IMG/VR virus record: IMGVR_UViG_3300031998_000511 | Location: 1-30,755 of that record | Length of the DNA: 30,755 nucleotides | Reading direction: 5' to 3' (one strand) | From: a virus | Shown: positions 1-30,755 of the stretch, piece by piece | How positions within the stretch are numbered: the first letter of the stretch is position 1 | Layout: the number at the start of each line of letters is the position of its first letter | Position numbers and translations under genes: made by a program | Notes under the pieces: model-generated | Seen by the model: the letters and a program-made list of their open reading frames with translations, nothing else | Databases searched by the model: none | Told to the model about the DNA's origin: nothing

Positions 1-127
1 GAAAAGGGCCTTTGTAGCGTTGAACAGGTTTTAAGCCTTGTTCCCGTCAACATCTTCGCGAAGGCGGCTGGCGTGAGCCAAGAAAAGATGTTTGAAATGT
101 TCCCAGAATTCATTTGCGCGAAGGCAA
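1..127. repeat. Terminal direct repeat, copy 1. Exact duplicate of 30629..30755, indicating a circular or circularly permuted genome written out linearly.
   Basis: Bases 1..127 (gaaaagggcctttgtagcg...catttgcgcgaaggcaa) are identical to the last 127 bases of the window. The repeat lies inside an ORF and preserves its reading frame. Confidence 0.95.
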
Positions 128-153
128 AGGAACGCACCCTTTCAATCAAGTAA
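1..153 (+). CDS. 3' end of the junction-spanning CDS that starts at 30251. Hypothetical protein, 176 aa once the circle is closed.
   Basis: Frame 1 is open from base 1 to TAA at 151..153. Base 30629 is in codon phase with ATG 30251, so 30251..30628 plus 1..153 reads as one ORF. Confidence 0.7.
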   Translation, partial: EKGLCSVEQVLSLVPVNIFAKAAGVSQEKMFEMFPEFICAKAKERTLSIK

Positions 154-175
154 CCTTTAAAACGGAGCTAAAGCA

Positions 176-400
176 ATGACAAAGAAAATATCAAAAACCC
201 AGATTATAAGGGCCGCGTTTGAAAGCGGGCGTAAGCTTACGGCGCTTGACGCTTGGAAATTGTGCCGTAGCTTGTGCCTTGCCGAGATCGTGCGCGACCT
301 TAAGAAATGCGGGCTGAATATCGTTGCGGAATACAAGACCGATAACGGGTGCCGTTTCGCGGTTTACCATCTTTTGAAAAACAAGAAAAAGGGGGCCTAA
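176..400 (+). CDS. Small winged-helix/HTH DNA-binding protein (HTH_39-like)
   Basis: The 74-aa ORF has GGAG 8 nt upstream. The pattern LTALDAWKL...LAEIVRDLKKCGLNIVAEY...GCRFAVYHL matches the remembered HTH_39 layout (helix-turn-helix, then G-x-x-I, then a beta hairpin ending Y-x-L). Confidence 0.65.
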   Translation: MTKKISKTQIIRAAFESGRKLTALDAWKLCRSLCLAEIVRDLKKCGLNIVAEYKTDNGCRFAVYHLLKNKKKGA

Positions 401-401
401 T

Positions 402-791
402 ATGGCTTATTTGAACAAATGTATGATTATCGGGAACCTTGGCAAAGACCCGACTATTGGCTACAACACCAGCGGGCGCGCCAAATGTAGCCTTTCTGTT
501 GCCGTAACGGAGCGTTACAAGGACAGCAACAACGAACAGAAAGAAATTACAAATTGGTTCAACGTTGTGTTCTGGGGCGGTATGGCCGAAACTATCAAGC
601 GCCTTGACATCAAGAAAGGAACTTGCGTTTTCGTTTCGGGCAAGATGAGCTTTAGAAGCTTCCAAGACCAAGACGGACAGACAAAATACGTTTCGGAATT
701 GGTGGCTGACAACTTGCAGATCTTGACGCCGCGACAGGGCAACGGCGGACAACAGGCGGCGCAAGGAAACGCCTATGATGTGCCGTTTTAA
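402..791 (+). CDS. ssb: Single-stranded DNA-binding protein
   Basis: N-terminus MAYLNKCMIIGNLGKDP, OB-fold core ...WFNVVFWG..AE, Gly/Gln-rich linker and a C-terminal tip ending DVPF. This is the classic bacterial/phage SSB layout. Confidence 0.9.
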   Translation: MAYLNKCMIIGNLGKDPTIGYNTSGRAKCSLSVAVTERYKDSNNEQKEITNWFNVVFWGGMAETIKRLDIKKGTCVFVSGKMSFRSFQDQDGQTKYVSELVADNLQILTPRQGNGGQQAAQGNAYDVPF

Positions 792-800
792 ACACTAACG

Positions 801-833
801 GGCGCCCGCTTGTCGGCGCGGCGCCTTTTTTTT
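801..833 (+). terminator. Rho-independent terminator after ssb
   Basis: GC stem GGCGCCCGC / GCGCGGCGCC (one bulge) with a ttgtcg loop, followed by eight T (826..833). Confidence 0.8.
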
Positions 834-860
834 CAACCTTCTATTATTGGAGCAAGGAAA

Positions 861-1226
861 ATGGATATTAAGTTGAGAAAGGATTTTTTGGCCGATGTTG
901 AAGCGGCTGTTGTAAGCGCTGAAAGAAAGCACCCGAAAATTTGCGATGACTTTTGCACACTTGAAAAAGACAGCGTAAAAGGAATGTTGGCTGAAACTAG
1001 AAGCGTAAACGATCTTTACGAAGATGCGGGAACGTCTGAATTTTATTTGGTTATTCGCGAAGAAGTGCTTGAAGCGCTGGAAGCCTTCATTGATGGCGAT
1101 TACAAACAATGCCTTAAGGAACTTTCGCAAGTTGCCGCAGTAGCAATTCGCGGTATGGAATTCGTTTACAGGCTGACGCCAGAAGCGAAGGCAAGCGAAA
1201 AGTTTAAAGGTGGCAAAAATGACTAG
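861..1226 (+). CDS. All-alpha protein, possibly MazG-like NTP pyrophosphohydrolase family (weak)
   Basis: I prefer ATG 861 with GGAG upstream. The track start at 810 lies inside the terminator. The motif EEVLEALEA...ELSQVAAVAIRGMEF resembles small phage MazG-like/dNTP-PPase helices. The family call is from memory only. Confidence 0.35.
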   Translation: MDIKLRKDFLADVEAAVVSAERKHPKICDDFCTLEKDSVKGMLAETRSVNDLYEDAGTSEFYLVIREEVLEALEAFIDGDYKQCLKELSQVAAVAIRGMEFVYRLTPEAKASEKFKGGKND

Positions 1227-1527
1227 AGTAGAATTTGAAAATTTTTGCAAGTGCTTTTTCGTTCCGTTTTCCGTTGACAGAAAACAGGCTTTCTTTATCG
1301 GGGAGCAATACGGGCTGACTAAAGCCGATGTTATGACGATCCGAAAGATTGCTGGCTTTTCTTCGCAGAAGATAAAGCCGAAGCTGACGAAGGCACAGCG
1401 CGAAAAGCTGGTAAAGGAATACGGGCGCGGCAAAATATCGCTTTCCAACCTTGCAAAGAAATACGGCGTAAGCCGCGTTGCTTGCTGGTATTGGATCAAG
1501 AAAGAAAGGGGCTTGAAAAATGGCTGA
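1210..1527 (+). CDS. Putative HTH DNA-binding protein
   Basis: 105-aa ORF with AGGTGG upstream. The C-terminal ISLSNLAKKYGVSRVACWYWIKK looks like a resolvase/transposase-type HTH. Confidence 0.5.
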   Translation: MAKMTRVEFENFCKCFFVPFSVDRKQAFFIGEQYGLTKADVMTIRKIAGFSSQKIKPKLTKAQREKLVKEYGRGKISLSNLAKKYGVSRVACWYWIKKERGLKNG

Positions 1528-1840
1528 ACTAACCGAATTTGACAAACAATGCCTTGAAAAGATACCGCCGCAAGAATTAAGAATTATTTGTGACGAAACA
1601 ATAAAAAGAGTTCAATTTGCTTTTAAAGATAGGCATAATTTTTGTATTGCGTATTGTACGGAATGTTTAAAAAAATACGATTATAAGAGCCTTATTAAAA
1701 CGCCTTGTATTGCAGACATTTTAACTTTAGATTGCCTTTGTGCAGAACATTTTAGGCAAAAGCTGGAAAGGGAGCTTTGCCAGAAGTATATTGACGAACA
1801 CAAACCGAAGCTGGATTTACAAGACTTTGCAAGGGTGTAA
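1520..1840 (+). CDS. Hypothetical Cys-rich protein
   Basis: 106-aa ORF with an SD-like AGGGG. It overlaps the upstream stop by 8 nt, and no family is recognised. Confidence 0.5.
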   Translation: MAELTEFDKQCLEKIPPQELRIICDETIKRVQFAFKDRHNFCIAYCTECLKKYDYKSLIKTPCIADILTLDCLCAEHFRQKLERELCQKYIDEHKPKLDLQDFARV

Positions 1841-1841
1841 T

Positions 1842-2222
1842 ATGGAAGTGGAGCTTGTTTTAATTCGTACAAGAATGAACGATAAAAAAAGCGGCGTCTT
1901 TGGATCGCTTTTGCTGAACGGGCATTTTATTTGCCATACGCTAGAAAACAAAGCAAAGATTATCCCTACGGGACTTTATTTCATTGAAAATTCAAAAAGC
2001 CCGAAATTCAAAAGGGAGCTTCCATTGATTTATTCGGCAGAAGTTCCAGCAAAGCGCGGTATTCGCATACATTGCGGAAACGATGCGGCGAAAGATTCGC
2101 AAGGCTGTATTCTTGTAGGAATGAAAAGAAGCGAAAGCAAGCTTATAGATTCCAGCAACGCCGAAACGATGGTTACTATGATTTGCCGAAATTGTAAACA
2201 CTTGATTATAACAGAAACGTGA
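1842..2222 (+). CDS. DUF5675-like protein. It carries an H...S-x-G-C-I-L signature reminiscent of the YkuD catalytic motif.
   Basis: Start at ATG 1842 (AGGGTG upstream), in frame with track ORF 1740..2222. The motifs GVFGSLLLNG.FICHTLE, IP.G.Y, PKFKRELPL and GIRIHCGNDAAKDSQGCILVG match the remembered DUF5675 pattern. Confidence 0.55.
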   Translation: MEVELVLIRTRMNDKKSGVFGSLLLNGHFICHTLENKAKIIPTGLYFIENSKSPKFKRELPLIYSAEVPAKRGIRIHCGNDAAKDSQGCILVGMKRSESKLIDSSNAETMVTMICRNCKHLIITET

Positions 2223-2232
2223 GAATAACAAA

Positions 2233-2454
2233 ATGATTTTCAACAGGAACAAAAAGAAAGCTTCTACAATCAAGATTGACGAAGCCGAAAACGTAGAAAT
2301 CAACGCGACTATCAAAGACGCCGCTATTGCGTTCTTTGCGCTGGCTCAATTCCTTATGGATAGCGGGCTTACCGAAGTACAGGTAAGATTGAACCTTGAC
2401 GCGGCAATAAGGCAATACAAGCGTAACAAGCGGCTGGAAAAGGCGAAGAACTAG
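2233..2454 (+). CDS. Hypothetical protein
   Basis: 73-aa ORF that fills the gap on the coding strand. No motif is recognised. Confidence 0.45.
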   Translation: MIFNRNKKKASTIKIDEAENVEINATIKDAAIAFFALAQFLMDSGLTEVQVRLNLDAAIRQYKRNKRLEKAKN

Positions 2455-2463
2455 AACGGGGTT

Positions 2464-2646
2464 TTGAAAATGGACGAGAAAAATACAAATTTCGTAGACA
2501 ACTACGAAAAATACAAATTTCGTAGGCAACTACGAAAAATAGATTGGGATTCTGTTATTAAGAACACTAAACCGAAAAAGGGGGTAATAGCTATGGCCTG
2601 TGGTGGCAAGAAAAGCGGCGGCAAGAAACCGCCCAAGAAAAAGTAA
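2464..2646 (+). CDS. Hypothetical Lys-rich small protein. Its coding status is uncertain because its 5' third is a tandem palindrome repeat.
   Basis: 60-aa ORF with GGGG 8 nt upstream and a C-terminus of GGKKSGGKKPPKKK. Codons 5..26 are encoded by the 28-bp tandem repeat. Confidence 0.35.
   Translation: MKMDEKNTNFVDNYEKYKFRRQLRKIDWDSVIKNTKPKKGVIAMACGGKKSGGKKPPKKK
2478..2541 (+). repeat. 28-bp tandem repeat (2.3 copies). Each full copy contains a 7-bp-arm palindrome.
   Basis: GAAAAATACAAATTTCGTAGACAACTAC (2478..2505), GAAAAATACAAATTTCGTAGGCAACTAC (2506..2533), then GAAAAATA. Each unit holds TTCGTAG-N4-CTACGAA. Confidence 0.9.
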
Positions 2647-2710
2647 GGCGTAGAGCCTAACACCCGTATCGTTTCGGCGGTATGTGGTTAGGCTTTATAA
2701 AGGGGCAAGA

Positions 2711-2815
2711 ATGAAACTTGTAATTTATATATTTTCTTCGCTATTCATTTTGGCGTCTTTACTGATGATGGCGGGCGCAGTTCTGTTGGGTATTGTGGAG
2801 TTCTTTAAACATTAA
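2711..2815 (+). CDS. Small hydrophobic (single-TM) peptide, 34 aa
   Basis: Below the ORF-track cutoff. AAAGGGG lies upstream of ATG 2711, and the translation is MKLVIYIFSSLFILASLLMMAGAVLLGIVEFFKH. Confidence 0.35.
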   Translation: MKLVIYIFSSLFILASLLMMAGAVLLGIVEFFKH

Positions 2816-2826
2816 AGGCGGTTATT

Positions 2827-3051
2827 ATGTGCGAATATTGCGAAAAGAAAAAATCAATTGTTTTTAACAGGTTTGTTGAAAGCCATTTATTCATAAGCAA
2901 AGAGGAAAAAAGGATTTATTGGCGGCTTGACAATATCCCTGAAAATGGGCGTACTTGTGTAAGCTATGCTGATATTGAGTTTTGCCCGATGTGCGGGCGC
3001 AAACTAAACAAACAACCGCCAGCGATGGCAAAGGAAAATAAAGATGGATAA
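2827..3051 (+). CDS. Zinc-ribbon protein
   Basis: CxxC at the N-terminus (MCEYCEKK) and CPMCG near the C-terminus. The ORF is 74 aa. Confidence 0.55.
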   Translation: MCEYCEKKKSIVFNRFVESHLFISKEEKRIYWRLDNIPENGRTCVSYADIEFCPMCGRKLNKQPPAMAKENKDG

Positions 3052-3499
3052 ATATTATTTGCTGGTAGATATTGACGGCACCCTTTCGGACGCTTCTTTT
3101 AGGGCTAAAAAGTATCTTTCAAAGGACAACCCAGATTGGGATAACTTTTACTTGGCTTGCGGTGCTGATATTCCCTTACAAGGCGTTATTTCTATTGTTT
3201 CCGTTTTGTCAAAAAGCTACGATATTGTTTTATGTAGCGGGCGCCGCGAAAGTTGCAGAGAAGCAACTGAAGCTTGGCTTAAAAATAATGCGCCCGACCT
3301 TAAATATATTGCAATGCTTTTTAGGAAAGATGGCGACTTTAGACACGATACAGAAGTTAAGCCAGAGCTTATGTTGGAATATATGAAAAAGAACAACAAG
3401 AAAGAACCATTTGCAATTTTTGAGGATCGTAATAGTATGGTTGAAAAATGGCGAAAATTAGGTTTTCTATGTTTCCAGCCGTACAACGGCGATTTTTAG
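3044..3499 (+). CDS. HAD-superfamily phosphatase (polynucleotide 3'-phosphatase-like)
   Basis: DxDxT motif (LLVDIDGTLSD), a later S-G-R, and FEDRNSMVEKWRKLGF.CFQ resembling the phosphatase domain of phage Pnk-type enzymes. Confidence 0.7.
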   Translation: MDKYYLLVDIDGTLSDASFRAKKYLSKDNPDWDNFYLACGADIPLQGVISIVSVLSKSYDIVLCSGRRESCREATEAWLKNNAPDLKYIAMLFRKDGDFRHDTEVKPELMLEYMKKNNKKEPFAIFEDRNSMVEKWRKLGFLCFQPYNGDF

Positions 3500-3501
3500 A
3501 A

Positions 3502-3536
3502 AAAGGCCCGCTTTAAAAGGCGGGCTTTCCTTTTTG
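3502..3536 (+). terminator. Rho-independent terminator
   Basis: Stem GCCCGC (3506..3511) / GCGGGC (3520..3525) with A/T extensions, followed by tttcctttttg. Confidence 0.75.
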
Positions 3537-3550
3537 AAAAAACTAATTTA
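3537..3550 (+). promoter_or_regulatory. Motif A copy 1 (AAAAAACTAATTTA), candidate late promoter or RNA signal
   Basis: Exact 14-mer immediately after the terminator, 27 nt upstream of ATG 3578, followed by AGGGT. Confidence 0.5.
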
Positions 3551-3577
3551 AGGGTATAAACCGAAAAGGGGCTTAAA

Positions 3578-3814
3578 ATGGACAGAAACGAACAGAAACA
3601 GGCAGAAGCCGTTGAAGAAAAGGACTTTTTGACCGCTATCGTAGACTTTTTTGAAAAGCTGGCCGAAAAGTACGAATTTGACGAGAACGAACAGGCGGAG
3701 TTCCGTGAGATCCTGTTTGGTGGCGAGAACGCCCGCAACGCTGGCCCGATGTATGACGCCGAAGCAGTTGAAATGGTAGAAGATACCGAAGAACCCGAAA
3801 CCGAAGAGGACTAG
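3578..3814 (+). CDS. Hypothetical acidic protein
   Basis: 78-aa ORF with AAAGGGG upstream. It is strongly Glu/Asp-rich. Confidence 0.5.
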   Translation: MDRNEQKQAEAVEEKDFLTAIVDFFEKLAEKYEFDENEQAEFREILFGGENARNAGPMYDAEAVEMVEDTEEPETEED

Positions 3815-3818
3815 CAAG

Positions 3819-4076
3819 ATGGCAAGGCCCAAGAAAGCACAAGCCGAAGCGCCGAAGGCCGAAGCAACGCCCGAAGCCGTTGAAGCTGAAAAGGCGCCAG
3901 AAGCGCCCGAAACGCCGAAGGATTCCAATGTACCGAGCGAGGAACAAAACGCCCTTGAAACGCGCGTTAAGGCCCTTGAAACGATCGTTGCGAACCTTGG
4001 CAAGCGGGTTGCAGAATTGGAACGGGTAACGGCTTACCGCAAGCCCGTAACCAGCGCCGATATTTTAGGCTTGTAA
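3819..4076 (+). CDS. Hypothetical protein with a PEA-rich N-terminus and a coiled-coil C-terminus
   Basis: 85-aa ORF with AGAGGA upstream and a heptad-like segment, ALETRVKALETIVANLGKRVAELE. Confidence 0.5.
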   Translation: MARPKKAQAEAPKAEATPEAVEAEKAPEAPETPKDSNVPSEEQNALETRVKALETIVANLGKRVAELERVTAYRKPVTSADILGL

Positions 4077-4087
4077 TAAATAAATAG

Positions 4088-4114
4088 CGTTCACGCGGAA
4101 CGCATTAAAACGCG
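4088..4114 (+). promoter_or_regulatory. Motif B copy 1: conserved hairpin CGTTC-ACGCG-GAACG plus an AAAACGCG tail
   Basis: The 15-mer CGTTCACGCGGAACG is identical to 9321..9335. Both copies are followed by (c/t)A..AAAACGCG and then an SD and an ATG. Confidence 0.45.
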
Positions 4115-4122
4115 AGGGGCAA

Positions 4123-4233
4123 ATGGAATATTTGCAAAACATAAATTTTCCGTTTTTTGGGAAATTTTCGGCTTTTAACGGCTGTTTTACTGAATGTTGC
4201 CCCCCCTTTCTAAAGGGGGTTTTTTGTGCCTAA
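4123..4233 (+). CDS. Possible 36-aa leader ORF upstream of, and overlapping, the small-terminase start
   Basis: GAGGGG lies 4 nt upstream of ATG 4123, and the translation is MEYLQNINFPFFGKFSAFNGCFTECCPPFLKGVFCA. The ORF reads through the 4200..4225 hairpin. It is below the track cutoff and may be non-coding. Confidence 0.2.
   Translation: MEYLQNINFPFFGKFSAFNGCFTECCPPFLKGVFCA
4200..4225 (+). terminator. Terminator-like hairpin plus T6. Its 3' arm is also the SD of the small-terminase gene.
   Basis: CCCCCTTT (4202..4209) pairs with AAAGGGGG (4212..4219), followed by tttttt (4220..4225) and then GTG 4226. Confidence 0.45.
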
Positions 4234-4681
4234 AGTCAAAAATCCCGTTGGGAACCCGAATATTGTAGAAGCGGGCAAGAAAACACAGATTACGCCCGAA
4301 ATCGCAAACGAATACAGGCTGAAAGGGCTTGCAATTCGGCGCCATTTGACAGAACAGAAGAAAGTCTGGGAAACACCCGCCGACCTACCGAAAGAACAGG
4401 CCGAATTTTTCGCTATGTTCGGATTTGTAGGGCCGCGCCAGAAGCTCATTGACAATAAATATAAATTCGCGTACAAGGCGCTTAAGAAAGCCTATGACAA
4501 AGGCGACCTAAACAACATTATCAAGTTTTTCCAGATGTTAGGCTTGGATTGGGCGGCAGACGCGGCGCAATTTATGGCGGCTTTCAACGCGACTATAAAC
4601 AAGCCCGAAGAAACCGACAAGAACGAACCTGTTGAATTTGTCTTTACGAGAGTTGGCGCCGATGCGGAAAATACAAATTGA
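4226..4681 (+). CDS. terS: Putative terminase small subunit (GTG start)
   Basis: The position directly upstream of and overlapping terL, the size (151 aa) and the basic N-terminus (PKVKNPVGNPNIVEAGKKT) are typical of small terminases. The call rests on position and motif only. Confidence 0.5.
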   Translation: MPKVKNPVGNPNIVEAGKKTQITPEIANEYRLKGLAIRRHLTEQKKVWETPADLPKEQAEFFAMFGFVGPRQKLIDNKYKFAYKALKKAYDKGDLNNIIKFFQMLGLDWAADAAQFMAAFNATINKPEETDKNEPVEFVFTRVGADAENTN

Positions 4682-5954
4682 CTTTCTACCGCATCAAGAC
4701 CGCCTTTTTTTCAATAATTCACGAATAAAGGGGCTTTATTGCGGGCGCGGCGCTGGCAAATCGTTCTATATGATTACAAGCGCGGCTTGCGACCTTGTAC
4801 AAGGCTTGCGCGTCCTGTACTTTTGCCAGACGAACAGCGTAATGGAAGGCCAATTTTTGCCCTTCATCATAGAAACGCTTGAAAATTGGGGCTTTAGCCC
4901 GAAAGTCAACGAAAAGAAACATATTATTAGCTTGCCCAACGGCGGGAAGCTGTTTTATTTTTCCTATGAAAACTACAAAAAGAGCCGCGGCGCTACAAAG
5001 ATCCGCAAGATTTACTTTGACGAAATAGCGCTGGGGCCGAAGCCTTCACTTTTGTTTTCGGCGGTGGCGCCCTGTATGCGAGATTCGGGCGGCATTACCG
5101 AATTGATATTTGCCAGCACCCCGAACAAGGGTAGCGAATGGGATAAATGGGTAAAAAGCCTGAAGCCAGAAAAATTCGTTATTACGGGCGTCACGATGGA
5201 CGATAACCCGAAGGCAAGCGAGGAAGAAAAACAGCTTATCAAAGACCTTATTAGCGGCGATCCTAACTTTTTACGCCAAGAGTTCTACGGGGAAATTCTG
5301 GACGATGATTTAGCGTTTTGCGTATTGCACAGCGCCGACTTTCCGCAATTCCAGCAAAGCAGACGCGGCTTTGTTTCCATCGGTTGCGATTGCGCGGGCG
5401 AGGGGCGCGACAAGTTTATTTTTTCCGCCATTGACGAAAGCGGCATTTTGGAGCTGGTGGAAACAACGAAGGCCGACACACAGGCGCAATTTTCAATTGT
5501 ACGCGAATTGGTACACAAATACGATGCGCTGCAGATCGTAATAGACAATACGGGCGGTTTCGGCAAGGGGCTTTTTGACCTTTGCAAGCGGGCTTTCCTT
5601 GTCAACGGGCGGGAAGTTGAAGTTATCGGCGTAAACTTTGGCGAGGGCGCCGAAGATAAAAAGAGCTATGCCAACGCCCGCGCGGAAATGTACTTTGAGT
5701 TTGCCGAAGGTGTCAAGAACGGCTTTTTTGTTTCCAGCGAAGCGGCCCGCGAAGAATTGACGCATACAACTTACTTTAAGACCAATTCGGGCAAGGTTCA
5801 ATTGATCGACAAGGAAGAAATAAAGGCCCTTATTGGTCGTTCCCCCGACACGGCGGATTCGCTTTGCTTGGCTTGGTACAAGCGCAAGGAAATAAAGGCC
5901 CACGCTGACGCCCGACAGGTTGCGGCGGCGTTCCTAAAGGCTTTCGGGCATTAA
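4662..5954 (+). CDS. terL: Terminase large subunit
   Basis: Walker A is GLYCGRGAGKSF and Walker B-like is KIYFDEIAL. The C-terminal nuclease-type acidic motifs are IGCDCAGEGRDKF, VIDNTGGFG and SPDTADSL. I prefer ATG 4662 over the TTG at 4632. Confidence 0.9.
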   Translation: MRKIQIDFLPHQDRLFFNNSRIKGLYCGRGAGKSFYMITSAACDLVQGLRVLYFCQTNSVMEGQFLPFIIETLENWGFSPKVNEKKHIISLPNGGKLFYFSYENYKKSRGATKIRKIYFDEIALGPKPSLLFSAVAPCMRDSGGITELIFASTPNKGSEWDKWVKSLKPEKFVITGVTMDDNPKASEEEKQLIKDLISGDPNFLRQEFYGEILDDDLAFCVLHSADFPQFQQSRRGFVSIGCDCAGEGRDKFIFSAIDESGILELVETTKADTQAQFSIVRELVHKYDALQIVIDNTGGFGKGLFDLCKRAFLVNGREVEVIGVNFGEGAEDKKSYANARAEMYFEFAEGVKNGFFVSSEAAREELTHTTYFKTNSGKVQLIDKEEIKALIGRSPDTADSLCLAWYKRKEIKAHADARQVAAAFLKAFGH

Positions 5955-5966
5955 AAAACTAATTTA
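5953..5966 (+). promoter_or_regulatory. Motif A copy 2
   Basis: Exact AAAAAACTAATTTA overlapping the terL stop (TAA 5952..5954), followed by TGGGT. The ATGs at 5966 and 5972 follow directly. Confidence 0.45.
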
Positions 5967-6415
5967 TGGGTATGAAGCTAAAAAGTTTTTACTACGAGAA
6001 TTTCCAGCCGAAGCGCTTGAAGGGCGATTTGGTGGAACTTTGCGCCGATTTGGTAGTAAATCTTTTTACAGATGTTGGCTATTTTGTGGTAATTCTTAAG
6101 GCTGGGTTTCGCTGGAACGGCGCTAGCGTTCCTTGGCTTTTGCGCTGGTTTTTGCCGAATTGGAGCAAAAAAGACGATGGTTTTAACGTTTTGAGCGCCT
6201 TCCACGATGCCGCCTTTGCCAGCTACGGATTTAACGGGCTTTTGACCTTTGAACAATGCAACGATCTTTACAGGGGCGGATTGCGCGAAATAGGTTTTGG
6301 ACGCTTCAAGGCTTCCAGCGCCTGTTTTAGCGTTAACACCTTTGCAAAAAACCATTTTGGGCAAGACGAAAACAACATTAGGCATTTGTGCCAATGCGAA
6401 AGGATAAGCGGGTAA
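5966..6415 (+). CDS. DUF1353-like protein
   Basis: GFRWNGASVPWLLRWFLP...LSAFHDAAF resembles the DUF1353 core (GF.tDGaSiP ... HD). The start could be ATG 5966 or 5972. Confidence 0.5.
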   Translation: MGMKLKSFYYENFQPKRLKGDLVELCADLVVNLFTDVGYFVVILKAGFRWNGASVPWLLRWFLPNWSKKDDGFNVLSAFHDAAFASYGFNGLLTFEQCNDLYRGGLREIGFGRFKASSACFSVNTFAKNHFGQDENNIRHLCQCERISG

Positions 6416-6417
6416 CT

Positions 6418-8346
6418 ATGCAGAAATACACCGAAAAGGAACAGCAAGAAATTATAAAAGAATGTGGCGAATTTTTGCAAGATTCGTCTAACGCTTTCAA
6501 AGACGATGTAAAGCGACAGGTAGACCAGCTTGAAATGTTCGGCGGCAATTTCTGGACGGACAGCGTTTGCAAGACTTACCGCAGAACAAACAAGTTGCGC
6601 CCCAACTTGCATTTTTCCCATTGGGAAGTGTTACGTAACGCCGCAGTTAGCCCGTTTAGCGCTTCCCCTTGGCATATTGCGCTGGAAAATACCGAAAGCG
6701 AGAAAACAGAGATTGACAAGGGCGAAGAAAACGCCGCTACAACCAACGAAGAAACACAAAAGGAAATTGACAGCTACGAAGCGGATACAGATTGCAAGAC
6801 AGCCTACATTGAAGGTGTCGGGCGCGGCTTCATTTGTGGCGCTGGCTACTACCTTTTGGGCGTTGAAACGGACGAATTGACGGGCCAGAACAAGATTTGC
6901 GGCGAATTCGTGACGCGCCAAAATTCCGTTGCCTTTGACCCAAACGCAACCTCCGTTGACGGGAGCGATGCGGAACAGGGCGCAATTGTAAACTATATTT
7001 CGTTGACGAAGGCCAAGCGCCTTTATGGTAACGGCGTTGTGCCGCTGGACTATCCGAGCGTACAGCCTACGCTTACTTTCGTTGATATTGGGCAATGGCC
7101 AAACATTGTAAACAAGATCCAAATTGTAACTTATTACCGCAAAAAAATTATTGAAGTCAAGGTTGACGAAACCAAGACCGAAAAACGCACAATTGTAGAA
7201 TGGTTCAAGATTTGCGGAAACGCAATTGTTGATTCGGGCGAATTGCCGATTAGGTATATTCCCATTGTGCGCTTTGCTGGTTTCGCCACGTTCCGAAATG
7301 GCGAAGTTATCTATACGGGCATTATTGACAAGACATTTAGTTTGCAGTTGGGCATTAACATTGCCTATTCTACGATGGTGGAGCGCGCGGGCCGAAGCGT
7401 TAAGGCCAACTACATTACAAACGTTGATTCCGTTAACGGGCTTGATGCGTATTACAAGAAGCTAAACGAAGATGATAGCTTGTTAGTTATGTACAAGGGC
7501 GACAAACCGCCTATTCCCGTACAGGAAAGTTTCGTAACAAGCGACCTTTCCGAAATGATCGCGAACACCCGCAATTTGCTTTCCGATGTTGTCGGCATAC
7601 CGCTAACGGGCATTAACGGCATTAACGAAAGCAACAAGACCGCTACCGAAGTATTGCAACAGCAAGCCAACGCGGAAAGCAATGTTGCGAACATCTACAA
7701 TAACGCATACAAGGCAACGCGCACTATTGGCCGTATCGTAATACAGCTCATTACGGGCGGCGTTGACCTTAAATTTACGCTTGAAAACGGCCCCGCCATT
7801 ATTAGCCAGAATATGAAGAAACGGCAAGAATTGGCGATGGTTGCAAACCTGTTGCCCGACAACCTAAAGCCGCTTTTGGCGCTTTACTACGTTGACACGA
7901 TCAAGAGCGAACAAAGCAAGGAAATAAAGGCCGATATTATAGCCAACTTGCCGACCGACTTGAAGCTAGTTGGCGACCAGCCGACCGACCCCGCCGCTAT
8001 CCACGAATTGCGCCGTATGCAGGTTGTTTGCGATGGCTTGGCCGAACAGCTTGAAACCATCAAGGCCGAAAACGAAGAACTTAAGAAGCAATACGAAAGC
8101 GCCGAAATGAGCCTGTTAAATACCCGCGAACAGCGGGCGGACGATATGGAACGCTTTAGAATTTCGGAAACTAACAAAATGAACCTTGAAACGGCAAAGC
8201 TTGAAAGCCAGAACGCGAAGGCGGCGGCTGAACTTGCCATAAAGAACAAGGCCGTAAACGCCGATATGCAGAGGGCCGCGACAGAAGCGGAACAGGCGGC
8301 GGTTGATACGGCGGAAAAGATAGCGGGGGGCGAAAATGCAGTTTGA
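6418..8346 (+). CDS. Portal protein with a long C-terminal coiled coil
   Basis: About 640 aa, located after terL as in P22-like genomes. The last roughly 120 aa are heptad-rich (ELRRMQVVCDGLAEQLETIKAENEELKKQYE...), like the P22 portal barrel. Alternative in-frame starts lie at 6388 and 6394. Confidence 0.7.
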   Translation: MQKYTEKEQQEIIKECGEFLQDSSNAFKDDVKRQVDQLEMFGGNFWTDSVCKTYRRTNKLRPNLHFSHWEVLRNAAVSPFSASPWHIALENTESEKTEIDKGEENAATTNEETQKEIDSYEADTDCKTAYIEGVGRGFICGAGYYLLGVETDELTGQNKICGEFVTRQNSVAFDPNATSVDGSDAEQGAIVNYISLTKAKRLYGNGVVPLDYPSVQPTLTFVDIGQWPNIVNKIQIVTYYRKKIIEVKVDETKTEKRTIVEWFKICGNAIVDSGELPIRYIPIVRFAGFATFRNGEVIYTGIIDKTFSLQLGINIAYSTMVERAGRSVKANYITNVDSVNGLDAYYKKLNEDDSLLVMYKGDKPPIPVQESFVTSDLSEMIANTRNLLSDVVGIPLTGINGINESNKTATEVLQQQANAESNVANIYNNAYKATRTIGRIVIQLITGGVDLKFTLENGPAIISQNMKKRQELAMVANLLPDNLKPLLALYYVDTIKSEQSKEIKADIIANLPTDLKLVGDQPTDPAAIHELRRMQVVCDGLAEQLETIKAENEELKKQYESAEMSLLNTREQRADDMERFRISETNKMNLETAKLESQNAKAAAELAIKNKAVNADMQRAATEAEQAAVDTAEKIAGGENAV

Positions 8347-8830
8347 TAGCCAAGTTGGGCCGCAATTGACCCTAAACGCCCTGTTCAAGAACAGCGGGCG
8401 GGCCTTCAAGAACGCGGCGTTTATGCAGACGCCAGCGGAACACGAAAGGGCCATAAGGAAGTTTACAAAAGAGCGCGAAAGGCAATTTATACGGGCTGGA
8501 ATGACGCCCGCGCAAGTTGCCAACGCGAAGAAACGCGCCGAAGAATGGGCAAAGAACTATGACGAGCCGAAGAAAATAGAAAAGTATTGGAAAGGCGACC
8601 AAGAGCCGCGCCGACCTATCCAAATTTCTAGTTCTTTCATTGGCGGCGTTAGGATCGTTCCCAGCCTTGGCCTTGCCCGACTGAATTTAAACGGGCGTTC
8701 CTATTCGTATTCGTTGACGCCCGAAATGGTGGGCAAGATGATTACAAGCAACAGCCTTGGCAAGTTCTACAACGGGCGTATCAAGGCACAAACGGGGCTA
8801 ATGACCAAAAACAAAGCCTTGGGCTGGTAA
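8336..8830 (+). CDS. Hypothetical protein (head module)
   Basis: 164-aa ORF with GGGGGG upstream, overlapping the portal stop. No family is recognised. Confidence 0.5.
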   Translation: MQFDSQVGPQLTLNALFKNSGRAFKNAAFMQTPAEHERAIRKFTKERERQFIRAGMTPAQVANAKKRAEEWAKNYDEPKKIEKYWKGDQEPRRPIQISSSFIGGVRIVPSLGLARLNLNGRSYSYSLTPEMVGKMITSNSLGKFYNGRIKAQTGLMTKNKALGW

Positions 8831-8859
8831 ATATACCTAAAGACCAAATAAACCAACAG

Positions 8860-8890
8860 AAACCGCCCTAGAAAGGCGGTTTTCCTTTTT
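8860..8890 (+). terminator. Rho-independent terminator
   Basis: AAACCGCC (8860..8867) pairs with GGCGGTTT (8875..8882) around a ctagaaa loop, followed by tcctttttg. Confidence 0.8.
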
Positions 8891-8892
8891 GT

Positions 8893-9279
8893 GGTATGGT
8901 TGGAAGGGTAAGGGCAGAAACGGCCCCAGAACGCGCGTATTGTCGGGTACAATTTTGACGGAAAAAACGAATTGAGCAATAGGTAAGCAATTGCTTTTCA
9001 ATTGGTTTGTAATTGCTATGTGATTTTTTCACTTTCGGAAAGAAATTTTATAAAAAATCGTGAATGAAAGCGAAAAATTAAACAAAATGTTGAGTTTTTG
9101 AGCGAAAAACGCAGTTTTTCGTAATTAAGCAATTGCTTTGCTATTGCTTTGCAATAGGTAAGCTATTCTGTCTTATTGTCTATATTACTATTTTACTATC
9201 TATTTCTTTATTTTCTTTTGGTTCTTTTCTTTTTTTCTTTGCCAGTTCCGAAAAAAACTTTTTTATTGGAATTGTAGCC
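8893..9279. other. Long AT-rich non-coding region with palindromes, direct repeats and a polypyrimidine tract
   Basis: No ORF larger than a few codons on the + strand. AAGCAATTGCTT occurs at 8985..8996 and 9127..9138. CAATAGGTAAGC occurs at 8977..8988 and 9152..9163. CTATTGC-ttt-GCAATAG is at 9141..9157, AGCGAAAAA at 9069 and 9101, and a T/C tract at 9196..9240. Confidence 0.85.
9161..9240 (+). repeat. About 80-bp intergenic element, paralogous to 24121..24200
   Basis: The two elements are colinear. CTTATTGTCTATAT (9172..9185 = 24132..24145) and the 23-mer TTTTCTTTTGGTTCTTTTCTTTT (9211..9233 = 24171..24193) are exact, and roughly three quarters of positions match overall. Confidence 0.85.
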
Positions 9280-9293
9280 AAAAAACTAATTTA
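9280..9293 (+). promoter_or_regulatory. Motif A copy 3
   Basis: Exact AAAAAACTAATTTA followed by TGGTT, 71 nt upstream of the preferred scaffold start. Confidence 0.5.
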
Positions 9294-9320
9294 TGGTTAA
9301 AGGTGGAATTAACCGCCTTT

Positions 9321-9346
9321 CGTTCACGCGGAACGTACAAAACGCG
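9321..9346 (+). promoter_or_regulatory. Motif B copy 2 (hairpin CGTTC-ACGCG-GAACG plus AAAACGCG)
   Basis: Identical 15-mer to 4088..4102. It lies between motif A copy 3 and the GGAG/ATG of the scaffold gene. Confidence 0.45.
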
Positions 9347-9364
9347 TCTTGGAGCGTAAAGCTT

Positions 9365-10396
9365 ATGGCAATGACTACCGAAGAAGTAAACGAATACCTT
9401 GCACAGCAGAAAGCGGCACAGGAAAACGGAACTGAAACGGAAACCAATAACCCGCAAGGGAAAGAACCCGAACCAAAGACGGAAACGGCGGCTTCGCAAA
9501 CCGCAACGGCTGACGATGGCGAAGGCGAAGGCCCCGACAACCCACCCAGCGGCGCTGACGCTGGCGGCGAAGACGGAAGCGAAACCAAAGGCGGAACGCC
9601 CGAAGGTTCCGAACACTTGGCGGCTGGATCGGAAGGCGAACCCGATACAGAGAAAGACAAAAAGCCTACGGCGGAAGAACGTTGGGCAAAATCTTTCCGA
9701 AAAGAAAAAGACAAGCGGAAACGGCAAAACCAGCAATACCAAGCCGAGATTGAACGGCTAAAGCGTGAAAACGCCGAATTGAAGGGCAAGTTGGGCAATG
9801 GCGATTTCAAGGCTGACAAAGACAGCGTTTCGGCCCTTGTTAAGATGCAGACTAACGAAAACGAAATTTCGCGTTTGCAGACGGAACAGGTTAACAACCA
9901 GATGGCCGATGATATGGCGGAAAATGAACGCCGCGTAAATCTTTGTTTCCCAGACGAGAAAGACCGCCAAATTTACGCGCAGTTGCTCCAAAATTCGGGT
10001 TCGGCTTTCGTTGAGAAATTGGACGCCGCAGATCCCGAAGGGGTTATTTTGGGGTGTCTAGACGATTGCGAAATTTCGCCTATCGTATTGCGGGTTCTTA
10101 TGACGCGCCCCGCCTTCTTGAATGACATTTTGTCCAAGAAAACGAGGCACGGAAAGGAAGTTGCTTTTGACCAGCTTGTCAACCAATGCAAGGTAGCGGA
10201 CAAGATTATCCGAGCCAAGCAGAAGGAAAAAACGGCGCAAGCAAAGGACACCCTGAAGGCGGGCGCAAGGGCTGGTTTGCAGAACATCAAGCCGACAGGC
10301 CGACAAGCCAACAAAGGCGAAGGCGGCGGCGGGAACGTTGTAAAGAACGAAGCCTATTGGAACCAATTTTTGGGCGAACACCCGCGCGGGCGTTAA
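9365..10396 (+). CDS. Scaffolding protein (candidate)
   Basis: It lies between the portal block and the coat gene. It is acidic and low-complexity, with coiled-coil segments (QQYQAEIERLKRENAELKGKL). I prefer ATG 9365 (GGAG 10 nt upstream) to ATG 9293, which sits inside motif A. Confidence 0.55.
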   Translation: MAMTTEEVNEYLAQQKAAQENGTETETNNPQGKEPEPKTETAASQTATADDGEGEGPDNPPSGADAGGEDGSETKGGTPEGSEHLAAGSEGEPDTEKDKKPTAEERWAKSFRKEKDKRKRQNQQYQAEIERLKRENAELKGKLGNGDFKADKDSVSALVKMQTNENEISRLQTEQVNNQMADDMAENERRVNLCFPDEKDRQIYAQLLQNSGSAFVEKLDAADPEGVILGCLDDCEISPIVLRVLMTRPAFLNDILSKKTRHGKEVAFDQLVNQCKVADKIIRAKQKEKTAQAKDTLKAGARAGLQNIKPTGRQANKGEGGGGNVVKNEAYWNQFLGEHPRGR

Positions 10397-10427
10397 GTCT
10401 AAAAACCATTTTCAATAGGGGTTATCT

Positions 10428-11651
10428 ATGCCTAATACAATCAAGACTAACAGCCTTACCGAGCTTATCGCGGTAAGGTTTGCCGAAGCCGCTAGCTACC
10501 TTGTCAACGGCTCCAAGAAATACTTTGCTGGCCAGCTTGAAGGCAAGCGCAACGGCCAGACCTACAAATTCGTTGTCCGAGATACGGGCGAAGCTGTCAA
10601 CAGCCTTGCTATCGGCGGCGGCGACAAGGTTAGCGTTGTGGAACGTGAAGTTTCGCTAACGCTTGACCCTTGGCATATTGGCGTTAAGACCAACGCGATT
10701 GAAAGCGTTACGGATCTTAATTGGGATAAGGAAATTGCCCAGCCGAACAGCCAGAAGCTTGTTAACGCCGTTACCCGCAAGGCCGTACAGGGAGACTTGG
10801 GCAAATGCGGTACCGCGTTTGTTGGCGAAGGCTTCTTGCCGCTTTCCCGCGCAAGCGCCCACCTTGCCAGCGTGACCAGCGAAAAGCTTTATGGCTTTAT
10901 TGACCCGAACATTGAAGCGGTGCTTACCAGCAACGGCCAGCAGTTTGTGCCCGTTGGCGCTCCCCCGATGTACAAGACGGGGCTGTTGGGCGAATTCCAC
11001 GGCGCCGAATACCGCGCACAGCGTTTCTTTGAACAGGTCAATGTTTCCGCCGATTGCGTGACGGGCCTTACGGGTGCAACGGGCGCAAGCTCCAGCGCTT
11101 ACACCGACAACAGCAACGGAACCGCAACCCTTAAGCTTTCCTTTAGCGCCGCCGCTACGGGCTTCACTATCCCGCGCGGTATCGTGATTTGGGTTGATGG
11201 CGTTTACGCTTGCGATTGTGTCGGCGATGTGACGGGCAACTTGCACGCCTTCGTTGTGCTGGCTGACGTTAGCGTTTCCAGCAGCGCTACTACGGCCAGC
11301 GTTTCTGTGCGCGCCGTTGATATGACCGCTAAGAGCGGCACCCGCGAAGTTGCGAAGGCTGGCGGCGGCACCATTGCCACCACCGACTTTAACAGCGCCA
11401 AAATCGCTATTCCCGCCGCTGGCATTTACTTTGCTGGCATTGTCCGCGCGGAAGGCGCCTTTGAATTTGAAACCTTGGATCGTCTTGACGCCGAAGGCGC
11501 CGACTACGAAAAGGGTTCTGTCAACGGAGTTACGATCCACAAGAACAAGCTTGTTGACCTCGCGTCTATGGAGAACACCACCCGCTTTGACATTGTGTCT
11601 TTGGCGGGCATTGTTGAGCCGCGCGCTTGCGCCTATGTGCTGATCAAGTAA
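10428..11651 (+). CDS. Major capsid (coat) protein
   Basis: 407 aa, placed after the scaffold and before a strong terminator. It is Ala/Gly/Val/Thr-rich with high local GC, and its length and position match P22-type coat proteins. The fold was not verified. Confidence 0.7.
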   Translation: MPNTIKTNSLTELIAVRFAEAASYLVNGSKKYFAGQLEGKRNGQTYKFVVRDTGEAVNSLAIGGGDKVSVVEREVSLTLDPWHIGVKTNAIESVTDLNWDKEIAQPNSQKLVNAVTRKAVQGDLGKCGTAFVGEGFLPLSRASAHLASVTSEKLYGFIDPNIEAVLTSNGQQFVPVGAPPMYKTGLLGEFHGAEYRAQRFFEQVNVSADCVTGLTGATGASSSAYTDNSNGTATLKLSFSAAATGFTIPRGIVIWVDGVYACDCVGDVTGNLHAFVVLADVSVSSSATTASVSVRAVDMTAKSGTREVAKAGGGTIATTDFNSAKIAIPAAGIYFAGIVRAEGAFEFETLDRLDAEGADYEKGSVNGVTIHKNKLVDLASMENTTRFDIVSLAGIVEPRACAYVLIK

Positions 11652-11692
11652 GAAAGTTTACTTTCTTTGCCTTGGCTCCTTACAAGGAACAG

Positions 11693-11722
11693 GAAGGCGG
11701 TAGCAATGCCGCCTTCTTTTTG
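11693..11722 (+). terminator. Rho-independent terminator after the coat gene
   Basis: GAAGGCGG (11693..11700) pairs with CCGCCTTC (11709..11716) around a tagcaatg loop, followed by tttttg. Confidence 0.85.
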
Positions 11723-11752
11723 TTATATTAAGGATAACGGGAGCCAAGAAAA

Positions 11753-12223
11753 ATGGAATTTAAACGAATATCAAGCAAGCGGCTTACAGAGCTGTTGACA
11801 GCGAAAAAGGGCGGGAGTATAACAACCGCCGAAAACGAGGAATTGGGCTTTTATGCCCAGAATTTCGCAAACATAATTTTGAGAACGCCGAAAATGCGGC
11901 GTTTTCTTTTTTTATACGATCCAAAAAAGGTTTATGACCTTGAAAACGAGATGCGGGCGCAAATATCCATAACGATTGTTGGCGCCTGTCCTTACAGCTA
12001 CGAAAAGAGCTTTGCAAAATCGTATTCGTATTGCCTTTATTGCGCGAACAGCGCCGCTTGCGGAGTTATTAGGCGCCATATTAGGCGCTTGAAGATTGAA
12101 GGGGTTATAAGGCATATTTCTAGCTTGTGGATAGCCGACCTTTTCCCATATCTTCACAAGGTTAGGAACCTAAACAGAAGCGCCACCAGCGAAAAAACTA
12201 ATTTATGTTTAGAGGAATTTTAG
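11753..12223 (+). CDS. Sigma-factor region-2-like small protein (T4 gp55-type late sigma candidate)
   Basis: 156-aa ORF with GGGAG 9 nt upstream. The segments NEELGFYAQNFANIILR..., ...RRFLFLYD...ENEMRAQISITIV... and ...YSYEKSFAKSYSYCLYCANSAACGVIRRHIRRLK follow the remembered sigma region 2 / gp55 pattern (hydrophobic helix, R-F-x-F-x-x-Y, EM..a..I, F-D-x-x-K...aY....N-a-f...I-K-K). This is not a computed alignment. Confidence 0.35.
   Translation: MEFKRISSKRLTELLTAKKGGSITTAENEELGFYAQNFANIILRTPKMRRFLFLYDPKKVYDLENEMRAQISITIVGACPYSYEKSFAKSYSYCLYCANSAACGVIRRHIRRLKIEGVIRHISSLWIADLFPYLHKVRNLNRSATSEKTNLCLEEF
12192..12205 (+). promoter_or_regulatory. Motif A copy 4
   Basis: Exact AAAAAACTAATTTA inside the 3' end of the sigma-like ORF, followed by TGTTT, 21 nt upstream of ATG 12227. 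Confidence 0.5.
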
Positions 12224-12226
12224 CTT

Positions 12227-12925
12227 ATGGTAAGCGTAAGGAACATAATTGTAGAAGCGTTGAGCCGCGCAACGCTGGCGAACCGCAAACAGGGCGCACA
12301 GCCTTCTTTGGTTGAAGATGCGTATATTAGGTTTTGCGGTATCTTGCGCGAATATTCCGACAACAATTTTATTACCGCCTATCGCGGCGAAGTTGAATTT
12401 GACGGATCCGCCGAACAGATTGAAATAAACGGCGCAGATATTCCAGCGGACGGGATAACGGACATCAAGGCGGCATATTACCGCTCGGACAATTCGCCCG
12501 ACTATTACCCGCTTAATTTCGTTTCGCTTGAAACTTTTTACGATTGTTCGCTTTCCGATTATACCTATTCTTACCAGCCTATAGGCGAAAACAAGTTTAG
12601 GCTTTATCTTAAGCCGCGTTTTGCCCAATTGCACAAGCGCGTAAAGCTTATCTACAACATAGAAATTAAACTAGGCATTGACGATGCCGTTAACTTGCCT
12701 ATCGTTTACACAGAATTGCTGACAAGGGCGCTTGCGCTAAAGATGGCCATTGACAAGCCGAGAGCGACACCAGACAAGCGTAACGAATTGCGCGCCGAAT
12801 TGGAAACGCTGGAAAACCAGCTTAAGGCCAACAATGCGGACAATAGGATTTTGACCCGCACCCCGCGCGACAGGTTCTTTAATATTGAAACACTAAAAAG
12901 CGGTTCTTTCATTTTCGGTAGCTAG
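12227..12925 (+). CDS. Head-to-tail adaptor, P22 gp4-like (candidate)
   Basis: The N-terminus NIIVEALSRATLANRKQGAQPSLVEDAYIRFCGILREY parallels the remembered P22 gp4 start (DLVRAALRKLGVAS...[20 protein letters not shown]). It lies directly upstream of a gp10-like gene. Confidence 0.5.
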   Translation: MVSVRNIIVEALSRATLANRKQGAQPSLVEDAYIRFCGILREYSDNNFITAYRGEVEFDGSAEQIEINGADIPADGITDIKAAYYRSDNSPDYYPLNFVSLETFYDCSLSDYTYSYQPIGENKFRLYLKPRFAQLHKRVKLIYNIEIKLGIDDAVNLPIVYTELLTRALALKMAIDKPRATPDKRNELRAELETLENQLKANNADNRILTRTPRDRFFNIETLKSGSFIFGS

Positions 12926-12928
12926 GTT

Positions 12929-14506
12929 ATGGCTAAAAAGTTTATAACTAACATTTGCGGCGGCGTAAAGCGTAGCGATATTAGGAAAGTTGGCCTTTCT
13001 GACGCTGTAAATATGTACCTTGAAGAAAAAGACCCTACAGAACAGGCTTTTACGCTCATAATGCGTTCTATTGACGGGTGCAGTACATATTGCACCCCGA
13101 AGGGCGAACCGCGCGGAATGTTCAAAGTTTCCCGCGCCTACGATGGCGAAGGATCCCCAGAAGTACAAAAGACATACGGCGTATGGGGCGAAAAGCTTTA
13201 CTTGCTTGAAGAAAACAACGCAATTGAAATTGGAACGCTGGCGACCAAAAGCGGCGTTTGCCATTTTTGCGAAACGGGCGGTTATGGTTCCGCGCACCCG
13301 CATTTAATCATTGTTGACGGAATAAATGTTTACGCCCTTAATACGGGCGTTTCCGTTGTCAACCAGCGCCAGCAATTTTTAGATCACGGCACAATTAAGT
13401 TGCCGTTGCGAGTAAACACAAACAATGTGTTTATCAAGCCGACCCATTGCGCGTATCTTTACGGGTATCTAGTTGTAAACGATTCTGGAACAGATGCGTT
13501 TTACACAAGCTACCAATACCCGTTTGAAGCTTACCCGACAACCGACCCGAAATATTACGATATTTTCCGCGTCAATACGGCGGCGTTCCTTGATTACGGC
13601 TTTGTGACCTATTCCGAATGGCAACCAGACAACACCCTTGCTTTGTTTGCCAACGGATCACGACTTTTTACTTTCGGATCGCGTTCTTTCCAAGTATTCC
13701 AATACAACAACGATGTAAACAACCCTTTCAACAGCCCCGATACGGCGGCGCAAAACATAGGCATAAAGGCTGTAAATTCGCTTTGTGGCCTTGGTTCTGT
13801 TGTTTGCTGGCTTGGCGGTTCCGATGTTGGAAACAATGGCGTATATGTGAACAGGGGCGGCGTTGAATGTGAAAGAATATCTACGATTGAAATTGAAAAC
13901 ATCATTGAAGATATTGGGGTACAGACTGACGCAATAGGCCAGATGTGGCAAGAAAAGCAACATACGTTCTATGCGCTCACTTTCCCCTACGGCAACGTTA
14001 CTTTGGTCTATGACTTTTTAACGGGCGCTTGGCACAAGCGGGCAACGCTTGGCAAGATGAACGCTTTGGAAAAATGGCGCTACAATTTCGCGACAATGAA
14101 CGAAAACGGCAAGATTCTTTTTGCCGACATTGACGCTTGCGTTGTTCTGGACAAGAACAAGTTTACAGAACACGATGGCAACTTGATTTTGAAAAAGCGC
14201 GTTGGCGGCGTTATCCTTTCCGACTATATGAATTTTGTTTGTGATTATGTGCAGATTTTCACGAACAACGGACAGAACAACGCCATTGCCGAAAACGCAA
14301 AAATCACGATCCGTTATTCGTTTGATGGCGCCACGTTCTCAACTATTGAACAGGTGCCAATTGGCCGAATAGGTCAATACGATTACGAAACGATGTTCTG
14401 GATAGGCGAATTTGGAAAATTCTTGACGCTTGAAATTAGCTGTTCCGAACCTTGCCCGTTTGCCCTTATGGGTATTCAATTTGGCGGCGATGCAATGGAG
14501 TTCTAG
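12929..14506 (+). CDS. P22 gp10-like tail hub / packaged-DNA stabilisation protein (candidate)
   Basis: 525 aa. The serial motifs (WGEKLYLL..., TFGSRSFQVFQY, ERISTIEIENIIED, TLVYDFLTGAWHKR, the C-terminal IRYSFDG...LTLEISCSEP.PFALMGIQF) occur in the same order as remembered P22 gp10 landmarks. Confidence 0.55.
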   Translation: MAKKFITNICGGVKRSDIRKVGLSDAVNMYLEEKDPTEQAFTLIMRSIDGCSTYCTPKGEPRGMFKVSRAYDGEGSPEVQKTYGVWGEKLYLLEENNAIEIGTLATKSGVCHFCETGGYGSAHPHLIIVDGINVYALNTGVSVVNQRQQFLDHGTIKLPLRVNTNNVFIKPTHCAYLYGYLVVNDSGTDAFYTSYQYPFEAYPTTDPKYYDIFRVNTAAFLDYGFVTYSEWQPDNTLALFANGSRLFTFGSRSFQVFQYNNDVNNPFNSPDTAAQNIGIKAVNSLCGLGSVVCWLGGSDVGNNGVYVNRGGVECERISTIEIENIIEDIGVQTDAIGQMWQEKQHTFYALTFPYGNVTLVYDFLTGAWHKRATLGKMNALEKWRYNFATMNENGKILFADIDACVVLDKNKFTEHDGNLILKKRVGGVILSDYMNFVCDYVQIFTNNGQNNAIAENAKITIRYSFDGATFSTIEQVPIGRIGQYDYETMFWIGEFGKFLTLEISCSEPCPFALMGIQFGGDAMEF

Positions 14507-14509
14507 GCG

Positions 14510-14755
14510 ATGATTGAAAAGATTACACCTTGGACACCTACAACGGAACTTTCCGAAGCCTTGCGCGGTTCTTACGGAAAAGAAGTAACCGAGAATTACG
14601 CTTGGGCTGTTTTCGGGAACGTGCTAATAGTCAAGGCTTTCAAGGATTGCAATTTTACACCGCCTGTAGCTTGCTACAATTTAAACTACCTTGATGGCGG
14701 AGAATTTAACGGAACTTTAACGGCGGGCCAAGCCGCAATTGGAATTTTGAAGTAA
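14510..14755 (+). CDS. Hypothetical virion-module protein
   Basis: 81-aa ORF with GGAG upstream. No family is recognised. Confidence 0.5.
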   Translation: MIEKITPWTPTTELSEALRGSYGKEVTENYAWAVFGNVLIVKAFKDCNFTPPVACYNLNYLDGGEFNGTLTAGQAAIGILK

Positions 14756-14765
14756 GGGGGCTGTT

Positions 14766-15488
14766 ATGGATGACTTTTCGGGAATTGGCGAAGCAATAGC
14801 GGGCGGAATTGGCGGTATCGCCAATATCGGTTTTGGTATTTATGACCGCCAACAGCAGAGAAAGAAAGACCGCGAAGCAAGAAAGCGCGTCCAACAGGTT
14901 ACGGAGCAGACCGCAAGCGACTACAACCAAATGGTTAATATGCTTGACAAATGGCGTAAAGACCAGATCAACACGGCAACGCCAGAAATGGTAAGCGAAT
15001 ATTCCCGCTTGCTTTCCAGCTTTGACCCTTCCGAATATACGGCGGATATAGAAAAGTTTGAATTTACGGACGAAAGCGGCAAGCCGCTAACGCGCGAAGA
15101 TTTCTTGGCGAAGAACCGCGAACAGATCTTGCAGAGCGTGACCGACCGAATACAGCACAGCGCGGCGGGAGCTGGCCTTGGACGCGGAACGGGCGCCGCC
15201 TTGGGCATTGCCGAAGGTGTAGCGGCCAAAGACGAAGAATTGCAGAAGATGGCAAACGAACAATACCTTGGGGAACGCCAGCAAGCTTACAGCGAATGGA
15301 GCAACTATATTGACAAGATGCAACGCAAGCTGGACGCTGAAAGGGCGGGAACAGAAAGCCGAATTTCTATGCTTGGCGGTGCAATAGGCCAGCAACAGCA
15401 ACAGGAAAGCGACTATATGGCAGACTTGCTTTCTTTGCTGGAAAACAAGCGCGCGACAATCAACCAAGCGAACCTTGCTTTGGTATAA
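14766..15488 (+). CDS. Internal/ejection protein candidate (Gly-rich hydrophobic N-terminus, coiled-coil body)
   Basis: It begins IGEAIAGGIGGIANIGFGIY, then runs Gln/Glu-rich helices. Its position corresponds to the P22 gp14/gp7/gp20/gp16 block. Confidence 0.4.
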   Translation: MDDFSGIGEAIAGGIGGIANIGFGIYDRQQQRKKDREARKRVQQVTEQTASDYNQMVNMLDKWRKDQINTATPEMVSEYSRLLSSFDPSEYTADIEKFEFTDESGKPLTREDFLAKNREQILQSVTDRIQHSAAGAGLGRGTGAALGIAEGVAAKDEELQKMANEQYLGERQQAYSEWSNYIDKMQRKLDAERAGTESRISMLGGAIGQQQQQESDYMADLLSLLENKRATINQANLALV

Positions 15489-15500
15489 CGGGGGTTTATT

Positions 15501-16490
15501 ATGGCTAGAGTTTACAACAGCACGCGTTTAATGCTTGACCCTAACTTTATCCTTTCGGCGCGAAGGGCCGCAGACGAGCGCGAAGCCGCCGCGCGTGAAA
15601 GCCGCCGCGACATTGCAAAGGGCATTAACCAGACTTTGGGCGCCATTGGTGGCGGCATTGACTACGCATTGCGTAATATGGCAAAGAGCGACCGCCGCGA
15701 CATTATGGCGAACGCACCAGACATTGATGATCCCGAATACAAAGCCGCTGTTGAACGTTTCGTTGAAACGGGAGATTTAAGCGGAATTAACGCTTACCGA
15801 CAAATCAAGGAAGGCCGCGAGAGAATGGCCCGCGAGGAAGCCGCCCGCGAAAAGGAACTTGGAATTAGGAAGCGCGAAGCCGAAACGATGGCACAGAGAA
15901 CGGCGCTTGAAGATGCGAAAATCAAGGAAGGATTGGCCGAGAAAGCAAGGCTGGATTTACAGGAAGCCGAAATTGAATACAAAAACGCTATAACGGGCGC
16001 CGACAAGGAACGCGCAAAAGTCAACATCAACAGGGCATTGCTTGACCTTAAGAGCGCTGGCAAAGATGTTAGCGGATATGTGTTGCCAGACGAAAAGCCA
16101 AGCGGCGATATTGGCGGAGCTGGTACCGAAGGCGCCGCCGATGATGGCAAATCCATTAGGGCGCAAATAAACGATTTCAAAGCAAGGCTTAACGCTGGGT
16201 TCAACACGAAGGCGGAACAGGCCGCGTTTATTGAAGAAGTGAAGGCAAAGCGCGAAGGCTTGAAGGGCGCCGAAGTTGACGAATTTGTCAAGCTCATTGA
16301 CGATGCGCGAAAGGTAAAGCCCGAAGAAAAGAAGGCCGAAGAAAAGAAGGCGGCACAGAAAAAGAAAGCCGACCTTTACGCCGAAAAGAGCAAGAGCGCC
16401 GCCGAATTTTTCGTTTGGTTCAATGGCCTTAACGAAAAAGACCAAGCAGATTACGAAGCCGCATTTAAAGAAGTTTACGGGGGCAAATGA
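15501..16490 (+). CDS. Internal/ejection protein candidate (charged, coiled-coil)
   Basis: 329 aa, Ala/Glu/Lys/Arg-rich. The call is positional. Confidence 0.4.
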   Translation: MARVYNSTRLMLDPNFILSARRAADEREAAARESRRDIAKGINQTLGAIGGGIDYALRNMAKSDRRDIMANAPDIDDPEYKAAVERFVETGDLSGINAYRQIKEGRERMAREEAAREKELGIRKREAETMAQRTALEDAKIKEGLAEKARLDLQEAEIEYKNAITGADKERAKVNINRALLDLKSAGKDVSGYVLPDEKPSGDIGGAGTEGAADDGKSIRAQINDFKARLNAGFNTKAEQAAFIEEVKAKREGLKGAEVDEFVKLIDDARKVKPEEKKAEEKKAAQKKKADLYAEKSKSAAEFFVWFNGLNEKDQADYEAAFKEVYGGK

Positions 16491-18181
16491 TGGCCGAACA
16501 AGGTTACAAGCAGAAAGTTTTAAAAGAGATTCTTTCTTTGTCTAGTGTTCCGTCCTTGACGGATCGTCAAAAGAAGTTTCTAAAGAATTTCGCTAATGAC
16601 CTTGCAAAGAAAGACGAAAGCGAAATTAGAAAATCCATCTATGCGACCTTTAGACAGGGCGGATTGCGCGGCGGAGAGATTCGCGGGCTTTTGCCTATCT
16701 TGCCCGATTCTAGCGAATTGAGAAAAACGGCCCTTGGAAAGAAGCCCGAATACAAGAAAGGCGGCAAGGAAAAGTTGGCCGAAATGTTCGCTGACGAAGG
16801 CGGCGCCAACGTGATAGACCAGCGCACAAAAGAATTCTGGATTAACAACCCGAATTTGGACGATGCGAAAATTGAAGCGGTGGCGAAGGCCAACGGGCTT
16901 ACCAAACAGGAACTTTACAAGCGCCTTGAAGAAGAAAGCAACAAGGAAACGCGCCGACAGATCGCGAAGGGCGAAGAATACGGCGGCTGGTTTGACAGCC
17001 CGAAGGCTTTTGGCTCCAACCTTGCGGGAGCCGTTACGGGGCTTGTTTTCCCGCGTAGCGTTGAAAAGGTGGAAGCTGGCGAAGATGTGAAGCCCGAAGA
17101 TGTGGGCTTGGACGTTGGCGAAAACTTGATATATACTTTGAACCCCGTTAGCGCTGGCGCTGGCCTTGGCTTGCGGGCGCTTGGAAAGTTTGCGCCGAGA
17201 GCCGCCGAAAAGGTGGGTTCCGTTGGTTCAAGGATTGCAAAAACGGGTGTAAGGAACCTTACTATTGGAACGGGCCTTAACGCCTTTGCAAATCCTATCC
17301 TGTTTGAAACGGCGGACGCCATTATTTACGATGATGGCCCGCGCGCGAAATTCAATACTACCGATGTGATAGCGGGCGGCGTAACTAACTTGGCAGTTCC
17401 TACTTTCTTGCGTTCTAGGCTTATGAGCGCTGGCAAGTTTGGCGGCGTTAAGGGCGGGCGCACAGATACAAAGGCATTGGAAAAGGCTTTTGGGGAAGGG
17501 GAGCAAGCCAAGATTCCTACGTTTGGCGAATTTACAAGCGACTTGGAAAAGAAGCTTTCACGCAAGAAAGAACTTGCCATAAAGGCCGAGAACAGGGGCG
17601 GCGTTGGCAACGTTGAAGCGCATTTGACGCCAGCGGAGCTAAAGGAATTTCAGAGCGTAAAGCCTATTTACGAAATTGGAACCGAAATAAACGAAGCCGC
17701 CGAAGGCATAGCAAAGATCATTGGAAACGAAGGCTTGCCGCTTGACGAAGCCACAAGAAAATATTTTTCTGGATTGCCGAAAGAAAAGCGCTATTCAATA
17801 CAGCTTGCGAACCGCGAATTGGGCGATGCGGCCCCATTCACGTTTGTAAAAGACGAATTCGCGCCGACAAACAATTTGCTTTACGCTATCAAGAATTCAA
17901 GTTGGGCGCCTGTACTTGAAGAAGCCGCCTTTATGACACCCGAACTGCAGAAGGCCGCGCAAAAGAGCGCAACGCGCCAAATGCTGTTGGGCGGTGCCGT
18001 AAATTGGGGTGCAAACAAGTATGGCGATACCGAACAGGGCGGCGTTGTAGGGCTTTTCCCCTTCTACGATGTGAAGGAACAGAGAAAGAAGGACAAGGAA
18101 GAACAGGAAAAGGCCGAAGAACTTGAAGCGATGCAAGGTTATATTTTCCCGTTTGAGAACGAAGAAAGCGAGGGTTTATAA
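16487..18181 (+). CDS. Internal/ejection protein candidate (large)
   Basis: 564 aa, with an ATGA start/stop overlap with the upstream gene. The call is positional, and no catalytic motif is recognised. Confidence 0.4.
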   Translation: MMAEQGYKQKVLKEILSLSSVPSLTDRQKKFLKNFANDLAKKDESEIRKSIYATFRQGGLRGGEIRGLLPILPDSSELRKTALGKKPEYKKGGKEKLAEMFADEGGANVIDQRTKEFWINNPNLDDAKIEAVAKANGLTKQELYKRLEEESNKETRRQIAKGEEYGGWFDSPKAFGSNLAGAVTGLVFPRSVEKVEAGEDVKPEDVGLDVGENLIYTLNPVSAGAGLGLRALGKFAPRAAEKVGSVGSRIAKTGVRNLTIGTGLNAFANPILFETADAIIYDDGPRAKFNTTDVIAGGVTNLAVPTFLRSRLMSAGKFGGVKGGRTDTKALEKAFGEGEQAKIPTFGEFTSDLEKKLSRKKELAIKAENRGGVGNVEAHLTPAELKEFQSVKPIYEIGTEINEAAEGIAKIIGNEGLPLDEATRKYFSGLPKEKRYSIQLANRELGDAAPFTFVKDEFAPTNNLLYAIKNSSWAPVLEEAAFMTPELQKAAQKSATRQMLLGGAVNWGANKYGDTEQGGVVGLFPFYDVKEQRKKDKEEQEKAEELEAMQGYIFPFENEESEGL

Positions 18182-20629
18182 ATGCGTAACTTTGACAATT
18201 ACGAACAGATAACCGACAACGAAGGCAACTTGCTTGTTGGCAAGCTGGTTTTTTGCCGTAAGGGTACAACTACGCAAGAAACAATCTACGCTTGGGATAG
18301 CGAACATAACGAATATGTGGCTATAAATCCCGTTGTCTACATCAACGCCAACGGGCGCCCCGAAAATCAAATTTACCTTGGCGATACCGATTACACAATA
18401 TATGTATTCAAGTATATAGGCAACGGCGAAATGGATCTTGACGCGGAACCCGAAAATTGGCTGGCGCAATATTCGTTCAATAACCTTTACTTAACCTTTG
18501 AAATTGACATAAAGACCGACAGCCCGACCCTTATAGCAAATATGGCGGAGCTTGAAGCGACCGACCCCGCAAACGTTGGCCTTGTCAACGGGAAGGCGCT
18601 TGTTTGCCTTGGCGGTTACAATGCGCTTGGCGATTGCCCGCCCGTTTTCTACGTTTGGGATAACGCCAGCACGAAAACGGCAAACGGCGTTGACATTGTG
18701 GCCGTTACGGGTATTTCCGTTGGCCGCTGGTTGCTTGTCAATACGTTTACCGAAACGGGCTTTGATGTTCGTCACGCTGGGTGCTTTGCGGCGCCTACAA
18801 CGGGCGAAACGAACATTAACCAAAGTTACGCTATCCAGCGGGCCGACACTTACGCCGTAAAATACGGGCTTAAGCTGGTGTTCCCAGACCTTTTTGACGA
18901 TACATATAGCTATTACCTGTTGACAAACCTAATTGTAAATAGCGAAGTTGTCGCGGCTGATGGCGTAAAGCTTATTTCGGACACAAGCGCGAACCTTAAG
19001 AACGTTTCCGAAGAAAACCTTAAAAAGAAGGTTCCGTTTGTCTATCACGATGGAACATATACGGGAACTTGGAGCGTTACGGGCGACACGATTAGAACGG
19101 GCTATTTTGAGAACGCCGAAACGGGTAGCAACACCAATTGGCCACCGACTATCGTAGCAAACAAAAAGTACATTTACGATGCGTCCTTTAATTGCGATGG
19201 CGGTATTGACCCCATAATTGCGGTTAGCAACATTGATATAGAATTTGTCTTGCTTCTGGAAAACGAAATTTACAGCCTTACCAATTGCAAGATTGAGAGT
19301 AAAGGAAAAATCAAGCGCCATTGCTATTTTAACAATTGCGAAATCAAGGGTACGTTCTTTGATTCTTCGTTGACCGCAAGGGATATGGCCGACAATTCTT
19401 TTACTGGTTGTAGATCGTCTATTGACACTTGGGGAAGCGTTGAAAAATTCGTTGTCTACAAGGCATATAACGGCGACCGCTGGCTAGACCTTAACGGGAA
19501 AAATTGCAGTTTGGATTTGTCCAGCTACGGCGGCGGCAACTATTACCCGTTCCCGTTCCTTAAGATTACAAACGCGACATTTTCCAGCGTTACAACTTTC
19601 CCCGTTGATAAGCACGGAGTAAAGGGAACGTTCCTAACGCTTGAAAACGTTTCAATGGCTGGTTTGGAACTTTCGACCAATACGGCCATTACTAGCTTTA
19701 TCTTAAAAAATTGCAATATAAACATCGTCCAAGAAAACAGCGGAACTTTGCCTAATGCCGTATTCAAGGCGCAAGGCTCTACAATTTCGGGCGATGCGTT
19801 GCAAGTAAAGACTTTTGAAATTAACAATTGCAATATCAAAAACGCCATTGGCAACAATTCGGCAAGCGCAACGGCAACGGGCATTGTTGAAGATTCCATT
19901 ATTGACGGGCATTGTATAGACTTTTTCTCTACAAGCACGTTTAACGTGATTTTCAAGAATAACGTATTGCGTAACGGCGGGCAATTGGGCTTTTATGGAT
20001 CGGGAGCAAACCAAAGCTTTGTTTCTACCATTATCGCCAACAATTCTGTTGAAGATGGCCCGCGCGACTTTATCGTTAACGGCGTTAGTTCTTGGAATGT
20101 TTCAAATATCGGTAGCTACGAATACAAGGGCAATACGGGTATTTTGAAGGGCGAAGATAAGATAAAGCTTGTCTTGCGTATTCCGTATTATACTTACGGC
20201 GCCACGATTCCAGACGGAACTTTGCGCTATATCCAGCAGAGAAGCACGAACAGCCCTTATTGCGACCTTGTAGGAGTTACGATTGGGGATTTGCTGTTTT
20301 CTTTTGGCGAAAATACGCAACACGATATTTTGGCCGAAACGGAGCCTAAATACAATACAACTTTAACAGAGCCTGAATATTTGCGCGAATTTTCCGATTC
20401 TGGAACCTTTGTAAACAGCGATACTTACAAAAATGTATGTGGCGCAATATGTACGGCGATCTATGACGCTGGCGTTGTTGATACGAAGGGCGTTTTTGAC
20501 GGAACGTTTGGCGGTTACGATTGCCTTGTTGTTACTCATAGCGGTATGAGCGATGGCGACTTGTGCGACCTTATCTTGAACGTTGAGAAGATTTACAGGG
20601 CGGAAGCTACAGGGGGGCTTGTGAAATGA
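18182..20629 (+). CDS. Tailspike with a predicted right-handed beta-helix
   Basis: 815 aa. The N-terminal anchor-like motif is DNEGNLLVGKLVF. The central region shows Asn/Cys ladder-like periodicity (NCKIES..., NCEIKG..., NCNINIV..., NCNIKNAIGNN..., NNVLRNGG, ANNSVEDG), typical of pectate-lyase-fold spikes. Confidence 0.6.
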   Translation: MRNFDNYEQITDNEGNLLVGKLVFCRKGTTTQETIYAWDSEHNEYVAINPVVYINANGRPENQIYLGDTDYTIYVFKYIGNGEMDLDAEPENWLAQYSFNNLYLTFEIDIKTDSPTLIANMAELEATDPANVGLVNGKALVCLGGYNALGDCPPVFYVWDNASTKTANGVDIVAVTGISVGRWLLVNTFTETGFDVRHAGCFAAPTTGETNINQSYAIQRADTYAVKYGLKLVFPDLFDDTYSYYLLTNLIVNSEVVAADGVKLISDTSANLKNVSEENLKKKVPFVYHDGTYTGTWSVTGDTIRTGYFENAETGSNTNWPPTIVANKKYIYDASFNCDGGIDPIIAVSNIDIEFVLLLENEIYSLTNCKIESKGKIKRHCYFNNCEIKGTFFDSSLTARDMADNSFTGCRSSIDTWGSVEKFVVYKAYNGDRWLDLNGKNCSLDLSSYGGGNYYPFPFLKITNATFSSVTTFPVDKHGVKGTFLTLENVSMAGLELSTNTAITSFILKNCNINIVQENSGTLPNAVFKAQGSTISGDALQVKTFEINNCNIKNAIGNNSASATATGIVEDSIIDGHCIDFFSTSTFNVIFKNNVLRNGGQLGFYGSGANQSFVSTIIANNSVEDGPRDFIVNGVSSWNVSNIGSYEYKGNTGILKGEDKIKLVLRIPYYTYGATIPDGTLRYIQQRSTNSPYCDLVGVTIGDLLFSFGENTQHDILAETEPKYNTTLTEPEYLREFSDSGTFVNSDTYKNVCGAICTAIYDAGVVDTKGVFDGTFGGYDCLVVTHSGMSDGDLCDLILNVEKIYRAEATGGLVK

Positions 20630-20898
20630 AGGTCTTTTTAGAGCTTATAGCCAAGTATGGCGGCGCAAGCGGGCTTATTGCCGCGTTTTGCGTTTACATC
20701 GCTTGCGCCAACGGCGTAGACAAGGCGAAGGAAAGCACCCAGCAGAACTACAAGTTGTTTGAATACCGCGTTTTGACGCTGGAATCGCAACAGAAGGAAA
20801 CGGCGGCGCAATTCGGGGAGATACAGAAGGCGCTTTTAAACATCAATGTTTCTATTTCAAGGATTGAAACGCTTTTGGAAAAAGCGCCAAAAAACTAA
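20626..20898 (+). CDS. Small protein with one TM segment and a coiled coil (holin-like or tail-associated, undecided)
   Basis: A hydrophobic GGASGLIAAFCVYIACANGV segment followed by a heptad region. It overlaps the tailspike stop. Confidence 0.4.
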   Translation: MKVFLELIAKYGGASGLIAAFCVYIACANGVDKAKESTQQNYKLFEYRVLTLESQQKETAAQFGEIQKALLNINVSISRIETLLEKAPKN

Positions 20899-20902
20899 TT
20901 TA
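20889..20902 (+). promoter_or_regulatory. Motif A copy 5
   Basis: Exact AAAAAACTAATTTA spanning the stop TAA at 20896..20898, followed by AGGTT, 19 nt upstream of ATG 20922. Confidence 0.5.
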
Positions 20903-20921
20903 AGGTTAAAAGGGCTGTTTT

Positions 20922-21443
20922 ATGGCATTGGCATATTTGTTAGATCCGTCTTTTCAAACCTTGAACGAAAACGGGGGCCCGCTTGTCGGCGGGCGTATAG
21001 AGGTGTATTACCACAATAGCCATTTGCCGTATATCACTAAAGCAGACTTTAACGGAACGAACAACCCTTTTGAAGTTCCGCTTAATTCAAAGGGAATGGC
21101 GGTAATAATTGCCGATTCGTCAAACGCCTACGATATTTATTGCTATGACGCTTTCCACGCCCTATATTGGAGCCGCGAAAACGTTACAACGGCTGGCAAC
21201 GTTGGCGATGTTAATATTGTTGGCGATGAAATACTAGAATTTACAAAATCCGTTTCGGGCAACGATGTAACCTTTAACGGATCCGTAAGGGATTTTTCTA
21301 TTGGACGCGACAAGTTCAAGAACGGACACGATTTGATACCCGATTCTAGGTTCTTGAAATTTACCGACTTCGCGGGCGATGTGGTAGTTAGCCTTTGCGA
21401 CAAATTGCAGAACTTTTTGACTAGCGGGGGGTATGTACCTTGA
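20922..21443 (+). CDS. Fibre/tailspike N-terminal-domain protein (possible adaptor for the second fibre)
   Basis: NENGGPLVGGRIEVYYHNS...ADFNGTNNPFEVPLNSKG repeats the anchor-like motif seen at the N-terminus of 18182..20629. Confidence 0.45.
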   Translation: MALAYLLDPSFQTLNENGGPLVGGRIEVYYHNSHLPYITKADFNGTNNPFEVPLNSKGMAVIIADSSNAYDIYCYDAFHALYWSRENVTTAGNVGDVNIVGDEILEFTKSVSGNDVTFNGSVRDFSIGRDKFKNGHDLIPDSRFLKFTDFAGDVVVSLCDKLQNFLTSGGYVP

Positions 21444-21619
21444 GCGAAGAAAATATTTTGCTAGGTAGTCAATCGCCAGACGCCGATGTTTTGTTTTACA
21501 ATAAAGACAAGGCATATTATACGGGCAACTTGCAGTTGCGCGACAGCGGCGTAGATTATGACCTTGAATTTGACGACAACGGAACAATTGTAACAGCCAC
21601 CTACGAATATGTAAGGTAA
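21440..21619 (+). CDS. Possible 59-aa ORF (TTG start) filling the gap between the fibre genes
   Basis: GGGGGG lies 7-8 nt upstream. The TTG overlaps the upstream TGA (cTTGAg). The translation is LSEENILLGSQSPDADVLFYNKDKAYYTGNLQLRDSGVDYDLEFDDNGTIVTATYEYVR. It is below the track cutoff. Confidence 0.35.
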   Translation: MSEENILLGSQSPDADVLFYNKDKAYYTGNLQLRDSGVDYDLEFDDNGTIVTATYEYVR

Positions 21620-21631
21620 GGAAGGCACAAA

Positions 21632-24088
21632 ATGAGAATTAACGCTTTAGGCAATACCGCCACCGACTTTGCAAACGATGACTATATAGTCATTGACGGA
21701 ACCACAAACGGCTCACGAAAAATGGCTAAAAGCTCACTTTTAAAAGTGACAAAAGAAAACGCAATAAAAGAAACTATTTCTAATTCTTTTGATCCTTCTA
21801 GAATTGAAGCGACAAAATATTTAGCTGGAGAAAGCGTTGTATATGAAGATTCTGTATATACATTTTTGGTTGATCATTATGGAGCTTGGGATAGCTCAAA
21901 GGTTCAAAAAGTTTTATCTTTAGATACTAAAACTAAAGACCACGCAAAATTAAAAAGTTGTAAATCTAAAGGATTTAATTATACTAAAGTATCGTATAAT
22001 TTTGGAAATAGAGCTTGGGGAATAAATCAAAAAATAAACGGATTTGTAAAAAGGGTTTCAGCTGTTTTAAATCCTTATTCTTCTATAGATGTTGTTTTTG
22101 TATCTAAACTAACAAAAGACTATAAAAAAATTTCAACGCTTGTAAATTCAACTTCAACAATTAAAGAAATTTCTGTTGATGTTGATGCTTACATAAATGG
22201 ATATATAGGATTGTCGGAAACTAGCGGTTTTTCTGTACTTCCTTTAGTTAAAAGAAATGACGGGTTTTGCAATGGTTTTGCATTTGTTTATAGTACCCTT
22301 AATTTTGAAGAAACAAAAAATTGGACTCCAGCAATAAGCATTGATTATTATGACATAGAAGATTATATAGACAAACAAGAAACAACATATACAAATATTA
22401 TATCTTCTAACGCTTCGCCAAGCTATGCAATAAACCAATCGTTTTCTAGAGCCGTTACGCTTAATAAAAGTTATAAAGGCAAAGTAAAGAATGTTAGTGC
22501 ATTTGTAAAAGCAAATAGCGAAATTGCAGTAGTAGTTTGCAATGATAACGATTTTACACCTTATATTGTATTGACTAATTCAACAAGTTCTGATTCTTGG
22601 ATTAGTGCAGATTGTGATATTAAATTAGACGATGGCGATTTTATAGGTATAATGCCTTTTGGTGGAACAACAGATGTTTATTGTCAAAGAAACAATGTTA
22701 ATGGCGGCGCAAGGTTCTATTTCACTAATACAGGCGTTTTTATAAATGAAAGCGATGTTTGGACAATAGCATTAAGATGTGTAATTGAAAGTAGCGTTAA
22801 AATTAGTGAAGAAAACGCAATTGAGATACCGAAAAATATTATTGTTCCTATTTATGGCCAATCATTAAGCGTTGGTGCTGACGCTACCCCGCAATTAAAA
22901 TCCGCTGGAATAATTAACGGAAATTCAATGAATGGTAAAGTAATTTGTACGTCTTTAAATATGACAACGCTTAATAGGTACGAATTGACTTTAATAAATG
23001 AATATGACCAAGAAACACCCGCAACAGGTTGTGTTTTGGGAATTTTTGAAGAATTAAGCAGGCTTACAAATATTCCAAAAAATTCTAAAGTGTGGGAAAC
23101 AATTAAGGTATTTGCTGTTTCTTGCGGCCAAGGATCTTCTTCGCTTGAGTCTTTGGCAGATCCAGACGGGACGCTTTATTCTGGTCTTATTAATGCCGTT
23201 ACCAGACTAAATACGTTAATAACTGACATTGGAGAAACAGCATTTATTCCAGCTCTCGTATGGATTCAAGGCGAAACAAATATGCGCTATGGCGTTACTT
23301 CGCCTTCTTATTACGCAGATGACTACAAAAATAAATTGTCTAATTTAGTTGCATCTATTAACACTGATTTTAAATCAATAACAGGACAGCTAGAAGATAT
23401 TAAGTGCGTTTGCTATCAAACTTCATCGCAGGGGTATATTAACGGGCAATATTACCAGCTAGATTGGAATTTTGTAAATATTCCTAAATTGTCAAAAGTT
23501 CCAATGGAGCAAATGCTTGCTGTAAGAGATTTAAGCAATTTTGTTGCAAGTGCTCCAGCATATACCATTGAACATAACGAAGATGTTGTTGGAAAAGCAA
23601 ATATTCATTTAACAAATGTTGGATCTAGGCATTTGGGGTATTTTTGCGGTAGCTCTATAGCTAATATCATATATGGTAAAAATCAAAAATGCGGAATTTT
23701 GCCAATATCTTACAATGTTGTTGGTAATGACATTACAATTAAATTTTTAGTTGAAAATGGAACATTGACAACAGATTCTTCTTTTGTAAAACGAATTTCC
23801 AATTATGGATTTTCTGTTATGACAAGTGGGAATATCGATATAATTACAAGTGTTGATATTTTTGAAGATTCTGTTGAAATTAAGTGCAGTCAAAGCCCTG
23901 TTGGCGCATTGTTAAGTTATGGTTGTATTGGAACAGATAACTACGATGGAAAAACAAAGGGCGCTAGAGGAAACTTGTGTTCAACATATTACAATTTTGT
24001 AGAAATTGAAAACAAAAAAATTGTCCAAAAAGAATTCTGTTATTCTTTCTATTGCGTTTTAGCGGCTGGGCAAAACAATATAGAATAA
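21632..24088 (+). CDS. Second receptor-binding fibre with a SASA/SGNH-type carbohydrate esterase domain
   Basis: 818 aa. The C-terminal half carries IVPIYGQSLSVGADA, LVWIQGETNMRYG and ANIHLTNVGSRHLG. These match the remembered sialate O-acetylesterase (SASA) landmarks GQSN, W.QGE.D and a His-containing block. Composition is markedly AT-rich from about 21730 onward. Confidence 0.6.
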   Translation: MRINALGNTATDFANDDYIVIDGTTNGSRKMAKSSLLKVTKENAIKETISNSFDPSRIEATKYLAGESVVYEDSVYTFLVDHYGAWDSSKVQKVLSLDTKTKDHAKLKSCKSKGFNYTKVSYNFGNRAWGINQKINGFVKRVSAVLNPYSSIDVVFVSKLTKDYKKISTLVNSTSTIKEISVDVDAYINGYIGLSETSGFSVLPLVKRNDGFCNGFAFVYSTLNFEETKNWTPAISIDYYDIEDYIDKQETTYTNIISSNASPSYAINQSFSRAVTLNKSYKGKVKNVSAFVKANSEIAVVVCNDNDFTPYIVLTNSTSSDSWISADCDIKLDDGDFIGIMPFGGTTDVYCQRNNVNGGARFYFTNTGVFINESDVWTIALRCVIESSVKISEENAIEIPKNIIVPIYGQSLSVGADATPQLKSAGIINGNSMNGKVICTSLNMTTLNRYELTLINEYDQETPATGCVLGIFEELSRLTNIPKNSKVWETIKVFAVSCGQGSSSLESLADPDGTLYSGLINAVTRLNTLITDIGETAFIPALVWIQGETNMRYGVTSPSYYADDYKNKLSNLVASINTDFKSITGQLEDIKCVCYQTSSQGYINGQYYQLDWNFVNIPKLSKVPMEQMLAVRDLSNFVASAPAYTIEHNEDVVGKANIHLTNVGSRHLGYFCGSSIANIIYGKNQKCGILPISYNVVGNDITIKFLVENGTLTTDSSFVKRISNYGFSVMTSGNIDIITSVDIFEDSVEIKCSQSPVGALLSYGCIGTDNYDGKTKGARGNLCSTYYNFVEIENKKIVQKEFCYSFYCVLAAGQNNIE

Positions 24089-24120
24089 CCAATAGTTTAG
24101 CAATAGCTTAACGATAGCGA

Positions 24121-24200
24121 AGCAATCTTGACTTATTGTCTATATGACTATTTGTCTATATTGCTTTGCTTTTTCTTTTGGTTCTTTTCTTTTGTAACTT
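24121..24200 (+). repeat. Intergenic element paralogous to 9161..9240, containing two direct TTGTCTATAT copies
   Basis: See 9161..9240. TTGTCTATAT occurs at 24136..24145 and 24152..24161. Confidence 0.85.
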
Positions 24201-24209
24201 TTTATTTAC

Positions 24210-24237
24210 TTGCTTTGCCTTCCAAAAAGGCTATATT
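24210..24237 (+). promoter_or_regulatory. Sigma70-type promoter candidate (TTGCTT-16-TATATT) for the early operon
   Basis: TTGCTT at 24210..24215, a 16-nt spacer, then TATATT at 24232..24237. The hexamers are the same as in the promoters at 27391 and 29541. Confidence 0.55.
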
Positions 24238-24291
24238 TTAGGTGCTGGACATTACATCTTGTTTATTCTTCCTTTTGTAGTTTACGGGGGC

Positions 24292-24329
24292 GGGCGGCGT
24301 TGAGATAGTCCAGCATTTCGGCGCCGCCC
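24292..24329 (+). promoter_or_regulatory. GC-rich hairpin in the early-operon leader, with a GTCCAGC site in its loop
   Basis: GGGCGGCG (24292..24299) pairs with CGCCGCCC (24322..24329) around a 22-nt loop, followed by ttcccttttc. Confidence 0.3.
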
Positions 24330-24357
24330 TTCCCTTTTCAAAAAACAAGGCTGGACA

Positions 24358-24963
24358 ATGTTTTTTCACTTTGATTTCTACCCCGCCGACCTTATGGCGG
24401 TTATAGCTGGACGCACAGCGGAGGACGCTGGCGAGATTGTCCAGCAATGGCTTATTGGCCTAATATCCAATTCAACAGATGGCGTAAAGGATCGCAAGGC
24501 GCGCGAAAGCGTGGAAAAAATGCTTGACAATTGCCGCCGCCGTTCCGATATATACAGGGCCAACGGGTTGAAGCGCAATAAAGGCCCCGTAAAGCCCGAA
24601 AATCCCGAACCCAAGGAAACACCCGAACCGCAGAAGAAAGCGGCCCCGAAGCCGCCCAAATCGCCGCTATTCGGCTTTGCGCTGGTAAACGTTACCGAAA
24701 AGGAAAAGGCCGACTTGGAAAAGCGTTTTGGCGCCAAGCTACAGCGTATGGCCGATATATTGCAGAACTACAAGGAAAGCACAGGCAAGAAATACAAGAG
24801 CGATGCGGCGGCGTTGCGCGGCTGGGTTGCCGACAAGGTGGCCGAACAGGAACGCCGACAGGGTGCAAAGGGTTTCAAGGAACAGGAACGCGCGCGCGAT
24901 GCACAGAACGCCGCCGAAATGCTGACAGACGAACAGAAACGTTATTACGGGCTGGACAATTAA
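24358..24963 (+). CDS. Replisome-organiser / replication-initiation-like protein (DUF1376-like N-terminus)
   Basis: The N-terminus is MFFHFDFYPADLMAVIAGRTAEDAGEIVQQW. The C-terminal VTEKEKADLEKRFGAKLQRMADILQNYKESTGKKYKSDAAALRGWV resembles the remembered phage replisome-organiser tail (LT.eE...L...fG...i..L..Y....GkkYkSd.a.i..W). Confidence 0.45.
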   Translation: MFFHFDFYPADLMAVIAGRTAEDAGEIVQQWLIGLISNSTDGVKDRKARESVEKMLDNCRRRSDIYRANGLKRNKGPVKPENPEPKETPEPQKKAAPKPPKSPLFGFALVNVTEKEKADLEKRFGAKLQRMADILQNYKESTGKKYKSDAAALRGWVADKVAEQERRQGAKGFKEQERARDAQNAAEMLTDEQKRYYGLDN

Positions 24964-24964
24964 G

Positions 24965-25459
24965 ATGGAACAGGAACAGGTAACGAAGATGGCGGCGCAG
25001 ATCCGCCGCGAAGTAATCTATTATTTGCTCAAAAACGAATTCTTGGCGAACCGCCAGAGCATACCCGAAAAGGAAACATTGGCGTATGAAATTGAGCGCA
25101 TAAGCGCCATACCTTGCCAGACGAAGCTGTTGAAGCGGCTTTTTGAAGAAGCGAGGGAATACCGAGAAGAACGCGGCTTTTACCCAAGCGCAGTAACGAT
25201 TGCGGATTTGGAAGCGGCTTGGAAGTACAAGCCCGTTGGCTACGTTTGCAACCAAAATGTAAAATTCGGTTTCCTTCCTTGGAAAAAGGACAAGGAATTG
25301 CGGGCGCTTCCATCCGTTAAAGCGTTGCTTGAAGGCTACAGGGTTCTTTTGAGGAAAGGCGAGAAAATACCATTGCCAGCGCCCGAAGGCGAAAGCGAAG
25401 CGAAGAAGATAGCGGGAATTGTGGCGAACCATCTAACGCAAGGGGCTAAAAATGCTTGA
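24965..25459 (+). CDS. Hypothetical early protein
   Basis: 164-aa ORF whose start is preceded by GGCTGGACAATTAAG. Confidence 0.5.
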   Translation: MEQEQVTKMAAQIRREVIYYLLKNEFLANRQSIPEKETLAYEIERISAIPCQTKLLKRLFEEAREYREERGFYPSAVTIADLEAAWKYKPVGYVCNQNVKFGFLPWKKDKELRALPSVKALLEGYRVLLRKGEKIPLPAPEGESEAKKIAGIVANHLTQGAKNA

Positions 25460-25907
25460 AAATACGGACACTATTAGCTTTTTGCCGAATATAGACGATC
25501 TTGAATACGAAGGGCGCCTTGTCGCTACGGATTGGGCGCCAGCTAACCTTGACGAAAACGGAATGTTTCGCGGTGCTGTAAGACACTACGAAGCGGGTAG
25601 CTATCTAAAAACGTACCTTGAAATGAAGATTTGCAGATACGGGCTTTTTGTCCGCTATCAATTTTCTTACGGCCATAAGACCTACGGAACGGCGCGCCCG
25701 TTTGCGGTTGATTGTAGCGGTTCTTGTCACAGGGGCAACGCGCCCGAATTTATCGCGGACGGGATTAGAAACGAACTTTGGTACAGGCTTGTAGACGATG
25801 GCAACTTGGACAACGAAGGCCGCAAGGCGATAATAAAGCTTTATGACAGCAAGATAAAGGAACAGGTAACAAGGGATTTGCGAGGGCCGGACAATGGGAA
25901 AATTTGA
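25452..25907 (+). CDS. Hypothetical early protein
   Basis: 151-aa ORF with AAGGGG upstream. No family is recognised. Confidence 0.5.
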   Translation: MLENTDTISFLPNIDDLEYEGRLVATDWAPANLDENGMFRGAVRHYEAGSYLKTYLEMKICRYGLFVRYQFSYGHKTYGTARPFAVDCSGSCHRGNAPEFIADGIRNELWYRLVDDGNLDNEGRKAIIKLYDSKIKEQVTRDLRGPDNGKI

Positions 25908-26502
25908 AGATGATTTGAAGCGCGTTAGGCTTGAAGAAAAGGCAAAGCCCTTTGATTGGTTTAGCTTTCTTGAAAATGACGCAAACAAAGCTATAAGAAA
26001 GTTTATACAGGCAAACAAACGAAAAATCGTTATCAATTGGAACGCGAGAACCTACAGGGAATTTAGGCGCATTTTTGATTTTGTCAATGAGCTTGTAACA
26101 ATTCCAGATCCGCAAACAACTTTCTATTGCGTTGCGCCGAAGTTCAAAGTAAAGGAATTTAAGGTATATAAGCGGCGTTTCGGTTTCGGCCATTGCAAGT
26201 TCTATATAAATCTTGAATGGCCTTTCGTGATTTACTACAGGCGCGTTGTAGATGTGCTGGCGGACAACGAAATAAAGTCAAGCGAATTTGCGAAGATGGA
26301 AGGCGCCAAGCATAACGAAATATACTGCAAGGAATATCCTTTTGAAAAGGAATTTTCTTTTGAGTTTGCCCAATGCGGAAAGAACGCCAAATGGATATTT
26401 AACGAAATCTATTTAAGGTTTTTGAACGCGAGATTTTACGCGATTAGCCAGCAGATGAATAACCCGCCGAAAAGTGTAGAAGAATTTACAGAGCAGAATT
26501 AG
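25894..26502 (+). CDS. Hypothetical early protein
   Basis: 202-aa ORF whose start is embedded in GGCCGGACAATG. Confidence 0.5.
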   Translation: MGKFEDDLKRVRLEEKAKPFDWFSFLENDANKAIRKFIQANKRKIVINWNARTYREFRRIFDFVNELVTIPDPQTTFYCVAPKFKVKEFKVYKRRFGFGHCKFYINLEWPFVIYYRRVVDVLADNEIKSSEFAKMEGAKHNEIYCKEYPFEKEFSFEFAQCGKNAKWIFNEIYLRFLNARFYAISQQMNNPPKSVEEFTEQN

Positions 26503-26553
26503 CGAATTTGAGCGAAAAACAGCAATTTCAAGAAAAATTATTGTATATTATGA
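26500..26553 (+). repeat. Direct repeat, left copy, bracketing the methyltransferase cassette. It includes a TATATT -10-like block.
   Basis: TAGCGAATTTGAGCGAAAAACAGCAATTTCAAGAAAAATTA plus TTGTATATTATGA. It begins at the TAG stop of the upstream gene. TATATT is at 26544..26549. Confidence 0.9.
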
Positions 26554-26604
26554 ATAACGGCGGCGATGTTGCCGCGTAATGCCCCGAAGGGCAAAGGCTG
26601 GACA

Positions 26605-27333
26605 ATGCAGATTAACGGAAAAGTACATTGCTTCTTTGAGCAAAGCGGCACTTTCAAGAACGAATTTATCAAGTTGGGCATCCCTGCCGAAGATTACGAC
26701 ATACAAAATAATTTCGGGCAGACCGACCACGTTGTAGACCTTTTTGAAAACATACAAAATGCTTACGAGGGGGGGGCAAGCGTGTTTGACAACATAACAA
26801 AAGAAGATTTGATTGTTGCGTTTTTCCCTTGTATTTATTTTTGTTGTATGTCGCAAATGGCTTTTACGCTTGGTTATACGAATTATAGAAAAATGACTGA
26901 TGCGGAAAAAATACAAGCAATAATTAAACGTGAAGAAAATCGTACTATCTTTTATAAGATTATGTTAAAGCTTATTGGAGTTTGCTATAAAAGAGGGTTA
27001 AGGCTTGTAATTGAAAACCCTTGGAGCGAACAAACTTATTTAAAAGCAAATGCGCCAAAAGCGCCTGATATTGTAGATATTGACAGAACCAGGCGCGGAG
27101 ATTGTATGGTAAAACCAACCGCATATTGGTTTTATAATTGCTCACCAACAAACGGCTTTACCAACCAACAATACAGGGGGAAGCCGAAAACAATTTTAGA
27201 CACAAAGGGAAGTTCTGTTGCTGGTGTATGTTCCGAAGATCGTAGTATGATTTTGCCCGATTACGCTAGAAATTGGATTTGTGATTTTGTTTTAGGGAAA
27301 AAACAAAATATTGGTCAACTTTCACTTTTTTAG
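26605..27333 (+). CDS. Divergent DNA (cytosine-5) methyltransferase-like protein
   Basis: I prefer ATG 26605, which is embedded in AAAGGCTGGACAATG. The motif order is FFEQSGTF (motif I-like), FFPCIYF (Pro-Cys, motif IV-like), VIENPWS (ENV-like) and DRTRRGD (motif VIII-like). It is short (242 aa) and degenerate. Confidence 0.45.
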   Translation: MQINGKVHCFFEQSGTFKNEFIKLGIPAEDYDIQNNFGQTDHVVDLFENIQNAYEGGASVFDNITKEDLIVAFFPCIYFCCMSQMAFTLGYTNYRKMTDAEKIQAIIKREENRTIFYKIMLKLIGVCYKRGLRLVIENPWSEQTYLKANAPKAPDIVDIDRTRRGDCMVKPTAYWFYNCSPTNGFTNQQYRGKPKTILDTKGSSVAGVCSEDRSMILPDYARNWICDFVLGKKQNIGQLSLF

Positions 27334-27423
27334 CGAATTTGAGCGAAAAACGGCAATTTCAAGAAAAATTAAAATTTTTGTTAAAAAGTATTGCTTTTAA
27401 CAAAAAATTATTGTATATTATGA
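27331..27423 (+). repeat. Direct repeat, right copy, carrying a 39-bp insertion with an inverted repeat and the promoter TTGCTT-17-TATATT
   Basis: 27331..27371 matches 26500..26540 with one A/G difference, and 27411..27423 matches 26541..26553. The insert has the inverted repeat TTGTTAAAAAG/CTTTTAACAA (27378..27403) overlapping -35 TTGCTT (27391..27396). The -10 TATATT is at 27414..27419. Confidence 0.9.
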
Positions 27424-27464
27424 TTGTCGGGCAATGGGGCTTGACATAACAAAGGCTGGACGCT

Positions 27465-27803
27465 ATGAAAAAACAAAACAAAACCTATCTTTCTTTGGCA
27501 GAACAGGGCATTTCCAAAGCTTGGGATAAAATAGTTATCTTCAATGAAAGAAGAATTGAAAAAATGCAAATGGTGGTTTACTACCAAAACAAGCCGTTCT
27601 ACTATTGGCCAGTAAAAGACGCTTTTGATGTTGACGACTTGAGATTCAGGCTTGAAGTTATGATTGATCTTTACAATAGGTCAACGTTAAACCTGCGCAA
27701 GATAAAAAAGGCTATTACCCGCTATTTTGTTTCGGGTGACGCTGGCGAAAGGGTAATTACCTACAGGCGCGGCGGCGTTTTCTTCCCTTCTACGGGGGTG
27801 TAA
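27465..27803 (+). CDS. Hypothetical early protein
   Basis: 112-aa ORF whose start is preceded by AAAGGCTGGACGCT. Confidence 0.5.
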   Translation: MKKQNKTYLSLAEQGISKAWDKIVIFNERRIEKMQMVVYYQNKPFYYWPVKDAFDVDDLRFRLEVMIDLYNRSTLNLRKIKKAITRYFVSGDAGERVITYRRGGVFFPSTGV

Positions 27804-27804
27804 T

Positions 27805-28896
27805 ATGAAATACAAATTTACAGAAGAAACAAAAGTTTATTTTGGCCGAACTTTTCATAGAATTGTATGCGTTACGGCTTTCGCAAACGTGGCCGCTGGA
27901 GAACTTGGCGGCTGGATTGAAAAAGAACAAAATTTAGATCAATGCGGCAATGCGTGGGTCTACGGCAATGCGGAGGTCTGCGGCAATGCGAAGGTCTACG
28001 GCGATGCGAAGGTCTACGGCAATGCGGAGGTCTACGGCGATGCGAAGGTCTACGGCGATGCGAAGGTCTGCGGCGATGCGGAGGTCTGCGGCAATGCGGA
28101 GGTCTACGGCGATGCGAAGGTCTGCGGCAATGCGGAGGTCTGCGGCAATGCGAAGGTCTACGGCGATGCGGAGGTCTGCGGCAATGCGAAGGTCTACGGC
28201 AATGCGAAGGTCTACGGCGATGCGGAGGTCTGCGGCAATGCGTGGGTCTACGGCAATGCGAAGGTCTACGGCGATGCGGAGGTCTACGGCAATGCGTGGG
28301 TCTACGGCAATGCGAAGGTCTGCGGCAATGCGGAGGTCTGCGGCGATGCGGAGGTCTACGGCGATGCGGAGGTCTGCGGCGATGCGGAGGTCTACGGCAA
28401 TGCGAAGGTCTGCGGCAATGCGAAGGTCTACGGCGATGCGGAGGTCTGCGGCAATGCGAAGGTCTACGGCAATGCGAAGGTCTACGGCGATGCGGAGGTC
28501 TGCGGCAATGCGGAGGTCTACTGCAATGCGAAGGTCTGCGGCAATGCGAAGGTCTACGGCGATGCGGAGGTCTGCGGCAATGCGAAGGTCTACGGCAATG
28601 CGAAGGTCTACGGCGATGCGGAGGTCTGCGGCAATGCGGAGGTCTACGGCAATGCGAAGGTCTACGGCGATGCGGATTATATCGTATTGAAAAATAATTG
28701 GAGTTCTGGCCGATATTTTACCTATACGCTATCTAACAAGATGTGGAAAGTTGGTTGCTTCTTCGGAACAGGCGAAGAATTGATAAAAAAAGCGTATGCA
28801 GATAGCGAAATTTCGGGCAGATGTTACGAAGCTTCCGTCAAGTATGTTGAAGAACTGATTAGAATAAAGGAAGGTTTAAAATGCATAACGGAATAA
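27805..28896 (+). CDS. Hexapeptide-repeat (predicted beta-helix) protein with short unique N- and C-terminal domains
   Basis: 363 aa. The N-terminus (...FHRIVCVTAFANVAAGELGGWIEKEQNLDQ) is followed by 40 units of G-[ND]-A-[KEW]-V-[YC] and then a roughly 70-aa C-terminal domain. GGGGG lies upstream of the ATG. Confidence 0.8.
   Translation: MKYKFTEETKVYFGRTFHRIVCVTAFANVAAGELGGWIEKEQNLDQCGNAWVYGNAEVCGNAKVYGDAKVYGNAEVYGDAKVYGDAKVCGDAEVCGNAEVYGDAKVCGNAEVCGNAKVYGDAEVCGNAKVYGNAKVYGDAEVCGNAWVYGNAKVYGDAEVYGNAWVYGNAKVCGNAEVCGDAEVYGDAEVCGDAEVYGNAKVCGNAKVYGDAEVCGNAKVYGNAKVYGDAEVCGNAEVYCNAKVCGNAKVYGDAEVCGNAKVYGNAKVYGDAEVCGNAEVYGNAKVYGDADYIVLKNNWSSGRYFTYTLSNKMWKVGCFFGTGEELIKKAYADSEISGRCYEASVKYVEELIRIKEGLKCITE
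27946..28677 (+). repeat. 18-bp tandem repeat, about 40.7 units (GGC RAT GCG RRG GTC TRC)
   Basis: Read unit by unit. Variation is confined to four positions plus three TGG codons and one TGC for GGC. 28396..28521 and 28522..28647 form a 126-bp tandem duplication that differs at one base. Confidence 0.95.
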
Positions 28897-28970
28897 ACGT
28901 TTTCGCTGGCTTGGCTTGTGTTTTCCTGTACGGCGCTTTGCTTTGGCTTTGCGCCTTGATTGAGGGGTAA
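28881..28970 (+). CDS. Possible 29-aa hydrophobic peptide
   Basis: ATG 28881 follows AAGGAAGG, and the translation is MHNGINVFAGLACVFLYGALLWLCALIEG. It fills the gap to 28974 and is below the track cutoff. Confidence 0.3.
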   Translation: MHNGINVFAGLACVFLYGALLWLCALIEG

Positions 28971-28973
28971 AAT

Positions 28974-29342
28974 ATGGAACTAAAAGTATATCATTGCAAC
29001 GAATGGCACAACGAACATACAGAATTTTACCTAAAGAACGAAGCAGACAAGTTGATTGAAAGAAAAGACAAGGCTTTTGAATATGCACAAGCCGTTATTT
29101 TGGTTGATATTGGAATTATCAAGAAGCAGAAAAGAAAGCGTTGCTTGGCTATGGCTGAATGGTGCGAATCTACGGCGCTGTGGTGTTATCAAGCGGCTAA
29201 CACACTACCCATAGGTTTTCACGCAACATTATACGGAAAGCCTGTAATGATAGAGCCAGACCGCTTATTCAAGCGGTTTGTGCTTCTAAAAAATTGGAGC
29301 AAGCGTTGGCGTAAACTTGCCGAGAAATTTAAAAAGGGGTAA
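28974..29342 (+). CDS. Hypothetical early protein
   Basis: 122-aa ORF with GAGGGG upstream. Confidence 0.5.
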   Translation: MELKVYHCNEWHNEHTEFYLKNEADKLIERKDKAFEYAQAVILVDIGIIKKQKRKRCLAMAEWCESTALWCYQAANTLPIGFHATLYGKPVMIEPDRLFKRFVLLKNWSKRWRKLAEKFKKG

Positions 29343-29345
29343 ACT

Positions 29346-29534
29346 ATGGAAAGTACAATTGAAATTAGGCACAATGGCGCCTGTGTCAAGATCACTTGCA
29401 AGAATGGCCGTTGCTATTACAACACCAGCGGCCAGCCTTCAAAGGAACTTGTCAAGGTTATTCAATACTTGGAACAGGTACGCGCGCCGATGGCTACCGC
29501 TTCCAAAATGGTTATTTCCGAAATGTTAAAATAA
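29346..29534 (+). CDS. Hypothetical small protein
   Basis: 62-aa ORF with AAGGGG upstream. Confidence 0.45.
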   Translation: MESTIEIRHNGACVKITCKNGRCYYNTSGQPSKELVKVIQYLEQVRAPMATASKMVISEMLK

Positions 29535-29540
29535 TTTTTC

Positions 29541-29569
29541 TTGCATTATCCAAAATGTTAAAGTATATT
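29541..29569 (+). promoter_or_regulatory. Sigma70-type promoter candidate (TTGCAT-17-TATATT) for the recombination operon
   Basis: TTGCAT at 29541..29546, a 17-nt spacer, then TATATT at 29564..29569, 38 nt upstream of the erf ATG. Confidence 0.6.
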
Positions 29570-29607
29570 TCACTTAACAACGCCCAAAAGGGCAAAGGCT
29601 GGACAAT

Positions 29608-30222
29608 ATGAATATCTACGAAAAACTTAACGCGGCCCGTTTGCAGATTGCAGAAAAGGGCCTTTCCAAGACAGGCAACAACACTTTCGCGGGGTTCAAG
29701 TATTTTGAGCTTTCCGAAATCTTGCCCGTTGTCAACAAGGTCAACAACGAATTGAATCTGTTTAGCGCGTTTTCTTTCTTGCGCGATACGGCAACGCTGG
29801 AGATCGTGAACGCGGAGAAGCCTGAAGAAAAGGTTACGTTCTCGTTTGCTTACTCCCCCGATGGCGCGAAGCTTAAGGCTTGCCACCAGATACAGAACGA
29901 AGGCGCCGTACAGACCTACATAAAGCGCTATCTTTACCAGAACGCCTACGAAATCGCCGAAGCAGACCAGCTTGACGCGTCCGTTGGACGCGATGAACCG
30001 AAGCCGACCAGCAAGCCCACAAAGCCCGCGAAGGCTAGCGAAGCGCCGAAGGTTTCCAAGAAATCGTTTGCGGAAACTATCGCCGAAGTTGCGAAAGACC
30101 ACCAAGAAGAACTTTACGAAGCCTTGGGCAAGAACGGCTACGAAAGCGTTGACGAAATTATTGAAAGACAGGCGCAAGTTGCCTTCTATTCCGACCTTAT
30201 GAACATTATTCACAGCAAGTAA
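29608..30222 (+). CDS. erf: ERF-family single-strand annealing protein (recombinase)
   Basis: NIYEKLNAARLQI...KTGNNTFAGFKYFELSEILPVVNKV... and GAVQTYIKRYLYQNAYEI match the remembered ERF landmarks (ykY..l.dil..v and G...TY.rRY.l). It is followed by a low-complexity Pro/Lys tail and sits in an operon with ssb. Confidence 0.7.
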   Translation: MNIYEKLNAARLQIAEKGLSKTGNNTFAGFKYFELSEILPVVNKVNNELNLFSAFSFLRDTATLEIVNAEKPEEKVTFSFAYSPDGAKLKACHQIQNEGAVQTYIKRYLYQNAYEIAEADQLDASVGRDEPKPTSKPTKPAKASEAPKVSKKSFAETIAEVAKDHQEELYEALGKNGYESVDEIIERQAQVAFYSDLMNIIHSK

Positions 30223-30250
30223 ACAAACATAACTACAAAGGGGGCCAAAT

Positions 30251-30755
30251 ATGGCTAAAGAAGTTGCAATTTTTGACGAGAACGATTTTAAGCAGATAGT
30301 TTTCACACCAGCCGCGCAAGATGCGTACAATTTCGCATTGCAGAACGCGGGCTTGGAAATGGAAGCTGGTAGCGGCGAAGAAGCCGACTTTATCCAGCAC
30401 CGAAACAACAAAAGCGGCTGGCGCGATCTTTGGGAGCTTAAAACGCTTCTTGAAAAGGGCGCCGCTTCCATCAAGGAAGTTGTAAAACACACTTTCAATA
30501 TTGGCGGCTGGGAAAGCTTGCCCGAAGCGAAAGAAAACAACGGCGTAAAGATTAGCTGGAGCAAGCAAAGCTATACTTACGAATACCAAGTTGACGGGTG
30601 CGGCGCTTCCATTATGGCGGCTTTACAGGAAAAGGGCCTTTGTAGCGTTGAACAGGTTTTAAGCCTTGTTCCCGTCAACATCTTCGCGAAGGCGGCTGGC
30701 GTGAGCCAAGAAAAGATGTTTGAAATGTTCCCAGAATTCATTTGCGCGAAGGCAA
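30251..30755 (+). CDS. 5' part of the junction-spanning hypothetical CDS. It runs off the window end and continues at base 128 after removal of the duplicated 127 bp.
   Basis: ATG 30251 has AAAGGGGG upstream, and there is no stop before the window end. It is not in the ORF track because it is open-ended. Confidence 0.7.
   Translation, partial: MAKEVAIFDENDFKQIVFTPAAQDAYNFALQNAGLEMEAGSGEEADFIQHRNNKSGWRDLWELKTLLEKGAASIKEVVKHTFNIGGWESLPEAKENNGVKISWSKQSYTYEYQVDGCGASIMAALQEKGLCSVEQVLSLVPVNIFAKAAGVSQEKMFEMFPEFICAKA
30629..30755. repeat. Terminal direct repeat, copy 2
   Basis: Identical to 1..127. Confidence 0.95.

Follow-up and report, generated by a model that had tools for sequence, protein, structure and literature searches.

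A repeated CTAATTW element heads five late gene cassettes in a small uncultured phage and is a probable late promoter for a gp55-like sigma factor

The late region of a small phage genome carries five identical copies of a 14-mer, AAAAAACTAATTTA, which we consider likely to be a phage late promoter read by host core RNA polymerase together with the phage's own gp55-like sigma factor. From sequence comparisons and a structural model we infer promoter activity, late timing, and binding of the protein to core polymerase and to these sites. The window, that is, the whole 30,755-nt stretch of DNA analyzed, has a 127-bp terminal direct repeat and is therefore a complete circular genome of 30,628 bp. 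The phage is small and uncultured, with a podovirus-type genome and a P22-like portal. A preliminary description had called it P22-like, a label that holds for the portal and the head-completion genes but for nothing else.

A recount confirmed the five exact copies reported earlier, at 3537, 5953, 9280, 12192 and 20889, all on the + strand. Dinucleotide-preserving shuffles gave an expectation of 0.01 copies, and no shuffle reached five. Allowing one mismatch to the 14-mer added no further copies, and matches with two or three mismatches occurred at chance level (24 versus 18 expected). The extension W-G-K-K-T, also described before, follows 5/5 copies. No copy falls outside the 20.5-kb late region, and each precedes the start codon that opens its cassette by 5-71 nt, in agreement with the proposal that the copies head functional late units. 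The copies, with their predicted transcription starts (+1), and the cassettes are as follows:

3537-3550, + strand: putative late promoter copy 1 (AAAAAA + CTAATTTA), at the early/late border; predicted +1 at A3556
3578-5954, + strand: cassette 1, headed by copy 1; small proteins, a terS-like ORF and terL
5953-5966, + strand: putative late promoter copy 2; predicted +1 at A5972, the A of the DUF1353 start codon
5972-8830, + strand: cassette 2, headed by copy 2; DUF1353, portal (6418-8346) and ORF 8336-8830
9280-9293, + strand: putative late promoter copy 3; predicted +1 at A9299; a conserved 5′-terminal hairpin follows the copy
about 9365-11651, + strand: cassette 3, headed by copy 3; scaffold and coat
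12192-12205, + strand: putative late promoter copy 4; predicted +1 at A12211, so that the mRNA would begin at the Shine-Dalgarno sequence AGAGGA
12227-20898, + strand: cassette 4, headed by copy 4; adaptor, gp10/Hc3-like protein, tail and injection proteins, beta-helix tailspike (18182-20629) and ORF 20626-20898
20889-20902, + strand: putative late promoter copy 5; predicted +1 at A20908
20922-24088, + strand: cassette 5, headed by copy 5; ORF 20922-21443 and tail fiber (21632-24088)

Gene starts were corrected to ATG 5972 for DUF1353, ATG 6418 for the portal and an ATG at about 9365 for the scaffold, so that the ATG to which copies 2 and 3 contribute their last A does not serve as a start codon. 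The genes carry Shine-Dalgarno-like sequences (AAGGGG or AGGAG) 6-9 nt 5′ of the ATG. Copies 2, 4 and 5 do overlap the 3′ ends of upstream ORFs, as had been stated: the terL stop TAA (5952-5954) uses the first two A residues of copy 2, copy 4 lies within the last 32 nt of ORF 11753-12223, where it encodes E-K-T-N-L of the C-terminal tail of the sigma-like protein described below, and bases 8-10 of copy 5 are the stop of ORF 20626-20898. The reading frame across the motif is a different one in each of these ORFs. A programmed -1 frameshift site (X XXY YYZ = A AAA AAC) was considered and rejected, as the heptamer stands in three different frames and copies 1 and 3 are non-coding.

Intrinsic terminators lie at the following places:

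stem 3503-3528 with T-tract to 3536, + strand: strong intrinsic terminator at the end of the early operon, directly abutting copy 1
8859-8891 (stem 8859-8883), + strand: intrinsic terminator at the end of the portal cassette, followed by about 390 nt of non-coding DNA and then copy 3
11691-11718, + strand: strong intrinsic terminator 3′ of the coat gene, with a 12-bp stem and a T-tract

Copy 1 thus sits directly after a terminator, in line with the preliminary description, but the terminators it assigned to copies 3 and 4 lie about 400 and 470 nt upstream. Nor is nearness to a terminator a general trait; it holds only for the first late promoter, and across the family it was seen at 6/114 sites versus 24/1155 controls.

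The motif is present in relatives, where it heads cassettes both in syntenic and in permuted positions. An orthologous site of copy 1 was found in related contigs L001, L002, L008, L003, L009, L011 and L023, and in L009 and L011 a terminator-like hairpin with a T-tract lies just upstream of this first late promoter. Where DUF1353 is lacking (L003, L009, L010, L011 and L023), the motif stands 20-41 nt 5′ of the portal ATG, and a gene homologous to 20922 is motif-headed also in L014 and L015. In 27 non-redundant sites from close clades, whose portals are 66-97% identical, information content was 1.3-2.0 bits at -6 to +6 and 1.1 at +7, counted from the C of CTAATT, with about 0-0.4 bits almost throughout the upstream flank and a secondary peak at +13 and +15. 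A family-wide set of 114 non-redundant head-of-gene sites, drawn from contigs whose terL identity falls as low as 27% and whose GC content spans 30-55%, had in common only CTAATT[AT][TA] plus T12/A13, 12-13 nt after the C. Distant relatives keep only CTAATTW, again heading cassettes, and the invariant A-tract 5′ of CTAATT is specific to the clade of the window. Across the 114 sites information was about zero upstream of -4 relative to the C, and zero at the place of a -35 signal, which agrees with the earlier view of a single-block, AT-rich element with no -35.

In relatives, Shine-Dalgarno sequences begin as near as 5-7 nt after CTAATT, which implies a start within about 12 nt and therefore that CTAATT itself would be a -10-like element. 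The conserved T-A 12-13 nt after the C fits the geometry of a bacterial -10 element and its start site. We propose a functional core of CTAATTW at about -13 to -7, with C at -13 and TAATTW as the -10-like hexamer, which would be followed by a 6-nt discriminator and then by the conserved T(-1)A(+1) start, with no -35. Position -7 is A or T about equally across the family; a W in this place, with no invariant T, is not usual among sigma-70-type -10 elements. Start sites are predicted at A13 after the C, in which case copy 2 would give a leaderless AUG and the transcripts of copies 4 and 5 would start at their own Shine-Dalgarno sequences. The 5-nt gap between copy 2 and ATG 5972, previously regarded as a problem for a promoter, may dissolve, since the conserved A at +13 is the A of that ATG. 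DUF1353 mRNA from copy 2 could be leaderless, and transcripts that begin farther upstream could also serve the gene. For L002 the start predicted in this way would leave 2 nt ahead of the DUF1353 AUG, so that this mRNA would not be strictly leaderless.

The scaffold promoter carries a further feature:

9299-9320, + strand: predicted 5′-terminal stem-loop of the scaffold/coat mRNA, AAAGGUGG-AAUUAA-CCGCCUUU

In 11/12 scaffold sites, from six clades, the predicted transcript has a hairpin that begins at +1 to +5, with stems that differ in sequence (GGCGG/CCGCC, GGGCGG/CCGUCC, GCGAC/GUCGC, GCGUAAC/GUUACGC and GUCGG/CCGAC). A Bacteroidota sigma-A promoter, with TAnnTTTG at -7 and TTTG at -33 in a host without Shine-Dalgarno use, was also considered. 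It was rejected because there is no -33 element and the genes have Shine-Dalgarno-like sequences; TAnnTTTG was fit only by CTAATTTG variants (17/114 sites).

The proposed reader of these promoters and the element in front of its gene are:

11721-11729, + strand: extended -10 element, TGTTATATT = TGnTATATT, 5′ of the sigma-like gene; proposed host-sigma promoter
11753-12223, + strand: candidate gp55-like sigma gene, region 2 only, 156 aa; proposed reader of CTAATTW promoters

That the motif is of the gp55 type had been suggested before, and the suggestion gains support from the link of the ORF 11753-12223 family to gp55 and sigma region 2, in sequence profiles and in fold. When the family profile was compared with PDB sequences, the top match was sigma-H region 2 (regions 2.2-2.4, E 0.016), and ECF SigK was matched as well. 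The homolog in L014 matches PHROG 234 "late sigma transcription factor" (E 3.4e-8), and that in L017 matches PHROG 1740 "RNA polymerase sigma factor". With hhalign, the clade of the window aligned with a distant clade of the family at 96% probability (E 2.9e-9), and the family aligned with a six-member gp55 alignment at 74% probability (E 2.8e-5) over 92 co-linear columns. The window protein alone had no match in Pfam or PHROGs, including none to Pfam Sigma70_r2, and the window-clade alignment alone falls short of the gp55 alignment (E 0.73), so that the link of the window protein to gp55 is transitive, by way of its distant relatives.

An AlphaFold model of the ORF 11753-12223 product is all-helical (pLDDT 75). 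Foldseek ranked 7d7c_F, T4 gp55 in the late open complex, best of 350,542 PDB chains (probability 0.97, with a weak E of 0.27), with many sigma factors after it; sigma factors dominate the meaningful matches, and TM-scores were about 0.5. In BFVD, rank 2 was a sigma-like factor of the T4-like phage KPV15 (probability 0.99, with a weak E of 0.085). A family-invariant Y-S-Y aligns with H95-A96-Y97 of gp55, of which H95 and Y97 are among the residues forming pockets for flipped promoter bases (PMC7892883). By profile and model, the product looks like a highly diverged sigma of the T4 gp55 type consisting of region 2 only, a conclusion of moderate strength. As for its own expression, intergenic TGnTAnnnT occurs just four times on the + strand, TGTTATATT being one of the four, and TG[CT]TATATT-type elements precede the sigma-like gene also in the distant relatives L117, L127, L131, L136, L003 and L023. 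Except in L017, the sigma-like gene has no CTAATT head, and the two kinds of head point to two promoter classes in these genomes. We propose that the terminator at 11691-11718 insulates the sigma-like gene from the scaffold-coat transcript.

The expectation that ORF 11753-12223 and the motif co-occur in relatives was borne out: in 35/35 contig groups carrying the sigma-like gene, the motif heads one gene or more, mostly 3-12, and a reversed-word control gave no sites in most of the 35. Relatives without the sigma-like gene in well-covered contigs (e.g., L004, 23 of 25 kb) are also without the motif; many contigs with the motif and no detected sigma-like gene are partial, and the co-occurrence may be less than strict. 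Each of three sigma subfamilies goes with its own motif subtype, in 4/4, 12/12 and 4/4 groups, a co-variation that could result from shared descent alone.

These observations also bear on other readings of the motif. We think it unlikely that the motif is a -10-only promoter recognized by the primary or an alternative sigma of the host, perhaps with a phage activator, and that ORF 11753-12223 has another role. TAATTT does retain the A at -11 and the T at -7 of TATAAT, the motif has the C at -13 that is a selectivity determinant for some host sigmas, e.g., E. coli sigma-S, and the window protein by itself is without a database match. Such an activator could be the product of early ORF 1210-1527, with a weak sigma-region-4/YlxM-like HTH, or of ORF 176-400, a winged helix; however, none of the early proteins is conserved past the closest clades. 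The core is invariant over phages whose range of GC content suggests different hosts, whereas A and T are about equal at -7, the motif tracks both the presence and the subfamily of the sigma-like gene, and canonical TGnTATATT is used elsewhere in the same genomes.

We give little credence to a site of RNA processing or stability, at which a long late transcript would be cut into cassette mRNAs. Such a site could well be AU-rich, on the sense strand only and just 5′ of Shine-Dalgarno sequences, as the motif is, and it would sit easily with the rarity of adjacent terminators in the family and with internal copies 2, 4 and 5, which have none directly upstream. Yet little RNA would arrive at copy 1 and its L009 and L011 orthologs, which directly follow a terminator, and the early/late border needs at least one promoter, with nothing else conserved there. 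Co-occurrence and co-variation with a sigma-like protein are unexpected for an RNase site, and a T-A at a fixed distance fits start-site geometry. Similarly improbable is an operator of a conventional DNA-binding regulator, activator or repressor, overlapping a weak promoter: the clade-specific A-tract could be a second contact and some copies in relatives form the short palindrome CTAATtATTAG, but the palindrome is not conserved, the copies in the window have no dyad symmetry, and a conserved regulator was looked for and not found. Motif-bounded cassettes are permuted among relatives with all breakpoints at motif sites (terL, adaptor-Hc3, 14766..18182, portal, scaffold-coat in L013 and L014; portal, 18182-like, scaffold-coat in L021), but it is very improbable that the motif is mainly a recombination boundary for late-module exchange or reordering with no transcriptional role, as recombination needs no strict orientation, fixed short distance to a start codon, downstream T-A or 5′ hairpins, and the microhomology would be a by-product of short identical promoters.

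For a late promoter read by the phage's own sigma, we hypothesize that host primary sigma would act first, on the early operon and on the canonical extended -10 TGTTATATT (11721) that would drive the sigma-like gene. The phage sigma would then fire the five identical promoters and switch on one late cassette from each: packaging, DUF1353-portal, scaffold-coat, adaptor to tailspike, and fiber. This order, from host sigma to phage sigma to CTAATTW promoters, would amount to a T4-like switch in small podophages. Searches of every sizeable ORF of the complete genome against Pfam and/or PHROGs gave no match to a DNA polymerase, clamp, clamp loader or gp33, so the T4 mechanism of activation would not be copied as such; a very diverged gp33 analog may be present, or the host clamp may be in use. 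More tentatively, and with almost as much confidence as doubt, we suggest that a minimal gp55-type system without clamp or gp33, made up of one 156-aa region-2-only sigma and an 8-14-bp promoter, is at work in a large family of uncultured podophages that have genomes of about 30 kb and infect anaerobic bacteria of the gut, the rumen and digesters, and that promoter-headed late cassettes are movable units whose order has been reshuffled from lineage to lineage, with the promoter sequence as the point of exchange.

A switch known until now from very large T4-type phages thus seems to be in use throughout a family of gut and rumen phages with genomes of about 30 kb. If this is true, gp55-type late transcription is not confined to T4-like and other very large myoviruses, and a small sigma with a -10-only promoter forms a portable two-part module used by small podophages too. 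The 30.6-kb genome, with one sigma for five identical promoters and neither clamp nor gp33, would offer a simpler experimental system in which to ask what a region-2-only sigma needs for promoter opening, and a natural compact model for the sufficiency of such a sigma in promoter recognition. The three sigma subfamilies and three motif subtypes make up a natural specificity series suited to the study of sigma-promoter co-evolution. For the annotation of viral dark matter, the motif, taken with the sigma gene, would identify late cassettes in no fewer than 35 contig groups (assembled from IMG/VR and metagenome contigs), and the permutation of cassettes hints at a way in which identical promoters may influence the modular evolution of phage genomes.

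Several known systems share parts of this arrangement. Extended -10 or -10-only promoters with a C at -13, e.g., those dependent on E. coli sigma-S, have the same geometry, with C(-13), a hexamer, a 6-nt discriminator and a purine start, but here the sigma would be phage-encoded and without regions 3 and 4, and the hexamer is TAATTW, not TATACT or TATAAT. T7-like phages place near-identical co-oriented promoters just before gene blocks, sometimes overlapping the end of the preceding gene, and members of a clade share a conserved promoter identity, which differs from one clade to another together with polymerase specificity. The multi-copy layout is the same here; however, T7 promoters are 23 bp long and read by a single-subunit phage RNA polymerase, whereas this complete genome has no RNA polymerase gene, its largest ORFs being the tail fiber and the beta-helix tailspike. 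RinA is a phage-encoded switch for packaging and morphogenesis genes (PMC3152322), and the ArpU and Ltr families, late activators of Gram-positive phages like RinA, and antitermination of the lambda Q type likewise provide such a switch. Those systems use one promoter 5′ of terS and one long late operon, in contrast to five promoters here, and neither a match to these families nor an upstream activator site was found in the genome.

In T4, late promoters are AT-rich -10-like elements that form one block of about 8 bp and lack a -35 (PMC7892883), and the element in this phage (about -13 to -6) is of the same kind. The T4 promoter TATAAATA is read by gp55 with the co-activator gp33 and the sliding clamp gp45, which, with the clamp loader, tie late transcription to replication. 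That sequence was rejected for the sites described here, which have the core CTAATT[AT][TA]; the class of element is the same and the specificity differs. In a gp55-type system the sigma binds host core RNA polymerase and opens the promoter, and late transcripts begin about 6-7 nt past the element; in this phage the conserved T-A, the nearness of Shine-Dalgarno sequences and the 5′ hairpins are indirect hints of such a start. Homologs of gp55 were found by tblastn in 2004 phage records, and among 40 entries spread over the ranking the complete genomes were all at least 131 kb. This genome, unlike that of T4, is 30.6 kb, without DNA polymerase, clamp, clamp loader or recognizable gp33, and places its sigma-like gene among the late genes, preceded by a terminator and an extended -10 of its own; the extra invariant A-tract of the window clade is a further difference. 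Both phages have many identical copies of the element before late and structural genes, and both appear to encode a diverged sigma of about 150-185 aa with only the region-2 homology domain, the one proposed here resembling gp55 in profile and fold, with an invariant aromatic motif that aligns with the base-pocket residues.

The window ends in an exact 127-bp terminal direct repeat (1-127 and 30629-30755) and is therefore a complete circular assembly of 30,628 bp, with the join of its end to its start confirmed by gene order in L002, a related phage locus. The + strand carries all of its genes, most of which are preceded by a Shine-Dalgarno-like AAGGGG or GGGGG. The layout, with three start codons corrected on the basis of relatives, is as follows:

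~24,100 through the junction to 3,500, + strand: early region, with genes for a replisome organiser, DNA methyltransferase, ERF, winged-helix protein, SSB, DUF5675 and PNKP-type phosphatase
3503-3536: strong terminator at the early/late border, closing the early region and abutting motif copy 1
3,537-24,088, + strand: late region, with terL, DUF1353, P22-type portal, scaffold, coat, adaptor, gp10/Hc3-like protein, beta-helix tailspike and fibre
5972, 6418 and about 9365: corrected ATG starts of DUF1353, portal and scaffold
11753-12223, + strand: ORF of 156 aa between the coat terminator (11691-11718) and motif copy 4

A megablast search with the window gave no match to a cultured relative. Its portal and Hc3-like proteins share 20-25% identity with their counterparts in Proteobacteria podophages, and the sole clue to the host is ERF, which is nearest to Clostridium phages (48% identity). 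The C-terminal half of the fibre gene 21632-24088 has a GC content of 31-35% (22000-24000) against a genome mean of 46% and is probably a recently acquired receptor-binding module; the fibre protein shares 28% identity with tail fibres of Acinetobacter and Klebsiella phages. The stretch 27805-28896 consists of about 40 tandem 18-bp units that code for a hexapeptide-repeat protein; relatives match the YdcK beta-solenoid and bactofilin families, and there are strong PHROG matches of unknown function. A different phage of the same family, L061/L131 (IMGVR_UViG_3300028914_000264, terL 31% identical), is also 30,755 bp long, apparently by coincidence.

The motif AAAAAACTAATTTA is present in five exact copies (3537, 5953, 9280, 12192 and 20889), all on the + strand as the preliminary description reported, against 0.01 copies expected from dinucleotide-preserving shuffles. 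Tolerating 2-3 mismatches added matches at chance level only. The W-G-K-K-T extension at the 3′ side and the overlap with the 3′ ends of three upstream ORFs were also found as described. Each of these overlapping ORFs reads the motif in a frame of its own, three in all, which rules out a -1 frameshift site (A AAA AAC). With the start codons corrected, the distance from each of the five copies to the first gene of the block downstream is 5-71 nt.

To follow the motif beyond the window we used 148 related loci, obtained by scanning IMG/VR and JGI metagenomes with portal, terL and the sigma profile and derived, judging by sample id, mostly from rumen, gut and digester. The expectation that relatives with the same junctions would carry the motif held, as all relatives whose portal identity is 66% or higher keep [AG]AA[AC][AT]ACTAATTT[AG] at those junctions. 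In 27 non-redundant sites from the close clades, with the C of CTAATT as reference point, positions -6 to +6 carry 1.3-2.0 bits of information and +7 carries 1.1, with ~0-0.4 bits almost throughout the upstream flank and a secondary peak at +13 and +15. Distant clades (portal 42-49% and terL 27-41% identical, GC 30-55%) keep the core CTAATTW alone, again directly upstream of cassettes, and their 3′ extensions are clade-specific (CTAATTATT..., CTAATTATTATATAA, CTAATTTTTAT and CTAATTTCT). The family consensus from 114 non-redundant head-of-gene sites is a.aaCTAATTWt...TAaA, with zero information at the -35 position. A terminator directly upstream, as noted for some window copies, does not hold as a general rule (6 of the 114 sites), and the motif is absent from the most distant portal relatives (39% identity: L004 and L020/L033).

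If the C is numbered 0, T12 and A13 stand out as conserved over the 114 family sites; A13 is present in 69% of all sites and in 94% of those of the CTAATTTA class. Judged from sequence, the geometry matches that of a bacterial promoter, with C at -13, TAATTW at -12 to -7, a 6-nt discriminator and Y(-1)R(+1). In several relatives the Shine-Dalgarno starts as near as 5-7 nt after CTAATT, so the start is not far downstream and CTAATT is a -10-like element. With +1 at A13, copy 2 would start at the A of ATG 5972 and yield a leaderless mRNA, and the closeness of copy 2 to this ATG, raised earlier as a difficulty for a promoter, would then be no obstacle. Starts at copies 4 and 5 would coincide with their Shine-Dalgarno sequences, and the scaffold/coat transcript would begin with a stem-loop. 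Bacterial mRNAs are stabilised by 5′-terminal stem-loops. The scaffold promoter hairpin at +1 to +5 is found at 11 of 12 sites from six clades with differing stem sequences; retention of the structure despite these changes places the RNA 5′ end there, which we see as the only sensible reading. We consider it highly likely that the motif is a promoter.

A recombination boundary had been offered as an alternative, and motif-headed blocks are indeed permuted among lineages, with all breakpoints at motif sites. The block orders are:

Window: packaging / DUF1353-portal / scaffold-coat(-sigma) / adaptor...tailspike / fibre
L013/L014 and the large L085-type group: terL / adaptor-Hc3 / 14766...18182 / portal / scaffold-coat
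L021: portal / 18182-like / scaffold-coat

We read this permutation as recombination at short identical promoters, a by-product of promoter function, so that the boundary role holds in part, as a secondary property. Other types of promoter fared less well. An archaeal BRE/TATA element (A-tract plus TAATTTA) is ruled out since the start would lie ~24 nt downstream, past the Shine-Dalgarno and ATG 5972, and it is also disfavoured by the bacterial-phage-like genes (SSB, ERF, P22-type portal). A Bacteroidota -7 box, suggested by AAAAAACTAATTTG in L003, which fits TAnnTTTG, is ruled out by the pervasive use of Shine-Dalgarno sequences, the lack of a -33 and the minority status of G-ending sites. 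CTAATT as an upstream element with a -10 further downstream is excluded by the Shine-Dalgarno at 5-7 nt.

The window holds further repeats. A 108-nt non-coding block is duplicated with 76% identity at 9126-9233 and 24086-24193 (also 8972-9017), each copy having 11-bp-periodic, iteron-like GCAATTGCTTT repeats, 'tcttattgtctatat' and a CT-rich tract. One copy is adjacent to the gene for the replisome organiser and the second falls within the 534-nt gap that precedes late promoter copy 3; L003 has the same architecture at 6645-6840. Possible roles of the block are those of an origin, of a regulator array or of a connection between replication and the transcription of scaffold and coat. A 42-nt repeat, TTAGCGAATTTGAGCGAAAAAC(A/G)GCAATTTCAAGAAAAATTA, occurs upstream of two early genes (26499-26540 and 27330-27371, 98% identity; partial copy near 9100) and is a candidate element for early or middle regulation. 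GGCTGGACA, or a variant differing from it at one base, stands 0-7 nt before ATG 24358, 24965, 25894, 27465 and 29608, thus heading five early and zero late genes, and may be an early-specific translational signal or operator.

The protein of ORF 11753-12223, proposed in the preliminary description as the factor that reads the motif, has no match in Pfam or PHROGs when searched alone. It does carry a sigma region 2 pattern, and iterated HMMs tie it to proteins of 150-170 aa encoded at 63 loci. When PDB sequences were searched with a nine-member alignment, sigma-H region 2.2-2.4 was the top match (E 0.016) and ECF SigK was also found. Family members in L014 and L017 match PHROG 234 'late sigma transcription factor' (E 3.4e-8) and PHROG 1740 'RNA polymerase sigma factor', respectively. 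Between the window clade and the distant clade the alignment probability is 96% (E 2.9e-9), and the whole family aligns to six gp55 members (T4, Aeromonas, Vibrio, cyanophage, PhiW-14 and Moby) with 74% probability (E 2.8e-5, 92 co-linear columns). By itself the window clade does not reach this gp55 alignment, and in a deep search its profile matches only 4 representative clusters. An AlphaFold model built with 15 homologues (pLDDT 75, pTM 0.62) has as its best match among 350,542 PDB chains 7d7c_F, which is T4 gp55 in the late open complex (prob 0.97, TM 0.48/0.54), followed by many sigma factors; rank 2 in BFVD is a sigma-like factor of the T4-like phage KPV15 (prob 0.99). The invariant Y-S-Y of the family aligns with gp55 H95-A96-Y97, and H95 and Y97 are among the pocket residues for flipped promoter bases at -9 and -12 (PMC7892883). 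Within the ORF, a terminator-like hairpin with a T-tract (11881-11906, encoding RTPKMRRFLFLY) may attenuate sigma expression or be there by chance. The copy 4 region (12192-12223) encodes the disordered C-terminal tail, EKTNLCLEEF, whose loose resemblance to beta-clamp-binding motifs is speculative.

The predicted co-occurrence of motif and gene was borne out after loci were merged into 82 contig groups. Cassette-heading CTAATTW sites occur in 35/35 groups with the sigma-like gene, mostly 3-12 per group, and a reversed-word control gave zero sites in most of these 35. Such sites are absent from the well-covered gene-less relatives L004, L045, L109, L088, L103, L072 and L020, and the groups with the motif and no sigma-like gene, such as L085, L044/L047 and L016, are partial contigs. 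Three sigma subfamilies also co-vary with three motif subtypes: YSYC(L/M)(Y/F)CA with an A-tract plus CTAATTT[AG] (4/4 groups), YSYAYR with CTAATTAT (12/12) and YSY[FLA]FR with CTAATTTT (4/4). Common descent could also be the source of this pairing.

Except in L017, the sigma-like gene has no CTAATT at its head. In its place stands a canonical extended -10, which reads TGTTATATT in the window (at 11721) and TTGCTATATT or TGTTATTTT in related phages; in L014, L015 and L017 the gene lies on the strand opposite the late genes. A host-type promoter would drive the sigma gene and a second promoter class would serve elsewhere, an arrangement that would amount to cascade logic. In L017, CTAATTTA heads the gene on its own strand (11760, minus), which suggests positive autoregulation in some lineages.

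As for other readers, the window genome encodes no RNA polymerase, and ORF 18182-20629 (815 aa) is ruled out as one, being a beta-helix-like tailspike with no polymerase motifs or matches. A conserved early regulator is likewise rejected, as tblastn and iterated HMMs with every early ORF stay within the closest clades, and a Pfam scan of 122 cluster representatives returned zero sigma or activator families. ORF 1210-1527 (weak HTH) and ORF 2233-2454 (the last conserved early gene) are possible accessory factors. Sequence, fold and co-occurrence support and extend the original interpretation of a gp55-type late promoter, and the sigma-like protein of ORF 11753 is probably what reads it.

T4 late promoters consist of a -10-like block with no -35. 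They are recognised by gp55, a sigma that has diverged strongly and that uses its region-2 homology domain to capture flipped non-template bases; gp55 suffices for basal late transcription, and gp33 and the sliding clamp gp45 act as activators (PMC7892883, PMC2988020). A tblastn search found gp55 homologues in 2004 phage records, and among 40 rows spread over that ranking the complete genomes are all at least 131 kb. Our literature search found nothing relevant on this motif or on gp55-like factors in small phages. Unlike T4, the window is a 30.6-kb genome of podovirus type that, though complete, has no polymerase, clamp, loader or recognisable gp33; its sigma-like gene sits within the late region, its clade has an extra invariant A-tract, and the promoter core is CTAATTW rather than TATAAATA. 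Common to both are a single-block promoter in many copies and a small region-2-only phage sigma, predicted here. With its predicted promoter activity, start sites, late timing and direct sigma binding, this is a putative gp55-type late switch with a promoter specificity that is new, in a family of small phages that is itself new and apparently large.

Follow-up and report, generated by a model that had tools for sequence, protein, structure and literature searches.

A conserved gene between the coat and adaptor genes of a 30-kb podovirus is predicted to encode a gp55/sigma-region-2-like protein that may serve late promoters

Introduction

Why would a small gene with its own terminator and promoter-like sequence be kept between the structural genes of a phage? 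The question is raised by an open reading frame (ORF) between the genes for the probable major coat protein and the probable head-completion adaptor of the virus recorded as IMGVR_UViG_3300031998_000511. We refer to the whole stretch of DNA analyzed (30,755 nt) as the window, and we take it to be a complete genome since it carries a 127-bp terminal repeat. The initial annotation, made from the sequence alone, had read the ORF product as a small protein of the sigma region 2/T4 gp55 type and had proposed that, together with five copies of a short sequence (motif A), it forms a self-contained late-transcription switch.

The contigs that carry homologues of the ORF come from metagenomic phages of about 30–32 kb. 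The sample names of these relatives point to ruminant gut assemblies, and one family member has been deposited as a protein of a Fibrobacter sp. MAG. The nearest cultured phages reach only 22–25% identity, in the gp10-like protein, and a scan of GTDB representative genomes found no relatives of the phage. The window represents a phage lineage without a close cultured relative, which appears to be widespread among metagenomes from the ruminant gut. Scanning the window for Rfam families and tRNAs gave no matches. A collagen-like reading of an 18-nt tandem array was considered and rejected, as the array corresponds to a beta-solenoid. The features discussed below are collected in Table 1.

Table 1. 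Positions of the ORF, its neighbors and the proposed signals in the window
Feature	Position	Strand	Basis or remark
Motif A copy 1, early/late boundary	3537..3550	+	~9 nt past terminator hairpin 3503-3528
Motif A copy 2, end of large terminase gene, before ORF at 5966 and portal gene	5953..5966	+	
Motif A copy 3, ~70 nt upstream of scaffold ATG (9365), followed by hairpin-forming sequence	9280..9293	+	
Probable major coat protein (407 aa), final gene of scaffold-coat late unit	10428..11651	+	BLASTP E = 1e-4, Vibrio phage 1.184.A coat
Intrinsic terminator, 12-pair stem and T-run, closing scaffold-coat unit and insulating ORF	11691..11723	+	hairpin search
Putative extended -10-like (TGnTATATT) promoter of ORF, TTGTTATATT	11720..11729	+	sequence pattern
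Shine-Dalgarno-like GGGAG, 9 nt before ATG	11739..11743	+	sequence; GGAG or GAGG there in relatives
ORF, predicted gp55/sigma-region-2-like protein, 156 aa	11753..12223	+	ATG 11753, TAG 12221-12223
Terminator-like hairpin and T-run within ORF	11881..11913	+	codons for RTPKMRRFLF
Motif A copy 4, AAAAAACTAATTTA, within last codons of ORF	12192..12205	+	exact match
AGAGGA ribosome-binding site and adaptor ATG (12227)	12211..12229	+	sequence
Probable head-completion adaptor, 232 aa	12227..12925	+	position and size only
gp10-like protein	12929-14506		phrog_578 E = 4e-56; PF11134 in relatives
Motif A copy 5, before ORF at 20922 and tailspike-like gene	20889..20902	+	

Results

The ORF is a conserved gene at a fixed position

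The ORF was found as annotated, and all peptide blocks that had been quoted for its product were located in the translation. A word-indexed search of 5.8 billion proteins returned 18 homologues, and a profile search of 5.8 billion proteins returned 33, with identities of 38–93%, all of which are orthologues; the profile search gave no twilight-zone matches to the family up to E = 10. Likewise, when 1.84 billion cluster representatives were scanned exhaustively with HMMER, only four clusters were recovered, every one orthologous to the ORF. The family is narrow. When all pairs among eight genomes were compared, the differences at codon positions 1, 2 and 3 numbered 1770, 1446 and 2501, respectively, a pattern that is expected for coding sequence in the frame of the ORF.

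The genomic neighborhood is equally constant. Every contig retrieved shows the order scaffold, coat, ORF, a protein of 232–235 aa and the gp10-like “Phage_stabilise” protein, with coat proteins of 407–412 aa and ORF products of 144–163 aa across the contigs. All 33 homologues lie between the coat and adaptor genes, and in all relatives the gene immediately before the ORF encodes a coat orthologue of 407–408 aa. We conclude that the ORF is a real, conserved and syntenic gene.

The slot itself is less exclusive than had been thought. The initial annotation stated that P22-like phages lack a gene here, which fits the gene order of P22 itself but not that of Vibrio phage 1.184.A and Rhodoferax phage P26218. 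These two, which are the closest cultured phages to share the head-completion module, have small ORFs in the coat-adaptor slot; when compared with the ORF of the window, the small ORFs showed no homology to it.

A terminator and a putative early-type promoter precede the ORF

The terminator that had been reported upstream of the ORF is present (Table 1), and a hairpin with a T-run occurs at the same place in all eight genomes (8/8), with a stem of different sequence in each. The candidate promoter that follows it, TTGTTATATT, would be read by the host primary sigma. Its TATATT (11724–11729) is preceded by TTGT, and positions 11721–11729 (TGTTATATT) form an extended -10 pattern that occurs once in the window; TGNTATATT likewise has a single occurrence there. 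Five of the seven related genomes carry TTGTTAT(A/T/C)TT or TTGTTAAATT directly after the terminator, and the remaining two have a TATATT-type AT-rich stretch. The ORF had further been credited with a TATATT of its own like that of the early promoters, and this reading holds as well: elsewhere on the plus strand of the window, TTGT(N)TATATT is found only at 9176 and 24152 (TTGTCTATATT elements), both times as part of a 108-nt regulatory module that occurs as a repeat, with one of the two elements at the head of the early block. Judging from these patterns, the ORF probably carries an early-type promoter within the late region, where it would be shielded from late read-through.

A promoter and a terminator of its own are also typical of “moron”-type accessory genes, and the ORF could accordingly be imagined as a gene in a permissive slot whose role lies outside phage transcription and assembly, e.g., in anti-defence or host takeover, the more so as the content of this slot differs among phages of the wider group. 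We regard this explanation as very improbable, however. Accessory genes are usually patchy, whereas all related genomes that were retrieved have the ORF in this position, over the full range of identities given above, and the fold evidence described below points to sigma factors.

The predicted fold resembles T4 gp55 although sequence comparisons detect no similarity

The sigma region 2/gp55 layout that had been recognized by eye was not recovered as a significant match by any sequence or profile method. The ORF protein and its family have no meaningful match in Pfam, PHROGs, NCBIfam or the PDB sequences, and the first 19 family members gave no match to Pfam Sigma70_r2 or Sigma70_r4 at E-values up to 10. 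Searching 50,697 phage records by tblastn with the ORF revealed no homologue, and the profile search of 5.8 billion proteins offered no bridge from the family to known sigma families. Comparison of the ORF family by hhalign with T4 gp55, and with an alignment of 10 gp55 members from T4 and diverse T4-like phages, gave a probability of <1% and E-values of 0.2–0.6. The miss against Sigma70_r2 is not decisive, however, because T4 gp55 itself scores only 13 bits against this model, for which the cut-off is 24 bits, and two other gp55 homologues score nothing. A weak, sub-threshold match of the N-terminus to DUF7667 was seen in 12 of the 19 family members (best E-value 0.0018); we found no mention of the DUF7667 family in the literature.

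Structure prediction gave a more specific answer. The AlphaFold model of the window protein, built with 19 sequences, has a pLDDT of 79, which rises above 87 over most of residues 11–80 and 91–120. It contains helices at residues 8–20, 25–43, 46–55 and 63–78 and a long helix at 90–130, and the tail (residues 137–156) is disordered. When this model was compared with the PDB by Foldseek, the best match was 7d7c_F (probability 0.96, TM 0.48/0.53), which is T4 gp55 in the RNA polymerase open complex; the list also contained SigB, SigA, SigS (sigma-S), WhiG and an RpoS region 2 fragment. Among the predicted viral structures in BFVD, the top three matches (probability 1.00, E-values 0.02–0.06, TM 0.51–0.64) were a phage protein annotated as “RNA polymerase sigma factor”, an uncharacterised protein of a Tenacibaculum phage and the “sigma-like factor” of Klebsiella phage KPV15. 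A second AlphaFold model was made for the relative P0027, which is 42% identical to the window protein, using 33 sequences, and reached a pLDDT of 86.5. Its best PDB match was again 7d7c_F (probability 1.00, TM 0.56/0.61, rmsd 3.4 Å over 121 columns), followed by sigma-E region 2, sigma-S, WhiG, SigB and sigma-32. In both PDB lists, the non-sigma matches had TM values below 0.3. Each of the two models shows four or five core helices in addition to the long last helix, which spans 41 residues.

The Foldseek E-values of 0.02–0.3 are weak when taken alone, and the argument for the fold is thus based on the consistency over two models and two libraries rather than on single E-values. As a general matter, helical bundles are able to match by chance. 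On the evidence of the models, the ORF protein likely has a gp55/sigma-region-2-like fold; the family assignment, which had been called the weakest link of the proposal, has stood up to this comparison. The statement that nothing resembles region 4 is likewise borne out, as the protein ends after the long helix and the disordered tail, consistent with the absent Sigma70_r4 match.

Conserved residues may lie where gp55 has its base-flipping pocket

To compare individual positions, we used the gp55 pocket residues N13, L54, R57, F86, H95, Y97 and T99 and the acidic residues E70, D74 and E77 of its helix H3. A permissive hhalign alignment, which is not significant, is collinear and sets ORF residues 1–132 against gp55 residues 6–130. 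In this non-significant alignment, the family-invariant residues S8, Y81, Y91 and Y93 are paired with the pocket residues N13, F86, H95 and Y97, respectively, I42 is paired with L54, and T45 stands opposite R57 of gp55. E66-M67 stand opposite E70-M71 of gp55, and D74 and E77 have no acidic counterpart, so that only one of the three acidic clamp-helix contacts of gp55 (E70) is matched by an acidic residue in this tentative alignment, which speaks against the gp55 reading. We treat the pairing as a lead and not as a test. The most conserved block of the family, Y91-S-Y93-C-L-Y-C, falls where the tentative alignment puts the base-flipping pocket of gp55.

This block contains part of a cysteine pattern that is missing from gp55. 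C79, C94 and C97 are present in 33 of the 33 members and C103 in 30 of them, with the spacing C-X14-C-X2-C-X5-C; they would fall on the loop and the beginning of the helix that gp55 uses for base flipping, and a basic stretch, RRHIRRLK, comes after them. The pattern could hold zinc or an Fe-S cluster, or it could mean nothing. It is a speculative and rather unlikely reading that the family consists of metal-bearing (zinc or Fe-S) single-domain sigma factors, with their cysteines at the site of the gp55 base-flipping pocket. If this were true, late-promoter recognition would depend on, or sense, the metal or redox state in the phage of an anaerobe, and no smaller self-contained late switch made of a sigma factor and its promoter would exist among tailed phages, this one operating without a clamp or co-activator. 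We know of no description of a sigma factor with an intrinsic metal cluster. A WhiB-like protein was also considered, as the cysteine spacing fits, and was rejected because there is no Pfam Whib match and the fold matches are sigma factors. The WhiG entries in the fold lists refer to a sigma factor and not to a WhiB protein.

The same cysteines and the basic stretch could instead mark a small helical factor of a different kind, whose likeness to sigma factors is fortuitous or convergent. Such a protein might be a DNA-binding late activator that depends on cysteines or metal (P2 Ogr and lambda Q are zinc-dependent) or an accessory protein of head assembly or head completion. The Foldseek E-values, which are not significant, and the lack of profile similarity would agree with this explanation, as would the position of the ORF among structural genes, in a slot that holds unrelated small ORFs in 1.184.A and P26218. 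Nevertheless, we consider it unlikely: sigma matches dominate the top ranks of three Foldseek searches with two models, and they are the only matches in the PDB lists with TM above 0.4 (rmsd 3–7 Å). In addition, a separate promoter that follows a conserved terminator would be superfluous for a structural protein, and motif A is accompanied by neither a dyad nor an upstream operator.

Motif A is best read as a single-block late promoter

The consensus of motif A is AAAAAACTAATTT(A/G). Across eight genomes, the pattern has 36 matches, of which 34 are at late-gene sites and 2 are attributed to chance. All five copies reported for the window are exact 14-mers on the plus strand (Table 1), compared with about 0.0002 copies expected by chance (2 × 30.7 kb), and copy 4 does lie inside the 3′ end of the ORF. 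There is no copy in the early block of the window. The motif is kept at four or five orthologous late-gene sites in the eight genomes, and its flanks have diverged. Such sites are located behind the large terminase gene, ahead of the scaffold gene, within or shortly past the 3′ end of the ORF, and ahead of the gene that follows a protein of roughly 800 aa. Copy 1 has an orthologue in L001 at about position 718, and copy 2 is conserved in L001, L002, L004, L017, L019 and L021. The motif never varies across the family. Its presence within the coding sequence also explains the one conserved element in the otherwise unconserved C-terminal tail of the ORF protein: the peptide EKTNL is the mere translation of copy 4 (GAA AAA ACT AAT TTA) and is lost in relatives whose motif falls just past the stop codon.

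Around motif A, only AAAAAACTAATTT and a downstream TAGAGG are conserved. Among the 36 matches in the eight genomes, we found nothing conserved in the -35 region upstream of the motif and no accompanying dyad or upstream operator. Most copies in the eight genomes share the layout “motif, 6–8 nt, (T)AGAGG, 5–9 nt, ATG”. Since copy 1 lies past a terminator and cannot be carried by upstream transcripts, it must act on DNA. The scaffold copy is separated from its ATG by about 70–90 nt, a distance that speaks against a role in translation only. When the 5′ leader of the scaffold gene was folded as a consensus, no more than a helix of 4 pairs close to the start codon was obtained. The sequence pattern of motif A is thus best explained by a late promoter that consists of a single block. 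Copy 4 would then be the late promoter of the adaptor-to-tail unit, with a transcription start at about 12210–12212, and at several copies the implied start would leave a leader of very few nucleotides, with the ribosome-binding site at its 5′ end, which weighs against the proposed switch.

Co-occurrence is the sole link between the ORF protein and motif A and suggests that the protein may read the motif. Covariation between them is of no help here, because the motif and the YSYCLYC block are both invariant. Motif A could be readable by a host sigma instead; a genome scan for motif A together with a ribosome-binding site gave, among the matches listed, scattered single matches in unrelated taxa, which are uninformative on use by the host. 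This leads to a further alternative, in which the ORF protein has a sigma-like fold and binds RNA polymerase without recognizing motif A, and competes with or modifies the host sigma instead, serving host shut-off or appropriation, and the motif is read by a host sigma or by another phage protein. In favor of this alternative, the fold matches speak only for RNA polymerase binding, and the tie to motif A is one of co-occurrence without covariation. We nevertheless judge it improbable. The Y91-S-Y93-C-L-Y-C block at the site of the gp55 base-flipping pocket fits DNA recognition better than mere occupancy of the polymerase, the early genes lack motif A, so that the host primary sigma is probably not its user, and no other candidate regulator was found among the roughly 40 ORFs scanned, which contain no other sigma, RNA polymerase, Q-type antiterminator or RinA domains.

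A model for late transcription

Altogether, we favor a model in which the ORF encodes a phage single-domain sigma factor that turns on the motif A promoters, to which we assign a probability of roughly 60%. The protein would be a minimal promoter-specificity factor of the gp55 type, with a sigma-region-2-like core and an extended fourth helix but without region 4. According to this model, host RNA polymerase with its primary sigma would first transcribe the ORF from the promoter at 11720–11729, and the upstream terminator would keep this transcription independent of the surrounding late genes. The ORF protein would subsequently bind the host core polymerase at its beta-prime clamp helices, where the host sigma would otherwise sit, and direct the polymerase to AAAAAACTAATTT(A/G), with transcription starting about 6–8 nt downstream, at (T)AGAGG. 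As a result, five late units would be turned on: the small genes with terminase, portal, scaffold-coat, adaptor-to-tail and tailspike. Binding of RNA polymerase by the ORF protein, its recognition of motif A, the timing of expression and the transcription start sites should all be taken as predictions of the model. The self-contained late switch proposed in the initial annotation thus stands as far as predicted fold and conserved architecture are concerned, and finds no backing in sequence statistics.

Discussion

The closest known parallel is T4 gp55 (7D7C/7D7D), which has five helices, H1–H4 resembling sigma region 2 and H4 being unusually long (PMC7892883). Our predicted models share with it the five-helix layout, the sigma-region-2-like core and the long last core helix, and the two proteins are similarly small (156 aa for the ORF protein vs 185 aa for gp55). 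Both lack region 4, both have aromatic residues at the start of the long helix, and in both cases one AT-rich block, a candidate in the window, would serve as the promoter without a -35 element. On the other hand, the ORF protein has no detectable sequence similarity to gp55, an extra short helix (46–55), the cysteine pattern described above and no conserved clamp-binding tail. The candidate promoter is also different and longer, with the 14 bp of motif A compared with the T4 late promoter TATAAATA, and instead of a large myovirus the phage is a podovirus, whose portal and head-completion genes are of the P22 type. In T4, full late transcription needs the co-activator gp33, the sliding clamp (gp45) and the clamp-binding tail; the roughly 40 window ORFs scanned contain no domain of a gp33-like co-activator or a sliding clamp. 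To our knowledge, region-2-only sigma factors come from large T4-like myoviruses and need a co-activator and the replication clamp, and the literature that we found describes no small podovirus with a gp55-type factor.

Region 2 of the sigma-70 family (e.g., E. coli sigma-E domain 2, 2MAP, sigma-S and SigB) takes the second and lower ranks among the fold matches, with TM values of 0.40–0.46 and rmsd values of 3.4–6 Å. The expected function would be shared, namely contact with the beta-prime clamp helices and with the non-template strand of the -10 element. The ORF protein differs from it in having no Sigma70_r2 match, a much longer last helix and no region 4, and the last of these implies that the -35 region would not be recognized.

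Among podoviruses, phiEco32 gp36 and the sigma-like protein of phage 7-11 belong to the sigma-70 family, have regions 2 and 4, and are encoded in genomes of about 77–90 kb (PMC8948821). The arrangement proposed here is similar in that middle or late genes of a podovirus would be transcribed by the host RNA polymerase under the direction of a phage-encoded specificity factor, but by description the ORF protein differs in being region-2-only, unrecognizable by sequence and encoded in a 30-kb genome. Other phage regulators work through one late promoter combined with antitermination, as P22 gp23 and lambda Q do, or as an activator upstream of one promoter, as in the case of RinA/ArpU (PMC3152322). 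Like these, the ORF protein would be a small phage regulator that switches on morphogenesis genes; in contrast to these systems, the late region of the window is split by several terminators, with a copy of motif A for each unit.

If the model is correct, the minimal sigma design is more widespread than thought and sequence searches miss such proteins. One small protein and a 14-bp motif would then make a compact system for the study of promoter opening by a single domain, and the pair of motif A and its factor might be usable as an orthogonal expression switch. The model is also the first regulatory one for this phage lineage.

The ORF contains one further element that may bear on its own expression, namely the terminator-like hairpin at 11881..11913. 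This hairpin is kept in L001 and L002, in the latter with one compensatory change, and is missing from more distant relatives that encode the same peptide. It is possibly an attenuator, and possibly a by-product of codon choice.

Genome organization and the early/late boundary

The window carries an exact 127-bp terminal direct repeat (1-127 and 30629-30755), which makes it a complete genome, about 30.6 kb in length. Every plausible gene lies on the + strand; the genes form an early block, which extends from about 24358 through the ends of the window to 3499, and a late block from 3537 to 24088. The boundary between the two, where a terminator precedes motif A (the inferred late promoter), is sharp and is kept in the related metagenomic genome L001.

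Coordinates of features in the window and in the two nearest cultured phages
Feature	Position	Strand	Location or remark
ERF recombinase	29608	+	early block
HTH_39	176	+	early block
SSB	402	+	early block
PNKP-type phosphatase	3044	+	early block
Terminator hairpin, 11 pairs, and motif A copy 1	3503-3550		motif A copy 1 about 9 nt after the hairpin
Terminator-like hairpin, 10 pairs, with T-run	11881-11913		within the gp55-like ORF
108-nt module	9126-9233 and 24086-24193 (also 8972-9017)		two copies, 76% identity
Long tandem array of an 18-nt unit, at least 38 phased copies	27837-28700		within ORF 27805-28896
Coat-to-adaptor slot, Vibrio phage 1.184.A (L023)	4538-5056
Coat-to-adaptor slot, Rhodoferax phage P26218 (L022)	3961-5267

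Features of the predicted gp55-like ORF

The conserved C-terminal peptide of this ORF, EKTNL, is motif A translated (GAA AAA ACT AAT TTA; 12190-12204), and it is missing in relatives that carry motif A after the stop codon. The conservation of this peptide is a DNA-level constraint appearing as protein conservation. A further element inside the ORF, its terminator-like hairpin, is shared by the two closest groups of genomes, one compensatory change included, but is absent in more distant relatives that use other codons for the same peptide, TPKMRRF. This hairpin could be an attenuator that limits expression of the predicted factor.

The ORF also contains a cysteine pattern, C-X14-C-X2-C-X5-C (C79, C94, C97, and C103; codons within 11990-12061), of which three positions are invariant (33/33) and one is near-invariant (30/33) in the ORF family. 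The pattern does not occur in gp55. Where the protein is predicted to contact DNA, these cysteines may form a site for Zn or Fe-S.

Between coat and adaptor genes, the nearest cultured phages carry small hypothetical ORFs, one in Vibrio phage 1.184.A (172 aa) and three in Rhodoferax phage P26218 (132, 66, and 148 aa), none with detectable similarity to the ORF family. This slot seems to be a site of variable insertion.

Scaffold leader and repeated module

Downstream of motif A copy 3 lies the scaffold leader (9294-9367), which has orthologs in the related genomes L001-L021. Across the window and these leaders, the start codon of the scaffold gene is surrounded by conserved GGAGCGnAAnGCTTATG; the hairpin-forming sequence (e.g., GGTGGAATTAACCGCC) varies from genome to genome, and consensus folding of the leader yields a 4-pair helix only.

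The 108-nt module contains GCAAT(T/A)GCT iteron-like units phased at 11 nt, followed by promoter-like elements (TTGTCTATATT) and then by a CT-rich tract (TTCTTTTGGTTCTTTTCTTTT), which relatives also conserve ahead of their scaffold gene. Possible roles for the module are those of an origin, an operator, or an early-promoter region.

Tail-region and repeat genes

G+C content drops to 0.33 at 22001-24000, compared with 0.39-0.53 in every other 2-kb window. This stretch falls within the tailspike-like ORF 21632-24088 (818 aa; weak SASA esterase match). The drop suggests that a receptor-binding part was exchanged recently. Finally, the product of the 18-nt array ORF is a beta-solenoid protein, with Pfam matches to the YdcK repeat (E = 3e-21) and bactofilin (E = 8e-11), and a collagen-like reading of the array was rejected.

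Follow-up and report, generated by a model that had tools for sequence, protein, structure and literature searches.

Upstream of six early genes of an uncultivated phage (~30 kb), a short sequence tag lies just 5′ of the start codon, and its exact reverse complement, AGUCCAGC, forms the apical loop of a hairpin encoded in the early leader. Tag and loop are complementary and change together in relatives, which, as far as sequence comparison can tell, points to a phage RNA that would control early genes by base pairing. These data suggest that the tag has its partner in the loop of an RNA transcribed from the early leader. All coordinates refer to the window, that is, the whole stretch of 30,755 nt that was analysed.

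A conserved tag at the start codons of early genes

The 10-mer GCTGGACAAT was found five times, compared to 0.03 expected (mean of shuffles). Exact matches are at 24350, 24951, 26597 and 29598 on the plus strand and at 24436 on the minus strand. The enrichment reported in a first-pass annotation of this DNA is real, the six starts named there (24358, 24965, 25894, 26605, 27465 and 29608) indeed open ORFs, and two of the leaders do share 18 nt (GGGCAAAGGCTGGACAAT, at 26589 and 29590). The heptamer GCTGGAC occurs seven times on the plus and twice on the minus strand of the 6.7-kb early region, as against two and one times in the 24-kb late region, and none was found at late gene starts. Five of the nine plus-strand heptamers end 1-8 nt 5′ of a start (binomial P = 1.9e-8, 42 gene starts); GCTGGAC and GGCTGGA are the commonest 7-mers in the 15 nt 5′ of starts. 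All four promoter-proximal early genes are tagged. The copies at gene starts all point in one direction, at a distance of 1-7 nt from the ATG.

The part of the block that is conserved, GG-CTGGAC (GGCTGGAC), comprises the end of the Shine-Dalgarno (SD) sequence and the spacer between SD and AUG. The 1-7 nt 3′ of it differ among orthologues, including the AAT that had originally been counted as part of the block. Only the first part of the block qualifies as SD: AAGG or GGG, 7-9 nt 5′ of the ATG, resembles the A(A)GGGG of other genes, whereas CUGGAC is spacer and lies outside the SD. The GC-rich core, GGCUGGAC, stops 1-7 nt short of the AUG. In relatives the tag is kept and its flanks are variable, so that it is conserved above the flanking leader sequence, and at least ten unrelated gene families carry it at their start. 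Tagged starts are predicted to fall in weakly structured RNA.

The early leader carries the complement of the tag

The early leader (24232-24357, plus strand, as are all features of this paragraph) comprises a sigma70-like promoter, a 5′ site, a hairpin and the tag of gene 1, which PHROGs annotates as replisome-organizer-like. The promoter, as read from the sequence, is TTGCTT (24210-24215), a 16-nt spacer and TATATT (24232-24237). Most relatives keep a TTGaca-like hexamer, N16-17 and TATATT with varying spacer sequence; in relative L018 the spacer has 20 nt. In all leaders TATATT is 6-8 nt 5′ of the 5′ site, here TGCTGGAC at 24243-24250, which includes a GCTGGAC copy at 24244. The G at 24244 is the seventh nucleotide past the -10 box and therefore the predicted first base of the transcript. 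The hairpin (24292-24329), about 40 nt upstream of gene 1, has a 15-bp GC stem and an 8-nt loop at 24307-24314, the anti-tag. Its predicted fold has z = -3.9, and a consensus scan for intrinsic terminators reported it as terminator-like, with an interrupted tail: the pyrimidine-rich TTCCCTTTTC at 24330-24339 is a weak U-tract. The gene-1 tag, GGCTGGAC plus A, occupies 24349-24357, directly followed by the ATG at 24358. The complementary sites lie on either side of the loop, and a repeat finder recovered both complementarities independently. The 8 nt of the 5′ site are 100% complementary to 24308-24315 (repeat I7), and 24347-24359 is 85% complementary to 24305-24317 over 13 nt (repeat I4). The distances between the three leader sites vary among relatives (57-63 and 32-43 bp).

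Two further copies lie inside gene 1. GCTGGAC at 24406-24412 (plus strand) encodes part of Ala-Gly-Arg; it is retained in most class-1 relatives (see below) and was lost in L017 by synonymous changes. An additional anti-tag on the minus strand at 24436-24446 reads ATTGTCCAGCA on the plus strand. In the predicted minimum free energy fold of 24330-24460 it would pair with the gene-1 ribosome-binding site (RBS) tag over 10 bp; it is absent from L017, L070 and class 2. The three most important copies, at 24244 (plus), 24308 (minus, hairpin loop) and 24406 (plus), were missed by the first-pass annotation.

Tags at the other early genes

All of the following features are on the plus strand. The tags of genes 2 and 4 are at intra-operon starts and lie within coding sequence. 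The gene-2 tag (24950-24957; ATG 24965) forms part of the final codons of gene 1 (..G L D N stop). In tagless relatives gene 1 ends with YGL stop or YGI stop, and the tag accompanies an extension of one or two codons. Gene 4 (ATG 25894) has a degenerate tag, GGCCGGAC, at 25885-25892, where the preceding ORF ends. L021, L002, L024 and L074 have GGGCTGGAC in its place, and the sequences upstream of gene-4 orthologues are mutually unrelated right up to the tag. The heptamer is GCCGGAC here versus GCTGGAC in L021, a 98%-identical relative.

The methyltransferase leader (26544-26604) contains TATATT (26544-26549), two small hairpins, the second being GCCCCGAAGGGC at 26581-26592, and the tag at 26596-26603, followed by the ATG at 26605. 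The ORF also has an in-frame ATG at 26566. In L023 the methyltransferase leader is fused to g112, and translation from the upstream ATG would yield no more than a short ORF, whose TGA stop overlaps the ATG next to the tag. Since the same leader is fused to g112, 26605 is supported as the methyltransferase start. The leader of g112 itself (27414-27464) has TATATT at 27414-27419, the tag at 27454-27461 and the ATG at 27465. This tag is invariant in ten tagged orthologous leaders, whereas the 3-nt spacer is GCT, AAA, ACT or AAT; the g112 orthologue of L075-77 is without a tag. The leader of the gene for ERF, an Erf-type annealing protein that the phage encodes together with an SSB, extends from 29541 to 29607, with TTGCAT-N17-TATATT (29541-29569), the hairpin GCCCAAAAGGGC (29582-29593), the tag at 29597-29604 and the ATG at 29608. 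A stretch of 18-26 nt is common to the methyltransferase and ERF leaders.

Predicted duplexes between the leader loop and the translation initiation region (TIR) amount to -14.2 to -14.3 kcal/mol at five tagged starts. At the other 36 starts they are -10.6 kcal/mol or weaker, including -9.6 kcal/mol at the degenerate gene-4 tag.

Covariation of tag and loop in related leaders

A comparison of 19 related leaders shows joint changes of 5′ site, loop and RBS tag, which give three classes. These are GCUGGAC/GUCCAGC (class 1), ACUGGAC/GUCCAGU (class 2; L018, L029, L030 and L031) and AAUUGGAC/GUCCAAUU (class 3; L028 and L093, from two different studies). In 18 leaders the 5′ site pairs with the loop in 100% of cells; one pair is compensatory and another is a G.U, which comes from the odd 5′ site of L016, CUGGGC. 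The six core pairs between loop and RBS tag are intact in all of 19 leaders (100%), again with one compensatory pair. In the hairpin stem, four pairs are changed on both sides (19 leaders), and for each class a strong hairpin is predicted that presents the anti-tag at its apex, in the loop. The tails of class 1-3 relatives are U/C-rich yet interrupted. The class of the leader recurs at other genes: class-1 genomes have GCUGGAC tags before at least eight gene families, and the second tagged gene of class 2 carries ACUGGAC. L016, a class-1 genome, has one ACUGGAC tag.

The unrelated leader of L083/L094 contains a 19-bp terminator with a clean U6, and its 7-nt loop plus 2 nt can pair without mismatch with a 9-mer close to the 5′ end. 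As DNA, the L083 arrangement is an inverted pair of 9 bp whose arms are 38 bp apart, one of them in the terminator loop. The design of 5′ site and terminator loop arose or was kept twice. This lineage has the 5′ site and the loop, yet no RBS tags were found in it.

Transfer of the leader and mosaic joints

In L013, a phage whose gene-1 protein differs, a module of ~290 bp is at least 99% identical and its flanks are only ~50% identical; it was transferred as one unit. The N-terminus of the L013 gene-1 protein is of the class-2/3 type, so the module works without a matched gene-1 protein. The tags also mark mosaic joints. Besides the gene-4 orthologues, this is seen in L023, where the methyltransferase leader and the ERF leader are each fused to g112 at the tag; the second of these fusions is located where a contig ends, and misassembly may have produced it.

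Discussion

The reading that we consider best is RNA-level pairing between the leader loop and the tags, comparable to P1 c4, P4 CI or IsrK, and we regard it as evenly balanced between right and wrong. Four other readings have to be weighed. The tag could be a double-stranded DNA operator at which a phage or host protein binds the asymmetric GCTGGAC and shuts off early transcription, with one site at the +1 position of the main early promoter, others in the leader, and further ones 25-45 bp past the remaining early promoters. The clustering of copies in both orientations in a 200-bp interval where gene 1 begins and the site in all promoter-proximal early genes fit this idea. So do two weak helix-turn-helix candidates (176-400, HTH_39, E = 4e-4; 1219-1527, HTH_28, E = 0.01). 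A changed protein specificity would account for the covariation of all copies, and a DNA site read by one protein predicts inverted-copy covariation equally well. Nevertheless, an operator is unlikely. It leaves unexplained the sites at intra-operon start codons in coding sequence, where there is no promoter, the uniform orientation of the gene-start copies and their fixed closeness to the ATG. In every class the inverted copy is precisely the stretch that forms the apical loop of the covarying hairpin, and in L083 an arm of the inverted pair is in the terminator loop. In addition, the spacing of the leader sites is variable, the L013 module moved without a neighbouring protein gene, and site class is independent of the gene-1 protein. 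The DNA operator proposed from the first inspection is therefore less well supported.

The proposal of a translational operator of the early regulon has fared better, since the position, the conservation and the range of gene families of the tag agree with it, but nothing points to a RegA-like protein as its reader. A RegA-like repressor or a RegB-like endoribonuclease acting on single-stranded GCUGGAC, with the loop as decoy or unrelated, would suit tags that are confined to the ribosome-binding region of early genes and lie in weakly structured RNA, and many small early proteins have no known function. Such a protein would neither need nor explain the covarying complementary loop, and the three classes would demand matched changes in it. 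Among the 20 window proteins scanned there is no nuclease family match and no match to RegA in Pfam or PHROG, and a GC-rich tag upstream of the AUG differs from RegA sites; we consider this reading slightly less probable than the operator. That the tag is nothing but a boundary, a remnant of cassette shuffling or a substrate for Erf-type annealing without regulatory role, is improbable. The gene-4 flanks, the L023 fusions, the shared 18-nt leaders, the clean L013 swap and the ERF and SSB genes speak for exchange at the tag, but as a consequence. Because the tag is under purifying selection, being invariant next to a variable 1-3 nt spacer and variable synonymous sites, the boundary is presumably not its sole role. 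A mere boundary would also not explain why the tag is always in the SD-to-AUG spacer or why a loop complement covaries with it. Very improbable, finally, is an unusual ribosome-binding signal, i.e. an extended SD or an enhancer pairing with host rRNA. AAGG/GGG is at SD distance, most window genes use A(A)GGGG(C/U), and AAGGCU resembles this general SD. Past AAGG there is no canonical anti-SD match (manual alignment, E. coli-type 3′ end), close relatives have three tag classes against an invariant rRNA partner, and untagged early and late genes exist, among them the g112 orthologue of L075-77.

Antisense control from a leader has precedents. P1 and P7 have matched regulator/target variants that create separate specificities, and the P1 C4 target overlaps the icd ribosome-binding region. 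In IS10, the loop of the antisense hairpin RNA-OUT pairs with the extreme 5′ end of RNA-IN, including the ribosome-binding site, and in IncI-alpha/IncB repZ and pT181 repC a replication initiator gene is controlled either by pairing of a leader hairpin loop with sequence beside its ribosome-binding site or by pairing within the leader that determines termination. The rep-gene systems have a separate antisense promoter, whereas the phage leader could do without an antisense transcript, and its tag is also on non-replication genes. In P1, ant of the c4-icd-ant operon is fully repressed only with the C4 antisense RNA, which can bind a site in the immI region (PMC8198154), and P4 CI has targets, seqA and seqC, upstream and downstream of the leader-encoded RNA (PMC4825925). 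As in these systems, the leader studied here encodes a putative regulator with complementary targets on both sides. Unlike C4, a cloverleaf-like RNA that RNase P processes, it has a single 7-8 nt loop on a simple terminator-like hairpin and up to seven targets over 5 kb. No Rfam 15 family, C4 included, matched 24000-30755 at E <= 1 with permissive filters. There is no integrase or repressor among the genes scanned (20/42), so a role in lysogenic immunity is unlikely. The IsrK leader transcript of Gifsy-1 has two fates: termination, which yields a small RNA, and read-through, which yields an mRNA whose translation the small RNA alters in trans (PMC4825925). A choice between termination and read-through would be common to both, but IsrK activates by structure remodelling, and no RBS tag is common to several genes. 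The terminator loop is the pairing seed in H. pylori RepG (PMC8295292). RepG and the IS10 regulator have genes of their own or come from the opposite strand, whereas in the phage a single predicted transcript holds both the loop and the 5′-end target.

T4 RegA and RegB likewise recognise short signals in the initiation region of many early genes that are absent from late genes, leading to joint post-transcriptional shut-off. They are proteins, however; RegA sites are AU-rich and overlap the AUG, in contrast to the tag, RegB cuts GGAG, and neither has a place for a complementary loop. PeSL (promoter-early stem-loop) units of T4-type phages are repeats of promoter, stem-loop and leader that flank small genes at shuffling joints. 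The present tags resemble them in a common leader before different genes and in mosaic joints that coincide with the unit. The description of PeSLs, however, is that of recombination and promoter modules without tag/anti-tag complementarity.

Pairing between loop and tags has its own difficulties. Covariation comprises few independent events (two positions, three classes), the U-tracts 3′ of the hairpin are poor in classes 1-3, a 7-bp seed is short for an Hfq-independent interaction in trans, and the GCCGGAC at 25886 and the ACUGGAC tag of L016 each break one pair. In complementarity to the loop, the 5′ copy usually equals or exceeds the RBS tags; it therefore could mask the loop in cis, with little activity left in trans. 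Since L083/L094 have no RBS tags, the core function may concern the leader, e.g. its termination or stability, and not translation. In favour of pairing are the intra-operon tags in coding sequence, where a promoter operator has no obvious role. Pairing might repress or activate, and might act in cis or in trans.

We propose that such a circuit would work as follows. The early leader transcript, whose start and 3′ end are predicted, probably begins with GCUGGAC at 24244. The block would be an RNA tag, made up of the last G's of the SD and the CUGGAC that fills the spacer to the AUG, and it would mark gene 1 and, in this lineage, five further early genes. The loop could pair in cis, as a kissing loop or pseudoknot, with the 5′-terminal copy and the gene-1 RBS tag. 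A predicted short leader RNA, released or stabilised at the hairpin, could pair in trans with the tags of other early mRNAs. Since it is shared, the tag also serves as microhomology for the exchange of early cassettes, as a side effect. Pairing would cover about -2 to -12 and would exclude the 30S subunit, and this exclusion may bring about the shut-down of, or a feedback on, early-gene translation.

Tagged starts of early genes

The 10-mer GCTGGACAAT is present five times in the window, four times on the + strand and once on the − strand, where 0.03 copies are expected by chance. The five copies reported in the first-pass annotation, one of them inverted, are thus borne out (expectation given there: ~0.06), as is its observation of an 18-nt sequence common to two leaders. 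The early region (6.7 kb) contains the heptamer GCTGGAC, hereafter called the tag, seven times (+) and twice (−), compared with two (+) and one (−) copies in the late genes (24 kb), about the chance level. Five of the nine + strand copies end 1–8 nt upstream of a start (42 starts; P = 1.9e-8), and GCTGGAC is the most frequent 7-mer ahead of starts. The motif enrichment that had been suggested holds for the 10-mer against shuffles, and for the tag in the early region and near starts. Six tagged early starts had been listed, of which five (24358, 24965, 26605, 27465 and 29608) have the exact heptamer; the start at 25894 has a one-mismatch tag, GCCGGAC, and GCTGGAC is found at the same place in L021, a 98% identical relative. 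Most other genes of the window have a Shine-Dalgarno (SD) sequence A(A)GGGG(C/U), 5–8 nt ahead of the ATG. The block can therefore be read as the SD G's, a fixed CUGGAC spacer and 1–7 variable nt.

A complementary loop in the leader of gene 1

The likely partner of the tag, overlooked so far, is the loop of a hairpin in the intergenic leader before gene 1 (24089–24357). From 5′ to 3′, this leader is composed of direct repeats TGACT(T)ATTTGTCTATA together with CAATAGC-type repeats, as detected by a repeat finder, a T-rich stretch that leads up to a sigma70-like promoter (TTGCTT-N16-TATATT; 24210–24237, +), and a GCTGGAC copy at 24244 (+), the 5′ site, that coincides with the predicted transcript start. 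The RNA is then pyrimidine-rich for ~45 nt up to a hairpin at 24292–24329 (+), terminator-like in a consensus scan, whose stem has 15 bp and whose 8-nt loop is AGUCCAGC; the tail UUCCCUUUUC separates it from the gene-1 tag. Folding of the leader is far above that of shuffled controls (z = −3.9). Independently, the repeat finder returned 24305–24317 as complementary to 24347–24359 (13 nt, 85%) and 24243–24250 as complementary to 24308–24315 (8 nt, 100%).

Covariation in related leaders

Thirty-seven gene-1 homologues and their contigs gave 19 distinct leaders, and the order of the parts is identical in all 19. Three classes of matched sites were seen. Class 1 (the window, L002, L016, L017, L021, L025, L070, L072, L074, L075, L084 and L082) has the 5′ site GCUGGAC, the loop GUCCAGC and the RBS tag GGCUGGAC; class 2 (L018, L029, L030 and L031) has ACUGGAC, GUCCAGU and ACUGGAC; and class 3 (L028 and L093, each found in a different study) has AAUUGGAC at the 5′ site and the RBS and the loop GUCCAAUU. 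In a structure-aware alignment from a purpose-built covariance model, the six core pairs of 5′ site and loop are standard in 100% of cells, with one compensatory change (C-G to U-A) and a single G·U, which stems from the 5′ site of L016 (CUGGGC). The pairs of loop and RBS tag are 100% paired, also with one compensatory pair, and four pairs of the hairpin stem have changed on both sides. Where stem cells were scored as unpaired, the cause is that classes 2 and 3 are displaced by one base in the alignment; folded singly, every leader sequence forms an intact hairpin whose apical loop holds the anti-tag. Since the loop-flanking base of these two classes is out of register in both the MAFFT and the covariance-model alignments, the covarying loop-flanking position was read straight from the sequences, bypassing the pair-count tool. 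A possible leader peptide downstream of the 5′ site (AUG in L075, UUG/AUU elsewhere) was dropped as a candidate, being not conserved in class 2. L032–L036 were set aside as uninformative: they have only the C-terminal domain in common with gene 1, and their leader is different, with CTTCTAT iterons and no hairpin. Exact-pattern scans of IMG/VR for class-2/3 and L083-type leaders gave nothing or chance matches only, and the matches of a P0046 protein scan belonged to another phage family.

In two further relatives, L083 and L094, gene 1 has diverged (~40% identity, N-terminus) and the leader is unrelated to that of the window; P0046, P0048, P0051 and P0052 are relatives of this L083-type gene 1 at 60–68%. 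In the L083/L094 leader, a 19-bp hairpin is followed by a clean U6 tract, and the 7-nt hairpin loop together with two bases of the stem (ACGGGCUAG) is the perfect complement of CUAGCCCGU, located 11 nt 3′ of the TATATT box. This is an independent replicate of the design. RBS copies do not exist in this lineage; therefore, the part common to all lineages is the predicted pairing of the 5′ site with the loop of the terminator-like hairpin, and the RBS tags are an extension in classes 1–3, most numerous in the window's lineage. L094 also has a repeated 40-nt leader, GCGATTCCTACTGGACGGAATTTGAAGACTAAC(C/A)AACAAAAGGA, ahead of two genes (3750–3806 and 4470–4524); it includes ACTGGAC ~30 nt 5′ of the ATG, even though a GTCCAG loop is absent from this phage.

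Distribution and exchange of the tags

Tagged genes in class-1 genomes are gene 1, gene 2, gene 4, g112, ERF, the methyltransferase gene, a PAPS-reductase-like gene, a 140-aa family and two singletons; all classes together have at least ten tagged families. Class 2 has one additional tagged gene, with ACUGGAC. The form of the tag tracks the loop class, GCUGGAC in class 1, with one exception (ACUGGAC in L016). In orthologous leaders the tag is invariant and the 1–3 nt ahead of the ATG are variable, in several cases together with all upstream sequence, which answers the proposed check for conservation above the flanks. At the gene-1/gene-2 junction the tag sits in 1–2 extra codons (..YGLD(N) stop), and relatives without the tag also lack these codons (..YGL stop or YGI stop). 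Two copies inside gene 1, at 24406 (+) and 24436–24446 (−), are kept in most class-1 relatives, and both are gone in L017 via synonymous changes. The − copy is predicted to form a long-range helix closing the gene-1 RBS.

L013 contains window ~24105–24392 at ≥99% identity, with flanks of ~50% identity. The N-terminal domain of its gene-1 protein is 76–86% identical to the class-2/3 proteins, but only 59% to that of the window, and tags are absent from the remaining early genes of L013. This mix of a class-1 leader with a class-2/3-like gene 1 means that the site class does not track the gene-1 protein, and that the three leader sites move jointly, without any adjoining protein gene. Joints are also seen at single tags: sequence upstream of gene-4 orthologues is unrelated right up to the tag, and in L023 the methyltransferase leader is joined to g112 at the tag. 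The ERF leader is joined to g112 in L023 as well, at a contig end and possibly as an assembly artefact. In L075–77, the g112 orthologue is untagged and placed behind another gene. An Erf-type annealing protein is encoded by the window phage.

The phage and other repeated elements

All genes of the window are on the + strand, with packaging and structural genes at 4.6–24.1 kb and replication, recombination and small genes at 24.1–30.7 kb and 0–4.6 kb; the latter encode the replisome-organizer-like gene-1 protein, a DNA methyltransferase, ERF, SSB and a polynucleotide kinase/phosphatase-like protein. The relatives are contigs of 27–30 kb with the same gene order, and have terminase, P22-type portal and tail genes in the place matching 4.6–24.1 kb. 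No integrase or repressor was seen among the 20 of 42 window proteins scanned. The lineage consists of uncultivated, apparently virulent phages of ~30 kb, and the names of the samples hint at a rumen or gut origin. GenBank phages include no close relative; the sole match is a beta-solenoid repeat gene. A search of GTDB genomes for prophages and hosts with a gene-1 profile identified no host, since its matches were distant and restricted to the C-terminal domain; Fib_succ_major domains in tail genes of relatives are only a hint at a Fibrobacter or Bacteroidota host.

The 818-aa gene directly before the leader (21632–24088) has a GC content of 31–35% vs ~47% elsewhere. Its place is taken by another gene in every relative (domains: Fib_succ_major, Beta_helix, Metallophos, GDPD or CBM_5_12), and it looks like an exchangeable receptor-binding or depolymerase module. 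Among the early genes, 27805–28896 encodes a 363-aa protein made nearly entirely of hexapeptide-type repeats (GNAKVYGDAEVC...) that matches YdcK beta-solenoid and bactofilin models; this DNA is the only early-region part matching GenBank phages (Streptococcus, Bacteroides, Acidovorax). The tagged genes 2 (24965–25459) and 4 (25894–26502) form a single BLAST cluster across relatives and may be paralogues.

Upstream of the early promoter, the TGACT(T)ATTTGTCTATA tandem repeats and CAATAGC-type repeats (24095–24172) are in the same place in all relatives, and TGTCTATAT repeats are kept in classes 1–3; a 25-nt imperfect inverted repeat lies at 24116–24170. These repeats are candidates for origin iterons or for operators of the adjoining gene 1. 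AAAAACTAATTT has five exact copies, all + (3538–3549, 5954–5965, 9281–9292, 12193–12204 and 20890–20901), placed immediately or 20–30 nt ahead of the start of late/middle gene blocks and abutting the ATG at three sites. It is also found in relatives of two lineages (L094 at ~9800, L002 at 16104–16125) and may act in late control, for example as a promoter. TTTGAGCGAAAAAC, the core of the longer repeat TAGCGAATTTGAGCGAAAAAC(A/G)GCAATTTCAAGAAAAATT, occurs at 9097–9110, 26507–26520 and 27338–27351; the latter two copies are intergenic, just 5′ of early promoters (TTATTGTATATTATGA), and the other is ahead of the gene at 9293. Taken alone, this 14-mer is not significant against shuffles. In the methyltransferase and ERF leaders, the SD (AAAGG) is directly preceded by a small GCCC-N4-GGGC hairpin (26581–26592 and 29582–29593, respectively); in relatives, the stems of these hairpins are kept and their loops are variable (AAAA, CGAA, CGAGA-type, GACA).

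Discussion

We favour a function of the block in RNA because the tags lie in the SD-to-AUG spacer, also inside operons, because all gene-start tags share one orientation, and because the only conserved inverted copy makes up the entire apical loop of a hairpin that covaries. A DNA operator was among the original suggestions, and a DNA-binding protein could be behind the same covariation; a bias towards G·U over mismatches in variant tags was discarded as an RNA-versus-DNA test, as there were only one G·U and two mismatches. The gene-1 protein is ruled out as binder of the sites by L013, where the site class does not track its N-terminal domain. A promoter or transcription-start element at every gene is at odds with the distance to the −10 box, which is not fixed (26–45 nt), and an origin iteron with the upstream repeats, since those kept across the classes are of the TGTCTATA(T) and CAATAGC types and not CTGGAC. 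A CsrA-type GGA site would leave the complementary loop unexplained. The first-pass annotation had further considered a translational operator in the manner of RegA and a recombination boundary. The position in the SD-to-AUG spacer of early genes agrees with the former, with the difference that the partner of the tag is likely an RNA loop rather than a RegA-like protein. As to the latter, tags do lie at mosaic joints and the leader of L013 was swapped, which supports exchange as a by-product of sharing regulatory sequence.

Covariation favours direct pairing of the loop with the tags. A loop of 7–8 nt that is wholly complementary to its target has the geometry of kissing-loop or loop-to-5′-end antisense RNAs. 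We propose that the leader-encoded antisense loop occludes tagged ribosome-binding sites, in cis at gene 1 and, by way of a predicted short leader RNA, in trans at the remaining early genes; the 5′-terminal copy would either compete internally or shield the 5′ end. The predicted duplex of loop and target has −14.2 to −14.3 kcal/mol at five tagged starts and −10.6 kcal/mol or weaker at the other 36 starts, among them the degenerate gene-4 tag with −9.6 kcal/mol, values that follow from complementarity and hence are not independent evidence. The 5′ copy pairs with the loop at least as well as the RBS tags do, which could leave little action in trans. In plasmid repZ, a loop-RBS pseudoknot can activate; thus, the effect of the loop on the tags may be repression or activation.

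The proposal builds on the placement and orientation of the tags, the covariation of the loop and precedents like P4 CI. Nearest in logic are P4 CI, whose targets seqA and seqC lie on either side of the regulator (PMC4825925), the antisense RNA P1 c4 (PMC8198154) and the leader-derived RNA IsrK (PMC4825925), and RepG is a precedent for a terminator loop as pairing seed (PMC8295292). The hairpin and leader have no match in Rfam (24000–30755 scanned, E ≤ 1) and are not a member of its C4 family; we regard the arrangement as a new form of leader-encoded antisense control. To our knowledge, the few cases of phage-encoded antisense control are all from temperate coliphage systems (P1 c4, P4 CI, P22 sar, IsrK).

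Altogether, we tentatively propose, at less than even confidence, that tag and anti-tag form a self-contained RNA system. A presumably abundant early leader RNA would offer the loop of its terminator-like hairpin as a 7–8 nt antisense seed for joint control of up to seven early genes via the tag in the SD-to-AUG spacer, with at least three natural, mutually orthogonal specificity classes, in a ~290-bp module swappable between phages whose tags double as cassette-exchange joints. The covariation opens this idea to direct testing by compensatory mutations. If true, an uncultivated, apparently virulent ~30 kb phage lineage would have an RNA-only regulon whose simple, portable design consists of a single loop plus a 7-nt tag between SD and AUG, with natural orthogonal variants that might be of use as compact translational switches, and the sharing of regulatory sequence would be tied directly to the mosaicism of early-gene cassettes.

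Follow-up and report, generated by a model that had tools for sequence, protein, structure and literature searches.

A hexapeptide-repeat gene of a P22-like phage belongs to the large YdcK-like family of phages and prophages

Given that one open reading frame in the window (the whole analysed stretch of 30,755 nucleotides, IMG/VR virus record IMGVR_UViG_3300031998_000511) consists largely of near-identical 18-bp units, we asked whether this array is translated, to which proteins its product is related, how it came to be so uniform and what the product might do. The locus comprises the following features:

27465..27803, + strand: upstream ORF of 112 aa, no function assigned (ORF list; adjoins the repeat gene in relatives)
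27805..28896, + strand: YdcK-like beta-solenoid gene, complete ORF of 363 aa (ORF list, Pfam, PHROG)
27805..27945, + strand: N-terminal cap domain (residues 1-47), conserved and with homology to the YdcK N-terminus
27946..28677, + strand: 18-bp array of 40 full units and a 12-bp partial unit, G-[N/D]-A-[K/E/W]-V-[Y/C] (TRF, in-frame reading)
28396..28647, + strand: tandem duplication of a 126-bp, 7-unit block (copies 28396..28521 and 28522..28647)
28678..28893, + strand: conserved C-terminal domain of ~72 aa (AF2 model, family alignments)
28881..28970, + strand: small hydrophobic ORF of 29 aa, MHNGINVFAGLACVFLYGALLWLCALIEG (read from the sequence; overlaps the 3' end of the repeat gene)

The predicted protein matched the Pfam family PF18836 (B_solenoid_ydck) at 3.3e-21, with 73.7 bits against a gathering cut-off of 30, as well as PHROG 7964 (5.9e-142, the best stretch spanning positions 72-267 of a 269-position profile) and PHROG 5070 (6.3e-121), both of which are annotated as unknown function. 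Against the PDB, residues 18-287 aligned by sequence with residues 27-296 of Salmonella YdcK (E 4.1e-18), and the score for the NCBIfam YdcK equivalog model NF040481 (112.6) fell far below its cut-off of 350. Related clusters (50% identity) numbered 15,441 at E <= 1e-3 and were mostly from phages and prophages; hosts of the family include Firmicutes, Bacteroidota, Proteobacteria, Spirochaetes, Saccharibacteria and others. More than 7,000 matches have the same three-part architecture found here, namely an N-terminal cap, a hexapeptide array and a C-terminal domain with a WSSGR...GCF.G motif. The ORF at 27805..28896 is thereby shown to be a real gene of a P22-like phage that codes for protein and, as judged from these sequence comparisons, a member of an already catalogued, very large YdcK-like family of phages and prophages rather than an orphan. 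An earlier note on this DNA had read it as a beta-solenoid gene with small unique end domains, which is supported, and had mentioned shorter, more diverged relatives without assigned function in phages and prophages, which do exist.

Both ends of the protein are conserved. The N-terminal cap (AF2 pLDDT ~90) matched 2pig in Foldseek with 35% identity over 65 columns at a probability of 1.0, and its columns G35-G36 and N43 are invariant in the family alignments. The C-terminal domain was modelled as four short strands and two helices (pLDDT 87-96) and carries the motif NxWSSGRYFTYT...W.VGCF.GTxEEL, of which K, R, T and G-C-F-x-G are invariant columns in the family alignment; across alignments A1 and A2 the invariant columns are G36, N43, G317, K, R, T and G-C-F-x-G. 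No Pfam family covers this domain, and searches of the PDB gave nothing by sequence and only insignificant WWE-like matches by fold (E about 2), while BFVD returned only homologs without annotation. It also exists as a stand-alone domain, as seen from separate matches and PHROG 20532.

The start codon of the gene lies 1 nt past the stop of the 112-aa upstream ORF, and a Shine-Dalgarno-like motif (GGGGGT) immediately precedes the ATG. The two genes are probably translationally coupled. The same upstream ORF is kept beside the beta-solenoid gene in three related contigs (L005, L006 and L187). In the first of these, a homolog of the 29-aa hydrophobic ORF sits upstream of the beta-solenoid gene and not downstream, implying that the gene uses different slots in related phages.

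The repeat itself is highly regular. TRF reported an 18-bp array at 27945..28674 (40.6 copies, score 1061), and the reading-frame register gives 40 full units at 27946..28665 followed by GGCGATGCGGAT, in agreement with the 40 near-identical hexapeptide units at 27946..28677 described earlier. The consensus 18-mer, allowing up to 3 mismatches, was matched 40 times against 0.04 expected, with no further copy in the window outside the array. There are 10 distinct types of full unit, and variation is confined to five columns: 4 (A/G), 10 (A/G/T), 11 (A/G), 17 (A/G) and column 1, where a single G>T change in unit 33 turns GGC into TGC. A column-by-column count also recovered the A/G switches and the three TGG codons (units 1, 17 and 20) that had been noted before. 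Changes in each of the five variable columns alter the amino acid, and the 40 units show no synonymous variation at all. Array GC is 62.6% compared with 45.6% for the window, and the codons GTC and GAG, fixed within the array, are rare in the rest of the genome. Variation had been called combinatorial at three residues; three residues do vary, but N, K and Y are associated with one another, as are D, E and C (Fisher p 0.02-0.05), so that the sites are not independent and the term applies only loosely.

Higher-order repetition is superimposed on the units. The tandem duplication of the 126-bp block, as noted before, holds with one mismatch between the copies (G28396 compared with T28522), and it yields the longest exact internal repeat, of 125 bp; a 107-bp block is present three times. 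By unit shuffling the array has a significant lag-3 (54-bp) periodicity (p about 0.001-0.002), which persists when the duplicated block is removed, and the proposed super-repeat GNAKVY-GNAKVY-GDAEVC does occur three times, but its interpretation as one turn of a helix is not supported: lag 3 was best in just 27% of 107 family arrays, which is about the chance level, and we therefore rejected the periodicity as a family-wide structural signal. It more likely reflects the block-duplication history of this particular array. All three forward frames are open throughout the array, as had been observed.

For the fold, YdcK was the best Foldseek match for both models and is listed among the left-handed beta-helix representatives (PMC4671585), and we infer that the array would form a left-handed beta-helix, each turn being made of three hexapeptides (18 residues), a reading that was proposed before and appears consistent with the YdcK homology (2F9C/2PIG). 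AF2 gave a period-6 strand pattern over the array with a pLDDT of only 40-76 and a pTM of 0.42, while the end domains were modelled confidently (pLDDT 85-96). In such a helix V and A would face inward, G and N/D would lie at the corner, and positions 4 (K/E/W) and 6 (Y/C) would be exposed. At 3 units per turn the array would make about 13.6 turns and measure roughly 65 Å, so that the long rod pictured earlier looks overstated.

We then compared arrays across the family. Flanks that are 98-100% identical carry arrays of 27 and 21, 28 and 21, or 39 and 24 units (a difference of 6-15), which bears out the idea that length can change without loss of frame. Within any one array each position has a single fixed codon, but the codons chosen for Gly, Ala and Val differ by lineage (GGC/GGA/GGT, GCG/GCC/GCA and GTC/GTG/GTT). 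Together with the zero synonymous variation and the rapid change in length, these lineage-specific fixed codons point to protein-level selection with concerted evolution, as far as sequence comparison can tell. The comparison shows arrays being reshaped by in-frame slippage or unequal recombination, combined with homogenisation, and copy number and the exposed residues at position 4 change far more quickly than the end domains do. Across the family, position 4 is the hypervariable site. The closest relative (L187), with a C-terminal domain 93% identical, has an array of R/Q/L/W type with 19-20 units, and that of Acidovorax phage AP1 is of R/Q/W type. The present array, with its block duplications of 126 bp and 107 bp, is a recently expanded and highly homogenised example, and it belongs to the upper tail for length and uniformity without being unique. 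It had been called extreme, which is overstated, given that 31-43 in-register units are also seen in other members, one of which has an equal unit identity. Three close relatives (L005, L006 and P0123) have arrays of 1-3 units. These are possibly collapsed k=31 assemblies, but if they are real, the length of the helix would hardly matter. A natural short variant of 131 aa (P0122) exists as well.

How far the unit count itself can be trusted is a separate matter, as both count and order are those of a short-read metagenome assembly. At its ends the window carries an exact direct repeat of 127 bp, the typical signature of a circular contig from a k=127 de Bruijn assembly. Because the 125-bp internal repeat is close to this k, the exact unit count and order are not trustworthy. 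The gene could thus be real while its 40-unit length, unit order and 126-bp duplication follow a wrong or arbitrary de Bruijn path, the true array being shorter, longer or reordered. We regard this as unlikely on balance, yet it is the alternative that deserves to be taken most seriously. The longest internal repeat lies at the resolution limit and hundreds of shorter k-mers are non-unique; the one base that separates the 126-bp copies is also the sole deviation from the invariant Gly codon; the contigs of L180 and L196 break at related arrays, and in Logan contigs (k=31) such arrays look collapsed or frameshifted; and the exact protein has no record elsewhere, the best metagenome relatives being 76-78% identical with arrays that are broken or different. 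Against an artefact, no 126-mer occurs twice within the array, which makes the contig self-consistent at k=127, and arrays of 31-43 in-register units occur in independent contigs. Long contigs in Spirochaetia and Verrucomicrobia MAGs reach 33-53 units in total, albeit in more diverged arrays of a different architecture, and Sfi19 has 18 units.

Neighbours of the gene in the window include a replisome organiser, a DNA methyltransferase and Erf (Pfam, PHROG), and a terminator-like hairpin (24292..24329) follows the tail-fibre gene. The Sfi19 homolog, orf229, directly follows cro, and the Liberibacter SC1 homolog belongs to the run of genes that follows the C2 repressor and adjoins an antirepressor; genes near other loci encode RecT, SSB, a methyltransferase, Erf, dUTPase, VRR-NUC or Gp157. 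A non-structural (early, recombination or replication) location is thus seen here and in at least 10 other loci. From these gene contents, the gene sits in a non-structural recombination/replication module, in keeping with the early-region location claimed by the earlier note, and its position suggests early expression. There was no fixed partner gene among 381 neighbour clusters over 80 loci, the commonest of which was present in 13. PADLOC gave no match for the gene and five neighbours, and Rfam returned nothing at gathering thresholds over the window.

Taken as a whole, the best explanation is a YdcK-type family gene of a P22-like phage, encoding a putative left-handed helix whose array has evolved by in-frame slippage or unequal recombination and which would serve as a non-enzymatic scaffold (a probability of roughly 0.8). 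For the activity itself we tentatively infer, with low confidence, a cytoplasmic non-enzymatic scaffold or binding protein expressed from the non-structural module. Any specific activity would be carried by the conserved end domains, and the variable helix might be a tolerant spacer or else a variable surface for binding some host or defence factor. Our literature search found no experiment or paper on the function of the YdcK-like phage family and confirmed only the fold class of YdcK.

A more specific version of the scaffold reading is doubtful. In this version the protein is a counter-defence or host-takeover scaffold, in which the position-4 ladder and the helix length are hypervariable through in-frame slippage and array swapping, and the constant N- and C-terminal domains act as effector or anchor. 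If true, the gene would hold a 'contingency array' at the level of the protein, engaged in an arms race against a host factor, and the 40-unit K/E array here and the 20-unit R/Q/L array of its close relative would be alternative specificities on the same chassis.

It is rather improbable that the protein is a bactofilin-like cytoskeletal polymer, in which beta-helices would join at their ends to build filaments, either to organise the replication of the phage or to disturb the shape of the host cell. Residues 211-289 do match Pfam Bactofilin (PF04519) above its cut-off (42.5 bits against 27.9, 7.9e-11), homologs carry the name 'polymer-forming cytoskeletal protein' in their sources, which implies such a role, and at 3 units per turn the net charges of the three faces (-10, -9 and +5) could favour lateral association. 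However, the match falls on the same repeats that score higher with the YdcK repeat model, the source names look automatic, and the literature yielded no polymerisation experiment. The core ends of bactofilins are generally described as exposed for polymerisation, whereas here folded, conserved domains (pLDDT about 90) cap both ends of the helix.

The suggestion of a nucleic-acid mimic fares poorly. On this account the charged helix would imitate DNA and soak up host nucleases in an anti-restriction or anti-defence role, comparable to pentapeptide-repeat proteins, Ocr or ArdA, and it could draw on the non-structural module, the orphan DNA methyltransferase near the gene (in the window, L001, L005 and L007), the net acidic array and the rapid array turnover that an arms race would predict. 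Yet the net charge of the array is only -14 (-0.35 per unit), the family median is -4 (-0.29 per unit), some arrays are net positive, and the arrays of the closest relative and of phage AP1 are built from R/Q/L and R/Q/W. A regular acidic stripe is not conserved, and we consider a DNA mimic improbable.

Very unlikely, too, is a hexapeptide-repeat acyltransferase, as annotations of YdcK ('putative transferase') and several phage homologs would have it. YdcK is listed in the trimeric LpxA-like superfamily, homologs carry names such as 'putative acyltransferase', and there are weak matches to Hexapep, cysE and LpxD, but Hexapep (PF00132) reached 16.5 bits against a cut-off of 27, and cysE, LpxD and other NCBIfam enzyme models scored far under theirs. 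No inserted loops that could hold an active site interrupt the repeat, and the single His of the 363-aa protein lies in the N-terminal domain with none in the array, which we counted as not enzyme-like. Array length in relatives ranges from a few units to 43. We know of no demonstration of enzymatic activity for YdcK.

That the repeat acts as DNA, whether as iterons of a replication origin or as the target of adenine-directed retroelement diversification, is scarcely credible: the array does lie within a replication module, four of the five adenines of the consensus unit are variable with every change but one at A, and a megablast search of window positions 20000-30755 against phage records returned only a 383-bp part of the array, shared with Acidovorax phage AP1 at 86.7% DNA identity, but iterons were rejected because lineages encode the retained peptide with different codons at its conserved positions, the array is flanked in frame by conserved protein domains, and a diversity-generating retroelement was rejected given no reverse-transcriptase match among the 20 larger ORFs covered by PHROG scans (10 of these also by Pfam), no template copy of the unit in the window and changes that are almost only A>G (N/D, K/E, Y/C), unlike the A>N spectrum of such elements.

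The gene itself is therefore not of a new kind, and we view it as an unusually clean case of one of the largest phage families without an assigned function. It offers a testable design rule, in which end domains are constant, the helix is rapidly resized and homogenised, and a single exposed position is hypervariable. There are also implications for annotation. The names 'polymer-forming cytoskeletal protein', 'glycerol kinase' and 'transferase' look like errors, as do CRISPR-spacer features placed over such arrays and the wrong-strand CDS in phage AP1, and repeat counts of such genes in short-read metagenomes should not be trusted.

Among known systems, pentapeptide-repeat proteins (Qnr, MfpA), Ocr and ArdA are an analogy only, being early genes whose products bind host DNA enzymes with a regular solenoid or charged surface; the repeats here are hexapeptides and not the pentapeptides of Qnr and MfpA, net charge in the family is low and inconsistent, and no homology to any of these proteins was detected. 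Bactofilins (PF04519) share a beta-helical core of hexapeptide-like repeats but have disordered tails where the present protein has folded caps, and its repeats fit the YdcK model better. Handedness differs as well: bactofilin helices are generally given as right-handed, and YdcK is listed as left-handed. Like VNTR and contingency-type loci, the array has a unit that is a multiple of 3, fast copy-number change and homogenised units, but the on/off switching of contingency loci is absent, because every slippage event preserves the frame. YdcK of Salmonella and E. coli (2F9C, 2PIG) has the N-terminal cap and the type of repeat in common with the phage protein, though its own repeats are irregular and its gene is chromosomal, while the array here is regular and phage-borne and the C-terminal domain is phage-specific and unrelated to YdcK. 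The closest known counterparts are genes of PHROG 7964 and 5070, such as Streptococcus phage Sfi19 orf229, Ruminococcus phage phiRM10 gp34 and Bacillus phage Bp8p-C gp209, which share the full-length architecture, an overall identity of 40-60% and an early or non-structural location. The sequenced phages examined have about 18-21 units and a unit DNA identity of 0.80-0.86, compared with 40 in-register units and an identity of 0.90 here.

TRF placed an 18-bp array of 40.6 copies (score 1061) at 27945..28674 of the window. The in-frame register resolved it into units with the consensus peptide G-[N/D]-A-[K/E/W]-V-[Y/C], bearing out the 40-unit hexapeptide array described in an earlier, sequence-only note.

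Target gene and array.
27805..28896, + strand: target ORF, 363 aa (ORF list)
27946..28665, + strand: in-register array, 40 full units, then a 12-bp partial unit GGCGATGCGGAT

Searching the window with the consensus 18-mer (≤3 mismatches) returned 40 matches against 0.04 expected and no further copy outside the array. Only 10 unit types occur among the 40 full units, which vary at column 4 (A/G; N/D), columns 10 and 11 (A/G/T and A/G; K/E/W) and column 17 (A/G; Y/C), with a single G>T at column 1 of unit 33; all variable columns alter the amino acid, and the units show no synonymous variation. The earlier description of this variation as combinatorial is roughly right, but the three sites are statistically associated (N/K/Y versus D/E/C). 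Its 126-bp tandem duplication with one mismatch was confirmed, and a 107-bp block is present in three copies. All three forward frames are open throughout the array, as the earlier note reported.

The target gene is a family member and not an orphan.

Database matches of the target protein.
Pfam, YdcK beta-solenoid repeat PF18836: 3.3e-21
Pfam, Bactofilin: 7.9e-11
PHROGs 7964 and 5070, both labelled 'unknown function': 5.9e-142 and 6.3e-121
NCBIfam, YdcK_fam: 112.6 bits, below the cut-off of 350
PDB, Salmonella YdcK 2F9C/2PIG, residues 18-287: 4.1e-18

YdcK is a listed left-handed beta-helix representative of the trimeric LpxA-like superfamily (PMC4671585). A word-indexed search yielded at least 7,132 homologous matches, related clusters at 50% identity numbered 15,441 with E≤1e-3 (including 1,533 with E≤1e-30), and 84 GenBank phage records carry family members, while the exact 363-aa protein of the window is on record nowhere else. 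Matches in genome contigs (Streptococcus, Avibacterium, Bartonella, Prevotella, Lachnospiraceae, Saccharibacteria, Spirochaetia, Verrucomicrobia and others) are probably mostly prophages. Family members in Vibrio phages 1.034.X, 1.139.B and 1.034.O, Streptococcus Javan phages and Aeromonas phage Aer_P220 bear GenBank features such as 'CRISPR spacer', 'glycerol kinase', 'MFS-type transporter', 'putative transferase' and 'polymer-forming cytoskeletal protein', which are probably mis-annotations driven by the repeats. In Acidovorax phage AP1 (L010, OM049504.1), the deposited CDS (3832..4392, minus) lies over the array on the wrong strand; the true member is a plus-strand ORF (3736..4614, 292 aa, 21 units), and over 383 bp its array is 86.7% identical in DNA to that of the window, although the hosts are unrelated. 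Spirochaetia and Verrucomicrobia MAG contigs (L094, L104, L105, L109) encode cellular proteins of 440-870 aa with 33-53 YdcK-type units, which follow an 'HRHPNGGGWV' motif resembling the phage N-cap and are joined, N- or C-terminally, to unrelated sequence. The repeat module has also been put to use outside phages.

The array had been called extreme, and for length and uniformity combined it does fall in the upper tail, but it is not unique. Among 268 top-scoring proteins the longest in-register run was 27 units (32 under a looser pattern), yet runs of 43 (L020), 36, 35, 34 and 33 units occur in IMG/VR contigs and one of 43 in a metagenome contig (L186); the large Spirochaetia and Verrucomicrobia MAG contigs reach their 33-53 units in total, with more divergence and a different architecture. 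Mean pairwise unit identity was 0.903 in the window, against a sampled range of 0.59-0.91 and an equal best of 0.908 (24 units).

Unit number and order are given as assembled. An exact 127-bp direct repeat at both window ends (1..127 = 30629..30755) points to a circular contig from de Bruijn assembly at k=127; the window probably holds this phage contig, of about 30.6 kb, in full. The longest exact repeat within the array is 125 bp. All 126-mers of the array are unique and many shorter k-mers are repeated: the array is self-consistent at k=127 yet sits right at the limit of what can be resolved. A single base distinguishes the two 126-bp copies, and the invariant Gly codon is broken at that base alone. 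Related arrays stop at contig edges (L180, L196) or, in k=31 Logan contigs, show up as 1-3 units or include a frame-shifting unit 5 bp short. The latter, at about 860..990 of Logan contigs L007-L009 (GGCGATGCG|CTAC), leaves overlapping ORFs of 77 and 84 aa and recurs in contigs of a single study that derive from several runs. It represents either a genuine frameshifted pseudogene or a join introduced by assembly at k=31. Because of the 125-bp repeat relative to k=127, these broken relatives and the lack of a second record of the protein, unit number and order are provisional.

Family alignments show a constant architecture of N-cap, variable array and C-domain. The N-terminal cap (~47 aa) is conserved, with invariant G-G and N columns, as is the C-terminal domain (~72 aa; NxWSSGRYFTWT...W.VGCF.GTxEEL). 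AlphaFold predicted both end domains confidently (pLDDT 85-96), whether within the full-length protein or within a naturally short variant of 131 aa. In fold searches the N-cap superposed on YdcK (35% identity, probability 1.0); the C-domain had no PDB match by fold or by sequence, and in BFVD it matched homologs only, all without annotation. Over the array, where the earlier note expected a regular beta-helix, the model showed a strict period-6 strand pattern, but at low confidence (pLDDT 40-76). The evidence supports a beta-solenoid, and from homology to YdcK alone we infer its handedness and units per turn: the helix would be left-handed, with three units per turn, ~13.6 turns and a length of roughly 65 Å, V and A facing inward and positions 4 and 6 outward. 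The computed net charges of the three faces would then be -10, -9 and +5, alongside ladders of Tyr and Cys. The 54-bp super-repeat had been taken as one such turn. Its periodicity in the array is significant (p about 0.001-0.002 by unit shuffling), but across the family a lag of 3 is not preferred (it ranks first in only 27% of arrays), and the pattern is best read as the duplication history of this array; the 7-unit duplication itself moves the three-unit register.

Each array fixes one codon per position, and the choice differs across lineages.

Codons of individual arrays.
Window: Gly GGC, Ala GCG, Val GTC
L002 (homolog locus): Gly GGA/GGG, Ala GCC, Val GTT
Streptococcus phage Sfi19 (orf229): Gly GGT, Ala GCA, Val GTC
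L001 (homolog locus): Gly GGC, Ala GCG, Val GTG
L187 (closest relative found): Gly GGC, Ala GCG, Val GTG

Codons that are fixed within arrays and differ between lineages are a signature of peptide-level selection and concerted evolution, not of DNA-level conservation. GTC and GAG are scarce elsewhere in the window (9% of Val and 12% of Glu codons), and the end domains of the target gene use GAA and mostly GTT; the codon usage of the array fits amplification of one founder unit. Pairs of loci with flanking domains 98-100% identical in DNA differ in unit count (27 versus 21, 28 versus 21, 39 versus 24) or have arrays that are equally long and differ in sequence. The C-domain of L187 matches that of the window with 93% protein and 92% DNA identity; the L187 array, of 19-20 units, has R/Q/L/W/M at position 4 versus K/E/W in the window. 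Family-wide, G predominates at position 1, N or D occupies position 2, V or I position 5 and Y, C, S or F position 6; residues at position 4 are hypervariable, and A at position 3 was imposed by the unit search pattern.

The genome in the window is that of a P22-like phage, and its genes all share one strand.

Genes in the window.
4.6-14.5 kb: terminase, portal and head-closure genes
21632..24088 (21.6-24.1 kb): tail fibre gene
at 24358: replisome organiser, non-structural module, after a hairpin
at 26566: DNA methyltransferase, non-structural module
between methyltransferase and target gene: 112-aa ORF without assigned role
at 29608: Erf, downstream of the target gene

The hairpin (24292..24329; GC-rich 15-bp stem, T-rich tail), which separates the tail-fibre gene from the start of the non-structural module, is probably the late-operon terminator. 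GC falls to 31-35% at 22001..24000, in the part encoding the C-terminal two thirds of the tail fibre, versus 45.6% for the whole window; the region matches SASA (sialate O-acetylesterase-like) weakly and also PHROG 4201 (tail fibre), and it resembles a receptor-binding or esterase module exchanged by horizontal transfer. A 28-bp tandem repeat in the non-structural module (2478..2541, 2.3 copies, 97% match, GAAAAATACAAATTTCGTAGACAACTAC) might serve as an iteron, an origin or an operator, and a 15-bp repeat has 3.5 copies at 16317..16372.

Homologs lie in comparable settings, with RecT, SSB and methyltransferase in L001, with Erf, SSB and NinG upstream and MazG downstream in L002, and with methyltransferase, Erf and SSB in L005 and L007. 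In Sfi19 the homolog directly follows cro and precedes the Gam and Sak4 genes, in Liberibacter phage SC1 it lies in a gene run after the C2 repressor, beside an antirepressor, and in Bacillus phage Bp8p-C it is close to the end of the deposited record. Neighbours across 80 IMG/VR loci fell into 381 clusters, the commonest in no more than 13 loci, with XRE repressor, dUTPase, Erf, Gp157, VRR-NUC and a DnaD-like protein recognisable. Tandem paralogs are adjacent in 8/80 of these loci (e.g., L054, 7623..8714), and two or three whole genes are fused head-to-tail in the homologous proteins P0053 (435 aa) and P0015 (629 aa), where every copy opens with its own N-cap and array and ends in the family C-domain (P0053) or a different short tail (P0015). 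Given these diverse neighbours, adjacent paralogs and whole-gene fusions, the target gene behaves as a stand-alone accessory cassette. A conserved hydrophobic ORF (28881..28970, 29-30 aa; ...YGA[LM]LWLCAL[IL]EG) follows the beta-solenoid gene in the window and precedes it in L005 (2388..2480), and a 122-aa ORF of the window (28974..29342) is absent from L005; this relocation and additional ORF reflect local cassette shuffling.

Our best guess, held with low confidence, is that the product, encoded in the non-structural module, would serve in the cytoplasm as a scaffold or binding protein without enzymatic activity, in which the conserved end domains may be the acting parts and the helix a tolerant, fast-changing spacer or surface. 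A Bactofilin-like polymer would accord with a Pfam score exceeding the cut-off, although folded domains cap both ends. An acyltransferase is disfavoured by a Hexapep match under the cut-off and an array without loops or His, and a DNA mimic by charge that is weak and inconsistent among relatives. Function as DNA-level iterons conflicts with codons that vary between lineages, and retroelement diversification with the lack of a reverse-transcriptase match among the ORFs scanned and of a template copy in the window. With its membership, architecture, context and mode of array evolution established, the target gene is a real feature and an additional member of a known, functionally uncharacterised family; it stands out chiefly as a very clean, recently expanded example, and it points to a huge phage family lacking assigned function.
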